In this document: piece after piece, positions 1-64,000 of the stretch
How positions within the stretch are numbered: position 1 is the first letter of the stretch
Layout: each line of letters begins with the position of its first letter
Assembly (NCBI GenBank): GCA_036630325.1
Contig: CP142726.1
Location: 682,001-746,000 of the forward strand
Length of the DNA: 64,000 bases
Source of the DNA: Vairimorpha necatrix
Lineage: Eukaryota
Reading direction: 5' to 3'
Position numbers and translations under genes: made by a program
Notes under the pieces: generated by a model
Databases searched by the model: none
What the model was told of the DNA's origin: nothing
The model's input: the letters and a program-made list of their open reading frames with translations, nothing else

Positions 1-27
1 AAAAAATATTTTATTTTGAAATTCTGT

Positions 28-696
28 CTAAACTTTAAAATTTTCCTTTTTATAATATTTATCAAAAACGTCCATATCTTCTAACTTCAATTTTTGTATC
101 GAAACTAAATATTTTTTAGAATCAATATCTCCCAAAAAAATTATTTCGATATTAAACATTTTCATAAACCATTGGTAGACTAAATATTCATAATAAAATT
201 CATCAAATTCATCAAAATTTATGGTTTTTAGCTGAGAATTCGGAATTTTTGGATCTTCAATATGTAGTTCTTTTAAATGTAAACGTGCAAAGTTTTTCAC
301 AACAGAAAAAATTTTGCTTAAACATTTAGTTTTATTGTATTTCTTATCTTGGATGATACAATTGCCAATATTCATTAACAAAATGTATCTTAAATCTTTA
401 TGAAGTGATGGGGTTGTATAAAAACATAGTCCATAATTATGAATATAATTAAAAAGTTCTTCTAAATGACTTGATTTAAGATGATTTTGCTTTATTCTAA
501 GTGTTTCAAAGTCCAATAACCTTGATATATCACTTTTAACGTGCCTGTTACGATGTCTTAATTTCACCCCCTCCTTTGTTTTATCTAACTGGTCATTCTT
601 CAATAAAGAAGTACTCTTATTTATACCACGATTTGACAATACTTAATTCGAACTTCCGTAAACACAAGCATTAATCAAAATTTCTAAAAAAATCAT
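28..696 (-). pseudogene. Family-1 secreted-protein paralogue with premature stop
   Basis: CCC-preceded ATG at 696 gives MIFLEILINACVYGSSN*, with an in-frame TAA at codon 18. The 203-aa ORF 28..639 then continues in frame and is clearly homologous to 2698..3363. Confidence 0.8.
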
Positions 697-1989
697 GGGT
701 GCAAAAAAAAATATTATTTATATTAAAAAAAATCCATTAATTAATTTTTGTTAATAAAAATTTTTATAGCATTTGGATTTAATGAAAATACAAATATAAT
801 CATTATAAATGATATGTCAAATTTCTCAATTTCCTTGCATTTGTTTGACATGGCATGGAAGTCAATTTACAATAAAACTCATGCTCGATCATAATAACTA
901 AATATTGACTTAAGCATAATTAAATTAGTTAAAGAGATTTATATATCCTTTTATTTATTATAAATACAGAAATGGACAAAAATGATTTTTTAATTTTTCG
1001 AAAAAAGAAATATATGTTTTACAAAAAAGGAGAAAATGCCGGAGAAAAATATTCCATAAAAAATTTTAGATGTACATATATAAAATAATATATGTAATAG
1101 GTTATTGTATTTAAGTCCAAAAAGATATTCTTAACTCAAAAAAAATTATCTTTACAATAATTTAATGAATTGCTTTCTGAGCTAATATAGAAAAAACTCA
1201 ACAGAAATATGGTATCATCATAAGCAGGGAGTTGTGATTTTTTGTTTTTACATAATAAATTTGGATGCGCTTTAGGCTCAATATCAATGTAAAAAGAGCT
1301 AGTTAATGGAGGTTACGAAATAGGCATATATATTATAAAGCGTAATTATATAAGACTGAAATAAAAATGACATATTATTTTTTGTTAAAAAAATAAATAA
1401 GCTCTAAACTTGTATTAATATTAAAAATTTGGTTTTCTTGAAAAATCTTTGAAATAACAAAAATTATTAGATAAACAAAGTCCTTGCGTTGATAAAAAAG
1501 ATCCAAGATAATTAGTAGTGGTTTTTTTAAAAAAATGTTATTGTGGTATATTTTTTCATAACTTTTTGACAGTTAATTTCTTTTTAAGTGTTGAAAAAAT
1601 GGGAGCATGCAGTCTAGTTGGGCAATAGTATCGTATTAAGTTACATGCAAAATAGATTTATCAAGTTTATGTAGTATGGGCATACAATAGTCATTGCAAA
1701 ATAAGCCTATGAGATGTTTTATTAATGAAAAGTGATATTTTTAACAGGATTGTTCAAAAAGCAAAATTGAAGATGCTACAATTTAATGTAAAGATTTATG
1801 ACATCTTTATTGATCATATATCGTGCATATGAGCACGAAATTTTATATTTGAAGATATATAAAACGGCATTTTTTCACAAAATTTTGTTATTCAGACACA
1901 GAATTACATTTTTCACATAAGTTTATCATAAAGATTGGGGCGATATTGGCATTTTTACAGATTCTTGATCAAAAAATGTGTTAAAAAAA

Positions 1990-2510
1990 ATAAAAAGCCG
2001 ATGCCATGATTTAATTAATCCAAACAATAACAACTATGATTTATTAAATTGCATATGTGACGTATACCTTGAAGTAATAAAATAAAATAAGATCTTGAGG
2101 AGAACTTTAAACTTCGTAAAGCTTTATGAATAACATACAAAGGAAATACACTTATTTAGCCTTCAAATAAAATGAAATAATATATGGGTCTAATAAGTTA
2201 AGAAAGTATAATGTTCTCGCGAACGAACTGGGTCTAATATACTGTTTAAAAGCAGAAATAATTTCCTACGTAATCACTTGGGACGGTATAGTGACTAAGT
2301 TTCACAAAACTTATGACAAAAGACTTAAAATCCCTAATAAGGTAGAAGCGTACATTTAGATGATCATGCTAAAGAAGACGCTAGAAAGCATTTCTCTGGA
2401 CTACAGAAGGAGCGGAGACGAAGCCGATGTGAAAAGGACTATGGAGACAAGAAGCCACATACAAGCAGGAGACGCTAACGCGGAACCTATCCTTGTTATA
2501 CTAAAAATAT
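1990..2510 (+). mobile_element. Degenerate 3' remnant of an RLE-type non-LTR retrotransposon
   Basis: Partial translation ITWDGIVTKFHK..LKIPNKVEAYI*MIMLKKTLESIS matches the C-terminus of the element at 8578..8961. Stops and frameshifts are present; boundaries approximate. Confidence 0.7.
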
Positions 2511-2697
2511 AAATTACAATAAGCATACCCTAATTTAATCAATTTATTTTGAATATTTGTGGATTAATTTGATAATTCACATGAATACAGCTAAAATAAA
2601 TTTTCACTACATAAATTGTTGTTCTTTAAAAATTTACTTATAAGTCATACTTCTTAATAATATAAATTTATTTAAAATATTTTATTTTGATAAAACT

Positions 2698-3363
2698 TTA
2701 GTGCGTTTCTTTAAAATATCTATCAAAAACATCCATATCATCTAATTTCAATTCATGTATTGAAAAATCATATGTTTCAGATTTAGGCATAGTCTCTATC
2801 AAATATATTATTTTAATATTAAACATATTCATAAACCATTTATAGACTCTGTATTCATAATAAGAGTCATCAAATTCATTGAAATTAATTGTTTTTTGTA
2901 GAAAATTAGAAATTTTTGGATTTTTGATATGTAGTTCTTTTAAATGTAAACGTGCAAAGTTTCTCACAACAAGAATTATTTCGCTTAGACATTGGCTTTG
3001 ATTGTATTCTTTATCCTCAATGATGCTATTAGCAATATTCATCAATAATATAGATCTCATAACTTTATGTAGTGAAGAGATTGGATGATTATTAAGTCTA
3101 ATTTTATATATATAATTAAATAGATCTTTTAAATGACTTGATTTAATATGACTTTGTTTTATATTAAGTGTTTCAAAATCCAATATCTTTGATATGTTAT
3201 TTTTAACACCCCTATTATGACGTCTCAATACCACATTTTCCTTTGTTTTATCAAATCGATCATGCCTTAATAATGATGAATTCTCATCTATACTACTAGT
3301 TGCCCCTATACTATCAAAACTTTCATAAACACAAACATTGAATAAAAATTCTAAAAAATACAT
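2698..3363 (-). CDS. Family-1 lineage-specific secreted protein (221 aa)
   Basis: Intact ORF with CCCC immediately before the ATG and a hydrophobic N-terminus. Motifs IKQSH..SSHL, NFARLHLK, YEY.VY.WFM are shared with three paralogues. Confidence 0.85.
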   Translation of the reverse strand: MYFLEFLFNVCVYESFDSIGATSSIDENSSLLRHDRFDKTKENVVLRRHNRGVKNNISKILDFETLNIKQSHIKSSHLKDLFNYIYKIRLNNHPISSLHKVMRSILLMNIANSIIEDKEYNQSQCLSEIILVVRNFARLHLKELHIKNPKISNFLQKTINFNEFDDSYYEYRVYKWFMNMFNIKIIYLIETMPKSETYDFSIHELKLDDMDVFDRYFKETH

Positions 3364-5182
3364 GGGGTCGAAAAAAAAATATTTTTTAATGTTAAAATTT
3401 AATTACTGATTTAAGTTTTATGTTAAACATAAAAATTAAAAATTGTGTTTTATAAAATAAAGTAGAGACGATTTATAGAATAAATGTCAAATATGTCGAC
3501 ATCGTTTTTAATAAATTTGACACGGCATGGAGGAATGAAATAATTTACACTATAAATTACTTTCCATATTTAAATTGCTATTTGTTTACTTAAACCTTTT
3601 TTTATTACAAGGCTGTAGAATGTTTTAATTTTTTTCATAAAAAAGCAGATAAAAGAGTTAAAAAACTTCTTAATAAAAATTTATTTGTTTTACCAAAAAT
3701 AAAAAAATTCAATAATATTCTTTTTAACCTAAAAGGTCATGAGTAATACTATTGTTGAATTTGATTTGTATCAAAACACGCTAACTTCTACAAATAAATC
3801 TTTTATAAGTATTATATTTTCGAAAAATTCGATATTCAAATTTGACATATGTTATGAATTATGAAATTCCTCGCATTACTGGTCCTATGTTTGGCCACAA
3901 TTTTCCTTTGTACTTTATGTTTTCTCACATAATTAAAAGAAATAATCTTCAAAGTCCTTTCCAAAGTTATAAATCGAAATAAGTCACAATTTGGTTAAGT
4001 ATGCTAACTTTTAGGATCTAATTTAATTTATTACGTTTATATGCAAAATCGTTTTGAGAAATTATTAGGGAAATATCTAACAACATTACGATATGGTAAA
4101 ACTGGAGTCAAGAGACATTCGTAGTCATTAATTTGATGTGGACGCTAGAAGCCTTTAAAATTATGTAAAAGCCTAATTTGAAAGTATTGGCCGGAACTAG
4201 CAGGCATACAAATAGCATAATTTCATTGTACGTATTTTATATTAAATTATTATTTCGTATTATACTATAGAATTTATTGGCATCTGAACATGCATTTTAT
4301 AGTATAAAACAATTTTTATGTTAAAACATTTAAAATAATGATAGTTTTGGGCAAACAGTGTTCTTTCCTAGGAGATAATATCTGTATACCTATATTCAAA
4401 ACTTAAATACACTAAGAGACTTTTATTATTAGTAAGTAAAAATCCCAAAATTTTATTACATGGCTATGCGTTACAAATGATACAAACGTGTATCTTATGG
4501 CACGGTAATAACTTAAGTAATTGTTAGTGTTATAAGAGTGAAGATGTTTTTAATAGTATCACTGATGCAATTAGTATCAGGAAAAGACTTTATTTAACTT
4601 ATTTATAAAGCACATTTAATATACTAAAAAAATTCTATAGAATATTCTAACACATAAAAGGAACGAGTTAAAGCCCGATGTTTGGGTAGATTGACCTTTT
4701 TTATGTTTTTAAAAAGTATATTAGATATAATCTATAGAATATGAAGAATAGTATTGAATATGAGGAAATCATATTCGACATTCACGTAACTTGACTGCGA
4801 AGATTTAGTCAATATGACAATATTACAGATTTATATTTGAGAAGTTTTTATAAGTTAATTAGCATTATCGTCAAAATTTATTAGAAGATTAATAAAATCG
4901 CAAATAAAAATTCTTAAAACAAAAACGGGGAATTATAGCGATAATATGTAATATTTTTTCATTGCATTCTTAAGAGTAGCTTTTTAATTCAGTTAGACTA
5001 TAAGTAGCAAAAAAAAAGAAATATAAATTGTTTAACTCTGAAAAATATAAACTTCATATATATTTTTTATCAATTTTATGACATTAGATCCATCGTTACA
5101 CAGACCAGATAAAATAATAAAATATCATTTATTAAATAAATGTCATATTATATAAAATTTTAATTCAAAAATAATTGATTTT

Positions 5183-5925
5183 TTATTTTTGTGGATCATC
5201 AATCAAAGTTTTTTTTTCTTGTTCCTCAATATAATATTTATCAAGAACATTCAAATCTTCTAACCTCAATTTATACACCAAAAAATCAATTTTGTTAGAT
5301 TTAGATACTGTTTTATAATTATATTCAGGTGGTAGCCCGAGTTCTGGTTTACTTATAGTCTCTCCTAAATAAATCTTTTTAATATTGAACTTTCTCATAT
5401 ACCACCAGTATATTTTATATTCATGGTAATCATAATCATCTTTCTTGAAATTTTTCGTTGCTATAATGGAATTCGAAATTTTTGGGTCCTTGCGATGTAG
5501 TACCTTAAAATGCAGTCTTGCAAATAAATAGACAATATTGAATATTTTGCTTTCACACTCGGTTTCATTGTATTCTTTATCCGCAATAAGCAGCTGGGAA
5601 ATCTGCATTAAAAACATCCACCTCATTTTTTTTTTTACAGGTTTAATTTTGAAAGAAGAATTGTAATCATAAAAATAACTAAATAGCGTTTGTAAATGGC
5701 TTGGTTCAAATGACTTAGTTTTATTCTAAATTCTTCCCGATCTACTATATTTAGTATTTCTTTTGCGTCTTTTCTATTATGTTGTCTTAATGTGACCTCG
5801 TTTGTGGTTTCAACATCTTTTATATTCTCAAATACTTCTATTTCCTCGGTTATTTCCCCACTCGTCTCATCTTTATCTGTAATGCTGTAAACACAATGTA
5901 TATAAAAAAAATATAAAATCTCCAT
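5183..5925 (-). pseudogene. Family-1 paralogue, frameshifted
   Basis: ORF 5635..5925 (CCCC-ATG, signal-like N-terminus, IKLSHL) and ORF 5183..5626 (FARLHFK, YHEYKIYWWYM) are the two halves of one family-1 gene in different frames. A T-homopolymer lies near the junction, so a sequencing error is possible. Confidence 0.75.
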
Positions 5926-7854
5926 GGGGTTGTTTCATTATTTTTTTTTAAATTTAAAATCAATTTACCAAAAATATATTTTTCATGACTAACACAAATA
6001 TGTAAAAAAATATAAAATTTCATTACAGCGCCACAAAATAACGTGTTATATTAAAATGCAATAATCAATAGTTTTTAGCATATTATATTGACAGAATTGC
6101 ATATATAATAGCATATAAAACTCCTTTATAGTTGATTTAATTTTCCCCTTAAATGATGGATATAAAATGGTAATTACAAAAAGGGAAATTTTTCTATAAT
6201 GGTGTCCATTTTACTTTTATAGTTGATATTAAAAAATTTTACAATACTTATAAATGCTTAAATTCATATTAAACTTAATTATATATAAATAATAAATTGC
6301 ACATTTATATGCAATAGGTGTAAAAAATGAACAGTTCTCTTATAGTATTTATGTATAAGTTAGTCTTATCTTAATTATATGATTAATTACGTACCCGTAT
6401 GATCATCTTTAGTTTTATTAATAAGGCACATTTGGAATCAGTGGCCGAAGAACTGAATATGCCGAATTTAATGTTATCTTGTTTATTTAATTCATATTTT
6501 TTACCCGGCGGAATATATATTTAAAATGTAAAAAATATTTAAGCTAGTTTTCTAGAACTTTGTTCAAAAAAAATTGTGAAAAAGAATAATTGTTTGCATG
6601 CTTTATTAGATTACTATTTAATAATGTCTTACACTTGTCATCTTTAATTTAAGGAAAAAATTTTGTTTCTTAGATGTGATTTTTAGAAAAACTAGAAAGT
6701 TTGAGATTTTATATTATACAGGAAGTGCAAATTGCTTAAACAAAACGAGTGATAATGATATTCTAAATATCATAAAAATTTAGAAAAATTGATACTTTAA
6801 AATGTAAAGGTTACCCCTTAATAATTATTTATTTTACCCTATAGGGGTTCGTGATGAACATAAAGTGTAACAAAAGAAATATTTAAAACACATTTCTGAG
6901 TGGTGGATGCCAAAGTGATATATCTAACTTATTTTATCTCCTAAACAAACTTTAAAAAAATTACAAAGTGCACACTATAATATTTTACAGCCCAACCATT
7001 TATATACTTGCTATGTACATGTTTTTTGCAAGACCAATTCGGAATAATGTATGACAGTAATACACAATTGTATTTGAGCTTATATTTGCAATGTAAATAG
7101 TTTTACAAAAAATCGTAAGCAGCTCTATAAATAGATCAATATACCCTTATGTACATACCCAATTTGAACATTTAAGCACTAGCTAAAACATCTGGAATTG
7201 TAAATTAATTCTATGCAACATAGGAAATTAATTTAATTTTAGTTATATTTAGATAAAAAATATTAAATGTAATTCAGTTGACTAGATGTTTTTTAAGCAG
7301 AGTAAAATGAGTTTCACACTAGACATAGTACTTTTTTTTATTCCTTGTGAATATATAAAAATTATTTTTTTTTAGTATAAAATAGCTCATAATGATTAAA
7401 AATTTTAGATTATTCGATATGCATATCATTACATTGTTTAATATAGCCAAAATTAATATAATCTATGGACATATTTGGATTTTGTCAAAAATTAGTGGCA
7501 GTTATTAAAAATCATGTATGAAATTTATTTTTATTGTTGACACATTCGCAAATACATCTTCTTGCCCAAAAGCCGATCTTAGATAATTTTCCTAAAATTA
7601 AAAAGGATGAAAGATTATGCGTATATTAGAAATTCAATTAAATACTTTAGGAGTATGGAAGGAAATCCCCCTCCCCGCCATTGCAATAGTAGTATGCATC
7701 AATTAAATATTAAATGTGCAAACTGGGATGTACAACGTAAGAATATGTAAATAGCTGTAGATCTAAAAACATTTGTGATCGAGCTTATTTATCCGACCTT
7801 ACATAAATACCAATAAATAGATTAACAAATACTAGTATACTTTTTTGATTAAGA

Positions 7855-8990
7855 AAGATTATATCTCTCCAGAGCCGGACTTGGAAGAGGGCTCCAATGC
7901 GTAGAACATAAAAGTGAAAGAATGCTTTTACAACTAGCCAAAGAATTTGAAAGCACGAAAGAATCTGTTCTAAGACGCAAAGCGATTTTCCACTCCGAGA
8001 AAACTGGCTACACATATCTATCCACCATAGAATGATATATAAAAGAGAAATATAAACTTAAGGAAAACGTAACAGCTAAAATATTAATAGAGGCTCAAAC
8101 CGAATCTCTTTATAGCGATATAAAAATAAAAACAAACCATTCAAAGCTATTTAGACCAAGAGACGATCCACTTATTGATATAAAACAGGCTGCCACGTGG
8201 CTCACAAAAGGAAATATAAGCCCGAGAGAGGAAGGCAATTTATGTGCATTACAGGACCGAAATATTTTCTTAGAGAAATAGATAAAATGCCCACACTGCC
8301 ATGAATATGCAAAGACAGTAGATCATATGGCCACCCAATGTGATCGTATGCTTTCACATGATTACATGAGGCGGCACAATGAGGCACTGCGATGCATCCA
8401 CCTGCAGTTGTGTAAGACGTATGGTCTATCCCATGCCAAAAGAATTAGAAATCATTCAGTCCAGGAATGTGTAGCTAATGAGTATGTTGAGATACGAGTC
8501 GACAGTAGGATACATTCAAGTATTAAAATAAAGTATAACAAGCCTGATATACTAATTGCAGACAAGTTAGGAAAGAAGTGATCGTTGTAGAAGTTGGAAT
8601 CACAAGTTTTAACAACATCCATGCAGTAGAAACAGAAAAGAAACATAAATACGACTTGCTCGCAAATCATGTGGCTTCTCTCTACAAATACAAGCCGAAA
8701 ATTATTCCTTATGTGATGACGTGGGATGGAATAGTAACTAATTTTCACCGTACGCATATCAAAGTGCTCAAATTAGAACCCAGAACGGAAGCATATATAC
8801 AGTCGAGAGTCCTTAAAATGACTTTAGAAAGCCTAACTATGTCAGCTAGGCATGGGCTTGATACAGATCAGGAAGGGGCCTTCGAGAGCCCAATGAGTGA
8901 ATCTCAGAAGGAAGTCCTGGAACTGCCAGATGAGACTGTAAGCGTATCTTGTGAAAAGTAATTAAAAAGCCAAATAACATACTCAAATAA
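7855..8990 (+). mobile_element. 5'-truncated, frameshifted non-LTR retrotransposon with restriction-like endonuclease (R4/Dong/NeSL-type)
   Basis: ERLYLSRAGLGRGL post-RT motif, CCHC finger CPHC..TVDHMATQC, RHNE, KPDIL, VVEVG and KKHKY RLE motifs across several frames. Confidence 0.85.
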
Positions 8991-9398
8991 ATTATATACT
9001 ACTTTTTTGATTCGATTTAATTGGGGCCATTATAAAACACATGTTTAATTTTGGCATGATAATCTTTAGATAAAATTTATCTAAGTAAACATGCTTTATT
9101 ATCAAGTACTTGTCAAAAATCACGTCTACAAAAAAATTTTAATTATCAGATGATGTAAATTATCGTAAGGTCATAACACATAAAACAACTAAGTTTGCCT
9201 GGAAATTTTTATAAAGAATGATTACTTCATGTCTTGTTTAAAAGCCAATGAAATCTTTTTGAAAATATATATACAAATATGCTGTATATAATCAAAAGGG
9301 AAAGATCCGACATTCACATTGTTGATATTTTTATATTTTTATTACCCCAATTTTTAAGATGAGTAAAGAAGTGGAGGAGAAGAATCTCATAAATAAAA

Positions 9399-9409
9399 TG
9401 GTGGAGAAT
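9399..9409 (+). promoter_or_regulatory. Primer-binding site of element D (tRNA-Ala-like)
   Basis: TGGTGGAGAAT directly after the 5' LTR; complementary to a eukaryotic tRNA-Ala-type 3' end (..AUUCUCCACCA) as recalled. Confidence 0.7.
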
Positions 9410-12400
9410 ATGAAAACAAAGCCAGTTGAAACTACCATCAAAAAGGAAAATTTGATGAGTGAATGTAGAAGGTTAGAAAATATGACCTTCTTCAGAGAAA
9501 TGTGCGATGAGAGGAAAATCGAATATTTGATTGGAAGAGCTGACTACTTTATAGTAGATTGGCACCATGAGTTGATGGACACTAAAAGGAGGTGTTCGTT
9601 GGATTACGAAAAATGGAAAGAGTTGGCTAGAACCGAATTTGAAAAGAAAAGGCTTACTATAGGGGAGTTATATCGCATGGTACAACAAGATGAAGAAACT
9701 ATACCAACGTTTATAGAAAGAGTTAGAGATTCGGCCAGAGAGTATAAACTTGCAAAAAAGGAAATCATTGATATAATTACAGCTGGACTATAAACAGGAA
9801 TGGGCGATGTAAAAAGATTTTTATTGGCAAATAGTGATATTACAGATGAAAATCTAGAGACAATCAAGAAATTGGAAAGTGAGTGTACAGCTGAATTACA
9901 CCGAATTAATGATTTAAAATTGATGATTGAAAAAATTGATACTCTTAAACTTCAGAACAAGAAAACAGTTAAATGTTACAACTGTAATAGCTTAGGCCAT
10001 TATGCTAGAGATTGTCGAAAGCCAAAGAGAAGTAATAATCTTAGGAGAAACATTAATGAAATTACTGAAGAACTTAGAGATTTATTAAATAAAGAAAATT
10101 CAGTTTACATTTGTGGAGAGAAGGTTCCAGTATTGTTTTATACAGGTGCAAATTATAATTTTATAAGTAGTGCTAGTGTAGCAAGATTCAACCTTTTAAC
10201 ACATAATAACACAAGGAAATTAAGATTTTGGACATGTTTGGAAGAATCATTTGTGATAAAAAGACATGTTATATTAAATTATACATATAAAGGACATTTA
10301 TATAGATCAAAGTTTTATATATTGCCAAAAGTACGAACTGAAAAAATCCTATTTGGTAGAGAAACATTAATTAGACTTAATAATATTGAGAAACTGTGTT
10401 ATACATGTGAAATCAAAACACCTGAAGGCTCAAAAGTGATCGAAAAGATATATAATTTACCAAAGAAATTGGAAGTAGGAATTGAAATTGCTATTAATAA
10501 ATTATTAGAAAAGGGATATATACAAAACTCAAAATCAACGTGGGTTAGTAATTTGAGACCCGTGATAAAGCCAGATGGCACTGTAAGGGTTACAACCAAT
10601 TTAATAGCACTTAATAGGTTGGTAGAACAGGATAATTATTCTTTACCAAGAATAGATGAAATCCTTTGTAATTTAAGAGACATGACAGTATTTTCTAAAT
10701 TGGATTTGAAGGATGGATTTTTTCAAATTCCTTTGGCACCGAAAGATAGATATAAAACGGCATTCAGATATAAACATAAATTATATGAGTGGAAAGTAAT
10801 GCCACAGGGGTTTAAGAATGCTCCAGCAATATTTCAACGAAAAATGGATAAAGTTTTGAGAGATGAAATTGGTAAAAGTTGTTTCTGCTACGTAGATGAT
10901 ATTCTAATATTTGGAAAAACTGCAAAAGAGCATGACGAATCATATAATAGAATTCGAAAACTTTTACTAGAAAATGGTCTCAAAATCAATAAGGAAAAGT
11001 GTGTATTTAGACAATCCGAAGTTCTATTCCTGGGATACAAAATTAAACACAACATCATTATTCCGCTCATAGATAAGATGCAAGCTATTGAGGATTTAAA
11101 ACCACCTAAGGACAAAAAACAGGTTCAAGAAATTTTAGGTGCCATAAACTATTATAGAAAATTCATTAAAAACTGTTCAATTGTATGTGGTCCTTTGTAT
11201 GAATTATTGAAAAATAAGAAAGAATTCAAATGGACGAATATAGAAGAGAACGCTTTTAAAGAAGTTAAAAGAATTTTTATTAAAACGGTAGGACTATTTC
11301 AGCCAGATTGGTCAAAAGAATTTAAACTAGAGACCGACGCTTCAAATGAAGGTATAGCTGCAATACTCTCGCAAAATTTTGATGGAGATGAAAAACCAAT
11401 TGCATTTGCATCGAGAAGGTTATTAGAACATGAGATTAAATATAGTATCAGCGAAAAGGAATGTCTGGCCATGTTATGGGCAATGGAACACTTTCGATAT
11501 TTTTTATACGGTACACATTTTGAAATTATCACAGATCATAAAGCGTTAGAAGCATAAAATAAGGGTCAAATTAAGTCTCTGAGAATACAAAGATGGCTAG
11601 ATAGAATGTCATTGTTTAATTTTAGAATTAGGTATAGACGAGGTAAAGAAATTCCTCACGTGGATTGCCTAAGTCGAAATTCTGGATTGGCAACAAACGA
11701 CGCGAGATTAAATTTACACGAAGGATCGATAAATTAATGTGAAGAAATAGACGAAAAGAAAATGCTTCAGATGATTCGAGAAATTCATAATGAGTTACTT
11801 CACCGTGGGATACAATCAGTAAAATATGAGATGTTTAAAAGAGGTATTAATATAAAAAATTCACAAAAATTGATTAGAAAAATTATAGATTCGTGTGAAA
11901 CATGCAACGAGTACAATTCTAAAAAATCTAAACAACACATATTTGTTACCTCGTATGCAAAGGGAGAAAAAATTGCTATAGATATAATAGGTCCAATAAA
12001 CACACAATACATTATAACCGGGATTGATTATTTTACGAGAAAAGGATTTGCTAAAGTGATAAATAAGAGAAAAGATGAAAATGTGGTTAACTTTCTAAAA
12101 GAAATAAGTTCATCTATGCCTTTGAAGATATTGATCCTGGATCAATCGAAAGAAAATCTCAGTAGTAAGGTAAAAATGTTTTGCCAAGCAAATAAAATAG
12201 AATTACATTATACCACACCTTTCCATCACCAGTCAAATGGGCGTGTAGAAAGGTTTAATCGTACTTTACAAGATTTAATTTATAAAAATAAAAAGGAAAA
12301 ATTACTTACTGAAAAGGTTAACAGAGGAATAGAGATATACAATAATAGCTATCATTCGGCTACGAGGATGACGCCAAATGAAGCTTTCTTGTTAGAAAAT

Positions 12401-12595
12401 ACGGATGAATTAAAAAATGCACAAATTAAGAATATTGTTGCATATAATACAGCCCAAATGAGGAAACCAAAAGAAATTAAATTAAATATGGGCGATATAG
12501 TAATTATCAAAGAAGAAGGAATAATAAAGAAGGGACAACCTAGATTTAAATTAAGGGGTAAAATTCATGAATGTTTAGAGGGCAATACGTACATG

Positions 12596-13385
12596 TGTCG
12601 TAACCTCGGGTGAGGTGTCCGAAACGAAGTTGTTGTTCTATGAATGAACAAATAAAGGGTTTTGTTTTAATTAAGTGTTTATTTTTATGATCTCTCTGTG
12701 GAGTCATGTTTACTTGTTGTCTCTCTGAGCTATTATATCTTTGCATCTTTTTGTGTGCCCTTCTTTTCATATTTTTTATTTATAGAAAACTAGCGTATGC
12801 TTTCCCGTTTTGAAAACGGGATTTACATGTTTTGTTTTATAATATGTACCTCCTTTATCTTTTTTGTTTATTTCCATTTTGGGATGAATGAATTTGAAAA
12901 GGAGAAAACATGATTTTGAAAAAAACTTTTTAGTAACATATAAAGAGTAATGTTCCTTTAAAACATTTAATAACTTCAATGAGATAATTTTGGGACCTAC
13001 TAAGCTCAATTTTTGACACTTATATTCAACTTTTTCTTTGGTTAATATTTTTGTGAATTTTTTCTAGAAGGGTTAAATAAATTCTAAAAAACGATTCTGA
13101 CGATATTTTGGAACTGAGTTTTACAAAACAAAGAATTAAAAACAAAAAAGTATTAACATACAGTACACGCACATATGATGGTCAAAATCCTTCAGTGAGT
13201 TTAAATTTGATATTACAATAACACAATAAGCTATAATAAGAAGTTTAGATTTTACAAAACCATAAAAAATAGGGGTAAAAAATTAAATAAAATTCTTTTA
13301 TATATATGATATTTTCTAAAAATTCACTTTTTCTAAAAATTAAAAAATATGAAAAATTTAAGAAATAATTGTGGTGGATACCACA
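12596..13385 (-). mobile_element. 790-bp solo LTR inserted in the integrase of element D
   Basis: TG...CA ends with TSD ACATG (12591-12595 and 13386-13390). Removing it restores the integrase frame. Orientation is inferred from the ORF that runs off its end (12770 leftwards). Confidence 0.8.
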
Positions 13386-15561
13386 ACATGATAGACACCG
13401 GTAAAAGAAAGTTTAAAAGGCATATATCTCAACTCAAACTTGTCATTGATGACCCCATCCTTTAAGCGGAGGGATGTTGATATTTTTATATTTTTATTAC
13501 CCCAATTTTTAAGATGAGTAAGGAAGTGGAGGAGAAGAATCTCATAAATAAAACACATAATAATGTTAGTTTTAATTAATTGAATATAGAATGGGGGGCA
13601 CTTGCTGATAAAATCGCGATGGGATGTCTTATTATCAATTATGCTATGTAATAGGAGTGTTGGGATATAAATTTCTCAAAAAACAAGGATTCTTGATGTA
13701 AATATGTGTATTTTCTAGATTGTTATATTTTAAAAGATTTTAATCTTATAATATAGATAAATATTCTATTGAGAAAATAAGAATACTGTGATATAAATAT
13801 GAAGGCCGATATTTACGATCGTATCTTAAAAGGCCGTGGGTCTGTAGTGTTACTGAATAGCAAACAAGCAATTGTATAAATAATATATTACGTAAAAGTT
13901 CTAAGTTTATAGATTTTAAAACATAAAAAAACTCTTTAATATTAATTCTTTGCACAAGGTTTTTATTTTTTGTAAAAATAAAAAAATTTTTAGAAAAAAT
14001 TGCTCCTTAAATAAACAAAAAGCAAACAAAATTTTACTAAATTGAAAAAATTAAATATGTTTACAAGGCATTATTATTGGCCTTGTCGACCAGATTTTAA
14101 AAATTAACTGTACACAATGACGTTACAAACTCAAACAACACTTGGTCTTTATGTGTGATTGGTCTGTTATATATAATTACCAATGTATCCATAAAAACAC
14201 AAAAAAACAATAATTTTTGTAATAATCGATCTGTAATTTTTTGTATTTATACATCATTACCTTCAAACACTTTAGATAATTTGGTAGTAATATATTTTTA
14301 GTTATTTAAAGTACCTCTGCTCAATTTATTACTATAATAACGTCTTATAAATGATATTTTACGAAAAAATGAAAATATATGGTAATACTTACGGAATTAT
14401 CAAAAATAAACTAACACTAGACAGCATAAAGACTAATTACAGAGTAAACCTAATAAATTTTAATTATTTATTCAAGTAACACTAAACGGAAACTTTACGA
14501 CCAGCTACCGATCGTTATTTTTTGCAACATTTGACTTTTGAAATGATTTTTTTTTGCAAATCCCATTTTTATTATGATCTTATTGATAGCGTTAATATAA
14601 GTTAAGATACATATCACGACTCAACAAATTCCTTAAAAAATTTCCAATAACTTACATGTAATTTTTTCTTTTTATATTAAATTTATACTTTTTATGGCTA
14701 ATTATGAAAGTCTCTTTAAGTAGCATTTTTCTCCTAATTTTGCCATTCTTACATTGTAACTGCATTTTTTTTTAATATATATATATATATACATATGTAT
14801 GAATAGAACACGTACACTCACAAGAACAAAGTTAAGTAAAGATATTTATAATTTTTTTTAGTCTGATAATGACAACAAAATGAAAATAAACTAAAAATAT
14901 GGCTACTTTTCAATGTTGTTTTCCAATAATACATATAAAACTCTTTACAATTTTATAATATAAGAAATAGATCATTATTTTAGAAATCATAAGGAGGATT
15001 TAAATGATATGAATTTTATAAAAAAGTTAAAATATGTTTTAACTGTTTTGATTTATTATTTATATTTTTTTTCATATTATAATGCTAATTATATTTTACT
15101 AAAAAAATTAAAATATATATTTTGCATAAGTGTTTATAAAATTATAAAAATACATAACGTTTTTTATATGCAAAAAAAGAAAACAAAGGCAATATTATAT
15201 ATAAAAGTTAAATTTATTAATAGAGATTTAAATATATAATTAACATCATGTTCCCCTTAAATAACATATATAATAGATTTCCCGTTTAATTGATTATTAA
15301 ATTGTCACTTGTTGTCAAAACACAAATCATCTTTATTAGGGAAATGGTTTATCTATTTGTTAGTAACTAAAAAAGGAGAATTAATATCCATATTACCGCA
15401 TGCATTTATTATAAAAATATATTACTTTGGAAATTTTTTACACTTCGTAATTTTGTATATTATTTAAAAATTTAATATAATCAAAACTCCTTTTTCTCCA
15501 AAAATTAATTGGTTAATAAAAATAAAAAAAAATATATAAATAAAAAATTAATTTTTCTTCT

Positions 15562-16470
15562 ATGTTTGAGAAAAAAATAAAACTAAACAGTGGTTACGAA
15601 ATGCCCGTAGTTGGGCTTGGGACTTGGATGATTACAGACAAAGATAAAATTGAAACTTCGGTAAGAAGTGCCATAAAATGCGGATATCGACATATAGATA
15701 CCGCATTTATCTATGGAAATGAAAAATACATTGGAGAAACTTTGAAGAAAATTTTCGATGAAGGACTAATAAAACGAGAAGAATTATTTATTACATCAAA
15801 ATTGTGGTGTACTTATCACGACAATCCAGAAAAGTGTCTACAAAAAACTTTAGATGATCTTCAATTGGATTATATAGATTTATATCTAGTCCATTTCCCA
15901 GTAAAATTCAAAACAAATAACAATTTTGAATCTTCCACAGATGACAAAGGTAACAATGTACTAGATAAATTCGACTGCATCGGATTGTGGCAAAAAATGG
16001 AAAAACTAGTAGAAAAAGGAATGACAAAATCTATTGGTGTAGCAAATTACGGAGAATACAATCTTGGGAAAATATTAAAGGAGTGCAAAATCAAACCAGC
16101 TATTAACCAGTTTGAATTACATCCATATCTTACACAAGAAAGTTTAGTAGACTTTTGTCATAAAAATAATATCAATGTAGTAAGCTATTCATCATTGGGA
16201 GGAACAGACAAGAAAAAATATAATCTCAAAGAAGACAAAGAAATTATAAATCTCTCAAAAAAATATAACAAGTCGGTTTCACAAATTCTTTTAAGTTATC
16301 TTATTTCCAGGAACATCCTTGTAATTCCCAAGAGCATAAGTGAGCAGCATATTAAAGAAAATGGAGACTTATTTGAACTATCTCAAGAAGATGTCAAACA
16401 CATTTCTGGTCTGAATAAAAACTTTAGATTTATCGATTTACCAGAACACGGACCAGATAGATTCAAATAA
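15562..16470 (+). CDS. Aldo-keto reductase (aldose reductase/GCY1-like)
   Basis: MPVVGLGTW, GYRHIDTA..YGNE, LFITSKLW, DLYLVHFP, KSIGVAN, NQFELHPYL and IPKS motifs. Confidence 0.96.
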   Translation: MFEKKIKLNSGYEMPVVGLGTWMITDKDKIETSVRSAIKCGYRHIDTAFIYGNEKYIGETLKKIFDEGLIKREELFITSKLWCTYHDNPEKCLQKTLDDLQLDYIDLYLVHFPVKFKTNNNFESSTDDKGNNVLDKFDCIGLWQKMEKLVEKGMTKSIGVANYGEYNLGKILKECKIKPAINQFELHPYLTQESLVDFCHKNNINVVSYSSLGGTDKKKYNLKEDKEIINLSKKYNKSVSQILLSYLISRNILVIPKSISEQHIKENGDLFELSQEDVKHISGLNKNFRFIDLPEHGPDRFK

Positions 16471-16611
16471 ACAACTTCTATAAATTTTTTTTAAAAATTT
16501 TTATTTATGCAATTCATAAAAAACCAAAATAAATATAGTTTAGCATTCGTGATTTTAACCAAAAAAAAATAACACAAAAATAATATGTTTATTATAAGAA
16601 AAAATATTATT

Positions 16612-17259
16612 TTAATAGTGCAGACCAAGAAGCTGCATACTTTCTAGTTCCAAAACTTCTATCCATTTAAAAGAACCATTTTCGTTTTCAAATATTAAAT
16701 ACATATTTTTTATGTTATACATTTGCATAAACCACTTGTATACCTTATACTCGTAATTATAGGGATCAGAAGCATCAAAATTCTTATCTATTCTATGAAA
16801 ACTCGGAATTTCTACATCTTCAATTTTTAGAATTTTTAAATGCAGGTGCGCAAATTTTTTAACAACATCTAATACTTCATCCAAAATAACGCTTTTATTA
16901 TATTTTTCATCATTAATGATTTTAATAGCAACATCCATAAGTAAAATGCATCTCATACCCTGATGTAAAGGTGGAATTGCATGGTGTTTTGGATTATAAT
17001 TATAAATATAATCGAAAAATTCTTCTAAATGATTAGATTCGATGTGACTTTGTTTTATAAACAGCGTATCACGATCGAATAAATCCGAGATATTAATATT
17101 ATTTTCTTTTTTTTGACATCTTTTAAACTTATCTTTCACTCTTTTGAGAGTATCACTATTTCTAAACGATTTTCCTAATTTACTTATCATATTACTTGTT
17201 TTCTTTTCTATTGAACTTCCGTAAACAAAAACGATGCACAAAATTTCTATTAAAAACAT
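16612..17259 (-). CDS. Family-1 lineage-specific secreted protein (215 aa)
   Basis: Start reassigned to the CCC-ATG at 17259 (MFLIEILCIVFVYG), matching the paralogue N-termini. Same conserved core. Confidence 0.85.
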   Translation of the reverse strand: MFLIEILCIVFVYGSSIEKKTSNMISKLGKSFRNSDTLKRVKDKFKRCQKKENNINISDLFDRDTLFIKQSHIESNHLEEFFDYIYNYNPKHHAIPPLHQGMRCILLMDVAIKIINDEKYNKSVILDEVLDVVKKFAHLHLKILKIEDVEIPSFHRIDKNFDASDPYNYEYKVYKWFMQMYNIKNMYLIFENENGSFKWIEVLELESMQLLGLHY

Positions 17260-19636
17260 GGGCATAAAAAAGATTTTTTTAATATTTATGATTGAATTTT
17301 TGATATTTAATCGAATCAAATATTTTAAAACTGAATACTGTTTAAATTAAATTTTTTATTAAAATTATTTTTTATAATTTATAAAACAAAAACATTAGAA
17401 ATCTTTTATAAATTCCGTCTTACTAGTAAATTTAATTCTAAAAAGCTGATTAAAAAATTTAAGTGAAGAAATGGCGCCCAAAGCAATGTGAAGTTTTGTA
17501 TCTCATCTAATGTGATTATAAAATTTTTTTTCGGCTGTTTTATTAATAAAGATATTGCAAAGTTAAATATTGCATCAAGAAAATGTTCTTTTGTTTCTAT
17601 CTTCGCCAGGTGATATAAATATTGGCTCGCTAAATTTTGTATGTAAAAAAAACTATTCATTAGGCAAAAAGGATCAAATGGACATATCAGAATCTTAAAT
17701 GATTTTTTCCAAAAATTTTGTTTATAATTTTGTATATAACAACAATACGCTAAAATCATCTAAAAAAAGTAAAAATTATGTTCTATAAACTCATAAGAAA
17801 CAAGAGTTGCAAGCTCGGTCTTACAACAAAGACGCAAAACAAATATCGATGTAGCTAGTATTGAAGAAATGTTGATTGACAAGAATGTTAGAAAAATTTC
17901 CATGAGAATAAGAACAAACTAGAAAAATAAGATGTGAATGTACATGGACTTTGCGCGGATATAAAGTTTAAAATTTTCCTGAAGTGGATATTAGAGAGTG
18001 TAAAAATTATTTAAATTACCATGAGCTGAAAGATGAAAAATTGTAAGTGTATGTATGTGTATCTATGGATCGAAAAAGTTGTAAACACAAGAAAATATTA
18101 GTGATAGTTTACTACGGGGAGCTCATGAAGTTTGTCGATTCGAAGAGCACAATGACATTAATAAATTTTATATGTTAATTAAATAAATAATTATATGAAA
18201 CGTTCTAGAGTCAAGATGTTGAATTGTATTGATATTATATATTTATTTTTTTAACTTACAATTTTCTTCACTATGAAATATAAGCAGAAATGGTAAAGCT
18301 TTTATACTATCAAAGATGGATAGTCATTGTATAAAAATTAAAACTGTATAATACTATCGACATATATTCATGTAACATTAATAATTAACATTTGAGATTT
18401 GTTTATGATAACTAAATGTTTGTTTGCGTATAATTATAAATCATCATAATATTAAATTGACAACAAATCTAAGTAATAATATTACTAATTAAGCTGTTTA
18501 CTTTACAATATCCCTCTTCTTCAAATAATATAACCTGTTTGAAGTCGGGACAAGGCATCTTTTGTATGAATACAATTAGTTTGTTTAGATAAACTAAGTT
18601 AATGCAAAGGTATATAATTGTGTAGATAAAACTATTTAAGTATTCTATACAAGTCTATAATTTTAGGCAAGCGTTTTAATATGTGTTATGTATCTTCTTA
18701 TAGATCGTAGTTATGATCTCAATCCTTTATATTTACTTTGCGTATATAAACAATAATCCGTTTTTATAATTACTATTTATAATAAAAATAATATAAATCC
18801 TTTTTTTTACTTGTCACTAAAATTTTCTTTTTTATAAATTTATTTCTAATACTGTTATGAAAACAATATAAATAGCGGTAAGCTTATATTTATACTGTAC
18901 TCGTACACAATTAAACATATACATTTGTAATAATTAAAGAGATTTTTTTATAATAATAATTAAATATGCCTAAACATAATCATCAAAAATCTTTTTTTAA
19001 TAATATTGGATGTTTTATTATGAACTCTGCTTTGCCATTTTATAAGCTGAATTATATTTTTATATAATGTGGTATTGTATTGAGTCTATAAACAAATTTT
19101 TAAAATGTTGAATGGTAACCATTAACCACTATTAATCATAAGAAATTGTTTTTAAATTAGTTTATATCTTTTTTTGAAAGCAAAAAAATTAAATAAATTT
19201 CTAAATTTGTAATTAATATAAAAAATTTCTAAATTTGTAAATAATATAAAAAATTTCAAGTTTCAAGGTAAATGAGTTACAAATGATACAATTTTTAATA
19301 AAATATTGAAAAAATTTATAAAAAAAAATTCTTATAAAATTAGCTAACCCCTTCAAAATGACATAATTTTCTGATATTTTCATTTTCGATCAATTTGATT
19401 TATCCATTTTGTTTCATCATTTTCATCCACAAATAATTTAGTTTCTAATATACTTGACCAATAACAGTACACAATTTACAAACATTAATTTTGTCGTTTA
19501 TACATTTTTGCACCAAAAAAAGTCTTAGTTTCATGTCAAAAAAATCAATACAAAAAAAAACAATATAACCTTTTTAACTATTTGTCCCTTTACAATTATA
19601 TTTCTTCATTTTTTTTATTATTCTTTATACCAAATC

Positions 19637-19648
19637 TGAAACGTTTCA
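19637..19648. promoter_or_regulatory. Palindromic Ste12-type element TGAAACGTTTCA
   Basis: Two abutting inverted TGAAAC(G) sites ending about 45 bp upstream of the STE12 ATG. Confidence 0.5.
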
Positions 19649-19693
19649 TAATACATCGAAATATAAAATCAAATAAGTAAATAAATAAACAAT

Positions 19694-20605
19694 ATGTTAA
19701 ACAAAGACAAAGAGTTATTCGATTTTTTATCAAATGCTCCTAAAGAATTCAGAGAAGGAGAACAGATTAAAAAGTATCAAATGAAGAATGGTGATTTCAT
19801 ACATTGTGTTTTATGGAATATGCATTTTTACTTAACAGGCACAGACATAGTAAAAATTTTATTGTATAGGTTTCAAACTTCAGGGAGACAACTTTCAAAC
19901 CTTAAGAAGTTTGAAGAAGGAATTTTTAGTGATTTAAGGAATTTGAAACCTGGTATTGATGCTACTCTTGAAGGACCCAGAAGTGAATTTTTGGAATTTT
20001 TATATAAAAATGGGTGTATTAGGACTCAGAAGAAGCAGAAAGTTTTTTACTGGTACAGTGTGCCACACGATGCGCTTTTCTGTGATGCAATGGAAAGAGA
20101 CATGAGAAGAGAGACACAAATGATTTCTTACAATAAATATGTGAATAGTTCAGGAAGAATGACACCATCTCCGAATTTTAATATGTTAAGAACTAATAGT
20201 ACGAATACCCATTTCCCCCGTATGGAATCAAATAATAATCATTTTTTCAAGGAGCCAGTTCGTTCTTTTGATATTAATAATACTAATAAGTATTTCCCAG
20301 ATTATTTACGACACACACCTACTGCTCCTGTACGAGTTTATCCTGAATATGATGATTATGATCAAGATGCGTTTTATATGGGAGTTCCTAATAAGTTGAC
20401 TATGGATTTTTATGTTAATAATCACAAACAAGTTTCACCATCAGACATTTCTAAGACTCATAAAACCAAATCTCTGTCTATTGATGATTTTGATTTTTTA
20501 AGAGAGCGAATTGAGTCGAGATCTAAAACAGAGTCTGAGAATAAGGTAAAAAAGAGTAAGAATATTAGTGCAGGAGATAATAAAGATATCTTTACAAGAT
20601 TTTAG
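19694..20605 (+). CDS. STE12: Ste12-like transcription factor
   Basis: STE DNA-binding domain: CVLWN..FYLTGTDIVK, KKFEEGIFSDLRNLKPGIDATLE, CIRTQKKQKVFYWYSVPHDALFCDA.ERD. Confidence 0.96.
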   Translation: MLNKDKELFDFLSNAPKEFREGEQIKKYQMKNGDFIHCVLWNMHFYLTGTDIVKILLYRFQTSGRQLSNLKKFEEGIFSDLRNLKPGIDATLEGPRSEFLEFLYKNGCIRTQKKQKVFYWYSVPHDALFCDAMERDMRRETQMISYNKYVNSSGRMTPSPNFNMLRTNSTNTHFPRMESNNNHFFKEPVRSFDINNTNKYFPDYLRHTPTAPVRVYPEYDDYDQDAFYMGVPNKLTMDFYVNNHKQVSPSDISKTHKTKSLSIDDFDFLRERIESRSKTESENKVKKSKNISAGDNKDIFTRF

Positions 20606-20654
20606 GAAGAGAATTAATAATGATTAATAAAATATATTCACATTAAAAAAGACT

Positions 20655-20808
20655 TAATTTTTTTTAATATAAATAAACTTGATTATATTAATTTTTTATA
20701 ATATAAATAAACTTTATTATATTAGTTTTTTTTAATATAATTAAACTTGATTATATTAGTTTTTTTTAATATAAATATACTTGATTATATTAGTTTTCTA
20801 TAATATAA
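20655..20808. repeat. 34-bp AT-rich tandem repeat (~4.5 copies)
   Basis: AATATAAA..AACTTGATTATATTAG unit recurs at 20666, 20700, 20734, 20768 and 20802, between convergent gene ends. Confidence 0.8.
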
Positions 20809-20918
20809 AAATCTATAAAGATAGTTATATTTTTTTATAATTAAATTTTATTTTACAAAGTTACCTTACTTGTTGTTTACATTCTATAAATTTTTTTTTT
20901 AATATAAAAAACTTTTCT

Positions 20919-22505
20919 TTACAAATCTATAGATGCTAATATTGATGATATTACTTTCTCTGTAAATATTAATTTTAAATCATCCAAATTTTCAAAAAAG
21001 TTCCCACTATTTATAAAATCCACTACACTTTGGGCTCTTTTATCTCCCACACTTTTTATTTTTTTTATTTGTAAAAAGTTCCCACTATTTAAAATGTCAA
21101 GTAGTTCTCTTTTTGTTATTTTTATTTTTATAATTTTTTTCTTTTTCATTTTTTCTGTAATTTCTTCTATTTTTTCTTGTATTTTTTCATTATCTTTTAT
21201 TTTTTTTAGAGTTTTGTAGTCGTCTAGTGCTTTTTTTAAGTTTCCGTCTTTTTCGTATTTTTCTGCTCGTTTTAGAAATGCCTTGTAACTTTTTTCCTGT
21301 GTATTTGGAGTTAGAAGTATTTCTGGTTTATCGTAGAATGATGATTTTATAATGAAAGTTGAATCTTCTTTGATTTTTTTATTCGTCTTATTTGTTTTAT
21401 TCGTCTTAAACGTCTTATTTGTTTTATCTTTTAGAATAGAATCTTCTCTATTTATTTTATAAGAGCCTTCTCTATTTATTTGATAAGAACCTTCTCTTAT
21501 ATTAGTCAGAGATCTTTGTTGTTCTCTTATATTAGTCAGAGATCTTTGTTGTTCTCTTATATTAGTCAGAGATTTTAAGTCGTACCTTTGTTGTTCTCTA
21601 TTTTGTATATTCGTTCCTTTGTTTATTATTTTTCTACTTTTACTCGCAAATTTTAATGTGCTTATTGTCTCTTCTAAATATTCATATTCGTCTATTATAT
21701 TCGCTATTATGTAACACACACTTTGTCCCCCTAAACTATCTTGTAATAATCTTGTCAATTTACTATCTCTATAAGGTATTCTTATATTCTTATTTAATAT
21801 TGAGTTTACTACTTGTCCCAGTACAAATAAGCTTCTATTTATATTATTTGATTCTACCATCCTCATTCCTTCATTTCCTGTTTTTCTATTATTTTCTGAT
21901 CCTGCTAGATCTATTAAATATAATTTTGTATTTCTTAATATTATTTGTAAAATTGAGTGACTTCTACTACTTGTCTTGTTTAATTTTGTCTCTGCTGTTT
22001 TTCTATTTAAATTTCCAATTTTAAAGTTTTCTTTAAATTCTGCATAATTTTTTATTTCTTTTTTTTTTAAATTTGAAATGACGATTTTTCCTTCATTTTC
22101 TCTTATGACGACTTCTTTAGTTTCTAAAAGATCGAAGATCTTTTCATTATAAATTTCCATATAAGACATTTGGAAAATGTCTTGTTTTAAAATATCTTTG
22201 ACAATATTGAAGACTAGTCCTGGATCTTTATCAGTTCCTATCATAGTGTGAGTTTTCCCTGCTCCTGTGTTCCCATAGCAGAATATTGTGGTATTAAAAC
22301 CTTCTCTAAATTTATTTAGAGAAGGTTTAATATTATTAAATATATTCTGTTGAGTACTAGTATGAGAGAAGACACCATCAAAAGTGTACTCAGATTCCTG
22401 ATTATTCTGAGTTATAATTTTGACAGTTTTCTCTGAGTGTATAAAACTTTCCATATTTGATCTAATTCTTATAAAAGCCTTTATTGGGATTTTACTAGAC
22501 AACAT
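20919..22505 (-). CDS. Kinesin motor, kinesin-10 (Kid/KIF22)-like with C-terminal helix-hairpin-helix
   Basis: YGNTGAGKTHTM, SSRSH, LIDLAGSE, IPYRDSKLTRLLQDSLGG, and C-terminal IKSVGDKRA HhH-like motif. Start reassigned to the ATG after CCC at 22505. Confidence 0.88.
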   Translation of the reverse strand: MLSSKIPIKAFIRIRSNMESFIHSEKTVKIITQNNQESEYTFDGVFSHTSTQQNIFNNIKPSLNKFREGFNTTIFCYGNTGAGKTHTMIGTDKDPGLVFNIVKDILKQDIFQMSYMEIYNEKIFDLLETKEVVIRENEGKIVISNLKKKEIKNYAEFKENFKIGNLNRKTAETKLNKTSSRSHSILQIILRNTKLYLIDLAGSENNRKTGNEGMRMVESNNINRSLFVLGQVVNSILNKNIRIPYRDSKLTRLLQDSLGGQSVCYIIANIIDEYEYLEETISTLKFASKSRKIINKGTNIQNREQQRYDLKSLTNIREQQRSLTNIREQQRSLTNIREGSYQINREGSYKINREDSILKDKTNKTFKTNKTNKTNKKIKEDSTFIIKSSFYDKPEILLTPNTQEKSYKAFLKRAEKYEKDGNLKKALDDYKTLKKIKDNEKIQEKIEEITEKMKKKKIIKIKITKRELLDILNSGNFLQIKKIKSVGDKRAQSVVDFINSGNFFENLDDLKLIFTEKVISSILASIDL

Positions 22506-22614
22506 TAAGGGCATGAAAAACTGCATAAATTTAATGATGTATAAAACTGCATAAAATTGCATAAATTTAATAATGTATAAATTTAATTAAACTGCATAAA
22601 GTAATAAGACATTT

Positions 22615-23928
22615 GGAGCTTTTTCACTTTATGCCCCCCCCTACATATATAAATACAAATTTTTAAAAAATATCCCTTTTTTTAGAAAATCAAAATGGAA
22701 AAAAAAGGAGGAGAAAAAAAAAAATTAAAAAAAGTACTTAAAAATAATCTAATATACAAAAATAAATAGATGAATCATATCAATTTTATTATACAAATAT
22801 AAATTTAACTCTATATGTCATCATACGGTCCAAATTTTTTACTTACTATTTTAATTATCATAAATAATAATAAGTAATGAAACAATACAATAAATTCATT
22901 TATTTGAACTTATTACAACGATATATAAATTAAAATGACGATGTAGTTTTCTTTGTAGCAATTTTAAAAAATTTAATTTTAGTGCCCCCTTTTTATGCTT
23001 ACTAACGAAGAAATAAATAAAACATACGAAGAAATTATTTATAAACTTCTTCAAGTAAAATGTTTCAAATGCGGGAAAGAAGTTAGGAGGAGACAGCAAA
23101 GGGGTTACAATGTCAGATGCATTGGTAAAAAGTGCAAAAAAGAGAGGAGCCTTTTTGCAAATACCATATTTGCAAAAACCCATTTGGATCATATACTTAT
23201 GTTAAAGATCCTGAACCTCTGGCTCACAAAAATCCCTCCTCTACTAATCGCCAAGTTGTTATATATTTCCCCATGTGTTGTATCGAGGTGCCTAAAACAG
23301 TTTTGTTTGGACGAGGCTTACCATAAATACATGGAAAGTGCAAGAGAGACACTGGGCGGTAAGGATACAATCGTAGAAGTAGACGAAAGCAAATTTGGAA
23401 AACGTAAATACAACGTTGGACACAAAGTAGACGGTGTGTGGGTTTTTGGGATGGTCGAACGGACTAAAGAAAGAAAAATTTTGTTAATTCCTGTACCTAA
23501 TAGAACTAAAAATATTCTATTAAATCTTATTGCCACATTTATTAATAATCAATCTACTGTTTATTCTGATATGTGGAAAGGATATTCAAAAATGAACCAG
23601 ATAATGGCAAGCCACATAACTGTTAACCATAGCAAATGGTTTAAAGATCCCATTACGGGTGTGCACACTAACACCATAGAAGGGAATTGGTCAGCTATAA
23701 AACGCCAAACGCCGATAAGATGTAGAACTACTTGTTTAATATATCCCTATTTGTTAAGATTTATGTTGCTTAGAAACTTTAAAGACAATTATTTTGATGT
23801 TTTAATAAATTTATTATTTTAAGTATTTCTCCTCCTTTTTTTTTCCATTTTGATTTTCTAAAAAAAGGGATATTTTTTAAAAATTTGTATTTATATATGT
23901 AGGGGGGGGCATAAAGTGAAAATTGGCC
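22615..23928 (+). mobile_element. Intact Merlin (IS1595/ISXO2-like) DNA transposon
   Basis: ~100-bp TIRs with GG..CC termini and 8-bp TSD AGACATTT (22607-22614, 23929-23936). Confidence 0.95.
22995..23822 (+). CDS. Merlin DDE transposase (275 aa)
   Basis: N-terminal Cys finger, VEVDESKFG, WVFGMVER, SDMWKGY, VNHS..F.DP.TGVHTNTIEG.WS; CCCC before the ATG. Confidence 0.95.
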   Translation: MLTNEEINKTYEEIIYKLLQVKCFKCGKEVRRRQQRGYNVRCIGKKCKKERSLFANTIFAKTHLDHILMLKILNLWLTKIPPLLIAKLLYISPCVVSRCLKQFCLDEAYHKYMESARETLGGKDTIVEVDESKFGKRKYNVGHKVDGVWVFGMVERTKERKILLIPVPNRTKNILLNLIATFINNQSTVYSDMWKGYSKMNQIMASHITVNHSKWFKDPITGVHTNTIEGNWSAIKRQTPIRCRTTCLIYPYLLRFMLLRNFKDNYFDVLINLLF

Positions 23929-24070
23929 AGACATTTTAATAATGTATAAATTTAAACTAGATAAAACTGCATAAATTTAATGAAACTGCATAAAGTAATA
24001 AGACATATTTTATATTAAAACTATATTAATGAAATAAAACATATTTTTTTTTTATTGAGATTTGCCCATC

Positions 24071-24478
24071 ATGACAAGGGAAAAGAAAGAAGATGACACT
24101 GAGAAGATTAAAACAATGTTATTACTAGAAAATAAGAAGAATGAGATCTTGAAGATATTTGAGTCAAATCTGAGGGAAGTCTTCTCTCAGATCCCTGAGA
24201 AGATGCTCTGTCTCCCCATTTTGTCTCTACAGGATTCTATCCTGGCAGATTACCACGGGGAAGATATAAATTTAGTAGACTCCTTTAAGAAGACCAAGAG
24301 GGAGTCGACTGTCTCCATTACATACGGGGAAGAATACACTTATGATGGGAATATATTCAAGGACTCTAAGGGGAGAGTGAAAAATGACTCACTTGATCAA
24401 GATCTTAAGGAAATATTAAAGAAAGTCAAGAAACTAGCAGACCGAAAAGGAAGGGACTTAAGTTTATTTATGCAGTGA
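24071..24478 (+). CDS. Small hypothetical protein (135 aa), possible minimal Borealin/Nbl1
   Basis: ATG at 24071 follows CCC, GC-enriched coding signal. The product call rests only on remembered motif resemblance. Confidence 0.7.
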   Translation: MTREKKEDDTEKIKTMLLLENKKNEILKIFESNLREVFSQIPEKMLCLPILSLQDSILADYHGEDINLVDSFKKTKRESTVSITYGEEYTYDGNIFKDSKGRVKNDSLDQDLKEILKKVKKLADRKGRDLSLFMQ

Positions 24479-24679
24479 ACTCATTTAAATAAGCTTAAAA
24501 ATATTATATTTCTTATATAATATTTTATATTATATTTTATAATCTTGTTTATAATTCTTATCTTCTTTTAATCTAACTTATATATTTTAATCTAACATAT
24601 TTAAATCTTACATATTTTAATCTTACCTTAGATATCTTATAAATATTTAGATATCTTATAAATTTTATATTGTCAATTG

Positions 24680-27600
24680 TCAATTCTGAAATATTCGCTT
24701 GGTTTCATCACTCTGATCTGAAAATAATATTATTATCTTCATATTCTTACTATACTTCAATCCGTCTACTAACTTGGGAGATATTATAAAAAACTGTGTC
24801 TCCTCTTCTCTCTCACATATATCAAATAATATCTCCAATATAATCTTCTCATTAATCTTATCCATCCCTTGATTTATCTCATCTACTAATCTAAAAGGAC
24901 TTGTGTCTACTAATTGTAAAGCTAATAAATACAAAATTGTAGAAACAGACTTCTCTCCTCCACTTTGTCTAAATGAACTTAATTTCTCTAATTTCTCATT
25001 ATTTCTAAACTTCACTAAAATATTAAGTCGCCATTCTTTACATTTCTTACTTTTAAAATCAAATTCTAATCTTCCTTCACATCCTAATTTATAAAATAAA
25101 TTTATAAATTCTTTATTGATTTTTTCTATTAAAAAATAAATTTCTTCTTCTATTTTGTTCTTTTTATTTTCTATATGAAATTTATAACTTATCTTGTCTT
25201 TTTGTATCTTCTCTATATTTTTATATAAGAAATCTAAAGATTTCTTATTTTCTTCATATTCATTTTTTATATTTTCATCTACTGTATAAAATTGTAACTG
25301 TGTCTTCTCTAAATTTATTAAATTCTTTAAATCTTCTAATTTATCTGGTAAATTTATCATTTCTTCTTTAGTATACTGAGTATTCTTTAAGAAATCTTTC
25401 TTATTTTTTATTTCTAATTTTAATTTCTCTTTTATATTTTCATGTTCTAAAATATTGGATTTTATAATTTCATTTTGTCTTTCTATTAAATTTCTACTAT
25501 TAAATAATCCTTGTAATTTACTTGTTTCAGACTTTGTTTGTTTATAAACAAATTGTATCTTTTGAAATCTTAAAAGATACGAAGTATCTTTCAAAATTAG
25601 AGAAATTTTCATATTTAATTTCTCTAATTCTTTATTTATAAATTTCTTCTTTTTAATTATTTCTTGTTCTTTTATATTATCTTCTTCATTTTCTAATTTC
25701 TTAAGTTCATTTTTCATAGATTTAATTTGTTCTAAAATTAATTTATAATTATTTATATTCTTCTTAATCTTTATTATCTGATTATTATGTTCTTTACTTA
25801 ATTCATAATATTTCTTTAATTCATAATCTATCTTATCAGATTTAATATGTAAATCTTTTAAATCAATATTTAAAATTCTTCTTTTTTCATTACATTCTAA
25901 TAATTTCTTATTTATTTCACTTGTATCAATTTTAGAAGAAAATAAATTCTTAGAAATTATTGGTGCACAAATTATTACTGAATCTTTGGAATTATATTTA
26001 CTTCTTCTAATTTCTAAATATTTCCCATTTACTGCTATTCTTTTAAAAGATGTATTTTCAAATATAAATTTATCATTTATATTCTTTTTAGTAATTGGAA
26101 TATTTTGTAAATGACAACTAGACATTAAGAAATTTTTAATTTCTTGTCTAGTTTCTATAAAATCTATTACTAATCCTTCAAATCCTAAATTTCTAACTTG
26201 TTCTTTTGTATATTGAAAATTTGGTACATTTTTTATATCTTCTACAATATTAATTCCTAATTTCATTTCATCTTTTAAAATTTTACTCATTTTTTCAAAA
26301 TCTATGCTATTTTTACAAATAAAAGATGTCAATGCATGAAAACTTAGAAAAATTTCAATTTCTTGCATAAACTTTTCATCAGAAATGGAAATTAATAAAA
26401 ATGGTGGTTCAATAATTTCATCTTTAAAAATCGACTTATTTGATCTTAACCAAATTACTGCTTTATAAGTGTCACTAGAAAACTTCTTTAATAATTCAAG
26501 TCTTCTTTCTTCATCTTCAGAAAATTTCCTTTTTTTCTCTTCTAATTCATCAACTTCTTTTTTTATATCAAAACATTTTTGATCAATTTCTAATCTTTTA
26601 TTTTTCAATTTATACTTTTGATCTTCTAATTCGTTTATTTTGACTTTGTTGTATTTAACAAACAAATTGTCAAGATTTTTAGCATTAAAAATATTTCTTT
26701 CAAAATCGTCATCTAAATTATTATTATTATAATTTGAATTATTATTTATATAATTTGAATTATTATAATCTAAATTATTATTATTAATATAATTTAAATT
26801 ATTCATATAATTTGTATTGTCTGTTATAAAATATTCCTTTTTTTCAATTATATTTTGTTTTATCTTTTCTAATTCTTCTTTATTACTCTCAATTTTCTGT
26901 TTTAAATTTTCAATATCAATTTTCTTTTGTTCTTTATTTTTTTCTAAATGTTCTAAATCAATATCTAATAATCCTAAATTCTCATTATTAAAATTATATT
27001 CTTTTATTACAGATTTAATTTTTTGATCAAATTTATCTAAATCTTCTATTAATTTATTTAATTCTAAATTTTTCGGATTATTTTCAATATTTTCTATTTC
27101 TAAATTTATATTTTCTATTTCTTTATTTGATTCATTTAAATTCTTCTGTAATAATTTTATTGAATTTTCAAGTCTTTTATAATCTTTTACAATTTCTTCA
27201 TATTCTAAATAAATCTTTTTATTTTCCATTTTATCAACTTTTAATAATTTCTCATCTCTTTCTTTAATTTTCTCTACATCGACATTTATTTTTTTTACAA
27301 TTTTTTCTTTTTCTTCAATTTGTTTTTTTAATGCATTTTCTTTGGAAATTTCACTATTTATTTTTGATTCAACTTCGTTTATGCATTTTATATTTTCTAT
27401 TAATTCATTTTCTTTTAAATTTAAAAGTGTCGAATTAAGAAGTTCTTCATTACTCATTTTACAAAATTCTGAAACTTTTTCTTGTGGCAAATATTGACAT
27501 AAATTATTTATGTCAATATTTAATTTAGAAATGAAATTTTCATAAATTCCTTTTTTTACTAATTCGTCATTTAAATACCAAAAATTATTAGCGATAGAAA

Positions 27601-27895
27601 TTCCTCTTCCTAATTTTATGATTTTATTATTGTAAAATATTTCTGCTTCGATTTTACAATCATGTTCTCCAAATCTAATGTATTCTTTTAGATTTTTAGA
27701 TTTTCCTATGGTCTTTGGAGAGCCGCCAAAGATAAGAGAAATGGCATTACTTATGGTGGATTTACCAGAACCATTGGGACCAATAATGAAATTTAAAGAT
27801 GGAGAAAATGAGAAAACTGAAGATTTAAAAGTCTGAAAATTCTTCAGAGATAGGGAAATTATATTTCCATTTTTAAAATTTCTACTTTGGACCAT
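24680..27895 (-). CDS. SMC5: Structural maintenance of chromosomes protein 5
   Basis: GPNGSGKS Walker A, NNLCQYLPQEKVSEF, long coiled coils, QSGGEKSVST and PFRLVDEINQGMD, typical of Smc5. Confidence 0.93.
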   Translation of the reverse strand: MVQSRNFKNGNIISLSLKNFQTFKSSVFSFSPSLNFIIGPNGSGKSTISNAISLIFGGSPKTIGKSKNLKEYIRFGEHDCKIEAEIFYNNKIIKLGRGISIANNFWYLNDELVKKGIYENFISKLNIDINNLCQYLPQEKVSEFCKMSNEELLNSTLLNLKENELIENIKCINEVESKINSEISKENALKKQIEEKEKIVKKINVDVEKIKERDEKLLKVDKMENKKIYLEYEEIVKDYKRLENSIKLLQKNLNESNKEIENINLEIENIENNPKNLELNKLIEDLDKFDQKIKSVIKEYNFNNENLGLLDIDLEHLEKNKEQKKIDIENLKQKIESNKEELEKIKQNIIEKKEYFITDNTNYMNNLNYINNNNLDYNNSNYINNNSNYNNNNLDDDFERNIFNAKNLDNLFVKYNKVKINELEDQKYKLKNKRLEIDQKCFDIKKEVDELEEKKRKFSEDEERRLELLKKFSSDTYKAVIWLRSNKSIFKDEIIEPPFLLISISDEKFMQEIEIFLSFHALTSFICKNSIDFEKMSKILKDEMKLGINIVEDIKNVPNFQYTKEQVRNLGFEGLVIDFIETRQEIKNFLMSSCHLQNIPITKKNINDKFIFENTSFKRIAVNGKYLEIRRSKYNSKDSVIICAPIISKNLFSSKIDTSEINKKLLECNEKRRILNIDLKDLHIKSDKIDYELKKYYELSKEHNNQIIKIKKNINNYKLILEQIKSMKNELKKLENEEDNIKEQEIIKKKKFINKELEKLNMKISLILKDTSYLLRFQKIQFVYKQTKSETSKLQGLFNSRNLIERQNEIIKSNILEHENIKEKLKLEIKNKKDFLKNTQYTKEEMINLPDKLEDLKNLINLEKTQLQFYTVDENIKNEYEENKKSLDFLYKNIEKIQKDKISYKFHIENKKNKIEEEIYFLIEKINKEFINLFYKLGCEGRLEFDFKSKKCKEWRLNILVKFRNNEKLEKLSSFRQSGGEKSVSTILYLLALQLVDTSPFRLVDEINQGMDKINEKIILEILFDICEREEETQFFIISPKLVDGLKYSKNMKIIILFSDQSDETKRIFQN

Positions 27896-30258
27896 TTGGG
27901 GTACAAGAAAAGAAAACTTATCTTGAAAATTTTATAAAAATTTTTTATGTCTTGAAAATATAAATGGAGTGCACTTTTATGGAAAAGAAACAAAGATAAC
28001 CTATTTTTAATTTTTATTTTTGCATAGAGAAGAAATTAAAAAGAAAAAAAAAATATCATTTTTAAAAAAGACACTTTTAAGCAACATATCAATAGTATAA
28101 TCTCTTTAAAAACAATTATAAAATTCAATGAGGAAAATTTGAGGCATTTTTAAGCATTAAATTTTAATATTCTCAGCATTTTTTCTTAAAGATAAAAAAA
28201 ACAACTCTGACCACATTTTAGAACTGAGTTTAAAAACTTGGCTTTTTTAATCATAATTTACAGATGTATATTTGGCATAACATAAATCAAATTTACATAT
28301 TATAAAAACAAAAAAAGAGGTGTAAAAAATACATCAAATTTTTTTTTATAAATAGCATAATGATAATCTATATCTGAGGAACAGTATAAAGTGTGTTATA
28401 TTATCACTCTTGCTCTATATCGACTAAGTATTATACCTATTAATATAATATTTAATGCCTTGTTGTTTTGTCAAAAAAATCAAAATTTTTTTTACTAATA
28501 AACATTTAACTACGATGCAAATGTGAATAGACAAAACAATAATGAAATAAAACATAATACAAGCATATCTTAAGATTTAGAGGGCTTTATTTTTTAAAAA
28601 ATAAAGTCAAGAAAACGTCGAGGAATAAAAAAAATAAAAATCATTTAGATTTTTTATTTTAATAAAAAGTAAATATACATCAATCATATAGTTCAATAAA
28701 TGCTCATATGGATATTTTCTTGCGATTACGGAAACTTTTTATAATTTATTTCGACATAAAGTAAATTACTTTATTTGTATGAATATAACATAAATATAAA
28801 TACTCAGTTATAAAAAGAAGTTTTTAACAAAAATAATAGCAGTATTGGACTAGTCAATATTACTTGTTCAAATTTTTTTTAAAGTTCAGACAAATTCATA
28901 ATTCAAATTAAATAATATCAATTACACGTTTGCTCTGTGTTAATGCCAATAAGTTCATTGAAAAAAATTAAAATCCTTTCCGTGTTTGATTTCTTATCTC
29001 AGTGGATTAAACGATGTAAAATAATATATTCTTAATCGATAAACATATCTCGCTTTTGACAAAAAAATTATTAGAAAATATTTAAAACCACATTTCACGT
29101 AAGAAAGCAAAATTTACAATTTTCATTTTTTTAAGTGTCAAAGTTCTTTGATTGTGCTATATTGATTTTAATACAGATGAAACAAGATCTCTTTCTTCTC
29201 ATATTTAATCATGTTTCGTTGATAGTTAAGTTAAATATCCAAAAATATTAAATCTTAAACGGTCAACAGATTGAAATTATGCAAAGAAGTGTGGTTGTAC
29301 TTCTTCCCTGATATGTTTCTAATAGCATTTTACTTCATTAAAAATTATATTATTTTGTAATTATTTTTATTTTATCTTAAGATAAAATATTCTGTATGAC
29401 CGATTTTGTGCTTAAAGCTTTTTAAAGAAATAATATGTCTCTTTATAATAGTTTCGTAAAAATCTCTTCTTCTTCAAAGAACCTTGTCACTTATAAGATT
29501 TAATGTAATTATTTTAGATCACTATTAAATGTTTTGAGTTAATGACTATCGACTGAAAGATTCACTTATATAAATTAAGATCTCATTACACTACATTATA
29601 AACTTGAGTGAATCACGGATTTAACTTATGTAATTTCATTAAGAAACTTTTCTTTAATCTACACATTACAGCATTATCAGCACAGAACAACACATATATC
29701 TAACTTTGTGGTACACAGAACTATCTATTGCGTATAAAAAAGCATTCTTGCGACTCAAAAACATGTAATTTGCTACCAGAGATTATTAACTTAAACTAGC
29801 AGTTCTGATAGCGGCTTAGTTTATATATTTGCAGAATTTCATATCTTTAAGAAATTCTAGAACTATATCAAACTTGCACATAGGCACCAGGCCATCAGAT
29901 GTAAATTTTATGGCAAATGCCTTTTAACGTAACCTATAAATTCTTTCAAGCTAGACAATATGTCGGGAAGACCTAAAATAGCGATGCTAACTTACACTTC
30001 TAGCCGATTCCCAAATCTTAACAACGAAACTTACCCGCAAATAATTTTTGACAATTGATGTCAAACTTACCTTTTTATATTTAATATTTTGGCGCCAAAA
30101 GAGTTGTCTAAGCGAAAATATGCATAAATATGACGGCTTTTGCAGTTAAACAATACATATTCTTTGTTAAAATACAATACAATACTAATTTATGATGCAT
30201 ATTTTTAAGAAAATAATTTTTTCTTTAAATACAACAAAAATACAAAATATATACCTAC

Positions 30259-31152
30259 TGTTAATATGTTTATTGTTATTCTCCATAAAAATTAGGGGTT
30301 ACATATAAAATATTTAAAATTATCAACATCCCCCTCTACAAAATTGGCTCATCAACTAAAAGCTTTAACTGAGAAGCGTGTCTTTTTATTTTCTTTTTTC
30401 CTATCTTGATTATAAACGCATTATTTTTTAAAGCTTTATAAACACATCCTCGAACCTTAAACTTAGGGCTACCTTTTCCTCTATTTCCTTCTTGTCTGAT
30501 TAGCACAACCTCCCCTGGTCTAAAAAAATGTTCTTGCTCACCTTTTCCATTCTTTTTATTGTATTTTATTATATTTTCCATTTGAATCTGTCTTAGTTTG
30601 TCTTGTACATTTAACAAGGTTGCTTCTTGGGGTGTCATTAAGATTCCAGTATGAAACGTGTTGTTGTAAATCTCTATAGCTCTTTTTAACTTCGTTTTTA
30701 AAAAACTGTCTTCCTTATTCTTAAATATTAGATCTTGTAGTGTCCTATTAAATCTCTCTACTCTACCATTGGATTGGTGATGGTAGGGAGATGTATAATG
30801 TAACTCAATATTATGATGCTTACAAAAGTTGACGACCTTTGAACTTAAATTTTCTTTTGACTGATCTAATATAAGTGTTTTTATCTTGACCTTTTCGTTG
30901 ACATCTTCTATAAAACTTACTACCTTTTCATCGTTTCTTGAACTAAGAACTTTTGCAAAACCTTCTCTAGTAAAATAATCAATTGCTGATATGATATATT
31001 GCTTTCCTATTGGGCCTATTATATCCACCGCAACCTTTTCTCCTCTTTCGAATGCCGTAACAAAAATAAACTTTTTTTTTTATGTTAATATGTTTATTGT
31101 TATTCTCCATAAAAATTAGGGGTTACATATAAAATATTTAAAATTATCAACA
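30259..31152 (-). mobile_element. 894-bp integrase-only LTR element E with 70-bp LTRs
   Basis: Identical TG..CA repeats 30259-30328 and 31083-31152, TSD CCTAC, PPT (AGAGGGGGA on minus) next to the 3' LTR. Confidence 0.92.
30336..31070 (-). CDS. Gypsy integrase core plus C-terminal domain (no HHCC finger)
   Basis: VDIIGP, IDYFTR, ILDQSKE and SNGRVERFNRTL; open to the natural stop; close homologue of element D integrase. No in-frame ATG upstream of the catalytic core as sequenced. Confidence 0.7.
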   Translation of the reverse strand, partial: FIFVTAFERGEKVAVDIIGPIGKQYIISAIDYFTREGFAKVLSSRNDEKVVSFIEDVNEKVKIKTLILDQSKENLSSKVVNFCKHHNIELHYTSPYHHQSNGRVERFNRTLQDLIFKNKEDSFLKTKLKRAIEIYNNTFHTGILMTPQEATLLNVQDKLRQIQMENIIKYNKKNGKGEQEHFFRPGEVVLIRQEGNRGKGSPKFKVRGCVYKALKNNAFIIKIGKKKIKRHASQLKLLVDEPIL

Positions 31153-31892
31153 CCTACAAATGAAGAGATTTCCCTTGTTTGTAAATAAAGTTATCAGTAT
31201 TGAGCCTACAATATGTAGCAGAAATGCGCCAGTTAGCTGGCAGTTAATGATCTGATAACACTTACGATTTCATAAACCGAATAACTTTTTTATGAATAAT
31301 AAATTGAGGATAGTTCAGTATAGTACAGGATTTAAGTTCCAAGATTGTATGTTCTTCCTTGATATAAATGTTTTTTTGCATAAATATGGATAAGTCATTA
31401 ATGTTTATGCGATAATTCCTTTAGTATCATTTTTTCTGACAAATATTAATTTGATCGTCGAATATGTATTTTTGAATGTGAAATTGTGATGTATATGACT
31501 ATATTACAAGGCATATGTTAGAAATATCACCCTTCACATATTTTCAAAGGCGCATCGCGTGTCTTACTCTGATTTTCATTATGAGTCATATAGACAAACC
31601 AACAAATAAAAGTTGCATGTTTCGTAATTCAAGAGAAAGTACGCTGATGTATTTTATTGTTGAAACAATACGTAAATTAAAAATATATTATAAATGAAGT
31701 TCGTACTAAAGGATACGATACATACGCGATAAATATGGATTTTAAGAGAAATAACTATATCATCAAACAAAAATTACAATAATTATAATTACACTAAATC
31801 TACTTAGAGAATTCTTATAAAATGCGCTTACTCCTACGAATTCACCACAGAAATTAATGTAGAATTCGTCTACCAACTGCTGGTTCTAGGAA

Positions 31893-32023
31893 AATTCACC
31901 GACCATCAATTCACCGAAAATCAATTCACCGACCAACAAATTCACCGACAACAAATTCACCGACTACAAATTCACCGACTACAAATTCACCGACAACAAA
32001 TTCACCGACAACAAATTCACCGC
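31893..32023 (+). repeat. 14-15-bp tandem array (AAATTCACCGAC..) in left TIR
   Basis: About 9 units read directly; the inverted counterpart is at the right end. Confidence 0.92.
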
Positions 32024-32486
32024 AAAATTGAAATATGTATTTTTTATGGGTATATTTATGATATACATATTTAATTTAAATTTTTTTTTGTATGGATCAT
32101 AAATATTGTGCAATATAGCATTTGAATATTACTATATTTATATAACTAAATAAATTAAAAAATAGAAAAAGTATCAAAATGTTCATTAAAAATTAATCTG
32201 AAAAGAAAGATTATTAAACAACGCGACAACAATTCCTCAAAATTATGACATATAATGTACTAGTATACTTGTAACACTAATGTTTTTACATTGCATTTAT
32301 GTGTAATGTTCTATCTAGACATATTGTAATAAAGTCTCATCCAATTCGATACCAAAGTGCAATGAAGGTATCCTAGGCACAATTGGTAAGGCGCAGGTTT
32401 GCGAAGAAAGATCTATACTTTACTTAAAATGGCACAACTCTTTTTAAATATTTTAACATTTTAATTCTGAACCCCTAATTTCAATA

Positions 32487-33881
32487 ATGCAGATCGAATA
32501 TTTACTCTCAGAAAAGGGGAAGAAAAAATTAATTTTAGAAGGTCATCTTTTCTTTAAAGAAAAAGATGTTTGGGAACTATCCAAAATATATTGGAAATGT
32601 GATACTATCAAAAGTACAAGTGCAAGTGTAGAGTGATTACAATGTCTAATGGGGAAATTAAAGTGTTTGGCGAACACAACCATTCGGGAGATGCTGCTAA
32701 AGTCGAAGCCGATAAAATATATGCTAATGTTCGAGCTTTGGCGTAAAGCTCTAGAGAAGCGCCACAATCTATTATATCAGATTGTTTATCTCTATGCAGC
32801 CATGCTGCAGCTCCAAAATTGCCATCGATTGACAATATGAAGCGTAGCGTTCGGAATATTCGACAAATTGCAGAAACTAGCCCCGCACTCCCAAATTCGC
32901 GGCAAGAAATTACATTCACAGACGAATTCAAAGAAACGACAAGAGGGGAACCCTTTTTGCTATATGATTCTGGACCAGATGAAAACAGAATTTTTATTTT
33001 TTCGACGACTCACAATTTACGGCTTTGGCAGATAGTCAACACTGGTACGCAGATGGCACCTTTAAAACCGTACAATTATTATTTCATCAACTGTACACAA
33101 TTCACGGGCTAAAACAAAGTGCTTCTATCTCCTTGGTCTTCGCTTTATTGCCAATTAAATTAGAGCAAACGTATTTTAAATTTCTTTGCACTTTAAAAGA
33201 GTTGGAACCATCATTAAATCGCAATCCATAACTGTAGATTTTGAAAAAGCCATGATGAATGCTATTTCAGTACAGTTTCCTGGTGCAAGTGTAAAAGGAT
33301 GCTTTTTTCATTTCTCACAGTGCATTTTTCGAGCCGTTCAAAATCATGGACTCAAACTACTGTACAATACAGATCCAGAATTTGCACAGCAAATAAGATC
33401 GCTGGCCGCCATAGCATTTGTACCTTTCAATTTTGTTGTTGAAGTTTTTGAAGAATTGTCTGACAGAATACTGCCCATCGAAGCTCTGCCCGTCTTAGAT
33501 TATTTTGAAGATACTTGGATTGGCCGCCCAAACCGACGACAGCGTCGAGCCCCGAAATTTGCATCAGAGATATGGAATATGTACATCAGAACAATAGATG
33601 GTCTACCGAGGACTAACAACTCGGTCGAAGGTTGGCATCGTGGGTTCGAGTCGCAAGCTGGTGGTACTCACCTGAATATTTGGAAGTTTATCAATTGCTT
33701 AAAAAAGGAACAATTTCTAAATGAAGTTCGAATAGAACAATTTCTGTCTGGTTTTAATGCTCCTACGTCTAAAAAAAAATATCGCGATTGTAGAATGAGA
33801 CTTCTAAATATAGTGTCCAATTTTAATCGAGAAAATATTATAGGATATATTCGTGCCATTGCCCATAATCTGACACATTAA
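32487..33881 (+). pseudogene. FLYWCH + MULE transposase, disrupted
   Basis: GHLF..IYWKC..CKCR..HNH, WYADGTFK, DFEKAMMNA, CFFHFSQ and RTNNSVEGWH, with several frameshifts and a stop. Confidence 0.9.
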
Positions 33882-36189
33882 AAAAAAATTATTAGATTTT
33901 TATGTTTTCTATTATTTTTGACGCAATCCAGAGGAGCTACCTCTGGACAAATATAGTTCTATTAAATTATACGTTTTATTTATTTGATTAAAGCCTCGTT
34001 GGGCATCCGTAATGGGATACTGGTCCCTGGCTCTGAGGCCCTTCCTTGGTCGTGGATTCCAAGGGTATTGATCTTTGTCTTGTCTCATAATTTTGTGTGG
34101 GGGTCAGGGCAAAAAGGAAATAAATATTTGATTTTTGGAATAGACCGGTCGAATGGTCTATTTTCCAAAAAGGGAAAATTGATAAAATAAAAAGAAATAA
34201 TTTGTTGTATTTATAATACCACATTCTACCCCCTCTAAAGTTTAATGTTCTTGACATGTATCCACTCAGAGATTCCATTAACCTTTACCCATTTTCCTTT
34301 GGATCCTAATTGCGTTACCTTTCTCTTTCTTAAGTACTTCCGGTCTAACTTCGTAGCTGTCAAATTCCTTACATATACTTCGTCGCCTAGCCTGAATTTG
34401 GGAGTAGTTAATGTTTTTTTCATATTACGCATTTGTATTGCTCTTTCTAGTGGATCATAGTATTCTTTCCCATTTAACGCAGCATTGGGGGAACATCCTA
34501 TTGATCTATTATAGTTATTATTGATCACCCATTCGCACATATCAATGGCTGTGATTATATTTTCGCCTTTCATTATAGACAGTATGAATGTTATAGTGCG
34601 GTTTACTGACTCTGATATACCATTTGAACTTGGGGTATATGTTGGAACGCGTAAGTGCTTTATGTCCACTTCGTTTAAATATTGTTCAACTTGTTTGCTT
34701 GTATACTGCTTTCCGTTATCTGATATTAGTATTGTAGGTTTAGATTTTGTTAATTCAGTCCAATTGCTGATTGCGCTTATAATCTCTTCTCCTCTTATTT
34801 TATATGCTAAATATAGTTTCGTGTATCGTGTCTTTATGTCTGTTACTGTAATAATAAATCCTTTATTATGCTTACCCGCGTCCTTAAATTTCTCTAAATT
34901 AAATGGACCATATATGTCCGAGCTAATTCTTTCAAGATTGTTTTCAGCTGACATATGGGCTCCTACCTCTCTTTTGACATAAGTTACTTTGTAAGTTTTG
35001 CATTTTCGACAATCATTTACTATTTGTTTGATCCTATGGAATAGATGTGGAACATAAAAAAAATTCTTTAGGTTATTATACATTGTTGTTATTCCTCTAT
35101 GGCCTTGTTCATGATGTATTTTATATAACCAGTGTTTTACTTTATTTGGTTTCATAAAAATTTTTCCGTCTTTATTCATTTTTATCCTTTGATTTTTGTC
35201 CTTTATCATTGCATCTTTGACCATTTTTATGTATCCATCTTCATTGTTTTTGATAATTGTGAAGCATCTCGATAAACTATCTGCAATTACATTTTCTTTA
35301 CCTTCTATGTGTATTAATTTATGGTTAAATTCATTAATGATTAACTTCCAACGACACATTCTTGAGGTTTCTAGTTTCACGTTGTTTAAGCAATTTTTAC
35401 TGTCTGTTCTGACTTCTACAAAATTTCCTTGCAAGATGCCTTTAAAGTGTATGAGTGATAAAAGGATTCCAAGATATTCCTTTTCTACAATACTATAATT
35501 TAGTTCAACCTTTCCAAATTTTTTACTAAAATATCCAATTGGACCATCCTCTTGGTAAAGTACACTACCTATCCCCATATCAGAAGCATCACATTCTAAG
35601 GTGAATGACTTTGTGTAATCTGGGCAGATTAATCTCGCTCTATTTTTAATAAATTCGCTTATGTCCTTAATAATGTTCTTAACATGCTGAGTCGATTCTA
35701 TTTTTGCTCCTTGCTGCAGCATGTTTGTTAATGGGAGTAATTTTGTAGACAAATTTGGTAGGAATTTTCTATACCATCCAATCGTCCCTAATAGTTTTTG
35801 GACATCTCTTTTAGTTTTTAGTCTTCTCTCTAATATTTCTTTAGGAATCAATTTGTTCGCTGGAAACACACCGTCAGCATTTATTGTATTTCCTAGTACC
35901 GTGATTTCATCTTTCATAAAGTTACTTTTTTCAAAGTTTATTTTTACATTTTTCTCTTTGAGTTTGTTCAAAACATTTACTATTAATTTGTTGTGTTCTT
36001 CCTTGGTTTCTGAGAATAATACAATATCATCTGTCAAGTGACAGATCTCCAGTGGTCCTAAGATTACCCTGGAGACTAGAGAATACTATTCTATAAGTAT
36101 TCTCCTCCTTTACCAAACTATGTTTATGGGGGGAAAATGTACAATATTTTCCCGCCTATAAATATAAAAGAAAATCATACCCTTGGGGT

Positions 36190-38205
36190 ATGAAGATGAA
36201 GAACAATAAAAATTATAGTTTAAAACATTCTTCTCGGACTGATGGGAAACCATCAGTCCACAATGGTGGTAACGGTGAAGAGGATTTGAACGATCACTTT
36301 AATAGTCTCATCACGCACATGAAAAAAATATGTCTGAGCAATAGGTGGACAGAATTTAACGGCGAAACTTTAAAACAAGCCGAAGATTTTTTAACTCAGT
36401 TCCGCGAAATTGAGGATGTGTATACGCAAGATAAAACGCTAGATATTGCCAAATCTAAACTTAAAGGCAAGGCGTTAACATGGTTCAAAGCGTTCGAGGG
36501 TGATGAAATTACAGACTATGATTCATTCAAAACCCAGTTTAAAAAAAAGTATTTAAAAGAGAAACTAACAGAAGATATAGCAGATAGGTTCATGCATCTA
36601 TATGTGGAAGGTCCAAAGGAAAGCGACATTTTAAGTTACGCTTATGACCTCAAAAGATATGCAAAAGGAAACCCTGAATATTTTGCCAGATCAAAGATTT
36701 CTATAGGAAGGAACTCCCCTGATAAGTTGAAGGAGCCTATTAAAGAAACGAAAGATTGGTTGGAATTGCTGGAATTAGTTGAGAACAAACAAACTCTTAT
36801 AAATTATCATTTAAACAAAAAGAAAACATTTAGTAGAAAACCATCTTATGAAGCTATCTCACGAGAAAAAAAAGATAATAAAATTTGTGGAGAAAAAGCA
36901 GAACAAGTAAATTCTGCCATGCTTTTAAGGATAGGAGAAATGAAATCGACTACTAAACTACAAGATATCCGCCCGAGGATAAATCTATATTCGGGAACGA
37001 TAAAATTTTCCGCTCTTATTGATACCGGATCTCAAGTGAATCTCATTAGTAAAACAATGATTCAAAAACTGAAATTAAAACCAACAAAAGAAACTCTTAC
37101 GGTTGAAGGAATAGGGGGCCAGTTCAAATCAGGAGGAAAAATACAGGTCTTTATAAAGAGGCCCAAGATCAAGAAAAATGAAATGATCGAGGCTTACGTA
37201 ATAGATAAATTACCGGAAGACTTTATAATTGGCATAGTAGATGCCAAGAAACTAAATCTACTCAAAAGGTTTGATAAAATAGATGGCGCTATAACAACGA
37301 AATCTGTCTGCACAACGGGAAAAATATCCGAAACACATCTAACAGACATTGTAAAAGAAAATTACTTTCAAGAAGGAAAAGAAAAAAGTAATAAACTTGC
37401 CATAGTACATTCGAAGGCTTTCCATATTAAAGACCAAAACTTAAGCTTTAGTAGTAGCAATGTTATAGATGAGCTAAAGTATTGTCCGGAATCTAAGTGC
37501 ATCCAACATAGGAGACCATTAGGTCAAAGGGAAGCGATAAGAGTCAAGCCCAAAGTGCTTTTGAGTAAAATTGGAAAGGAAGAAACTGTATCGACGTTTA
37601 CTCTCCCGGTCGCTCCAATCAAAGCATCTTTCAGTGACATGGTAATTTGTAATGACAAGGGAAAACTTAACAGAAGTAAAAAAAAAGAGTTTTACCCACA
37701 TCCTTTAATACAAAAATTACATGATCCACCCGTATTGACAAACTTTGAATTGAAGTTAAAATACCTACAGCTAAATACCTGGGGGAAAGGCAGAGAACAT
37801 ATACCTCACAAAAAAAGGAGGAAAAAAATTTATAGGGGCAGTATGCTGCCGGAGCTTATAAATAGACAATTTAGATCTATTAAAATGATAAATGGATGGC
37901 GGAAAGACTCCGACGAAAAAGAAATGCTTCGTTATACATCTATCGCTTACTCGCGGAAGAAACCAAGAAATGAAAAGGAAAAAGTTAAAGACAATGTGAA
38001 ATTAAGTGTTCATAGAGTTCGGGACGTAGTACGAAAGCGAAAACCACCGATAAGCATTCAGAAGAAAGGAATTGACAAAATGAAAAAGTCATATACTATT
38101 CCTACGGTTGGAATAGAGGGAGTCTATAAAGTATATAGCCTAAATAATGACGCATTCGCTATTAACTGGAAGTACTTGAAGACGCGTCAACAAATGGTAA
38201 CCTAG
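36190..38205 (+). CDS. Gag-aspartic protease plus degenerate Pol-derived basic tail (671 aa)
   Basis: LKGKALTWF Gag motif, ALIDTGSQVNLIS..DFIIG protease; ATG lies inside the 5' LTR. Confidence 0.9.
   Translation: MKMKNNKNYSLKHSSRTDGKPSVHNGGNGEEDLNDHFNSLITHMKKICLSNRWTEFNGETLKQAEDFLTQFREIEDVYTQDKTLDIAKSKLKGKALTWFKAFEGDEITDYDSFKTQFKKKYLKEKLTEDIADRFMHLYVEGPKESDILSYAYDLKRYAKGNPEYFARSKISIGRNSPDKLKEPIKETKDWLELLELVENKQTLINYHLNKKKTFSRKPSYEAISREKKDNKICGEKAEQVNSAMLLRIGEMKSTTKLQDIRPRINLYSGTIKFSALIDTGSQVNLISKTMIQKLKLKPTKETLTVEGIGGQFKSGGKIQVFIKRPKIKKNEMIEAYVIDKLPEDFIIGIVDAKKLNLLKRFDKIDGAITTKSVCTTGKISETHLTDIVKENYFQEGKEKSNKLAIVHSKAFHIKDQNLSFSSSNVIDELKYCPESKCIQHRRPLGQREAIRVKPKVLLSKIGKEETVSTFTLPVAPIKASFSDMVICNDKGKLNRSKKKEFYPHPLIQKLHDPPVLTNFELKLKYLQLNTWGKGREHIPHKKRRKKIYRGSMLPELINRQFRSIKMINGWRKDSDEKEMLRYTSIAYSRKKPRNEKEKVKDNVKLSVHRVRDVVRKRKPPISIQKKGIDKMKKSYTIPTVGIEGVYKVYSLNNDAFAINWKYLKTRQQMVT
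36264..36291 (+). promoter_or_regulatory. PBS of element A (tRNA-Leu-like, extended and interrupted)
   Basis: TGGTGGTAACGGTG-AAGA-GGATTTGAAC resembles the complement of a eukaryotic tRNA-Leu 3' end through the T-loop. Confidence 0.6.
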
Positions 38206-40753
38206 GAGCCTTTAAAGAAGGGGGGAGTGTCAAGTGACAGATCTCCAGTGGTCCTAAGATTACCCTGGAGACTAGAGAATACTATTCTATAAGTATTCTC
38301 CTCCTTTACCAAACTATGTTTATGGGGGGAAAATGTACAATATTTTCCCGCCTATAAATATAAAAGAAAATCATACCCTTGGGGTATGAAGATGAAGAAC
38401 AATAAAAATTATAGTTTAAAACATTCTTCTCGGACTGATGGGAAACCATCAGTCCACATCATCTATGTACACAAAGCAGTTATCCACTTCGTGTAATATT
38501 TCAGTGATGTATCTTTGGAAAATTTTTGGACCCGGTTTAATGCCAAAGGGTATTCGTTTGTATCGGTATTGGGCTCCCATAATCATAAATGATGTCAAGT
38601 CTCTGCTTTCTTGCTGGATTTTAATCTGGTTGAATCCGTTCTTAAAATCTATTTGAGAAAAGTACTTATTTCTTCCCATCCTTAGTATACAGTCATCTAT
38701 TTTTGGTATTGAAAAAATGTCATCTTCGATGTGATCATTTATCTCTTTAAAATTTATGACCAGTCTTAATTCACCAGTTTTCTTTTCGATAAAATATCCT
38801 GGGCTTGCGAAAGTTGCTCTAGACTTCTCTATAATATCTTCATCAAGTAATCTTTTAACCTCTTTTCTTGCTCTTTCATAATATTTGAAAGCTATATTGT
38901 AGAATTTATGTCGCGTGATATTCAACTTCTTTATAACCGTAAATCGAGCTTCATCCATTTTCATAGAGTAAAATTTATCATTTAGTTTCTTATAATTTTC
39001 AAGGTGTGAAATATAAATTTCCTTCGAAGGAGACACATAAAGTAAATTGTTAAATCGTTCATTTAACATCTCATCCGTGTTTGGTATCGCGTCCATAAAG
39101 GGAATTTCTTCATTGTTGATAACAAGTGATTGGTTAGCAAAATCAATTGTAGCTTTATTCTTCCTTAGCCATTCAGATCCTAGTAGTAAATCGACGGGGC
39201 AATTTTTAATAATATAGAATTCAATATCCATGATAATATTTGGAGACAACCTTATTCGTATTCTAGCTTTAGTGTTAATCATTCTTTCATCTCCATTTCC
39301 AAATATAGTAGTGAAGGGCTGACACGGTTCAGCTATATGATCATTCATGTTGACCACTTGTTCACTCACAAAATTCAAGTGTGAACCTGTATCGATTAAC
39401 AATAAGTAATTATTTGAGTCTAATATTCCTATTATTTTTACTTCTTTCTGATTACTTGTTGTTCCTAGCTGAATAACCATATTATTTCTTTTTGTTTTTT
39501 CTTCAAAATGTATCGTTTTATCTTTAGTATCTTTGAGATTGTTCCGAAGTCTACAATCTCTTGTATTGTGCGAAAAGCTCTTGTGCACACTACAATAAGG
39601 ATTTCTTGATTTGCAAATTTTGCTTGTTTCATTAGGTACATATCCATTCTCGTTTCGTCTTCCTATTTGAGAAATAATAGTTGATTCTAAAGTCTTTAGA
39701 TAAGCAATAACGTCTGAAGTGGTCCGCGTATTAACCTCATTTTTGCAAAGTTCCATCTCAGTTTGTTTACCTAGTCCTCTAAAAAATACTTCTGAAAATT
39801 TTCTCTCAGCTTCTTGCTTAGTTAAATTATTTGAGAAACTGTAGGCATCTAACTTTTGGGAAATATTCTTCACATAATCTTCCAGATATATGTGGTTGCA
39901 CTGCCTAACATCTTCGAGCTCCTGTGCAATTCTAAATCTCATGTTTCTAGGATAGGCAATTTCTAGTAATGCCGCTCTTAAATTTAAGTATGATTTACTA
40001 TACTTGGCGTTTAAAAAGTGATCGCCAACTAACATGGTCCCATATATTCTTCCCATCTGCTCATCATTCCAGCCATTGGCCTCTGCTAGATTCTCAAATT
40101 TCTGTAGCTCCACCATTGAAATTTCTGATGGTTTTTTAATAATTTTTATTTTTTCTTTACTTATCACATCTGTTCCAGTGATCTTCATGTCGAATTCTCT
40201 GTATTCGAACATGGAATTTCTATCTTCGTAATTACTATTTAATTCGTCTTTGAATTCAAAATGACGCAATCCAGAGGAGCTACCTCTGGACAAATATAGT
40301 TCTATTAAATTATACGTTTTATTTATTTGATTAAAGCCTCGTTGGGCATCCGTAATGGGATACTGGTCCCTGGCTCTGAGGCCCTTCCTTGGTCGTGGAT
40401 TCCAAGGGTATTGATCTTTGTCTTGTCTCATAATTTTGTGTGGGGGTCAGGGCAAAAAGGAAATAAATATTTGATTTTTGGAATAGACCGGTCGAATGGT
40501 CTATTTTCCAAAAAGGGAAAATTGATAAAATAAAAAGAAATAATTTGTGGTATTTATAATACCACAATTTTAAATTAGTTTTTTATGTTTATGATCATTT
40601 TGATACTTTTTCTATTTTTTAATTTATTTAGTGATATAAATATAGTAATATTCAAATGCTATATTGCACAATATTTATGATCCATACAAAAAAAAATTTA
40701 AATTAAATATGTATATCATAAATATACCCTTAAAAAATACATATTTCAATTTT

Positions 40754-40972
40754 TCGGTGAATTTGTAGTCGGTGAATTTGTAGTCGGTGAATTTGTAGTC
40801 GGTGAATTTGTAGTCGGTGAATTTGTAGTCGGTGAATTTGTAGTCGGTGAATTTGTTGTCGGCGAATTTGTTGTCGGTGAATTTGTTGGTCGGTGAATTG
40901 ATTTTCGGTGAATTGATTTTCGGTGAATTGCTGTCGGTGAATTGATGTCGGTGAATTGATGGTCAGTGAATT
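40754..40972 (-). repeat. 14-15-bp tandem array in right TIR of the Mutator element
   Basis: About 15 units of GTCGGTGAATTT.., the reverse complement of the left array. Confidence 0.92.
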
Positions 40973-41377
40973 CTCCATACACCAACTGCTATGTTGATTC
41001 TATGGCTTTTAAACTGCATATGCGATCTATTGTGGTCTTTAAATCTATGATTAAAGATACGAAAAGTACAATAAAGCCGATTTTAAAAGTACAAAACCAT
41101 CTTTTCTCTTTTATTTTTAAAAAAAACCAATATCCAAAAATTGATGATTTTTACATTACATCATTTAAATTTTTTTCAATAGCTAATTATCTAGAAAAAA
41201 TTAAGTATTATTCCTATTATAAATAAAATTTCACATAATTATTTCTCAAATAATCTTAGATTCGTTTATTGAATACCAGAGAATAATAATGATGGAAAAA
41301 AAAGAGATAATATTTTATGTTGACTTACAATATAACTTAAAAATTTAGACCAACAGCAGTAATAAAAATTTTATTTA

Positions 41378-42100
41378 TTACCATACAGATGCTAAAAAGT
41401 ACGCTATTAAAGGAATTGTAAAATAAATAAAGTGCAAGGTTCTTTTATGCGGCCATTTAGGTGTTATTTCCTCATTTTCATCAAACAAGGCCGAAAAATT
41501 GAATTTTCGGAAATAACAACAGCGCATATAATAAATGAGTAGTTGATAATCAGTTTTTTTAAAAATTTGTTCAACCTGCAAATTGTTTACTTTATTCATC
41601 ACTATATGACAATAGTTTTTGAAGATTCTTTTTAACATATTCAAATCAATTTTTATGATATTATAATCAACACGCATGAGCTCTTCATGTATTAACTTAG
41701 TCTTCTTAGCGAAAGAATATACCAAATTATAAACAGCCAATTGCTTGCCAGTACGTGCTTTTTCATCGCAGTTTTCATATAAAGCATTCATAAATAAGTC
41801 AAATTGTATGTCTTCTCTATTAATTTCATATTCTTCTTGGTTAGGTTCTTTTGGCCAACTAAGCTGACTTTTTAGGGGAAATGTCGTTTTTTCTAACAAT
41901 GCGTCAAATAATATCTTTAAGCTTTTTTTTTCATGATCCATATTATTTATTTTACAGTTATGCAGTTTTTCATCTTGGGATTGTACTTTAGTAAGTTGAT
42001 CAACATTCATTGTTTCTTGAGTCAATATCCCAGTATAATTCTTAACGGTAGCTTTTATTTTCTGTATATTTAGAATGAATAATACCATAATTAAAAACAT
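41378..42100 (-). CDS. Family-2 protein: signal peptide plus C-terminal TM (240 aa)
   Basis: CCCC upstream, hydrophobic N- and C-termini, FD.L.E..TFP.K.Q.SWP..YEI motif shared with 51185 and 62564. Confidence 0.85.
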   Translation of the reverse strand: MFLIMVLFILNIQKIKATVKNYTGILTQETMNVDQLTKVQSQDEKLHNCKINNMDHEKKSLKILFDALLEKTTFPLKSQLSWPKEPNQEEYEINREDIQFDLFMNALYENCDEKARTGKQLAVYNLVYSFAKKTKLIHEELMRVDYNIIKIDLNMLKRIFKNYCHIVMNKVNNLQVEQIFKKTDYQLLIYYMRCCYFRKFNFSALFDENEEITPKWPHKRTLHFIYFTIPLIAYFLASVW

Positions 42101-42589
42101 CTTATGGGGTTGAAATTATTTTTTTTATTTATAACAAAAAAAAACTAGCTTAAGCTTTAACGTTTTGAAAACGAGATATATGTAATCGCGAATTGAATCG
42201 ACAATTTGTTTAACCATTTTTTTAGAAAATTATTGTTCGGATTTTAATTTAACAACAATAAAAATTAAATTTTAGAAAAACTCAAATTAATGTGATATAA
42301 AATGCTCTAAAAATTCAGAATGATGACTTTATTTATTTTAAAAATATTTTTAAATCTTTTGATCGAAATCTTTGATTTTAATTAACTGTGGAAGATTTTG
42401 ATAAATTAAAAATGATCCTAACGACATTTAGGAACTGAGTTTTAAAAAAATATAAATCTAAATTTTTTCTTTTATATACGCAATTAAAATTATCAAATTC
42501 TACCATTAAATCTATATTTGTTGTTACTTTACAAAAAAAACATTAAACACTTCGTTAAAAATACATAAAACAGATAAGGAAAAAATTGA

Positions 42590-45500
42590 ATGAATAAATA
42601 TAAAGAGATATCATATGAGTTTAGATTTGAACTTTTTCTGCTCAACATAGCGAACACAAATGAAGAAGAGCAACAAGTCAGACAAGAGTTCAGGGGAGCT
42701 GAAAATTATTCAAAGAAGCTAAGAGAGTTGAAGCGATTTAAAGAATTCGGGGAGAAGCAAAAGAAGTGCACTTAAGCAGTCGTCAAAACAAGCAAGTATT
42801 GAACTGCAGGATCAAATTTTCGAATAATTTTGGAGTACGGAAGATTGGGAGGATATTAATGATGAAATTTGAAAATTAGTCTAAGAGGAGGAAGAGAAGG
42901 AAAACAAATAAAAGATAATGAAGAAAGAACTGGAAGATAGGGTAGAGATGATGAAAGAAAAAATAAGAAGGGAGATATTAGGAGCAATGATCAGAAGAGT
43001 GGCAGTATCAGGAAGAAATTTTTAATATGAAAAATTGAAAGAAAACCATTGTTTCATATGTAGAAGAATTAAACATATAGCTGGAAGTTGTATGGAGCAT
43101 AAAGAAATACAGGAAGAGGATGATTGAAATAAGAGTTTAAAATTTTTTGTATATGTAATATAGTAAAATGAAAATTTTGGAATTAAATGACTTTAAATTT
43201 AGAATCGTAGTAGAGGCAAAAAGAGAAAACACAAAAAACAATTTTTATGTGGGAAATACAAAACAAAATGAAGAAAAAAATATTAATAATCTTAAAAATT
43301 GGAAGGAAAATTTATAGAAATATTAGGAAAAGACGAGAAGAAAATAATTTGCTTAGCAGAAGGAAAACATTCTAGTTTTATAAAACAACGAGTAAAGAGT
43401 AATTAAAAGGAGACAACATTCCTATAATCTACGTGAATTGTTAGAAAATTAGGAGGCGAGGTACCACAGTACCCCACATTTGAGGGTGTTTACTTTATTT
43501 TTTCGAACCCCAAAAACGAAGTGCAAAATAAAGGAGGAGCAGGAAGGGGACAAAAATTACTAAGCACTTATGATATTAAAAATAACAAATAAATACATGC
43601 TTTTATTCAAAATTTAATTTTAAATTTAGTTATAATAATCATTTATTGTGTTGTATCTTTTTTGCCCTTCTTATTTTTTCCATTTTTTTTTAATTGTTGG
43701 TTTATTATAAAAGTAGATTTTCTTCAAAAATCTACTTTTATAATAAACCAACAATTAAAATTATAAATATTATTTATATAAGAAAATTTAAATAAATGTT
43801 CAACGATCTATACAGATTGTTAAATCAAAAAATTTAATTTAAAATATGTTAAGTTATTTAGAATTATATAGTTTTATGGTTATATTCTTTTTTTAAATTA
43901 AATTTCGTATACAAATATATAATTATTTGGTATTTTTACTGTTTAAAGATGCAAGTACTTTGAGTGCTAATGATTGCTTCTCCTTTATTTTGCACTTTGT
44001 TTTTGGGGTTCGAAAAAATAAAGTGAACACCCTTGGAGGGGGGCGTGTTGGTCCCCAATTCTAATAAATCAGAAGGGTAAAAAATGCTTGTTAATTTATA
44101 TAAGTGTAAAAACTTGTATTAAAATATGATTCTGTACATAAATATATATTTATTTGTTATTTTTAATATCATAAGTGCTTAGTAATTTTTGTCCCCTTCC
44201 TGCTCCTCCTTTATTTTGCACTTCGTTTTTGGGGTTCGAAAAAATAAAGTAAACACCCTCAAATGTGGGGTACTGTGGTATCTTTCACCCGAAAATTATA
44301 TAAATTTATTAGAAAATAGAGGAATTATCAGAACAACAAAGAGTGGGGGGAGGCCCATTAAGGGCTATGAAAACCTAAATAAAGATGTGAGATTAGGAAT
44401 TAATTTGATGGCCTTTAACAAACTTGTTGAAAAGAATCCGTATGAATTGCCATTGATTAGAGACATTATTAGGGCAACGCAAGGTTTTAAAGTATTTACG
44501 GTTATAGACCTAAAGGAAGGATTCTATCATATAGAAATTGAGGAAGCTCACAAACATAAGACAGCTTTTGAGATAAATGGTAGAGTATACGAATGGAATA
44601 GCATGGTTATATGATATAAAAACTATCTCCATATTATGCAAAGAGTGATATGCGAAATTTTAGATGAGATTAGAGGCAAATGTGTTGAGGTGTACATGTA
44701 TGATATTATAATTCATGCAAGAGATAGCAATATACACGATAATTTATTAGAACAAGTAATTCAAAACCTAAAGAATTTGGATTAAAAGTAAACTCAAGAG
44801 AAGAAGCAAAACTGCTAAGAATAACGATTAACGGAAAAAAAATTAAACCAAACAAAATAAAAAGCATGAGACAAGAAAACAAAAGGCCCAATAACATATA
44901 GAGCTTAGATGATTTTGGAGGCTAGCAGGCGGGTTTAGAGATTTTAGCCCTCATTATGCTTATCGGACATCAAGACTTAAACAAGCTCGAAAAAATATGT
45001 TAAATGGGCATGTTCCGAAGATATAGAGATAGCTTTTATTGATATCAAAGAGGAATTAGAGATATCTAAAAATTAAAAATAGCAGACAGTAAAATCGGAC
45101 GCATGCGATACAGAAATTAGCCATACTATTACATGAAGATAAGAAAGGCGGATACCAATAAAATGGGCATCGAAAATGAAAACATCAGCAGAAAAAAAGA
45201 TATGCAATTAGTGGAAAGAAGATGTTGACTGTGTTATTTGGAATTTAGAATTCGAGACAGATATGTGAAGAGAAAATTTTATTTATTGAAAGCATAAAGC
45301 CCTGGTCGAGATTAGAAACAACCCGTTTTCAACATAAACTGAAATAATAATGGATAGAATATATACAAGAATTCGACTTCACTATTGACTATGTAAAAGG
45401 AGAGCCGATTACGGATGTAGATGCTCTTAGTAGACAATTTGAAAATAACGAAGTATAAGAAAAAAGCGAAAGAGAGAAACAGACCCAAAAACAAATAAAA

Positions 45501-45730
45501 GAGAAAGAAATAATGAAATGATTCAAAGAGGAGAAAAAACTATTAAAAGTTCTCAACAGGATAAATTAATGAAATTCTACACGAAGAATTAAGAAAAACA
45601 GAAATTCGTAGAGTTCATAGAGAATATAATCATTTAGACGTTAAGGGAACACATTATAAGATTAAACAAAGATGGTACTGGCCAGGTATGAACGACCAGA
45701 TAACGAAAATTTCAAAAAAAAAATCTTGAA
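42590..45730 (+). mobile_element. Heavily degraded Gypsy element G
   Basis: Knuckle remnant CFICRRIKHIAGSC, RT segment PYELPLI..VIDLKEGFYHIEI..HKTAF, RNase H/IN remnants (DALSR, WYWPGM); many stops. Boundaries approximate. Confidence 0.8.
43452..44290. mobile_element. Non-autonomous TIR element (Merlin-type MITE)
   Basis: ~140-bp TIRs, GG..CC ends, 8-bp TSD GAAAATTA (43444-43451, 44291-44298); interrupts element G. Confidence 0.9.
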
Positions 45731-45741
45731 GTATGTAATAT

Positions 45742-48071
45742 TGTTGTAGACTGTATTTCTACAACATTTATTTTATTTCACTCCCTGTCAAATCTATCAT
45801 TGAATTTTCTAGAATTTTATTTGCTATAAATAAAATTCTAGAAAGGAAGGGTACAGAAGGAAGATGGAGAGACAAACACAAGGAGTGTGTAGACATAGCA
45901 ACAAGACAGCTATGAGAGAGTCCAAAGGGACGTTTAAAAATAAAGGGCAATATATTAATTCTATTTTAGAGTGGTACTTTATCACCGGGAGAGCTTCCCC
46001 GGGATACCACAACTTGAATTCAAGAGCGAGTGTAGGAGTACCAAGTGCGAGTACAAAATTACTAATGAATGATAATAAAATTAATCATGGTGAAGTAAAC
46101 CAAAAGAAAATAAAATTAAGTTACACTATTCCAGGAACGGAATTTAAAATTGAAGAAGAACTGAATATTATAGAAGATATTCAAAAATTTGATATGTATG
46201 AATGGTTTAAAACATTTGAGAAGATTACCACAAGAAACAAGTGGAATTCGGAGCAATATGAGCTCATACTAAGGGATTTGATTTCGGACAAATCCTTAGA
46301 CGATAAAATATTTAAAGGAGATTTAATGAAAATACAAGAAAAAATCTTTAGTTATGTATACAGCGTGAAGAAAGCTGAAGGATGGATTAAGAAACTTGCT
46401 AATGCAAAACAAGTAGATTTTGTAACCATCAAGGAATACTATGAGTACATTAATAAGTACGTTAAATATTATAGTCTTGCATATAAGATAAGCAAGGACG
46501 AGTACAACAGAAAATTATGGGAGTACTTTAAGAACGGGTTAGGTGAAAACACTAGAAGAAAATTAATTGATAATATCAATGTTCACAACCTTGAGGAATA
46601 TATGAATAAATTGTTAACGATGGAAGAAGAAATACTTAATTTAAATAATCCGAGAAATGATTCAAGAAAGTTCGAAACATCTGAACGAACACATAAGAAC
46701 AATTCCTTTTCAATACAAAAGAAGTGGTGCAGATACCACAAGCACAACGGACATAATTCTGTTGATTGTTTCATGAATAAAGAAAAAGGAAATCAAAACC
46801 ATAGGGATTTACCAAGAAGAAATGAAATGAATGTCATGGAAGAAGAAAAAGACAACATTAGAGAAATGGTTGTTAGAGCGAATATTAATGAAAGTAACGT
46901 GAACATTTTGTTAGACAGTGGAGCAAGCAGAAGCTTTATATCTGAAGGATTAGCTAAAAGATTAAATTTAAAGCTTAGAGAAAACAAATCTATAAGAACG
47001 GTTATAGCCAATGGAGAAGTAATTACCACTAATATGTCAACCGAATTAGACTTTAAATTTGAAGGAGTAAGCAAGAGTTACTCTATTGAACCATACGTCT
47101 TTGATAGATGCATGTATGATGTGATTCTAGGCAGCGATTTCTTGTTTAACAACAATTGCATTTTAGATTATAAAAATAAGGTAGTTATTTGTGACGAGAA
47201 GATTGTCAAAATCATTGGGTATGAAGAGGTGGCGGAAAAAACATTGGACGAAATAATGATTGAAAGACTATGCGTAGTGGAAGATGAAAAAATTGAAAAT
47301 GAAGATCATAATAAAGTAAATAATTATACAGCCAAAACGAAAGATAGTAATGTGAAATTTGGTAGGAATAAACATAAGAAAGAAAGAAATACAGTGTTTG
47401 GAAAACAAAATTGGGTTAAAAAGAATAAAAATAAGAAAGTAGTAACAGAATGTAAAACTGGTAAAATTATTAAAGATAAAACAAAAGATCAGGTTAACCC
47501 TGTAGTAAAATATCGAGATAAGATTTCAAAAATAAGATTTTATGATCCTTATAAAGGTAAGGTAATTTTTAATGCATCAGATCGGCCAAGAAAGAAAAAG
47601 ACCAAGATAAAAATGTGTAAGCAGAAAAATAAGGTCGAAGTTCTATTCTATGCGAGGAACTTCTCGACAAACAAACTTAATAAAAAATTTATAAGTCCAT
47701 ACAGGGCGAATCTAAAGAAAAAAACTAAATTATGGTATAAGGTATATGGACTAGCAGGATGGGCTCATAGGAAATAGTAAAAGTTTTGAGAGGGGGCAGG
47801 ATGTTGTAGACTGTATTTCTACAACATTTATTTTATTTCACTCCCTGTCAAATCTATCATTGAATTTTCTAGAATTTTATTTGCTATAAATAAAATTCTA
47901 GAAAGGAAGGGTACAGAAGGAAGATGGAGAGACAAACACAAGGAGTGTTTAGACATAGCAACAAGACAGCTATGAGAGAGTCCAAAGGGACGTTTAAAAA
48001 TAAAGGGCAATATATTAATTCTATTTTAGAGTGGTACTTTATCACCGGGAGAGCTTCCCCGGGATACCACA
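45742..48071 (+). mobile_element. Non-autonomous Gag-protease LTR element C (2330 bp, 270-bp LTRs)
   Basis: LTRs 45742-46011 and 47802-48071 (1 mismatch seen), TSD AATAT, PPT GAGAGGGGGCAGGA. Confidence 0.96.
45864..47777 (+). CDS. Gag-aspartic protease plus basic tail ending in integrase C-terminal remnant (637 aa)
   Basis: CRYHKHNGHNSVDC knuckle, LLDSGASRSFIS..DVILGSDFL protease; homologous to element B Gag-PR; no YxDD. Confidence 0.9.
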   Translation: MERQTQGVCRHSNKTAMRESKGTFKNKGQYINSILEWYFITGRASPGYHNLNSRASVGVPSASTKLLMNDNKINHGEVNQKKIKLSYTIPGTEFKIEEELNIIEDIQKFDMYEWFKTFEKITTRNKWNSEQYELILRDLISDKSLDDKIFKGDLMKIQEKIFSYVYSVKKAEGWIKKLANAKQVDFVTIKEYYEYINKYVKYYSLAYKISKDEYNRKLWEYFKNGLGENTRRKLIDNINVHNLEEYMNKLLTMEEEILNLNNPRNDSRKFETSERTHKNNSFSIQKKWCRYHKHNGHNSVDCFMNKEKGNQNHRDLPRRNEMNVMEEEKDNIREMVVRANINESNVNILLDSGASRSFISEGLAKRLNLKLRENKSIRTVIANGEVITTNMSTELDFKFEGVSKSYSIEPYVFDRCMYDVILGSDFLFNNNCILDYKNKVVICDEKIVKIIGYEEVAEKTLDEIMIERLCVVEDEKIENEDHNKVNNYTAKTKDSNVKFGRNKHKKERNTVFGKQNWVKKNKNKKVVTECKTGKIIKDKTKDQVNPVVKYRDKISKIRFYDPYKGKVIFNASDRPRKKKTKIKMCKQKNKVEVLFYARNFSTNKLNKKFISPYRANLKKKTKLWYKVYGLAGWAHRK

Positions 48072-48081
48072 AATATTAATA

Positions 48082-48280
48082 TGATATCCTAAATATCATA
48101 AAAATAGTTTTTAAATATTTCCCTCCAAATTCTTGCAGTTTCCCCTCCAACAACTATTTAAATATTTTATCCGGAAAGGGACACGGAGTTATGGAAAGAA
48201 GAACTAATATTTACAATAAAAATATTTTACATACTTTCCTCAGTGGTGGATACCACATATATATTGGTAACATTTAATTA
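48082..48280 (+). pseudogene. Fragment of an unidentified multicopy gene
   Basis: About 60 open codons (FPPNS..FPSN.YLNILSG.G.G.ME..TFLSGGYH), conserved in the same frame in an inverted copy near 59660-59850 and weakly near 6755-6915. Confidence 0.5.
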
Positions 48281-49175
48281 TATGGTAAATGGCAAAATAA
48301 AAAGTTTTAAATATAATAAAATAGATGCATTGAATTACAATCAAGTATTGTTCAAAATTGAGGTTAATTCATATTTAAAAAACATTTTAGATTTTAGAAA
48401 TAAGATTTATTCGTATACAAATTCTTATTGAACATTTTTGTAAGATTTTTTATCTTCTTTTAATCAAATAGAATTAAATATTTAAAGATGAAATTAGTTT
48501 ATAAAAATTTACATTAGCAATAATTATAAGAGTTATACATAAAAATTAACACAAATGTCTAATATTACGTTTTATGTTGAGTAGTGCTGCACAGCTAAAA
48601 ATTTGAATATCTATTATTTTGGCATCACAAGATCGTAATCCTAATTATTCAGATAATACTTAATGCATTTCTTAAGATTATAAAAGAATTGGAATCAAGG
48701 AGGACAAAAACGACAATAAACAGGACACTTTTTCCTAATTACAATCCCAATTTATCGAATTAATGATAAAATGCTTAAAAATTGTTTAATAATCACATAT
48801 AATAGTATTTAGAAGGTAAAATTCTTTGTTGCGTCAGTATATATTGCTAATCTTCCACATATTTACATAACAATCTTTATTATTTAAATTTTTATATTCA
48901 TAACTAATTTGATTAGGACAGACTTAAAATTTTAACAATATTATGGCTTAAATATAGCCGACTTCTCTGGTAGATTTTCGTGCAACAATTACCAATCAAA
49001 TATAGATCAAACACATATATTAATTCTACCCACAATCTGGGCGTACATGGTTTTTTGTTTAATCTTAGCATTTTCTGTTCGACGTCTACTCATATACATC
49101 CTCTTTAGTTTGACCCCGTCGTGGACGAAGGCTAAAAAAATTTGACAATATTTGTTTCTAAGAAATACATTTTTG

Positions 49176-50389
49176 GGCGCTACTTCATTTTCTTGCCCCC
49201 CTAAAAAAAACATACATAAAAAGATACAAAATCGTGTTATTTTTCAAATCTAAATATTTTTTTTTTGAGGGGGGCAAGAAAATGAAGTTAAGGTATTTTT
49301 TGTCGATTTGAGAATTTTTAAATGCCTCCTTCAGATTCCGTATTAAGGGGTTAAAAAATTTTAATTTTTTAATCCTTAATAAGAAATTTAAAGGAAGCTA
49401 TTCGGGAGCTAAATATCTGCGAAGATGCGTGCTTTAGGCACAATGAAGCAGCAATTGATTTTTTTTAGATAATAGTCTTCTAAAAAGATCGATTGCTTGC
49501 AGACATTGTTCGACATCAGAACGAACTGTTCTTATGAACATTAATGGATGTTCCGGCTAAATTGACGGTAAAGCTTATCGTTGTGTTAATAAAAAGTGTA
49601 GTTCGAAGAGTTCACTTAAAAATGGTACGATGTTTAAAGGGATAAGCGTTCAATTTCACAAAATTCTTAGAGCATTCTATGGCTGGGTATTAAATTATAC
49701 TACTTACCAAGCAATAGATCTTTGCAAAATATGTGAATATTCATATATTTAAAACAAGGATACAGTGATGGAAGTCATTGCTTCTAAAAGCGATGATAGC
49801 TACCAAATATGAGGAACTTATGTTTGTGTACAATTTGATGAAACCGCCATATGCAACGGGGTAATTGTATCCAATCCTTCTTCAACTTTGGATTCCATGT
49901 CTGGAATTCAATGGATTATAGGCGGCATAGTAGAAGGTAACTGTAGAGAATTTGTTCTTGAATTGCTACCGAATCGACAATCTGGTACTATTGAAGAGTT
50001 TTTTAGACACAGAGTAAAACGTGGCTCTATTATAATTTCTGATGGATACCCTTTATGCCCTCCAGCCTCTAGAAATTTTGGGAGTGAACATTACAAAGTA
50101 AATCATTCGCTTGGGTTTATAAATGCAGAAGGAGACCACACAAATAATATAGAAAATTTGGGGTCCCATTTGAAGAATGAATATAGATTGAGAATGAGGC
50201 TTTAAAGGCATAGGATAAATTTTTTTTTTAAAAGAATTCGCTTGGAAAAAAAAAATATCAATCATTTCAATAATGATGATCATAGGTGTGCTTATATAAA
50301 AATTTTAAAACTTTGTAGGTTGGAATAATTAAAATTTCTTCTAAATAATTTTTTTTTCTAGGGGGGGGGCAAGAAAATGAAGTAGCGCC
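49176..50389 (+). mobile_element. Degenerate Merlin transposon (second family)
   Basis: TIR GGCGCTACTTCATTTTCTTGCCCCCC, approximate TSD CATTTTTG, broken transposase (VQFDETA, WIIGGIVE, IISDGY, VNHS..HTNNIE). Empty site at about 61554-61562. Confidence 0.9.
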
Positions 50390-51184
50390 CATTTTTTTGA
50401 ATACCGGCCGTCTTTGGAGAAGCTTAAAATATTTTTTCCATTAAAATTTATTAGCTGGACATTCTAAAAATTTATATGTTAGGGAATACACTCCAAAAAA
50501 TAAATTATCATTTTTTGGCATGGCACAAAATTTTATACGTGAATCCAATAGCTCGGATTTATATTTCTATCTAACATTAGGTCACTTTTCTTATCACTAT
50601 ACCAAAAATACTTTGCTTGTTTTAAGAATTGTTTTAAAAATTAAGGACTGGAATTTTCACATGTAACTTGTTTTTGATATGCAATCTGTATGATATACTT
50701 GTTTCTAATAATCCTAAAGGTTTCTGAATTTTCTAGTTTTTTATAAAGATAACATTTTTTTTTATGCAAAACATAGTACTTAAGTTTTTTTCACAATAAA
50801 AGATACGGGAAAACTAGAATTCCTATAAATCTTCCAATACCTTAGAAAGTCTATAAAAAACGACCTTATATGTTACTATGTCCGAAATTGAACTTTGGTG
50901 CAAAATAAATCTTTTTATAACGTTGTTATATTTTTGTACGAATTTACAGTATAAACATTTACAAATCTATTTTTGTATGAATTGGAACAACTGAAATGCT
51001 ACTCAAATAAAAAACGGTAAATGCTATATACGTTGTGTCTTCTAAAAATAAAAAATTTTAAGCTTAGTTTATTTGTAGAAATTTTAAATCTTTTATTCGT
51101 TTTATTGACTAAAAATTTTGTAGAAATAGATGGAGAATATATGCTCAACATTGTTTATGATAATAATAAGCAAAATTTTTAAAA

Positions 51185-51901
51185 TTAAAAATTTATTTCG
51201 CACAAAAAAAAAAGAACGACAAGCAATATTGTTACCTGAACAATATGTAGAAATATAGAACGTCTATACCTAGACATACGATCGTTCGTATTTTTAATAA
51301 CATTGTGGCATATATTAAGTTGTTCAATACTTTTCGTAATTTCTTTATAGTCATTGTTTATAAAAACCTGCTCAAATATCAAATTATTCTCAGCGTTTAA
51401 TTTTATATTAACGGACATTTTAATTATATTTTCAATCTGTTCAAAATTAAGATTTTCATAAATATGATTTCTGAATAGTATGTCACTATGCAATTGCTTT
51501 GTTTTTTCAGCAAGATTAGATAGCATTAAACGAACAGCTTCTTTTTTACCACTATGTACATTTTCATCCTTATACCCATGTAAAGCATCCATATAAAAGT
51601 TAAAATCCATATCTTTTTTTTGAATTTCATATTTTTCATCGCCACACTTCGATGGCCAACTACTTTGCATTTTTATAGGAAAAGTCACGTTTTCCAATGA
51701 GCTGTCAAACATTATCTTCATTATTATTTTTGATTCATTTATATCACAGTCCATTTTGCTATATCGGTCGTTCATTGCAGGGAGCATTTTATCGCTTGCC
51801 TCATAGGCTTTATTTATTTCTTTAGTTGATGTACTTGCACTATTTTCGCTGGTAGCTACTAGTCTTTGCATATTTAAAATTAATACAGGAGTAAAAAACA
51901 T
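51185..51901 (-). CDS. Family-2 protein: signal peptide plus C-terminal TM (238 aa)
   Basis: CCC upstream, intact ORF, paralogous to 62564..63253 and 41378..42100. Confidence 0.87.
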   Translation of the reverse strand: MFFTPVLILNMQRLVATSENSASTSTKEINKAYEASDKMLPAMNDRYSKMDCDINESKIIMKIMFDSSLENVTFPIKMQSSWPSKCGDEKYEIQKKDMDFNFYMDALHGYKDENVHSGKKEAVRLMLSNLAEKTKQLHSDILFRNHIYENLNFEQIENIIKMSVNIKLNAENNLIFEQVFINNDYKEITKSIEQLNICHNVIKNTNDRMSRYRRSIFLHIVQVTILLVVLFFLCEINF

Positions 51902-52407
51902 CTTATAGGGTGCGGCATAATTTAATTTTATAGAAAAATTAAATTTTAATTTACAAGTTTGATCATATTTTTAGAAAATATCTATTATATAAATTTAATG
52001 TTTATTGGTAAAACAAGTCTTACTAAATTTTCTGATTAAAAAAATGAATCTTTATCATTTTTCTAATCTTTTGAATTTCATTTTATGTATGAGAATGTAA
52101 TAGAATAGATAAACAAAATTATTTATTTTTTAATAACTTTTATATGTGAAAACATATTGCAAAACTTTACTTTTGGCTTTATTTTTTTTGTTATCATTGT
52201 ACTATTAATTTTATTCTAAATGTGTCCTTGGTAAGTCTTCCGACAATAACTACTACAGTGCTGATTAAAAGAAATGGTTTATTTGCGTCACTATATTAAA
52301 AATTTTGCAATATTTTAATATATACAAAAAATGGATAAATATCAACATACACAAGGTCTTCGTAATTGTTAACTTTCATATGTCAGCTGTTGTACTCAAA
52401 ACTTTTT

Positions 52408-55400
52408 TTTTATTATAAAACATGTTTTTAATGATTTAATCAATTTAAAATATCAAATGATATTTAATCTATCAGTATAAAAATTTATACTTTAACACTC
52501 TACCTTCTTTCAAAAAATAAATTTTTTATATTTCTTAATCTTGAATTTATAATTTTCTCATTTGTTAGCTTTGTTTGGGCAAATCCAAATTTCATCAAAA
52601 CAACAGTTCCTTTGAAAGTATAATCCGCTTATTATTTATGTTCTTTTTCGATAGGATGGTGATACAAATTTTTTATCACACCACTTGAAGTTCATCTTGA
52701 GTCTGATTTCTTTTACGTTTGCAATAACTTGTTTTGTAACGTTAAAAAACCCCTTTGCCGTTTTGACATTTTTTATATGACATATCCTGTGGCGAGCAGC
52801 CTATTCCGCGGTAAAATGAGTTAAGATATCCATCCAAAGTCTTACCTATGCATTTTTCCTTGTCTATCCTTCCAAAATTTAATACTTTTTTCAGCTTCTC
52901 TACGTAAGTCCGATTAAATCTCTCTACTTATCCCGTAGTCGTCGGAATTTAAAGTGCTCCTAGTCTTCATTCGATTTTGTAGTTCCTAGATAACTCTTTT
53001 ATAAATTAATTTACGAATGATATTTCATTATTCGAAATTTTAATCTTTGGTACTCCGTTTTTATGATGGTTTCTCCGATTCCTCTAAGCGTTTCGCCGGC
53101 ATCTTTTGCTCATAACAATATTATGTTCGCTACCTTTGAAAAGTGATCAATTATCGAAAATATATATTTACATTCCTGTTGGCTTTAGGGTAGTGGGTCT
53201 ACTATGTGTATCTCCCATATTTCATTTGGTTATTCTAAAATAATCGAAATAAAGCTGTTTTTTATATAGTAAGATCTTATTTGTTGACATTATAGACACT
53301 TTTTTATGTTTGCGCGTCCCCATTTAAATTTTTTATTTTGTTTCTCGTAAAACGTACATCGTTGCTTTCTTTAATCCGTGAGCTAAACGACCGTGCAATT
53401 TGACTAAATTTTGTCACGTGTTTATATTCCTTTACGTTATTAATTGTTTCCCCATCATTCTACTCAATCAATCACTTGGGTTACTGCTCATTTAATATCC
53501 TCGATTGCCATATCATATTTTTTTAAATACAATGCCATCTTGCAAACTTTGTTTTTATGTTCGTATTATTTTACAGGTGCTTTATTGCACTATGAGATGT
53601 TTTAAGTAATTTTTTCCCTATTAGATAATGTCTATAAAGGTCGGTTGTATTAATCTCCGCAAGTAACTCTTTCTCGGTCGTCGAATAGTTTTTTTTTCTG
53701 TCTTTAAATAACTTTCAAATAATAACATATGATTCTTTCTTTTCATCTCTGTGTCTGTGAGAATATTGCACCTGATCCAAGGTCTAAAGCATCGGTCGTT
53801 ATAATAAATCTTTAATTTAAATTCGACATTGCAAGCATTTAGAATTAAACTGTGTTTTCTTAAACAGTTCGATAACTTTTATGTATTTTTTTTGATGATT
53901 AATTTCTTCTAGTCGACGTCTACCTTCTTTTTATAAGCCCATATAAATATGCCGTCTCCTTTGATTCATTTTTTATAAATTTACTGCAATAGTTGATTGT
54001 ACCTAAGAAAGATCCTAACTCTTTTCTGTTTCAATGAATTTTAAGGTCTTAAATAGTTTTTATTTTTTCCGGATCAATCCTTACTCCCCTCAATAGCTAA
54101 TATGTGAATTTGTCTTTTTTCATATTCGCATTTTTTCTTGTTAAGCTTCAATCTTGCCAGGCCAATTGGTTCCAACACCTTCCTGGCATGTTCCTTGCAT
54201 TTAATAACGATTTGCTTTATATAATAAAATCGTTTATATAAGCCATAGCAAATTTCCTAAATATGGCTTCGATATTATGTTCATCATTCTCTGGAATGTT
54301 GCCAGTGCGTTTACAAGACCAAACGGCATGTATAAGAATTCGTAGAGTTCGCCTCCGCATGCATACATAGATGTTTATATATCTATTTAATTCATTTTGA
54401 TTTGGTGGTGCCCAGAGAGTGCATCCAGTTTAGTTGATAAGGTCGCTCCATGAAATGAACCAATATTTCATCTACCCGGTGCATCGGATATAAGTCTTTG
54501 ATGTTATTTTTATTGAATTTTTTGTAATCAACACATGGTCTAAAGTCATCATTTTTTTCTTTGCATATCTACTGGGCTTCGCCACAGGCTATTTGATTCC
54601 CTTATAATACCTCTTTTAAATACTGTTGGGCAATCTTTTTTGCTTTCTTTTCTACTTCATATTCTAATCTGTAACAGGCATTAGTTATTGGTGGGTATTC
54701 TTTTTTGGATTCTTTGTTCTCCGAGCTTATTCTTTTCCGTGCTCCCTTTTGTCTATTCGATGATCTGTATCAAATAAATTTAACGTTATGTTTTCATGGA
54801 AAATTTAGTCCTATGATCATATTAGAAGTAATGTCATTCTTTACCACAAATTTTCTTATGAAAACTTTTTTCTTCAATCATAAACACTTGTTTTATCACT
54901 TCTAAAGTCTTGATTTTTGTACTATTGGCCGATATGAGGCCTTTTGTCGATTCTAATACCTTATTCACTACTAATTTCCATTGATTGAATTTACACATGC
55001 TCCAGAATCGACTAATGCTTGTATTATAATATCTCCAATTTTTATTAAAACTGTAAGGTCTTTGTTACTCGTTTGTCCGAGAGATCGAACACAATTGTAA
55101 AAATCAAGAGTTTATTTTTGCCAATTTCATCATTCTTTTCCAAATCATTTCCGATTTTCTACTATTTCATTTTTCACGGTCTTTTTTAAAATGTCCCTTT
55201 CTACCGCAGTACCAACGTTCCTTACTATTTTGCAATTTGCAGACCTCCATCAAATCCTCTTCAAGCTTTTGAGGAAGCGTCCTATATGTTCTTGACCTAC
55301 TGCTGCAATCCAATCTCTTACATGCATTATAAATATAGCCCAAATATCTTCTGTAGGTGTATCATTAGTAGTATACCCCAATATCGTCAGGTAATTAGTC

Positions 55401-55800
55401 CATTCAAAACGAATGCAATCAGCACATTATCTGGGAGTCGGGCTTTAATTGCAAGCCTTTCCATTTGGTCAGGATCTAGTAAAATAAACCTTCTGAGTAG
55501 AGACATCTTGCCAAATTTTTTATGTGTCCGACGCTACTCAACATTCCTTTAAATCTTCTTAAAAAACGCTTCACATAGCGCTATAAAGCCGCAGTTCCAT
55601 GACACTGATTCTGCTCAAATTGTTGAATTCCCTGCTAAATGATCTTTAAAGAAATATATTTTTCCCTTTTCACCACAATTGGCTATCGTTGCACATCCAA
55701 TTACGTATGCCAAGAAAGCACCGGGATAGTCGTCTTTACTATTTCTAAAAGTTTTTTTTGTTTGCTGTTGCCGCCAAATTGTTATTAGAAAACATAGGTT
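52408..55800 (-). mobile_element. Heavily degraded Gypsy element H
   Basis: Minus-strand remnants LDALSGHHQIKM, YMPFGLVNALATFQRMM, TDALDLG, IIDHFSK. PBS-like TGGCGGCAACAGCA (55763-55776); PPT next to a ~90-bp 3' LTR starting at 52497. The 5' LTR is truncated by the MITE end at 55801. Confidence 0.78.
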
Positions 55801-56123
55801 GGGTATAGGATACTTTAGACCCCCCCCCCTTTGAAGCGCTTCGATTTTTTTTTCGAACCCCAAAATTGAAGTGCAAAAAAATAAGAGGAGCAGGAAGGAG
55901 AAAAAATTTAAGCACTTATTACATTAAAAATAACAAATAAATATATGCTTTTATACAAAAATAAATTTTAGATTTAGTTATAATAATCATTATAAGTATT
56001 GTATCTTTTTTCGCCCTCAATATTTTTTCATTTTTTTTCATTGTTGGTTTATTATAAAAGTAGATTTTTGAAGAAAATTTGCTTTTATAATAAACCAACA
56101 ATGAAAAATATAAATAACGTTTA

Positions 56124-58549
56124 TGTGGACTGATGGTTTCCCATCAGTCCGAGAAGAATGTTTTAAACTATAATTTTTATTGTTCTTCATCTTCATACCC
56201 CAAGGGTATGATTTTCTTTTATATTTATAGGCGGGAAAATATTGTACATTTTCCCTCCATAAACATAGTTTGGTAAAGGAGGAGAATACTTATAGAATAG
56301 TATTCTCTAGTCTCCAGGGTAATCTTAGGACCACTGGAGATCTGTCACTTGACACTCCCCCCTTCTTTAGAGGCTCCTAGGTTACCATTTGTTTCGCGTC
56401 TTCAAGTACTTCCAGTTAATAGCGAATGCGTCATTATTTAGGATATATAATTTATAGACTCCCTCTATTCCAACCGTAGGGATAGTATATGACTTTTTCA
56501 TTTTGTCAATTCCTTTCTTCTGAATGCTTATCGGTGGTTTTCGCTTTCGTACTACGTCCCGAACTCTATGAACACTTAATTTCACCTTGTCTTTAACTTT
56601 TTCCTTTTCATTTCTTGGTTTCTTCCGCGAGTAAGCGATAGATGTATAACGAAGCATTTCTTTTTCGTCGGAGTCTTTCCGCCATCCATTTATCATTTTA
56701 ATAGATCTAAATTGTCTATTTATAAGCTCCGGTAGCATACTGCACCTGTAAATTTTTTTCCTCCTTTTTTTGTGAGGTATATGTTCTCTGCCTTTCCCCC
56801 AGGTATTTAGCTGTAGGTATTTTAACTTCAATTCAAAGTTTGTCAATACGGGTGGATCATGTAATTTTTGTATTAAAGAATGTGGGTAAAACTCTTTTTT
56901 TTTACTTCTGTTAAGTTTTCCCTTGTCATTACAAATTACCATGTCACTGAAAGATGCTGTGATTGGAACGACCGGGAGAGTAAAGGTCGATACAGTTTCT
57001 TCCTTTTCAGTTTTACTCAAAAGCACTTTGGGCTTGACTCTTATCGCTTCCCTTTGACCTAATGGTCTCCTATGTTGGATGCACTTAAATTCCGGACAAT
57101 CCTTTAGCTCATCTATAACATTGCTACTACTAAAGCTTAAGTTTTGGTCTTTAATATGGAAAGCCTTCGAATGTACTATGGCAAGTTTATAACTTTTTTC
57201 TTTTCCTTCTTGAAAGTAATTTTCTTTTACAATGTCTGTTAGATGTGTTTCGGATATTTTTCTCGTTGTGCAGACAGATTTCGTTGCTATAGCGCCATCT
57301 ATTTTATCAAACCTTTTGAGTAGATTTAGTTTCTTGGCATCTACTATGCCAATTATAAAGTCTTCCGGTAATTTATCTATTACGTAAGCCTCGATCATTT
57401 CATTTTTCTTGATCTTGGGCCTCTTTATAAAGACTTGTATTTTTCCTCCTGATTTGACCTGGCCCCCTATTCCTTCAACCGTAAGAGTTTCTTTTGTTGG
57501 CTTTAATTTTAGTTTTTGAATCATTGTTTTACTAATGAGATTCACTTGAGATCCGGTATCAATAAGAGCGGAAAATTTTATCGTTCCCGAATATAGATTT
57601 ATCCTCGGGCGGATATCTTGTAGTTTAGTAGTCGATTTCATTTCTCCTATCCTTAAAAGCATGGCAGAATTTACTTGTTCTGCTTTTTCTCCACAAATTT
57701 TATTATCTTTTTTTTCTCGTGAGATAGCTTCATAAGATGGTTTTCTACTAAATGTTTTCTTTTTGTTTAAATGATAATTTATAAGAGTTTGTTTGTTCTC
57801 AACTAATTCCAGCAATTCCAACCAATCTTTCGTTTCTTTAATAGGCTCCTTCAACTTATCAGGGGAGTTCCTTCCTATAGAAATCTTTGATCTGGCAAAA
57901 TATTCAGGGTTTCCTTTTGCATATCTTTTGAGGTCATAAGCGTAACTTAAAATGTCGCTTTCCTTTGGACCTTCCACATATAGATGCATGAACCTATCTG
58001 CTATATCTTCTGTTAGTTTCTCTTTTAAATACTTTTTTTTAAACTGGGTTTTGAATGAATCATAGTCTGTAATTTCATCACCCTCGAACGCTTTGAACCA
58101 TGTTAACGCCTTGCCTTTAAGTTTAGATTTGGCAATATCTAGCGTTTTATCTTGCGTATACACATCCTCAATTTCGCGGAACTGAGTTAAAAAATCTTCG
58201 GCTTGTTTTAAAGTTTCGCCGTTAAATTCTGTCCACCTATTGATCAGACATATTTTTTCCATGTGCGTGATGAGACTATTAAAGTGATCGTTCAAATCCT
58301 CGTCACCGTTACCACCATTGTGGACTGATGGTTTCCCATCAGTCCGAGAAGAATGTTTTAAACTATAATTTTTATTGTTCTTCATCTTCATACCCCAAGG
58401 GTATGATTTTCTTTTATATTTATAGGCGGGAAAATATTGTACATTTTCCCTCCATAAACATAGTTTGGTAAAGGAGGAGAATACTTATAGAATAGTATTC
58501 TCTAGTCTCCAGGGTAATCTTAGGACCACTGGAGATCTGTCACTTGACA
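56124..58549 (-). mobile_element. Second copy A' of the Gag-protease LTR element (2426 bp)
   Basis: Identical LTRs 56124-56354 and 58319-58549, own TSD GTTTA. Confidence 0.96.
56382..58391 (-). CDS. Gag-protease plus Pol-derived basic tail (669 aa)
   Basis: Near-identical to 36190..38205 and fully open; a 1-nt indel alters only the last few residues. Confidence 0.9.
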   Translation of the reverse strand: MKMKNNKNYSLKHSSRTDGKPSVHNGGNGDEDLNDHFNSLITHMEKICLINRWTEFNGETLKQAEDFLTQFREIEDVYTQDKTLDIAKSKLKGKALTWFKAFEGDEITDYDSFKTQFKKKYLKEKLTEDIADRFMHLYVEGPKESDILSYAYDLKRYAKGNPEYFARSKISIGRNSPDKLKEPIKETKDWLELLELVENKQTLINYHLNKKKTFSRKPSYEAISREKKDNKICGEKAEQVNSAMLLRIGEMKSTTKLQDIRPRINLYSGTIKFSALIDTGSQVNLISKTMIQKLKLKPTKETLTVEGIGGQVKSGGKIQVFIKRPKIKKNEMIEAYVIDKLPEDFIIGIVDAKKLNLLKRFDKIDGAIATKSVCTTRKISETHLTDIVKENYFQEGKEKSYKLAIVHSKAFHIKDQNLSFSSSNVIDELKDCPEFKCIQHRRPLGQREAIRVKPKVLLSKTEKEETVSTFTLPVVPITASFSDMVICNDKGKLNRSKKKEFYPHSLIQKLHDPPVLTNFELKLKYLQLNTWGKGREHIPHKKRRKKIYRCSMLPELINRQFRSIKMINGWRKDSDEKEMLRYTSIAYSRKKPRNEKEKVKDKVKLSVHRVRDVVRKRKPPISIQKKGIDKMKKSYTIPTVGIEGVYKLYILNNDAFAINWKYLKTRNKW

Positions 58550-58944
58550 GTTTATATAAGAAAAATTAAATAAATGTTCAACTATCTATATAGATTTTTA
58601 AATCAAAAAATTTAATTTAAAATTTGTTAAAATATTTAGAATTATATAGGTTTATGGTTATAAACTTTTTTTAAATTAAATTTCGTATACAAACATATAT
58701 TTATTTGGTATCTTTACTTATTGAAGATGCAAGTAATTTGAGTACTAATGATTTATTCTCCTTTATTTTGCACTTCGTTTTTTGGGTTCAAAATAATAAA
58801 GTGAACACCCTCAGAGGGGGGCGTTTTTGTTTCCAATTCTAAAAAATCAGAGGGGCAAAAAAATGCTTATTAGTTAATATTATTGTAAAAACTTGTATTA
58901 AAATATAATTGTATACATAAATATATATTTATTTATTGTTTTGT

Positions 58945-59482
58945 GCAGGAATGTGTAGCTAATGAGTATGTTGAGATACGAGTCGACAGTAGGATACATG
59001 CAAGTATTAAAATAAAGTATAACAAGCCTGATATACTAATTGTAGACAAGTTGAGGAAAGAAGTGATCGTTGTAGAAGTTGGAATCACAAGTTTTACAAC
59101 CTCCATGCAGTAGAAACAGAAAAGCAACATAAATATGACTTGCTCGCAAATCATGTGGCTTCTCTCTACAAATACAAGCCGAAAATTATTCCTTATGTGA
59201 TGACGTGGGATGGAATAGTAACTAATTTTCACCGTACGCATATCAAGGTGCTCAGATTAGAACCCAGAACGGAAGCATATATACAGTCAAGAGTCCTTAA
59301 AATGACTTTAGAAAGCCTAAATATGTCAGCCAGACATGGGCTTGATACAGATCAGGAAGGGGTCTTCGAGAGCCCAATGAGTGAATCTCAGAAGGAAGTC
59401 CTGGAACTGCTAGATGATACTGTAAGCGTATCTTGTGAAAAGTAATTAATAAGCCGAATATTATACCCAAATAAATTGTATA
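58945..59482 (+). mobile_element. 3' fragment of the RLE non-LTR retrotransposon
   Basis: Near-identical to 8462-8998. Confidence 0.9.
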
Positions 59483-59900
59483 TTTGTTGTAACTCTAGTT
59501 ACCAATCATCTGTTGTAATCATATACCAAACTGTTTTAGCACAAGTTTGACCAATCCAACATGGTTATCACAAACCACTGTTTCAAACACAATATAAAAG
59601 ATAAAGTTTTTAAATAAATATGCAATTTCGTTCAGACTCATTTACTCTTTTCAACAATATTATTTATTGTTTTTGTGGTATCCACCACTGAGGAAAGTAT
59701 TTAAAATATTTTTATTATTCATTCTATGCTTCCTTTCCATTATTCCGTACCCCTCTCCAGATAAAATATTTAAATAAATGTTGGAGGGAAAACGGGTCGA
59801 ATTTGGAGGGAAGATTTTAGAAATATATTTTATGATATTTGGTATATCATAGTTTTTAATGTCATAAGTGCTTGGTAATTTTTGTCTCCTTCCTGCTTCT

Positions 59901-60758
59901 GGCTAATTTTCACTTTATCCCCCCCTTACCAATATAAATACAGAATTTTTTATTTTTAGCCCTGTTTTTTAAAAGTCGAAGCGTCCAGAGCGGAAAGGAA
60001 CAGAGAAAAATTTACATAAGTAAAAAAATGGTCTTAGAAATATCTAATTTATACATAGTTTATGAAAAATATATTATTTAAACCAATTTAATAATGTTTT
60101 CTAATAAACTATGAGTTAAATAGAAGTCTAAATTTGTAAAAATATGTTTTAACCTATTGCTTTCTTTTGTCATTACATTTAATTTTTGCTAAAGATAAAC
60201 ATGTTTATACTTAGTTTATGTTGTTTAAAACAGAATCTAGGTTAGGTTATTCTTAGTTTGGTAGTATATTTATTAGTCTTGTTTTTTAGGTTTTTATTGG
60301 TTTTTCTAGACAAACAAAGTAAATAATGTTATATTTATGCTCTTTAAAGAATTATTGAATCGTATAGAATGTCAATTTATCAATATATGTTATATTTTAG
60401 CTCCAAAAGTAAAATATTACATGTTTGGAAAATTCTTTAATTCTTGAAAAATATTCATTTATAACAGCAAATGAACCTTATAAATATTGTTTATATAGAG
60501 ATTTCGTTGTTATACATTGCAATGTACAATAAAGATAAATCTTGATCAATAATTGGATGAAGGAAATTTTTAAAAAATGAAAAAAAAACGAAAAAACAAT
60601 TGTTTTATTTTTGGTAAATATGCTATTTTATTTACAGCTTTATTTTTTTGACTTTTGCTCCTTCACATTTTTTCCGCTTCGAATTTCGAAAAAAAGGGAT
60701 ATTTTTAAAAAATTCTTGATTTATATTGGTAAGGGGGGGGATAAAGTGAAAATGCTCC
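59901..60758. mobile_element. Non-autonomous Merlin MITE
   Basis: TIRs GG..TTTTCACTTTAT.CCCCCCC like the element at 22615, 8-bp TSD CTGCTTCT, no transposase. Confidence 0.9.
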
Positions 60759-62001
60759 CTGCTTCTCTTTTTTTTAGCACTTCAATTTTAGGGTTCGAAA
60801 AAAAAATCGAAGCGCTTCAAAAGGGGGGTTCTAAAGTATCCTTCACCCTTTTTTATCTTCTTTTAATCAAATAGAATTAAATATTTAAAGATGAAATTAG
60901 TTTATAAAAATTTACATTAGCAATAATTATAAGAGTTATAATATAAAAATTAACACAAATGTCTAATATTACGTTATATGTTGAGTGGTGCTGCGCAGCT
61001 AAAAATTTGAATATCTATGATTTTGGCATCACAAGATCAAATTTTAATTATTCAGATAACACTAAATGTATTTCTTAAGATTATAAAAGAATTGGAATCA
61101 AGAAGGACAAAAATGACAATAAACAGGCTACCTTTTTTCCAAATTACAATCCCAATTTATCGGATTAATGATAAAATGCTTTAAAATTGTTTAATAATCA
61201 CATATTATAGTATCTAGAAGGTAAAATTCTTTGTTGCGTCAGTATATATTGTTAAGCTTCCACATATTTACGTAACAATCTTAATTAATTTATATTTTTA
61301 TATTCATAACTAATTTGATTAGGACAGGCTTAAAGATATGCGACTTCTCTGGTAGATTTTCCGTGCAACAATTACAAATCAAATATAGATCAAACACATA
61401 TATCAATTTCACCCACAACCTGGGCGTTCGTGTTTTTTTGTTTAATTTTAGCATTTTCTGTTCAGCGTCTACTCTCATATACATCCTCTCTAGTTTGGCC
61501 CCGTCGTGGACGAAGGCCAAAAAAATTTTACAGTATTTTTTTCCAAATAAATACATTTTTAAATGTCGGCCGTCTTTAAGGAAGCTTAAGTTATTTTTTT
61601 CATAAAAAATTTAATAGCTGGACGTTCTAATAATTAATATGTAAAGGAATACACTTTAAAAAATTAATTGTCATTTTTTGGCATGACACAAAACTATATA
61701 CGTGAATCCAATAGCTCAGGTTTATATTTTTATCTCACGTTAGGTCACTTTTCTTATCACCATACCAAAAATACTTGCTTGTTTTAAGAATTGTTTTAAA
61801 AATTAAGGACTGGAATTTTCACATGTAACTTGTTTTTGATATGCATTCTGTATGATATACTTGTTTCTAATAATCCTAAAGGTTTCTGGATTTTTCTAGT
61901 TTTTTTTAAAGATAACATTTTGTTCTCATGCAAAAAATAGCACTTAAGTTTTTTTTCACAATAACAGATATGGGAAAAACTAAAATGCCTATAAATCTTT
62001 T

Positions 62002-62202
62002 TGTTACCAGAAGGAGAGCTAATTATTGAAGAAGGCTTTTTATTAGAAGAAGAACTATATTTATTTGGCATGAATTCTCCTATTTAAGATTTCTTAAATA
62101 TTTTAGTTTCGGATCTGAAACAAGTATGTTTCAGATCATTATGATTTGTTTCATCTTTCAGTTTTAGTCTGATTATTGGCGTGTGCAACACAGCCGGTAA
62201 CA
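62002..62202. mobile_element. 201-bp solo LTR
   Basis: TGTTACC...GGTAACA ends, TSD CTTTT; absent from duplication copy 1 (about 50830). Confidence 0.85.
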
Positions 62203-62563
62203 CTTTTAATACATTATAAAGTCTATAAACAACGACCCTGTATTTTACTATGTCCCAAATTTAACATTAGTGCAAAAATAAATCTTTTTATAACGTTTTT
62301 ATATTTTTGTACGAATTTACAATATCAATATTTACAAATGTATTCTTGTGACAATTGGAATAACTGAAATGCTTTTTTAAATAAAAAACTGTAAAAGCTA
62401 TATACGTCATGTCATTTTAAAATAAAATTTGAGCTTGGTTTATTTGTAAAAGATTAGATCTCATATTCGTTTTATTGACTAAAAATTTTGTAGAAATGGA
62501 CGGGGAATATATGCAAAACATTATTTATGATAATAATAAGCAAAATTTATAAAATTTAAAATT

Positions 62564-63253
62564 TTATTTCGCACAAAAAAAAAGAACGACAAGAAATATT
62601 GTTGCCTGAACAATACATAGAATTATAGAACGTCTATACCTATACGTAAGATCTTTCATGTTTTTAATAACATTGTTGCATATATTTGCTTGATCAATAC
62701 TTTTCATAATTTCTTTGTGATCATTATTTTTTTGAACCTGCTCAAATATCAAATTATTTTGATCGTTTAATTTTATGTTAACGGACATTTTTAAAATATT
62801 TATAAGCTGTTCATAATTAAGATGATCATAAGTGAAATTTCTGATTAGTATGTCACTATGCAATTGCCTTGTTTTTTCATACAAGATTAGAAGCGCTAAA
62901 TGAAGAGCTTCATTTTTACCATTATGTACATTTTCATCACTATACCTTTGTAAAGCACCCATATCTTTTTTTTTAATTTCATATTTTTCATCGCCACACT
63001 TCGATGGCCAACTACTTTGCATTTTTTTAGGAAAAGTCACGCTTTCCATTAAGCTGTCAAACGCTATCTTCCTTATTTTTTCTAATTCATTTCTTTCATA
63101 GTTCACCTTACTATATTGGTCGTTCATTGCAAAGAGCATTTTATCTCTTGCCTCATAGGCTTTATTTATTTCTTTAGTTGATGTACTTGCACTATTTTCG
63201 CTGGTAGCTACTAGTCTTTGCATATTTAAAATTAATACAGGAGTAAAAAACAT
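62564..63253 (-). CDS. Family-2 protein: signal peptide plus C-terminal TM (229 aa)
   Basis: CCCC upstream, intact ORF, duplicate of 51185..51901. Confidence 0.87.
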   Translation of the reverse strand: MFFTPVLILNMQRLVATSENSASTSTKEINKAYEARDKMLFAMNDQYSKVNYERNELEKIRKIAFDSLMESVTFPKKMQSSWPSKCGDEKYEIKKKDMGALQRYSDENVHNGKNEALHLALLILYEKTRQLHSDILIRNFTYDHLNYEQLINILKMSVNIKLNDQNNLIFEQVQKNNDHKEIMKSIDQANICNNVIKNMKDLTYRYRRSIILCIVQATIFLVVLFFCAK

Positions 63254-64000
63254 CTTATGGGGTGCGGCATAATTTAATTTTATAGAAAAATTATTTTTAA
63301 TTTAAAAGTTTGATCATATTTTTAGAAAATATCTATTATATAAATTTAAAGTTTATTGGTAAAACAAGTCTTACTAAATTTTCTAATTAAGAAATGAATC
63401 TTTATCATTTTTCTAATATTTTGAATTTCATTTTATGTATGAGAATGTAATAGAATAGATAAACAAATTTGTTTTTTATTGATAACTTTTATATGTAAAA
63501 ACATATTGTAAAACTTTACTTTTAGCTTTATTTTTTGTTACCATTGTACTATTAATTTTATTATAATTGTGTCTTTGGTAAGTATTCCGGCAATAACTAC
63601 TACAATGCTGATTAAAAGAAGTGGTTTATTTGCGCCATTATATTAAAAATATCGCAATATTTTAATATATACAAAAAATGGATAAATATCAACATTCATA
63701 AGGTCTTCGTAATTGTTATCTTTCATATGACAGCTGTTGTACTCAAAACTTTTATTATTATAAAACATGTTTTTAATGATTTAATCAATTTAAAATATCA
63801 AATGATATTTAATATATCAGTATAAAAATTTATACTTTCACACTCTACCTCCTTTCAAAAAATAAATTTTTTATATTTCTTAATCTTGAATTTATAATTT
63901 TCTCATTTGTTAGCTTTGTTTGGGCAAATCCAAATTTCATCAAAACAACAGTTTCTTTGAAAGTATAATCCGCTTATTATTTATGTTCTTTTTCAATAGG

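Follow-up and report, generated by a model that had tools for sequence, protein, structure and literature searches.

How an LTR element without a working polymerase or integrase comes to be inserted twice, and what the long basic tail of its single coding frame represents, are the questions raised by two copies of a 2.43-kb element (family A, copies A1 and A2) in the window, that is, the whole 64-kb stretch of DNA analyzed here. Family A is a non-autonomous Ty3/gypsy-type LTR retrotransposon of the GAG/PROT-retaining kind familiar from plants. We give a probability of roughly three in four to the joint reading that it descends from a single-ORF Gag-PR-RT-RH-IN ancestor through one large in-frame deletion, is mobilized in trans, and carries a tail that is mostly drifting. 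The features on which the argument draws are listed in Table 1.

Table 1. Coordinates of family A and associated features within the window.
Feature	Position	Strand	Remark
A1 whole element	36032-38458	+	
A1 left TSD copy	36027..36031	+	TCATC
A1 5' LTR	36032..36262	+	231 nt, TG..CA
A1 5' LTR TATA-like run	~36157-36168	+	
A1 Gag start codon	36190	+	inside 5' LTR
A1 5' LTR inverted repeat	36236-36259	+	10 nt + GAAA loop; direct sequence reading
A1 putative primer-binding site	36264..36275	+	TGGTGGTAACGG, one base past LTR
A1 single ORF	36190..38205	+	671 aa, Gag - protease - tail
A1 Gag part	36190..36939	+	residues 1-250; Pfam Retrotrans_gag at residues 86-137
A1 aspartic protease	36967..37233	+	residues 260-348; DTG at residue 278
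A1 post-protease linker	37240..37500	+	residues 351-437; no detectable similarity
A1 RT-start relic, domains 1-3, decayed	37501..37797	+	residues 438-536; conserved RT positions lost
A1 very basic stretch	37798..37971	+	residues 537-594; contains IAYSRK
A1 integrase C-terminal domain relic	37972..38202	+	residues 595-671; ends near ancestral Pol stop
A1 polypurine tract	38214..38227	+	AAAGAAGGGGGGAG, adjoins 3' LTR
A1 3' LTR	38228..38458	+	identical to 5' LTR
A1 right TSD copy	38459..38463	+	
A2 whole element	56124..58549	-	LTRs 56124-56354 and 58319-58549
A2 TSD	56119-56123 and 58550-58554		GTTTA
A2 ORF	56382..58391	-	669 aa
Host element H	33919..40566	-	interrupted in RT by A1
Paralogous empty site for A2 insertion	43700..43850	+	

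The two copies align over 2427 columns with 98.76% identity, and A2 sits among segmental repeats, which would suit an origin of the pair by DNA duplication, or as chance LTR-like repeats, without any retrotransposition. The flanks and target site duplications, however, are not alike: the 5-bp duplication is TCATC for A1 and TAAAC for A2 in element orientation. Within each copy the LTRs are 100% identical, while one LTR site separates the copies, with G in A1 and A in A2 at both LTRs of each (columns 129 and 2325). Empty-site evidence is available for both insertions. A1 lies in the RT gene of the host element H, and its in silico removal together with one TSD copy yields an open frame across the YxDD box of H, which happens only with a 5-bp TSD; the flanks of A2 have an uninterrupted paralogous copy in which the 5-mer is present once. 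Were the 1.24% divergence entirely post-insertional, the two LTRs of each copy should differ at about 2.9 sites; no difference was observed in either copy (P 0.003), meaning that A1 and A2 diverged while replicating. These observations refute a duplication origin, which we consider extremely improbable, and support at least two independent, recent insertions of family A. They agree with the earlier note on this DNA, which described two copies of about 2.43 kb with distinct TSDs, LTRs identical within and different between copies, and separate retrotransposition events, and which had named shared flanks as the sign of duplication.

The coding frame of each copy (671 aa in A1, 669 aa in A2) runs uninterrupted through Gag, protease and a 321-aa basic tail; a 1-base deletion in A2, five codons ahead of the A1 stop, alters the last residues. 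Pfam recognizes Retrotrans_gag (E 2e-6) and Asp_protease_2 (E 1-2e-7), with Ty3_capsid under its cut-off, and returns no RT, RNase H or integrase family at E<=1 in the whole ORFs, in which [YF]xDD, DAS and HHCC patterns are also absent. The enzymatic set of an autonomous LTR element (RT with YxDD, RNase H, integrase with HHCC and DDE) is thus not encoded, in agreement with the earlier description of an open frame of about 670 aa with an intact-looking protease and no YxDD, TDAS or DDE, belonging to a non-autonomous Gag-protease element lacking the catalytic domains of RT, RNase H and integrase. The retention of Gag and protease domains with polymerase and integrase absent or decayed fits the GAG/PROT-retaining class, as defined in the part of the sugar beet survey drawn on here (PMC13570524). 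An AlphaFold2 model of the whole ORF, built from a two-row alignment, had a mean pLDDT of 28, with even the protease unfolded, and was unusable.

At residues ~438-536 the tail keeps the start of RT (domains 1-3) as a heavily decayed relic, as had been proposed by eye, and this assignment passes our tests. A home-made HMM of RT domains 1-3 scored 9.7 bits on tail residues 80-190, compared with 93-148 bits for real RTs, and 0/3000 shuffles reached that score. Over whole tails, the A1 score was reached by 1/3000 shuffles and that of A2 by 9/2000, and 47/3000 shuffles reached the score when the lysine-rich linker was retained in the HMM. A comparison with hhalign gave P 0.0064 over 98 collinear columns. 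Among 1.84 billion proteins searched with the tail in phmmer, two matched at E<=0.001. One, a Gag-PR-RT fragment of a plant Ty3 element, aligns at the RT start (E 5.4e-4); an unrelated repetitive protein appeared in the same search at E 4e-4. Other methods were silent: Pfam RVT_1 is blind to the relic and the tail alone gives no Pfam match at E<=10, semi-global pairwise alignment against seven RT N-halves gave a z of 0.10, and solved structures searched by tail sequence returned chance-level matches only (E >= 0.45). In the ESM Atlas, 29 of the 30 named matches to the tail are RVT_1 clusters (top score 0.93), and residues 537-671, without the RT relic, match RVT_1 clusters too (0.85); these matches are possibly driven by composition and are taken as a lead only.

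At the other end of the tail, residues ~595-663 likewise pass as a relic of the integrase C-terminal domain, with 13.1 bits in A1 (reached by 1/2000 shuffles) and a score in A2 reached by 0/2000, as the earlier reading had also anticipated. That reading went further and saw an ordered mosaic of Pol relics, whose peptides are all present in A1 (residues 438-664), with EFYPHPLIQKL and YKV changed in A2. What survives of the mosaic is the RT start followed by the integrase C-terminus in the right order; its connection and RNase H segments do not. DPPVLTNF, assigned to the connection, sits within the RT domain 2-3 alignment, and the assignment of IAYSRK to RNase H finds no echo in a Pol HMM run across all frames of the tail DNA, which gave nothing, with no RNase H or integrase-core signal in any frame. 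RT domains 4-5 in the tail yielded a score reached by 2872/3000 shuffles, leaving the eye-match of YTSIAYS to a YxDD box unsupported as well, and the score of the post-protease linker was reached by 1338/3000. From the protease to YTSIAYS there are 304 aa, while DTG and YxDD lie 308-315 aa apart in relatives, a spacing that fits one large deletion with small indels better than the several in-frame excisions once suggested. The simplest history would accordingly consist of a single large in-frame deletion followed by small indels and decay.

As first noticed by eye, the tail is divergent yet free of stops: there are none in its 321 codons, compared with 12-32 in each of the other five frames, and the frame is open in 0/20000 composition-matched shuffles, far from chance. 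Because 5.2% of point mutations in the tail create a stop, pure drift does not easily explain how the RT relic could decay to 9.7 bits while all 321 codons stayed free of stops. This leads us to consider whether the tail is a working part of the protein under selection, binding nucleic acid in place of a zinc knuckle, docking helper Pol, or interfering with the helper. No CCHC/CHHC knuckle was found in the Gag of family A, although one is present in family B, H and E1, and the tail has a net charge of ~ +39.5; moreover, the unrelated Gag-protease family B also retains an in-frame basic tail with an integrase C-terminal relic at its end. The substitutions, however, speak against such a role and against the earlier claim of selection, since tail dN/dS is 0.89 (14 N : 4 S) and indistinguishable from 1 (p 0.77), compared with 0.33 for Gag-protease (12 N : 9 S when pooled with run variants, p 0.022). 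In a hand calculation from substitution proportions, neutrality is 5.9 times likelier than the Gag-protease value, and the probability of at least 14 of 18 changes being non-synonymous at an omega of 0.33 is 0.054. The integrase C-terminal relic alone shows 3 N : 1 S, and the A2 frameshift changes the end of the tail. With n=18 substitutions only, zero stops would be expected 39% of the time, both families would be in frame by chance in 1 case in 9, and the tail of family B has no RT relic (score reached by 1316/2000 shuffles). We therefore regard a functional tail as unlikely. Rather doubtful, too, is the more general proposal that Gag-protease satellites of single-ORF elements depend on translating a basic tail with the integrase C-terminal domain at its end, which would take over RNA binding from the lost zinc knuckle or hook the satellite particle to helper Gag-Pol; such a need would account for the same stop-free Gag-PR-tail-INC layout in a pair of unrelated families within 64 kb.

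The frame might instead be held open for the sake of the RNA, an early stop creating a longer 3' UTR and an unstable genomic RNA, so that only read-through copies spread. Both the open frame and the free amino-acid change would be accounted for; the frame ends a few codons from the Pol end of relatives, its stop lies 8 nt upstream of the polypurine tract and 22 nt upstream of the 3' LTR, and the sole frameshift seen falls five codons from that end. The sequence pattern predicted is nonetheless the same as for a loosely constrained functional tail, and we hold this explanation to be improbable. Our preferred reading remains that the tail is a mostly drifting remnant, amino-acid selection on it not being supported. 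Its lack of stops most plausibly reflects an in-frame deletion that has stayed open because early termination is weakly selected against, or because it is young, and would not mark a conserved domain.

The source of the missing enzymes would have to be an autonomous relative. Within the window, H alone looks like an intact autonomous element. It is of autonomous Ty3/gypsy type, encodes Gag-PR-RT-RH-IN in one frame, has 305-nt LTRs that differ by one mismatch and the TSD AAAAT, and finds its nearest named relative in Nosema granulosis. Its LTR ends and primer-site sequence differ from those of family A, and the family A Gag has no detectable similarity to the H Gag. The putative primer site of family A begins with TGG, compatible with the 3' CCA end of a tRNA, and TGGTGGTAACGG is confined to the two A copies, whereas H and family B share another sequence. 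No tRNA gene matching this site occurs in the 64-kb window, and a check for self-priming found no complement of at least 7 nt to the post-LTR sequence within the A or H LTRs. Family B (45742-48072) is itself a Gag-protease family, unrelated to A, in which the relic of the integrase C-terminal domain ends the tail (0/2000 shuffles). A helper with matching LTR ends and primer site, which the earlier note had suggested looking for, was found neither in the window, where there is no autonomous parent of family A, nor in protein searches or contig scans. Neither the whole ORF nor Gag-protease, the latter set against longer proteins, found a match in word-based protein searches, although low-complexity words may crowd out relatives, and no relatives were found in metagenome contigs (by protein and LTR pattern), genome contigs or viral contigs. 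Sequencing depth gives a different indication. In two public runs the LTR bins have a depth of 3600-5100 (X1) and 90-144 (X2), against ~70 and 6-20 for the internal part, and contigs from these runs join LTR variants to other internal sequence; this excess of LTR depth, together with the variants joined to other interiors, suggests that LTR-sharing relatives exist, abundant in X1 at a depth of about 600 and more. Among the runs listed as carrying the sequence, none was of RNA; coverage gaps and small shares in metagenome runs X3-X6 were given no weight.

We propose that the ancestor of family A was a single-ORF Gag-PR-RT-RH-IN element, a kind common in microsporidia, from which an in-frame internal deletion of ~1.6 kb would have taken the palm and thumb of RT together with RNase H and, from integrase, the zinc finger and the catalytic core. 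Left behind would be Gag with an apparently intact protease, then a decayed RT-start stub and the C-terminal domain of integrase, the whole being translated as far as roughly the original stop. Transcription would begin inside the 5' LTR, shortly before the ATG, and the RNA would be translated into Gag-PR-tail and then packaged, presumably by a Gag that still functions. The earlier note had likewise pictured a satellite that would make its own capsid and borrow RT and integrase. An autonomous relative may supply RT and integrase in trans, with reverse transcription primed at the tRNA-type primer site and the polypurine tract, and integration producing the 5-bp duplication. Single-frame elements make Gag and Pol at 1:1, and a satellite contributing only Gag and protease could therefore shift the ratio of its helper, which could make it a competitor or modulator of that helper. 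With both A and B inside a single window, there is a small and tractable system in which to ask which parts a satellite cannot do without. There is also a risk for annotation, in that such 670-aa frames can pass for genes of the host or escape transposon searches that rely on RT.

Family A can be compared with known systems as far as the sections of the cited papers used here describe them. The sugar beet survey lists 28 families with GAG/PROT only and 15 with partly decayed Pol domains; like family A, these plant elements have LTRs, Gag and protease, no working RT, RNase H or integrase, and an autonomous partner that is often untraceable (PMC13570524). Family A differs from them in its microsporidian-like AT-rich host, in its length of only 2.4 kb, and in keeping Gag, protease and both Pol relics in one unbroken frame to about the original stop. 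The TR-GAG elements of Chaparro et al. 2015, described from plants and one alga, are a fair analogue alongside these, as the earlier note had proposed: they stay below 4 kb, have LTRs, PBS, PPT (both putative in family A) and a 5-bp TSD, contain one ORF that encodes neither polymerase nor integrase, show signs of having been active recently, and could not be matched to an autonomous partner (PMC4350172). Family A, at 2427 nt, has the size and structure of a TR-GAG, but where the TR-GAG ORF is by definition limited to GAG, its own adds a protease and, in a tail of 321 aa, the Pol relics. BARE-2 of barley, a defective element mobile through the proteins of BARE-1, is the opposite case, with Gag missing and Pol kept (PMC4350172). 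Microsporidian Ty3 elements carry one polyprotein ORF (PMC4202319), and they and H resemble family A in the single frame, the 5-bp TSD, TG..CA LTRs and a protease of the same family; unlike them, family A has no RT domains 4-7, RNase H or integrase core. Literature searches on microsporidian, Nosema and fungal LTR retrotransposons, supplementary element lists aside, turned up no account of an element of this kind in microsporidia. This kind of parasite of a parasite is already known, and what is new is the host group: GAG/PROT satellite retrotransposons, so far mainly a plant phenomenon, also originate and remain active in a genome that is compact, AT-rich and of parasite type.

Family A comprises two copies (A1 and A2) of a Gag-protease LTR element that lacks reverse transcriptase (RT), RNase H and integrase domains, and these are independent, recent retrotranspositions from lineages that diverged while active. 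The copies are 98.76% identical across 2427 aligned columns. Each has two 231-nt LTRs with TG..CA termini, completely identical within the copy; at one site the two LTRs of A1 share a G and the two of A2 share an A, the pattern expected from a round of reverse transcription. Had all of the 1.24% divergence come about after insertion, each copy should show about 2.9 differences between its LTRs; none was observed in either (P 0.003), which argues for separate and recent events. The 5-bp target site duplications (TSDs) also differ (TCATC for A1; TAAAC, in element orientation, for A2), as do the flanking sequences, so that the earlier note was right about the LTRs, the TSDs and independent retrotransposition, and the shared flanks that it named as a sign of DNA duplication are not what we find. 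Both insertions have empty-site support. A1 disrupts the RT gene of H, a larger Ty3/gypsy element, exactly behind the YxDD box, and removing A1 with one TSD copy in silico yields a single open frame through that box, only if the TSD is taken as 5 bp; the repeat in which A2 lies has a second copy (43700-43850), which is unbroken and contains the 5-mer once. The window contains no other family A copy or solo LTR.

The window (28% G+C) intersperses many mobile elements with compact, uninterrupted genes, among them SMC-like, kinesin-like and aldo-keto-reductase-like frames named by eye from translations. A segmental repeat pairs 48.7-52.7 kb with 61.1-64.0 kb at 83-98%. Just outside the 5' LTR of H, whose polymerase has a Nosema granulosis polyprotein as closest named relative (45% identity), lies a tandem array of about 14 copies of a 15-nt unit (40739-40949) that decays toward its 3' end. 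The G+C content, the compact genes and the N. granulosis relative suggest a microsporidian-like organism.

Mobile elements and paralogous frames in the window
Feature	Position	Strand	Remarks
A1, family A	36032-38458	+	
A2, family A	56124-58549	-	
H, Ty3/gypsy	33919-40566	-	near-intact single ORF; 305-nt LTRs, 1 mismatch; TSD AAAAT
Family B, Gag-protease + basic tail	45742-48072	+	637-aa ORF; 270-nt identical LTRs; TSD AATAT
E1, Ty3/gypsy	9320-13553	+	terminal repeats only 79 nt
Paralogous frames, first family	41378-42115, 51185-51970, 62564-63301	-	hydrophobic ends; ~200-260 aa
Paralogous frames, second family	28-642, 2698-3402, 5183-5725, 16612-17346	-	~200-260 aa
DNA-transposase-like remnants, IS-like and MULE-like	22983-23822, 33180-33881	both +	resemblance by eye

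Each family A copy carries a single frame of 671 or 669 aa whose start codon lies inside the 5' LTR, as it lies inside the terminal repeat of the Ty3/gypsy element E1. The latter has a TGGTGG-type post-LTR sequence; an in-frame stop separates its gag from its pol, and more stops precede its integrase part. Pfam recognizes a retrotransposon Gag at residues 86-137 of family A (E 2e-6) and an aspartic protease at 269-348 (E about 1e-7; DTG at residue 278); families of RT, RNase H and integrase are all absent from the ORF at E<=1. A pattern search returned no [YF]xDD, DAS or HHCC. The open frame with an apparently intact protease and no Pol catalytic motifs, as described from the sequence, is borne out.

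The basic tail (residues 351-671) has no Pfam match at E<=10 when taken alone. In a full HMMER scan of 1.84 billion proteins it gave two matches at E<=0.001, one to the RT start of a plant Ty3 Gag-PR-RT fragment (E 5.4e-4) and one to an unrelated repetitive protein (E 4e-4), so this threshold is soft. Profiles were built from nine full-length H relatives. With the lysine-rich linker included, the RT score was equalled in 47 of 3000 shuffles; a profile of RT domains 1-3 scored 9.7 bits on tail residues 80-190 (0/3000 shuffles), and over the whole tail A1 was matched by 1/3000 shuffles and A2 by 9/2000. With hhalign, 98 collinear columns covered ORF residues 439-536 (P 0.0064). Every method placed the same tail stretch, containing IQHRRPLG..., ICNDKGKLNR, EFYPHPLIQKL and DPPVLTNF, on the same RT region. 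The RT-start relic read by eye thus stands, and DPPVLTNF belongs to RT domains 2-3 rather than to a "connection". The last ~70 residues match nearly the full integrase C-terminal profile (A1 13.1 bits, reached by 1/2000 shuffles; A2 0/2000), again as had been read by eye. The Pol profile gave no RNase H or integrase-core signal in any tail frame, which leaves IAYSRK without support as an RNase H relic. RT domains 4-5, including "YTSIAYS" as a by-eye YxDD box, were not supported either, 2872 of 3000 shuffles reaching their score, and IAYSRK is unassigned. RVT_1 clusters made up 29 of 30 named matches to the tail in a language-model atlas (top 0.93), and also came first for residues 537-671 (0.85), for which reason we count this result as a lead only.

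Along the ORF, Gag and the protease are followed by a linker, the RT-start relic (438-536), 58 very basic residues of unassigned origin and the integrase C-terminal relic (595-663), and the stop lies near the position at which Pol ends in relatives. Residue 581 is 304 aa away from the DTG, close to the spacing of 308-315 aa that relatives show between DTG and YxDD, so that a single large deletion, some 520-570 codons long, together with small indels would suffice, and the "several in-frame excisions" proposed earlier are unneeded. According to PMC4202319, the Ty3 elements of microsporidia encode Gag and Pol in one frame, and an in-frame internal deletion in such an ancestor would leave a fused Gag-protease-relic frame like that of family A.

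Why the gutted frame stays open is a point of moderate interest. The tail has no stop in 321 codons, with 12-32 in each of the other five frames, and none of 20000 composition-matched shuffles was open. The earlier note held the tail to be under selection, which the A1-A2 comparison does not bear out: 14 non-synonymous and 4 synonymous differences give a dN/dS of 0.89, indistinguishable from 1 (p 0.77), against 0.33 (4 and 3) for Gag and protease. Once variants from X1 and X2, two public sequencing runs with family A sequence, are added, Gag-protease stands at 12:9, a departure from neutrality (p 0.022), and the tail at 15:6 (dN/dS 0.63, p 0.41), partial counts among the variants listed, 40 of 213. 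The A1-A2 differences are moreover mosaic, 4 falling in the first 1039 nt of 36032-38227 and 24 in the 1157 nt that follow; the break lies near 37071, inside the protease (p 3.9e-4; 0/500 random placements). Synonymous differences follow the same pattern (0 versus 7), so the higher density of change in the tail is confounded; the mosaic suggests recombination between subfamilies. Nor is the pair informative on stop avoidance, since 5.2% of mutations make stops and 18 substitutions would leave no stop 39% of the time. The note's argument from the decay itself has some force: at 9.7 bits, against 93-148 bits for real RTs, the relic has changed much without one stop. This would fit a loosely constrained functional tail, or selection on the RNA being read to a normal stop; we retain both as rival readings, although for each the argument hangs on weak homology and an unknown parent.

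Family B, a second Gag-protease LTR element, carries a CHHC knuckle, and its Gag-protease is related to that of H (E 3e-22). Its last ~46 residues match the integrase C-terminal profile (0/2000 shuffles), and the RT profile finds no RT relic in its tail. The unrelated families A and B thus arrived at a similar layout; the odds of chance in-frame retention in both are about 1 in 9.

As to a helper, the LTR ends of H are unlike those of family A, and its post-LTR sequence resembles that of family B, not A. The window has no tRNA gene to set against the putative TGG-type primer site of family A. X1 and X2 contain family A at about 99% identity, with LTR bins reaching 3600-5100 and 90-144, respectively, and the internal part about 70 and 6-20. 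Their contigs join LTR variants, many at 80-90%, to other internal sequence, and include further internal 3' ends that have a polypurine tract like that of family A. In X1 the 3'-most 650 nt of the internal part (37572-38227) are 288 deep versus 70 for the rest, four times as much, contig depth being a hint only. Other elements in these runs thus have a family A-like tail end and LTR, and LTR-sharing relatives exist.

Overall, the original observation is confirmed and its interpretation partly supported. A literature search, with supplementary element lists outside its scope, found no description of a family A-like element in microsporidia. Plant TR-GAG elements had been named as the nearest analogue. 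In PMC4350172 these are <4 kb, with LTR, PBS, PPT, a 5-bp TSD and one GAG-only ORF, often without a traceable partner; family A, having a protease and Pol relics, falls outside this strict definition. It does fit the broader category in a sugar beet survey, where 28 non-autonomous families have GAG/PROT only and in 15 the Pol domains are partly decayed (PMC13570524).

What the first reader, a model, noticed from the sequence alone, without database searches (positions are those of the whole stretch)
40249..46024. Palindrome instead of a tRNA PBS plus a conserved NAGCU-loop hairpin: candidate tRNA-independent priming system
Seen: elements B and C have dissimilar LTR sequences and no TGG PBS. 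Exactly 1 nt after the 5' LTR each has a perfect 12-bp palindrome, TTTGAATTCAAA (40249-40260) and CTTGAATTCAAG (46013-46024). The outer pair co-varies and the palindromes are read in different codon frames, so conservation is not at the protein level. Both have, 8-9 nt before the LTR end, a GC-rich hairpin with different stems but loops TAGCT (B) and GAGCT (C), containing self-complementary AGCT. Established: Tf1-type elements self-prime via 5'-end/PBS pairing, and retroviral dimer-initiation loops are palindromic. Inference: two element RNAs pair through the loop and palindrome, and one, cleaved or terminated after the palindrome, primes minus-strand synthesis on the other. I do not know of this being described.
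Basis: partly seen in the sequence, partly recalled or inferred. Interest (0 to 1): 0.88.

Follow-up and report, generated by a model that had tools for sequence, protein, structure and literature searches.

The report
Palindrome replaces tRNA primer site
Two jumping genes (LTR retrotransposons) in a microsporidian parasite carry a perfect 12-letter palindrome where such elements normally bind a host tRNA to start copying themselves, and related elements appear to keep the palindrome while changing its letters in matched pairs, which suggests that two copies of the element's RNA pair there and may prime each other.

Summary
B (Ty3/gypsy, minus strand, LTRs 33919-34223 and 40262-40566) and C (gag-protease-only, LTRs 45742-46011 and 47802-48071) each have a perfect 12-nt palindrome 1 nt after the LTR's terminal CA. 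A third family in the window, D, has an ordinary TGG tRNA site at that same position.

B and C are distant relatives: 23% identity in gag-protease, and LTRs barely alignable. A profile search found 395 relatives, and the named ones are all from microsporidia.

Their gag ORF starts inside the LTR and reads through the site. Flanking amino acids therefore report the nucleotides. Positions 1/10 of the core can be complementary in 43 of 44 sites (controls 63 of 144). The outer pair is complementary by purine/pyrimidine class in 24 of 24 informative sites (controls 21 of 45). Sixteen different 12-mers are inferred.

What is conserved is the palindrome, not its sequence. This argues against a fixed host tRNA and against Tf1-type pairing with the transcript's 5' end. 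It points to pairing between two element RNAs.

Priming by a cleaved partner RNA is the best-fitting mechanism but remains inference. The shared AGCU loop is not kept in C's closest relative. Fungal GalEa copia elements are the nearest published precedent.

The parts
40262..40566 (-). Element B 5' LTR (305 nt, TG...CA)
   Evidence: 304/305 identical to 33919-34223
33919..34223 (-). Element B 3' LTR; PPT AGAGGGGGTAGAA lies just upstream on the element strand (about 34224-34236); TSD ATTTT at 33914-33918 and 40567-40571
40249..40260 (-). B palindrome TTTGAATTCAAA at the PBS position; spacer T at 40261; read as F-E-F-K in the gag ORF
40271..40289 (-). B U5 hairpin, 7-bp stem with loop UAGCU, 9 nt before the LTR end
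   Evidence: z = -3.8 for the 81-nt fold
38449..40431 (-). B gag-PR-RT(start) ORF. It begins inside the 5' LTR and holds the conserved N-terminal motif ..LIELYLSRGSSSGLRH-FEFK..
34235..36037 (-). B RT(end)-RNase H-integrase ORF, separated from the first ORF by the insertion of element D
   Evidence: closest solved relative: Ty3
45742..46011 (+). Element C 5' LTR (270 nt); TSD AATAT at 45737-45741 and 48072-48076
47802..48071 (+). Element C 3' LTR; PPT GAGAGGGGGCAGGA at 47788-47801
46013..46024 (+). C palindrome CTTGAATTCAAG at the PBS position; spacer A at 46012; read as (N)-L-N-S-(R) in the gag ORF
45985..46002 (+). C U5 hairpin CCGGG/CCCGG with 8-nt loop AGAGCUUC, 9 nt before the LTR end
   Evidence: fold not better than shuffles, z = -1.2
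45864..47777 (+). C gag-protease ORF (637 aa, no RT or IN). It begins inside the 5' LTR and holds the N-terminal motif ..SILEWYFITGRASPGYHN-LNS..
36032..38458 (+). Element D, the comparator. It is a gag-PR-only LTR element nested in B (TSD TCATC) with a classical PBS TGGTGGTAACGGTGA at 36264-36278, 1 nt after the LTR's CA, and a U5 hairpin with a GAAA loop

Best explanation
A lineage of Ty3/gypsy retrotransposons found across microsporidia has replaced the tRNA primer-binding site with a 12-nt perfect palindrome. The palindrome sits 1 nt after the terminal CA of U5 and inside the N-terminal coding part of gag. What appears conserved is self-complementarity, not the sequence. The site therefore most likely works by pairing with a second copy of itself, that is, between the two co-packaged genomic RNAs.

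The U5 boundary is set by where minus-strand DNA synthesis starts, so the 3' end of the primer must anneal at this spot. The only element-encoded sequence complementary to the site is the site itself.

The most likely mechanism is self-priming in trans:
1. The two RNAs form a 12-bp duplex.
2. One strand is cut at the 3' edge of the duplex, by analogy with the cleavage that frees the Tf1 self-primer.
3. The new 3'-OH is extended over the partner's spacer, U5 and R to make minus-strand strong-stop DNA.

This would couple genome dimerisation to the start of reverse transcription.

- **Shown:** position, palindromy and lack of complementarity to the LTR in B and C.
- **Inferred from amino-acid sequences:** covariation in relatives.
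- **Inferred only:** RNA-RNA pairing in particles, cleavage and priming.

My sub-confidences: about 0.85 that the palindrome is a selected self-pairing element occupying the PBS place without a host tRNA, and about 0.45 that it primes in trans after cleavage.
For: **Position.** Both palindromes start 2 nt after the LTR's CA. Family D in the same window has its TGG tRNA PBS at the same distance.

**Deep conservation.**
- B and C share only 23% identity over 390 aa of gag-PR.
- Their LTRs are barely above shuffled similarity.
- Yet the 10-nt core is identical and occurs nowhere else in the window.

**No Tf1-type partner.** The best ungapped match of the site's complement in its own LTR is 9 of 13, with runs of 5 or fewer. 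Duplex energies are no better than shuffled LTRs: 84% and 78% of shuffles do as well.

**The family.**
- A profile of B+C gag-PR found 395 proteins at E <= 1e-10 and 48 at E <= 1e-30.
- 17 of the 30 looked up carry a microsporidian name: Vairimorpha, Nosema, Dictyocoela, Edhazardia, Hepatospora, Enteropsectra and Pancytospora. One is labelled an Aeromonas MAG, two carry only a function name, and the rest are unnamed.

**The ORFs read through the site**.
- 40 of the 53 proteins with at least 25 upstream residues have a tripeptide [LM][NSIYL][ST] preceded by residues that allow ..C A...
- The next codon can start with the complement of the first base in 43 of 44 sites, against 63 of 144 elsewhere in the same proteins (p = 7e-12).
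- The third base of the preceding codon and the second base of the following codon are of complementary purine/pyrimidine class in 24 of 24 informative sites, against 21 of 45 (p = 2e-6).

**Alignment check.** In alignment A3, 36 of 38 rows admit a perfect 12-nt palindrome at C's columns, with 16 distinct inferred 12-mers. The GAATTC core appears with all four outer pairs. The background rate of compatibility is 3.3% of 89,085 positions.

**Against a hairpin.** Inferred pair 4/7 also changes on both sides (N/S/I+S against Y/L+T). That leaves only 2 nt unpaired, too few for a hairpin loop.

**Same host, different palindromes.** Named relatives from one host carry different inferred palindromes: V. 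necatrix P0123 and P0129, N. granulosis P0125 and P0131.

**Recent activity.** Both elements have near-identical LTRs and TSDs.

**A parallel in Ty3.** The initiation complex dimerises through a 12-nt palindrome at the 5' end of the primer tRNA (PMC5371799, passage read).
Against: - Only B and C were seen as DNA. For all other families the palindrome is inferred by back-translation, and codon choice (TTG, TCA, and the middle pair 5/6) cannot be read from amino acids.
- The relatives are not independent samples, so the p-values overstate the evidence.
- The 36 relatives in A3 were picked by me because they showed the motif.
- A window-based test was uninformative: 32 of 53 upstream windows held a compatible site, against 755 of 1247 control windows.
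- 13 of 53 eligible proteins lack the canonical tripeptide. Most have another compatible pentapeptide at that place, but I found this post hoc.
- Nothing here shows dimerisation, cleavage, or an RNA leader attached to strong-stop DNA.
- Host tRNAs could not be examined because no genome is held and the window has no tRNA.
- The B/C core alone could pair with the 5' half of a tRNA-Leu(CAA). An anticodon arm TTGAA-TTCAAAA-TTCAA exists in tRNA genes on metagenome contigs.
- The predicted monomer folds of B and C do not agree on a common structure around the site.
Confidence: 0.5

Rival explanations
1. The palindrome is a dimer-linkage or packaging site only. It pairs the two genomic RNAs, doing directly what the palindromic 5' end of tRNAiMet does for Ty3. 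Minus-strand synthesis would then be primed by something else, such as an unidentified host RNA, a protein, or de novo initiation.
For: - The covariation shows pairing, not priming.
- Palindromes at or near a PBS have been tied to dimerisation or packaging in Ty3 (PMC5371799), MMTV and HIV-2 (PMC8096270, passages read).
Against: - The site occupies the position where the primer's 3' end must anneal, the same offset as D's tRNA PBS. No other candidate PBS lies next to U5.
- If priming occurred downstream of the palindrome, 13 extra nt would sit beyond the CA of the cDNA end. The 3' LTRs end cleanly at CA followed by the TSD.
- In MMTV the PBS palindromes turned out not to be needed for dimerisation.
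Confidence: 0.25
2. The site is an ordinary PBS for an internal fragment of a host tRNA (half-tRNA priming as in copia or Ty5). For the B/C core this would be the 5' half of tRNA-Leu(CAA), with stem 27-31 TTGAA and loop TTCAA. The palindromy would be a coincidence of that anticodon arm.
For: - In both B and C the core reads as a 5-nt stem followed by U32-U33-CAA and a purine at position 37.
- tRNA-Leu(CAA) genes with the arm TTGAA-TTCAAAA-TTCAA exist: ARAGORN found one at the match in 2 of the 40 loci scanned, L010 and L037.
- A 10-nt PBS bounded by position 26 would be plausible. That position 26 is commonly modified is recalled knowledge, not a call result.
- Half-tRNA priming is an established type (PMC6317226, passages read).
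Against: - B and C differ at the base that would pair with the primer's 3' end, and they differ in a compensatory way.
- The inferred cores of relatives (GAGCTC, GATATC, GTATAC and GTTAAC types, and ATG...CAT) cannot all match one anticodon arm. Several lack U33. Different palindromes occur in one host.
- In plants, half-tRNA primers were found only in Ty1/copia.
- The tRNAs found are not from this host.
Confidence: 0.07
3. The palindrome acts within one molecule or as DNA. Options are a hairpin with a downstream partner as proposed for the GalEa Conserved Hairpin Site, a symmetric binding site for a dimeric protein, or an aid to strand transfer.
For: - GalEa elements have a palindrome at the same place plus a downstream inverse copy (PMC5445492).
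- In B, the LTR end CGUC pairs with GACG just after the palindrome. A GAATTCGA about 50 nt downstream could pair with 8 nt of the site.
Against: - C has no second copy within 200 nt. The B and C folds differ.
- Covariation down to pair 4/7 leaves a 2-nt centre, too small for a hairpin loop.
- A protein site would conserve bases, not complementarity. Sixteen different 12-mers are inferred.
Confidence: 0.1
4. The site reflects chance, or purely protein-level conservation of an L-N-S motif in Gag, with no function as nucleic acid.
For: - The site lies in a conserved coding region.
- L, N and S are common residues in these proteins.
- MAFFT aligned a second, non-palindromic LNS of B with the LNS of the others.
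Against: - B keeps the palindrome in a different frame, read as FEFK.
- The residues after the site fall into the chemically mixed set with A-starting codons after Leu and T-starting codons after Met (43 of 44). The flanking codons covary by base class (24 of 24), unlike the same tripeptides elsewhere in the same proteins.
Confidence: 0.03

Closest known systems
Conserved Hairpin Site of fungal GalEa Ty1/copia elements (Donnart et al. 2017, PMC5445492; abstract, passages and section 10 read; its supplementary lists could not be opened)
   Same: - There is no tRNA PBS.
- A short conserved palindrome sits directly at the 5' LTR junction.
- The main variants differ by a change on both sides of the palindrome (CTGATCAGT against CTAATTAGT).
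- No U5 or 5'-end sequence is complementary to it.
- The mechanism is unknown, and the authors noted the likeness to dimer initiation sites.
   Different: - It belongs to another superfamily (copia, in Pezizomycotina).
- Its palindrome is 10 nt and includes the last A of the LTR. Here it is 12 nt after a 1-nt spacer.
- GalEa has a second, inverse-complementary copy 12-41 nt downstream that forms a hairpin. I found none in C and only a weak one in B.
- Here the site lies inside the gag ORF, and the inferred sequence diversity is much larger.
Tf1/sushi-type self-priming (Tf1, Tf2, Maggy, Skippy, Tcn1 and TAR lineages)
   Same: - It is tRNA-independent and the primer comes from the element's own RNA.
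- A short RNA-RNA duplex forms at the PBS place. The 11-bp length in Tf1 is recalled knowledge; here it is 12 bp.
- The proposed cleavage falls at the duplex edge.
   Different: - In Tf1 the PBS pairs with the first nucleotides of the same transcript. Here no such complement exists in the LTR.
- Here the PBS is self-complementary, so the partner must be a second RNA molecule.
- Cleavage is not shown here.
Ty3 initiation complex
   Same: - B's RT and RNase H are closest to Ty3 among solved structures.
- In Ty3 two initiation complexes are joined through a 12-nt palindrome.
   Different: In Ty3 the palindrome is in the host tRNAiMet primer, and the PBS is a tRNA site. Here the palindrome is in the element RNA, at the PBS place itself.
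Half-tRNA priming (copia, Ty5, plant Osser, Bryco and Bianca lineages)
   Same: - The PBS has no TGG.
- The B/C core can be read as an anticodon-arm complement.
   Different: - The inferred family variation and the compensatory changes do not fit one tRNA.
- Host tRNAs were not available to test this directly.

Membership tests
Ty3/gypsy (Metaviridae) LTR retrotransposon | Direct LTRs with TG...CA ends, a short TSD, and a PPT before the 3' LTR | tested here: met
   B has 305-nt LTRs, TSD ATTTT and a PPT. C has 270-nt LTRs, TSD AATAT and a PPT.
Ty3/gypsy (Metaviridae) LTR retrotransposon | Domain order gag-PR-RT-RNase H-IN | tested here: met
   B has PR, RVT_1, RT_RNaseH, Integrase_H2C2 and rve in that order, split by the insertion of D. 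C has gag-PR only, so it is non-autonomous; the closest solved relative is Ty3.
Classical tRNA-primed LTR element | A PBS starting with TGG, complementary to a tRNA 3' end, within a few nt of U5 | tested here: not met
   there is no TGG after the LTR of B or C. D and E in the same window do have TGGTGGTAACGGTGA 1 nt after the LTR.
Tf1/sushi-type self-priming | [quoted passage not shown] | tested here: not met
   the best match in either LTR is 9 of 13 with runs of 5 or fewer. Duplex energy is no better than shuffled LTRs.
Tf1/sushi-type self-priming | RNase H-dependent cleavage that frees the RNA primer | not testable with these tools
   No RNA run was listed.
Half-tRNA priming (copia/Ty5 type) | A PBS complementary to an internal stretch of a host tRNA ending in the anticodon arm | tested here: inconclusive
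   Host tRNAs are unavailable. The B/C core fits a tRNA-Leu(CAA) arm that exists elsewhere in nature. The inferred variation among relatives and within one host argues against it.
GalEa Conserved Hairpin Site | A palindrome at the 5' LTR junction in place of a PBS | tested here: met
   Here it has a 1-nt spacer and is 12 nt long rather than 10.
GalEa Conserved Hairpin Site | A second conserved sequence 12-41 nt downstream, inverse complementary to the first, forming a hairpin | tested here: not met
   C has no second copy. B has only a GAATTCGA about 50 nt downstream. The MFE folds of B and C do not share such a hairpin.
GalEa Conserved Hairpin Site | Member of the GalEa clade of Ty1/copia | tested here: not met
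   the domain order and the closest relatives are Ty3/gypsy.
Retroviral kissing-loop dimer initiation site | A conserved self-complementary sequence in the loop of a leader hairpin | tested here: inconclusive
   AGCU is in the U5 hairpin loops of B and C. It cannot be retained in C's closest relative P0123, where Ala becomes Val at the GCT codon. C's hairpin is not more stable than shuffles.

The most novel reading that the evidence does not exclude
A whole lineage of microsporidian Ty3/gypsy elements starts reverse transcription without any host RNA. The two packaged genomic RNAs pair through a 12-nt palindrome at the PBS place. One is cut at the duplex edge and primes minus-strand synthesis on the other. 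Genome dimerisation then becomes an obligatory part of priming, and each replication cycle re-copies the palindrome from the partner. The unsolved palindromic site of fungal GalEa copia elements might work the same way, which would make this a third general priming strategy of LTR retroelements, beside tRNA priming and 5'-end self-priming.
Probability: 0.4. Interest if true: 0.9.

Novelty: new variant of a known kind. Interest (0 to 1): 0.77.

Why it matters
Three ways of priming LTR retroelements are recognised: a whole tRNA, a half tRNA, and the transcript's own 5' end (PMC6317226). The palindromic site of fungal GalEa elements has stood unexplained since 2017.

This window adds a second, unrelated case, in Ty3/gypsy rather than copia and in microsporidia rather than filamentous fungi. 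It also adds an argument the GalEa work did not have. Because gag reads through the site, dozens of families can be compared. They indicate compensatory change along most of the 12 nt, which points to pairing between two molecules rather than to a hairpin or a host tRNA.

If confirmed, the work would have three consequences:
- It would define a new priming strategy.
- It would explain how these elements stay active in very reduced parasite genomes without depending on a particular tRNA.
- It would give annotation tools a signature for elements now reported as lacking a PBS.

It is directly testable with leader RNA and RT in vitro.

Tried and rejected
**Resources that were closed or empty.**
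- No whole genome is held.
- ARAGORN found no tRNA in the window, so complementarity to host tRNAs could not be tested.

**Sequencing runs.** Four runs were listed and no RNA holder was listed. There is therefore no evidence on transcripts, 5' ends or cleavage.

**Searches for relatives.**
- The word-indexed search with B's gag-PR gave only 2 weak hits. This wrongly suggested an isolated family. The full HMMER search corrected it.
- DNA of relatives could not be obtained:
  - Viral contigs gave nothing.
  - Metagenome contigs with the B+C alignment gave nothing.
  - Alignment A3 was too diverse to search with.
  - Genome contigs gave no answer three times.

**The tRNA-arm scan.** The second metagenome scan used a hypothetical tRNA-Leu(CAA) arm pattern. 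It returned 108 stretches, mostly a heptamer repeat. tRNA-Leu(CAA) genes lay at the match in 2 of the 40 loci scanned.

**Ideas rejected.**
- Tf1-type pairing with the LTR.
- The tRNA-Gln(UUG) reading, which has no U33 in C.
- A T-arm reading, which would need A53.
- My own interim view that the palindromes lie in a 5' UTR, with gag starting at 40212 and 46065. It was wrong: the Met at 46065 is not conserved in P0123, and the upstream peptide is conserved.

**Tests that told nothing.**
- A window-based enrichment test for palindrome-compatible peptides was uninformative: 32 of 53 against 755 of 1247.
- An iterated HMM anchor on the upstream motif reached only 20 proteins, and the linker to the site varies in length.
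- Cofold dimer predictions are trivially favourable for any hairpin or palindrome, so I did not use them as evidence.
- The Atlas look-up of the kinesin did not resolve the taxon. The homologue search did: microsporidia near Vairimorpha and Nosema.
- A six-frame profile scan found no further member of this lineage in the window.

**Literature.** Searches for a description in microsporidia found none (with passages of PMC4202319). A search on palindromic PBS, dimerisation and minus-strand priming in LTR retrotransposons found only the GalEa paper for such a site. The 2006 Nosema bombycis retrotransposon paper that I recall was not found in the library. The supplements of the GalEa paper could not be opened.

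Full report
**1. What is in the window**

The window comes from an AT-rich eukaryote (GC 0.20-0.35) with intron-less genes. A kinesin in it finds its best named relatives in microsporidia: Vairimorpha bombi 60%, Nosema granulosis 55%, and Encephalitozoon and Ordospora 46-49%.

Repeat mapping and alignment define three LTR-element families around the finding.

- **Element B** lies on the minus strand.
  - Its LTRs are 33919-34223 and 40262-40566 (305 nt, 304/305 identical, TG...CA).
  - It has a 5-bp duplication ATTTT and a polypurine tract AGAGGGGGTAGAA.
  - It encodes gag, protease, RT, RNase H and integrase in Ty3/gypsy order. Its closest solved relative is Ty3.
  - It is interrupted by element D.
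- **Element C** lies on the plus strand.
  - Its LTRs are 45742-46011 and 47802-48071 (270 nt, one mismatch).
  - It has the duplication AATAT and a polypurine tract GAGAGGGGGCAGGA.
  - It encodes only gag and protease plus an unassigned C-terminal part.
- **Element D** (36032-38458) and its copy **E** (56124-58549) are another gag-protease-only family with 231-nt LTRs.

**2. The observation**

Each is separated from the LTR's terminal CA by one nucleotide.

- The shared core TTGAATTCAA occurs exactly twice in 64 kb, both times here.
- Perfect 12-nt palindromes occur about once per kb in this window (66 in all). Two at one defined position with the same core is not chance.
- Family D has an ordinary TGG site (TGGTGGTAACGGTGA) at the same offset, one nucleotide after CA. 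The palindromes therefore sit at the positional equivalent of a primer-binding site.
- The U5 hairpins are present. B's is clearly stable (z = -3.8) and C's is not better than shuffles (z = -1.2). D has one too, with a GAAA loop.

**3. B and C are distant relatives**

- Their gag-protease parts align over 390 residues at 23% identity (E = 1e-25). D shares only the protease.
- The LTRs of B and C are barely more alike than shuffled sequence: 177 matches in 320 columns, against a shuffle mean of 157 and maximum of 169.
- An identical 10-nt core at one position after that much divergence means strong constraint.

**4. Known priming types tested**

- There is no TGG site.
- There is no Tf1-type pairing. 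The complement of the site (which equals the site itself) has no match in either LTR better than 9 of 13 with runs of 5 or fewer. Predicted duplexes between site and LTR are no better than with shuffled LTRs.
- Host tRNAs could not be tested, because no genome is held and the window has no tRNA gene.
- I examined what tRNA region the core could match.
  - The tRNA-Gln(UUG) reading fails in C.
  - A tRNA-Leu(CAA) reading fits both B and C: stem 27-31 TTGAA, then loop U-U-CAA-purine.
  - tRNA-Leu(CAA) genes with that arm do exist on metagenome contigs. Of 108 stretches matching the pattern, ARAGORN found one at the match in 2 of the 40 loci scanned, L010 and L037.
  - From B and C alone, a half-tRNA primer therefore could not be excluded.

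**5. The turn: relatives and the reading frame**

The word-indexed protein search found almost nothing (2 weak hits). A full HMMER search with the B+C gag-protease profile found 4796 proteins at E <= 0.001, 395 at E <= 1e-10 and 48 at E <= 1e-30. Only the best 150 are listed.

Of the 30 I looked up:
- 17 carry a microsporidian name: Vairimorpha necatrix and V. apis, Nosema granulosis, Dictyocoela muelleri and D. roeselum, Edhazardia aedis, Hepatospora eriocheir, Enteropsectra breve and Pancytospora epiphaga.
- One is labelled as an Aeromonas MAG, probably a stray contig.
- Two carry only a function name.
- The rest are unnamed.

Many of these proteins extend 40-80 residues upstream of the Met I had first taken as the gag start. 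That extension holds a conserved peptide, roughly [KR]-S-[IL]-[LF]-E-x-Y-[FL]-x-x-G-[RE]-[VIL]-P ... H-x-x, followed by L-N-S or a variant.

- C reads ..SILEWYFITGRASPGYHN-LNS-R..
- B reads ..LIELYLSRGSSSGLRH-FEFK-D...
- C's closest relative is P0123 from V. necatrix, 63% identical over the whole gag-protease protein. It keeps the upstream peptide but not the Met at 46065.

Gag therefore starts inside the LTR and reads through the site. I recall the same arrangement for Ty1, where the PBS lies within GAG. D does the same through its tRNA site.

**6. Covariation read from amino acids**

Because the ORF crosses the site, the residues report parts of the nucleotide sequence. In C's frame the 12-mer consists of:
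- the third base of the preceding codon,
- three full codons,
- the first two bases of the next codon.

*Fixed-rule test.* The rule was a tripeptide [LM][NSIYL][ST] in the N-terminal region.
- It gave 54 matches in 44 proteins.
- After Leu (TTG) the next codon can start with A in 36 of 42. After Met (ATG) it can start with T in 9 of 12.
- For the same tripeptides elsewhere in the same proteins the figures are 162 of 367 and 14 of 49.
- The failures are mostly second matches inside the upstream motif.

*With a filter.* I required that the two preceding residues allow ..C A.., the LTR end.
- 44 matches in 42 proteins remain.
- Positions 1 and 10 of the core can be complementary in 43 of 44, against 63 of 144 in controls (p = 7e-12).
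- Where the purine/pyrimidine class of both bases is fixed by the amino acids, the outer pair is of complementary class in 24 of 24, against 21 of 45 in controls (p = 2e-6).
- The residues after L-N-S are I, K, T, N, M, S and R. This is a chemically mixed set that shares only an A-starting codon. That is not what protein-level selection gives.

*Alignment check.*
- In an alignment of B, C and 36 relatives, 36 of 38 rows admit one perfect 12-nt palindrome at C's columns. I chose those 36 relatives because they showed the motif.
- The exceptions are B, whose real palindrome is in another frame six codons upstream, and one row misaligned by one residue.
- Sixteen different 12-mers are inferred. 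They include the GAATTC core with all four outer pairs, cores of GAGCTC, GATATC, GTATAC and GTTAAC type, and ATG...CAT in place of TTG...CAA.
- The background rate of such compatibility is 3.3% of 89,085 positions.
- Named relatives from one host carry different inferred palindromes: V. necatrix P0123 and P0129, and N. granulosis P0125 and P0131.

**7. Limits of that evidence**

- Only B and C were seen as DNA. Codon choice within the three core codons, and the middle pair, cannot be read from amino acids.
- The relatives share ancestry, so the p-values overstate independence. Both classes of the outer pair do recur within several core types.
- Thirteen of 53 eligible proteins lack the canonical tripeptide. 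Most have another compatible pentapeptide at the same place: I-N-L-S-[C/L], V-N-L, L-H-A, L-D-P, and L-D-I-K in B's frame. Their flanks again fit, but I found this post hoc.
- A window-based enrichment test was uninformative: 32 of 53 against 755 of 1247.
- I could not fetch DNA of any relative.

**8. What it most likely is**

The conserved property is self-complementarity over 12 nt, next to the U5 end. Pair 4/7 also changes on both sides (N/S/I with S, against Y/L with T). That leaves a 2-nt centre, which is too small for a hairpin loop. The pairing should therefore be between two molecules.

A fixed host tRNA cannot match many different palindromes, some of them within one host.

The U5 boundary of an LTR is set by where minus-strand synthesis begins. 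The primer's 3' end must therefore anneal here. The only element-encoded complement is the site on another copy of the RNA.

1. Two packaged RNAs pair through the palindrome.
2. One is cut at the 3' edge of the duplex.
3. It primes on the other.

This would be a symmetric variant of Tf1 self-priming, whose 11-bp duplex and cleavage at the edge I recall from memory. It also parallels Ty3, where two initiation complexes are joined by a 12-nt palindrome in the primer tRNA (PMC5371799). Pairing in particles, cleavage and priming are all inferred.

The main rival is that the palindrome is only a dimer-linkage or packaging site and that the primer is something unknown. The position argues against this, and so do the clean CA ends of the 3' LTRs.

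**9. The hairpin loop**

- C's hairpin is not significantly stable.
- In P0123 the Ala (GCT) is a Val, so AGCT cannot be kept there.
- Most families read G-[RE]-[VIL]-P at that place. A GG...CC stem may well be conserved there, because Gly and Pro codons are complementary. A conserved palindromic loop is not supported.

**10. Comparison with what is known**

Three primer types are recognised: a whole tRNA, a half tRNA and 5'-end self-priming (PMC6317226).

The closest precedent is the Conserved Hairpin Site of fungal GalEa copia elements (PMC5445492).
- It is a palindrome at the LTR junction in place of a PBS.
- Its two main variants differ on both sides of the palindrome.
- It has a downstream inverse copy.
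- Its mechanism is unknown.

The present case differs in several ways.
- It belongs to a different superfamily and host group.
- It has a 1-nt spacer and is 12 nt long.
- It lacks a clear downstream partner.
- It lies inside gag.

I found no description for microsporidian elements. The library lacks many subscription papers, and the GalEa supplements were closed.

**Verdict.** This is a new variant of a known kind. The tRNA-independent, self-pairing reading is well supported. The trans-priming step is a good hypothesis awaiting the DNA check and an RNA/cDNA-end experiment.

Noticed in passing
window 45742-48071 (C), 36032-38458 (D), 56124-58549 (E): There are three intact LTR elements of about 2.3-2.4 kb that encode only gag and protease plus an unassigned C-terminal part of about 170-300 aa, with no RT or integrase. 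Their LTRs are identical or nearly so, and they have clean 5-bp duplications (AATAT, TCATC, GTTTA). C's whole protein, including the C-terminal part, is 63% identical to a Vairimorpha necatrix protein (P0123). This looks like a long-lived non-autonomous family rather than a recent deletion.
   Followed up: partly
window 36032-38458 within 33919-40566: Element D is inserted in the RT region of element B (TSD TCATC), splitting B's polyprotein ORF. B's LTRs are still 304/305 identical, so both insertions are recent.
   Followed up: partly
window 36190-36280, 45864-46030, 40240-40431: In all three families the gag ORF starts inside the 5' LTR and reads through the U5 hairpin and the primer site. 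D shares a G-K-P...V-H-N pattern before its tRNA site with the G-R-x-P...H-N of the palindrome lineage. This suggests a common U5 architecture in which only the primer site was exchanged.
   Followed up: partly
window 22615-23923: An ORF with an ISXO2/IS1595-like DDE transposase domain (22995-23822) is flanked by inverted repeats of about 120 nt that are 92% alike (22621-22743 and 23800-23922). It looks like a Merlin-type DNA transposon. A related end lies at 60639-60758.
   Followed up: no
window 8459-8998 and 58943-59482: Two copies of a coding-looking repeat are 96% identical. It resembles the 3' end of a non-LTR retrotransposon ORF. The second copy is next to the region into which E inserted.
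   Followed up: no
window 9300-12613: A further Ty3/gypsy element has zinc knuckle-PR-RT-RNase H (9800-11557) and integrase (11762-12613). No LTR pair was detected in the window, so its primer site could not be read. Related integrase remnants lie at 30336-31076.
   Followed up: no
window 20620-20855: A tandem array of an AT-rich 34-nt unit (about 6-7 copies) lies between the STE-like transcription factor gene and the kinesin gene.
   Followed up: no
window 115-762, 2674-3437, 5342-5764, 16678-17081: Four diverged copies (63-78% identity) of a repeat overlap ORFs of 200-235 aa that have no Pfam match.
   Followed up: no
loci L002, L003, L008, L009 and many others: Most metagenome matches to the tRNA-arm pattern are a recurrent motif GACCATTTT-TTGAATTCAAAATTCAAAATTCAAAGTTCAA, made of heptamer repeats of AATTCAA or AGTTCAA. 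It occurs on many contigs of one record series. It is unrelated to the finding.
   Followed up: no
loci L010 (1619-1692) and L037 (9290-9363): These loci hold dense arrays of 12-14 tRNA genes. Each includes a short (74-nt) tRNA-Leu(CAA) whose anticodon arm contains the same 10-nt palindrome as elements B and C.
   Followed up: partly
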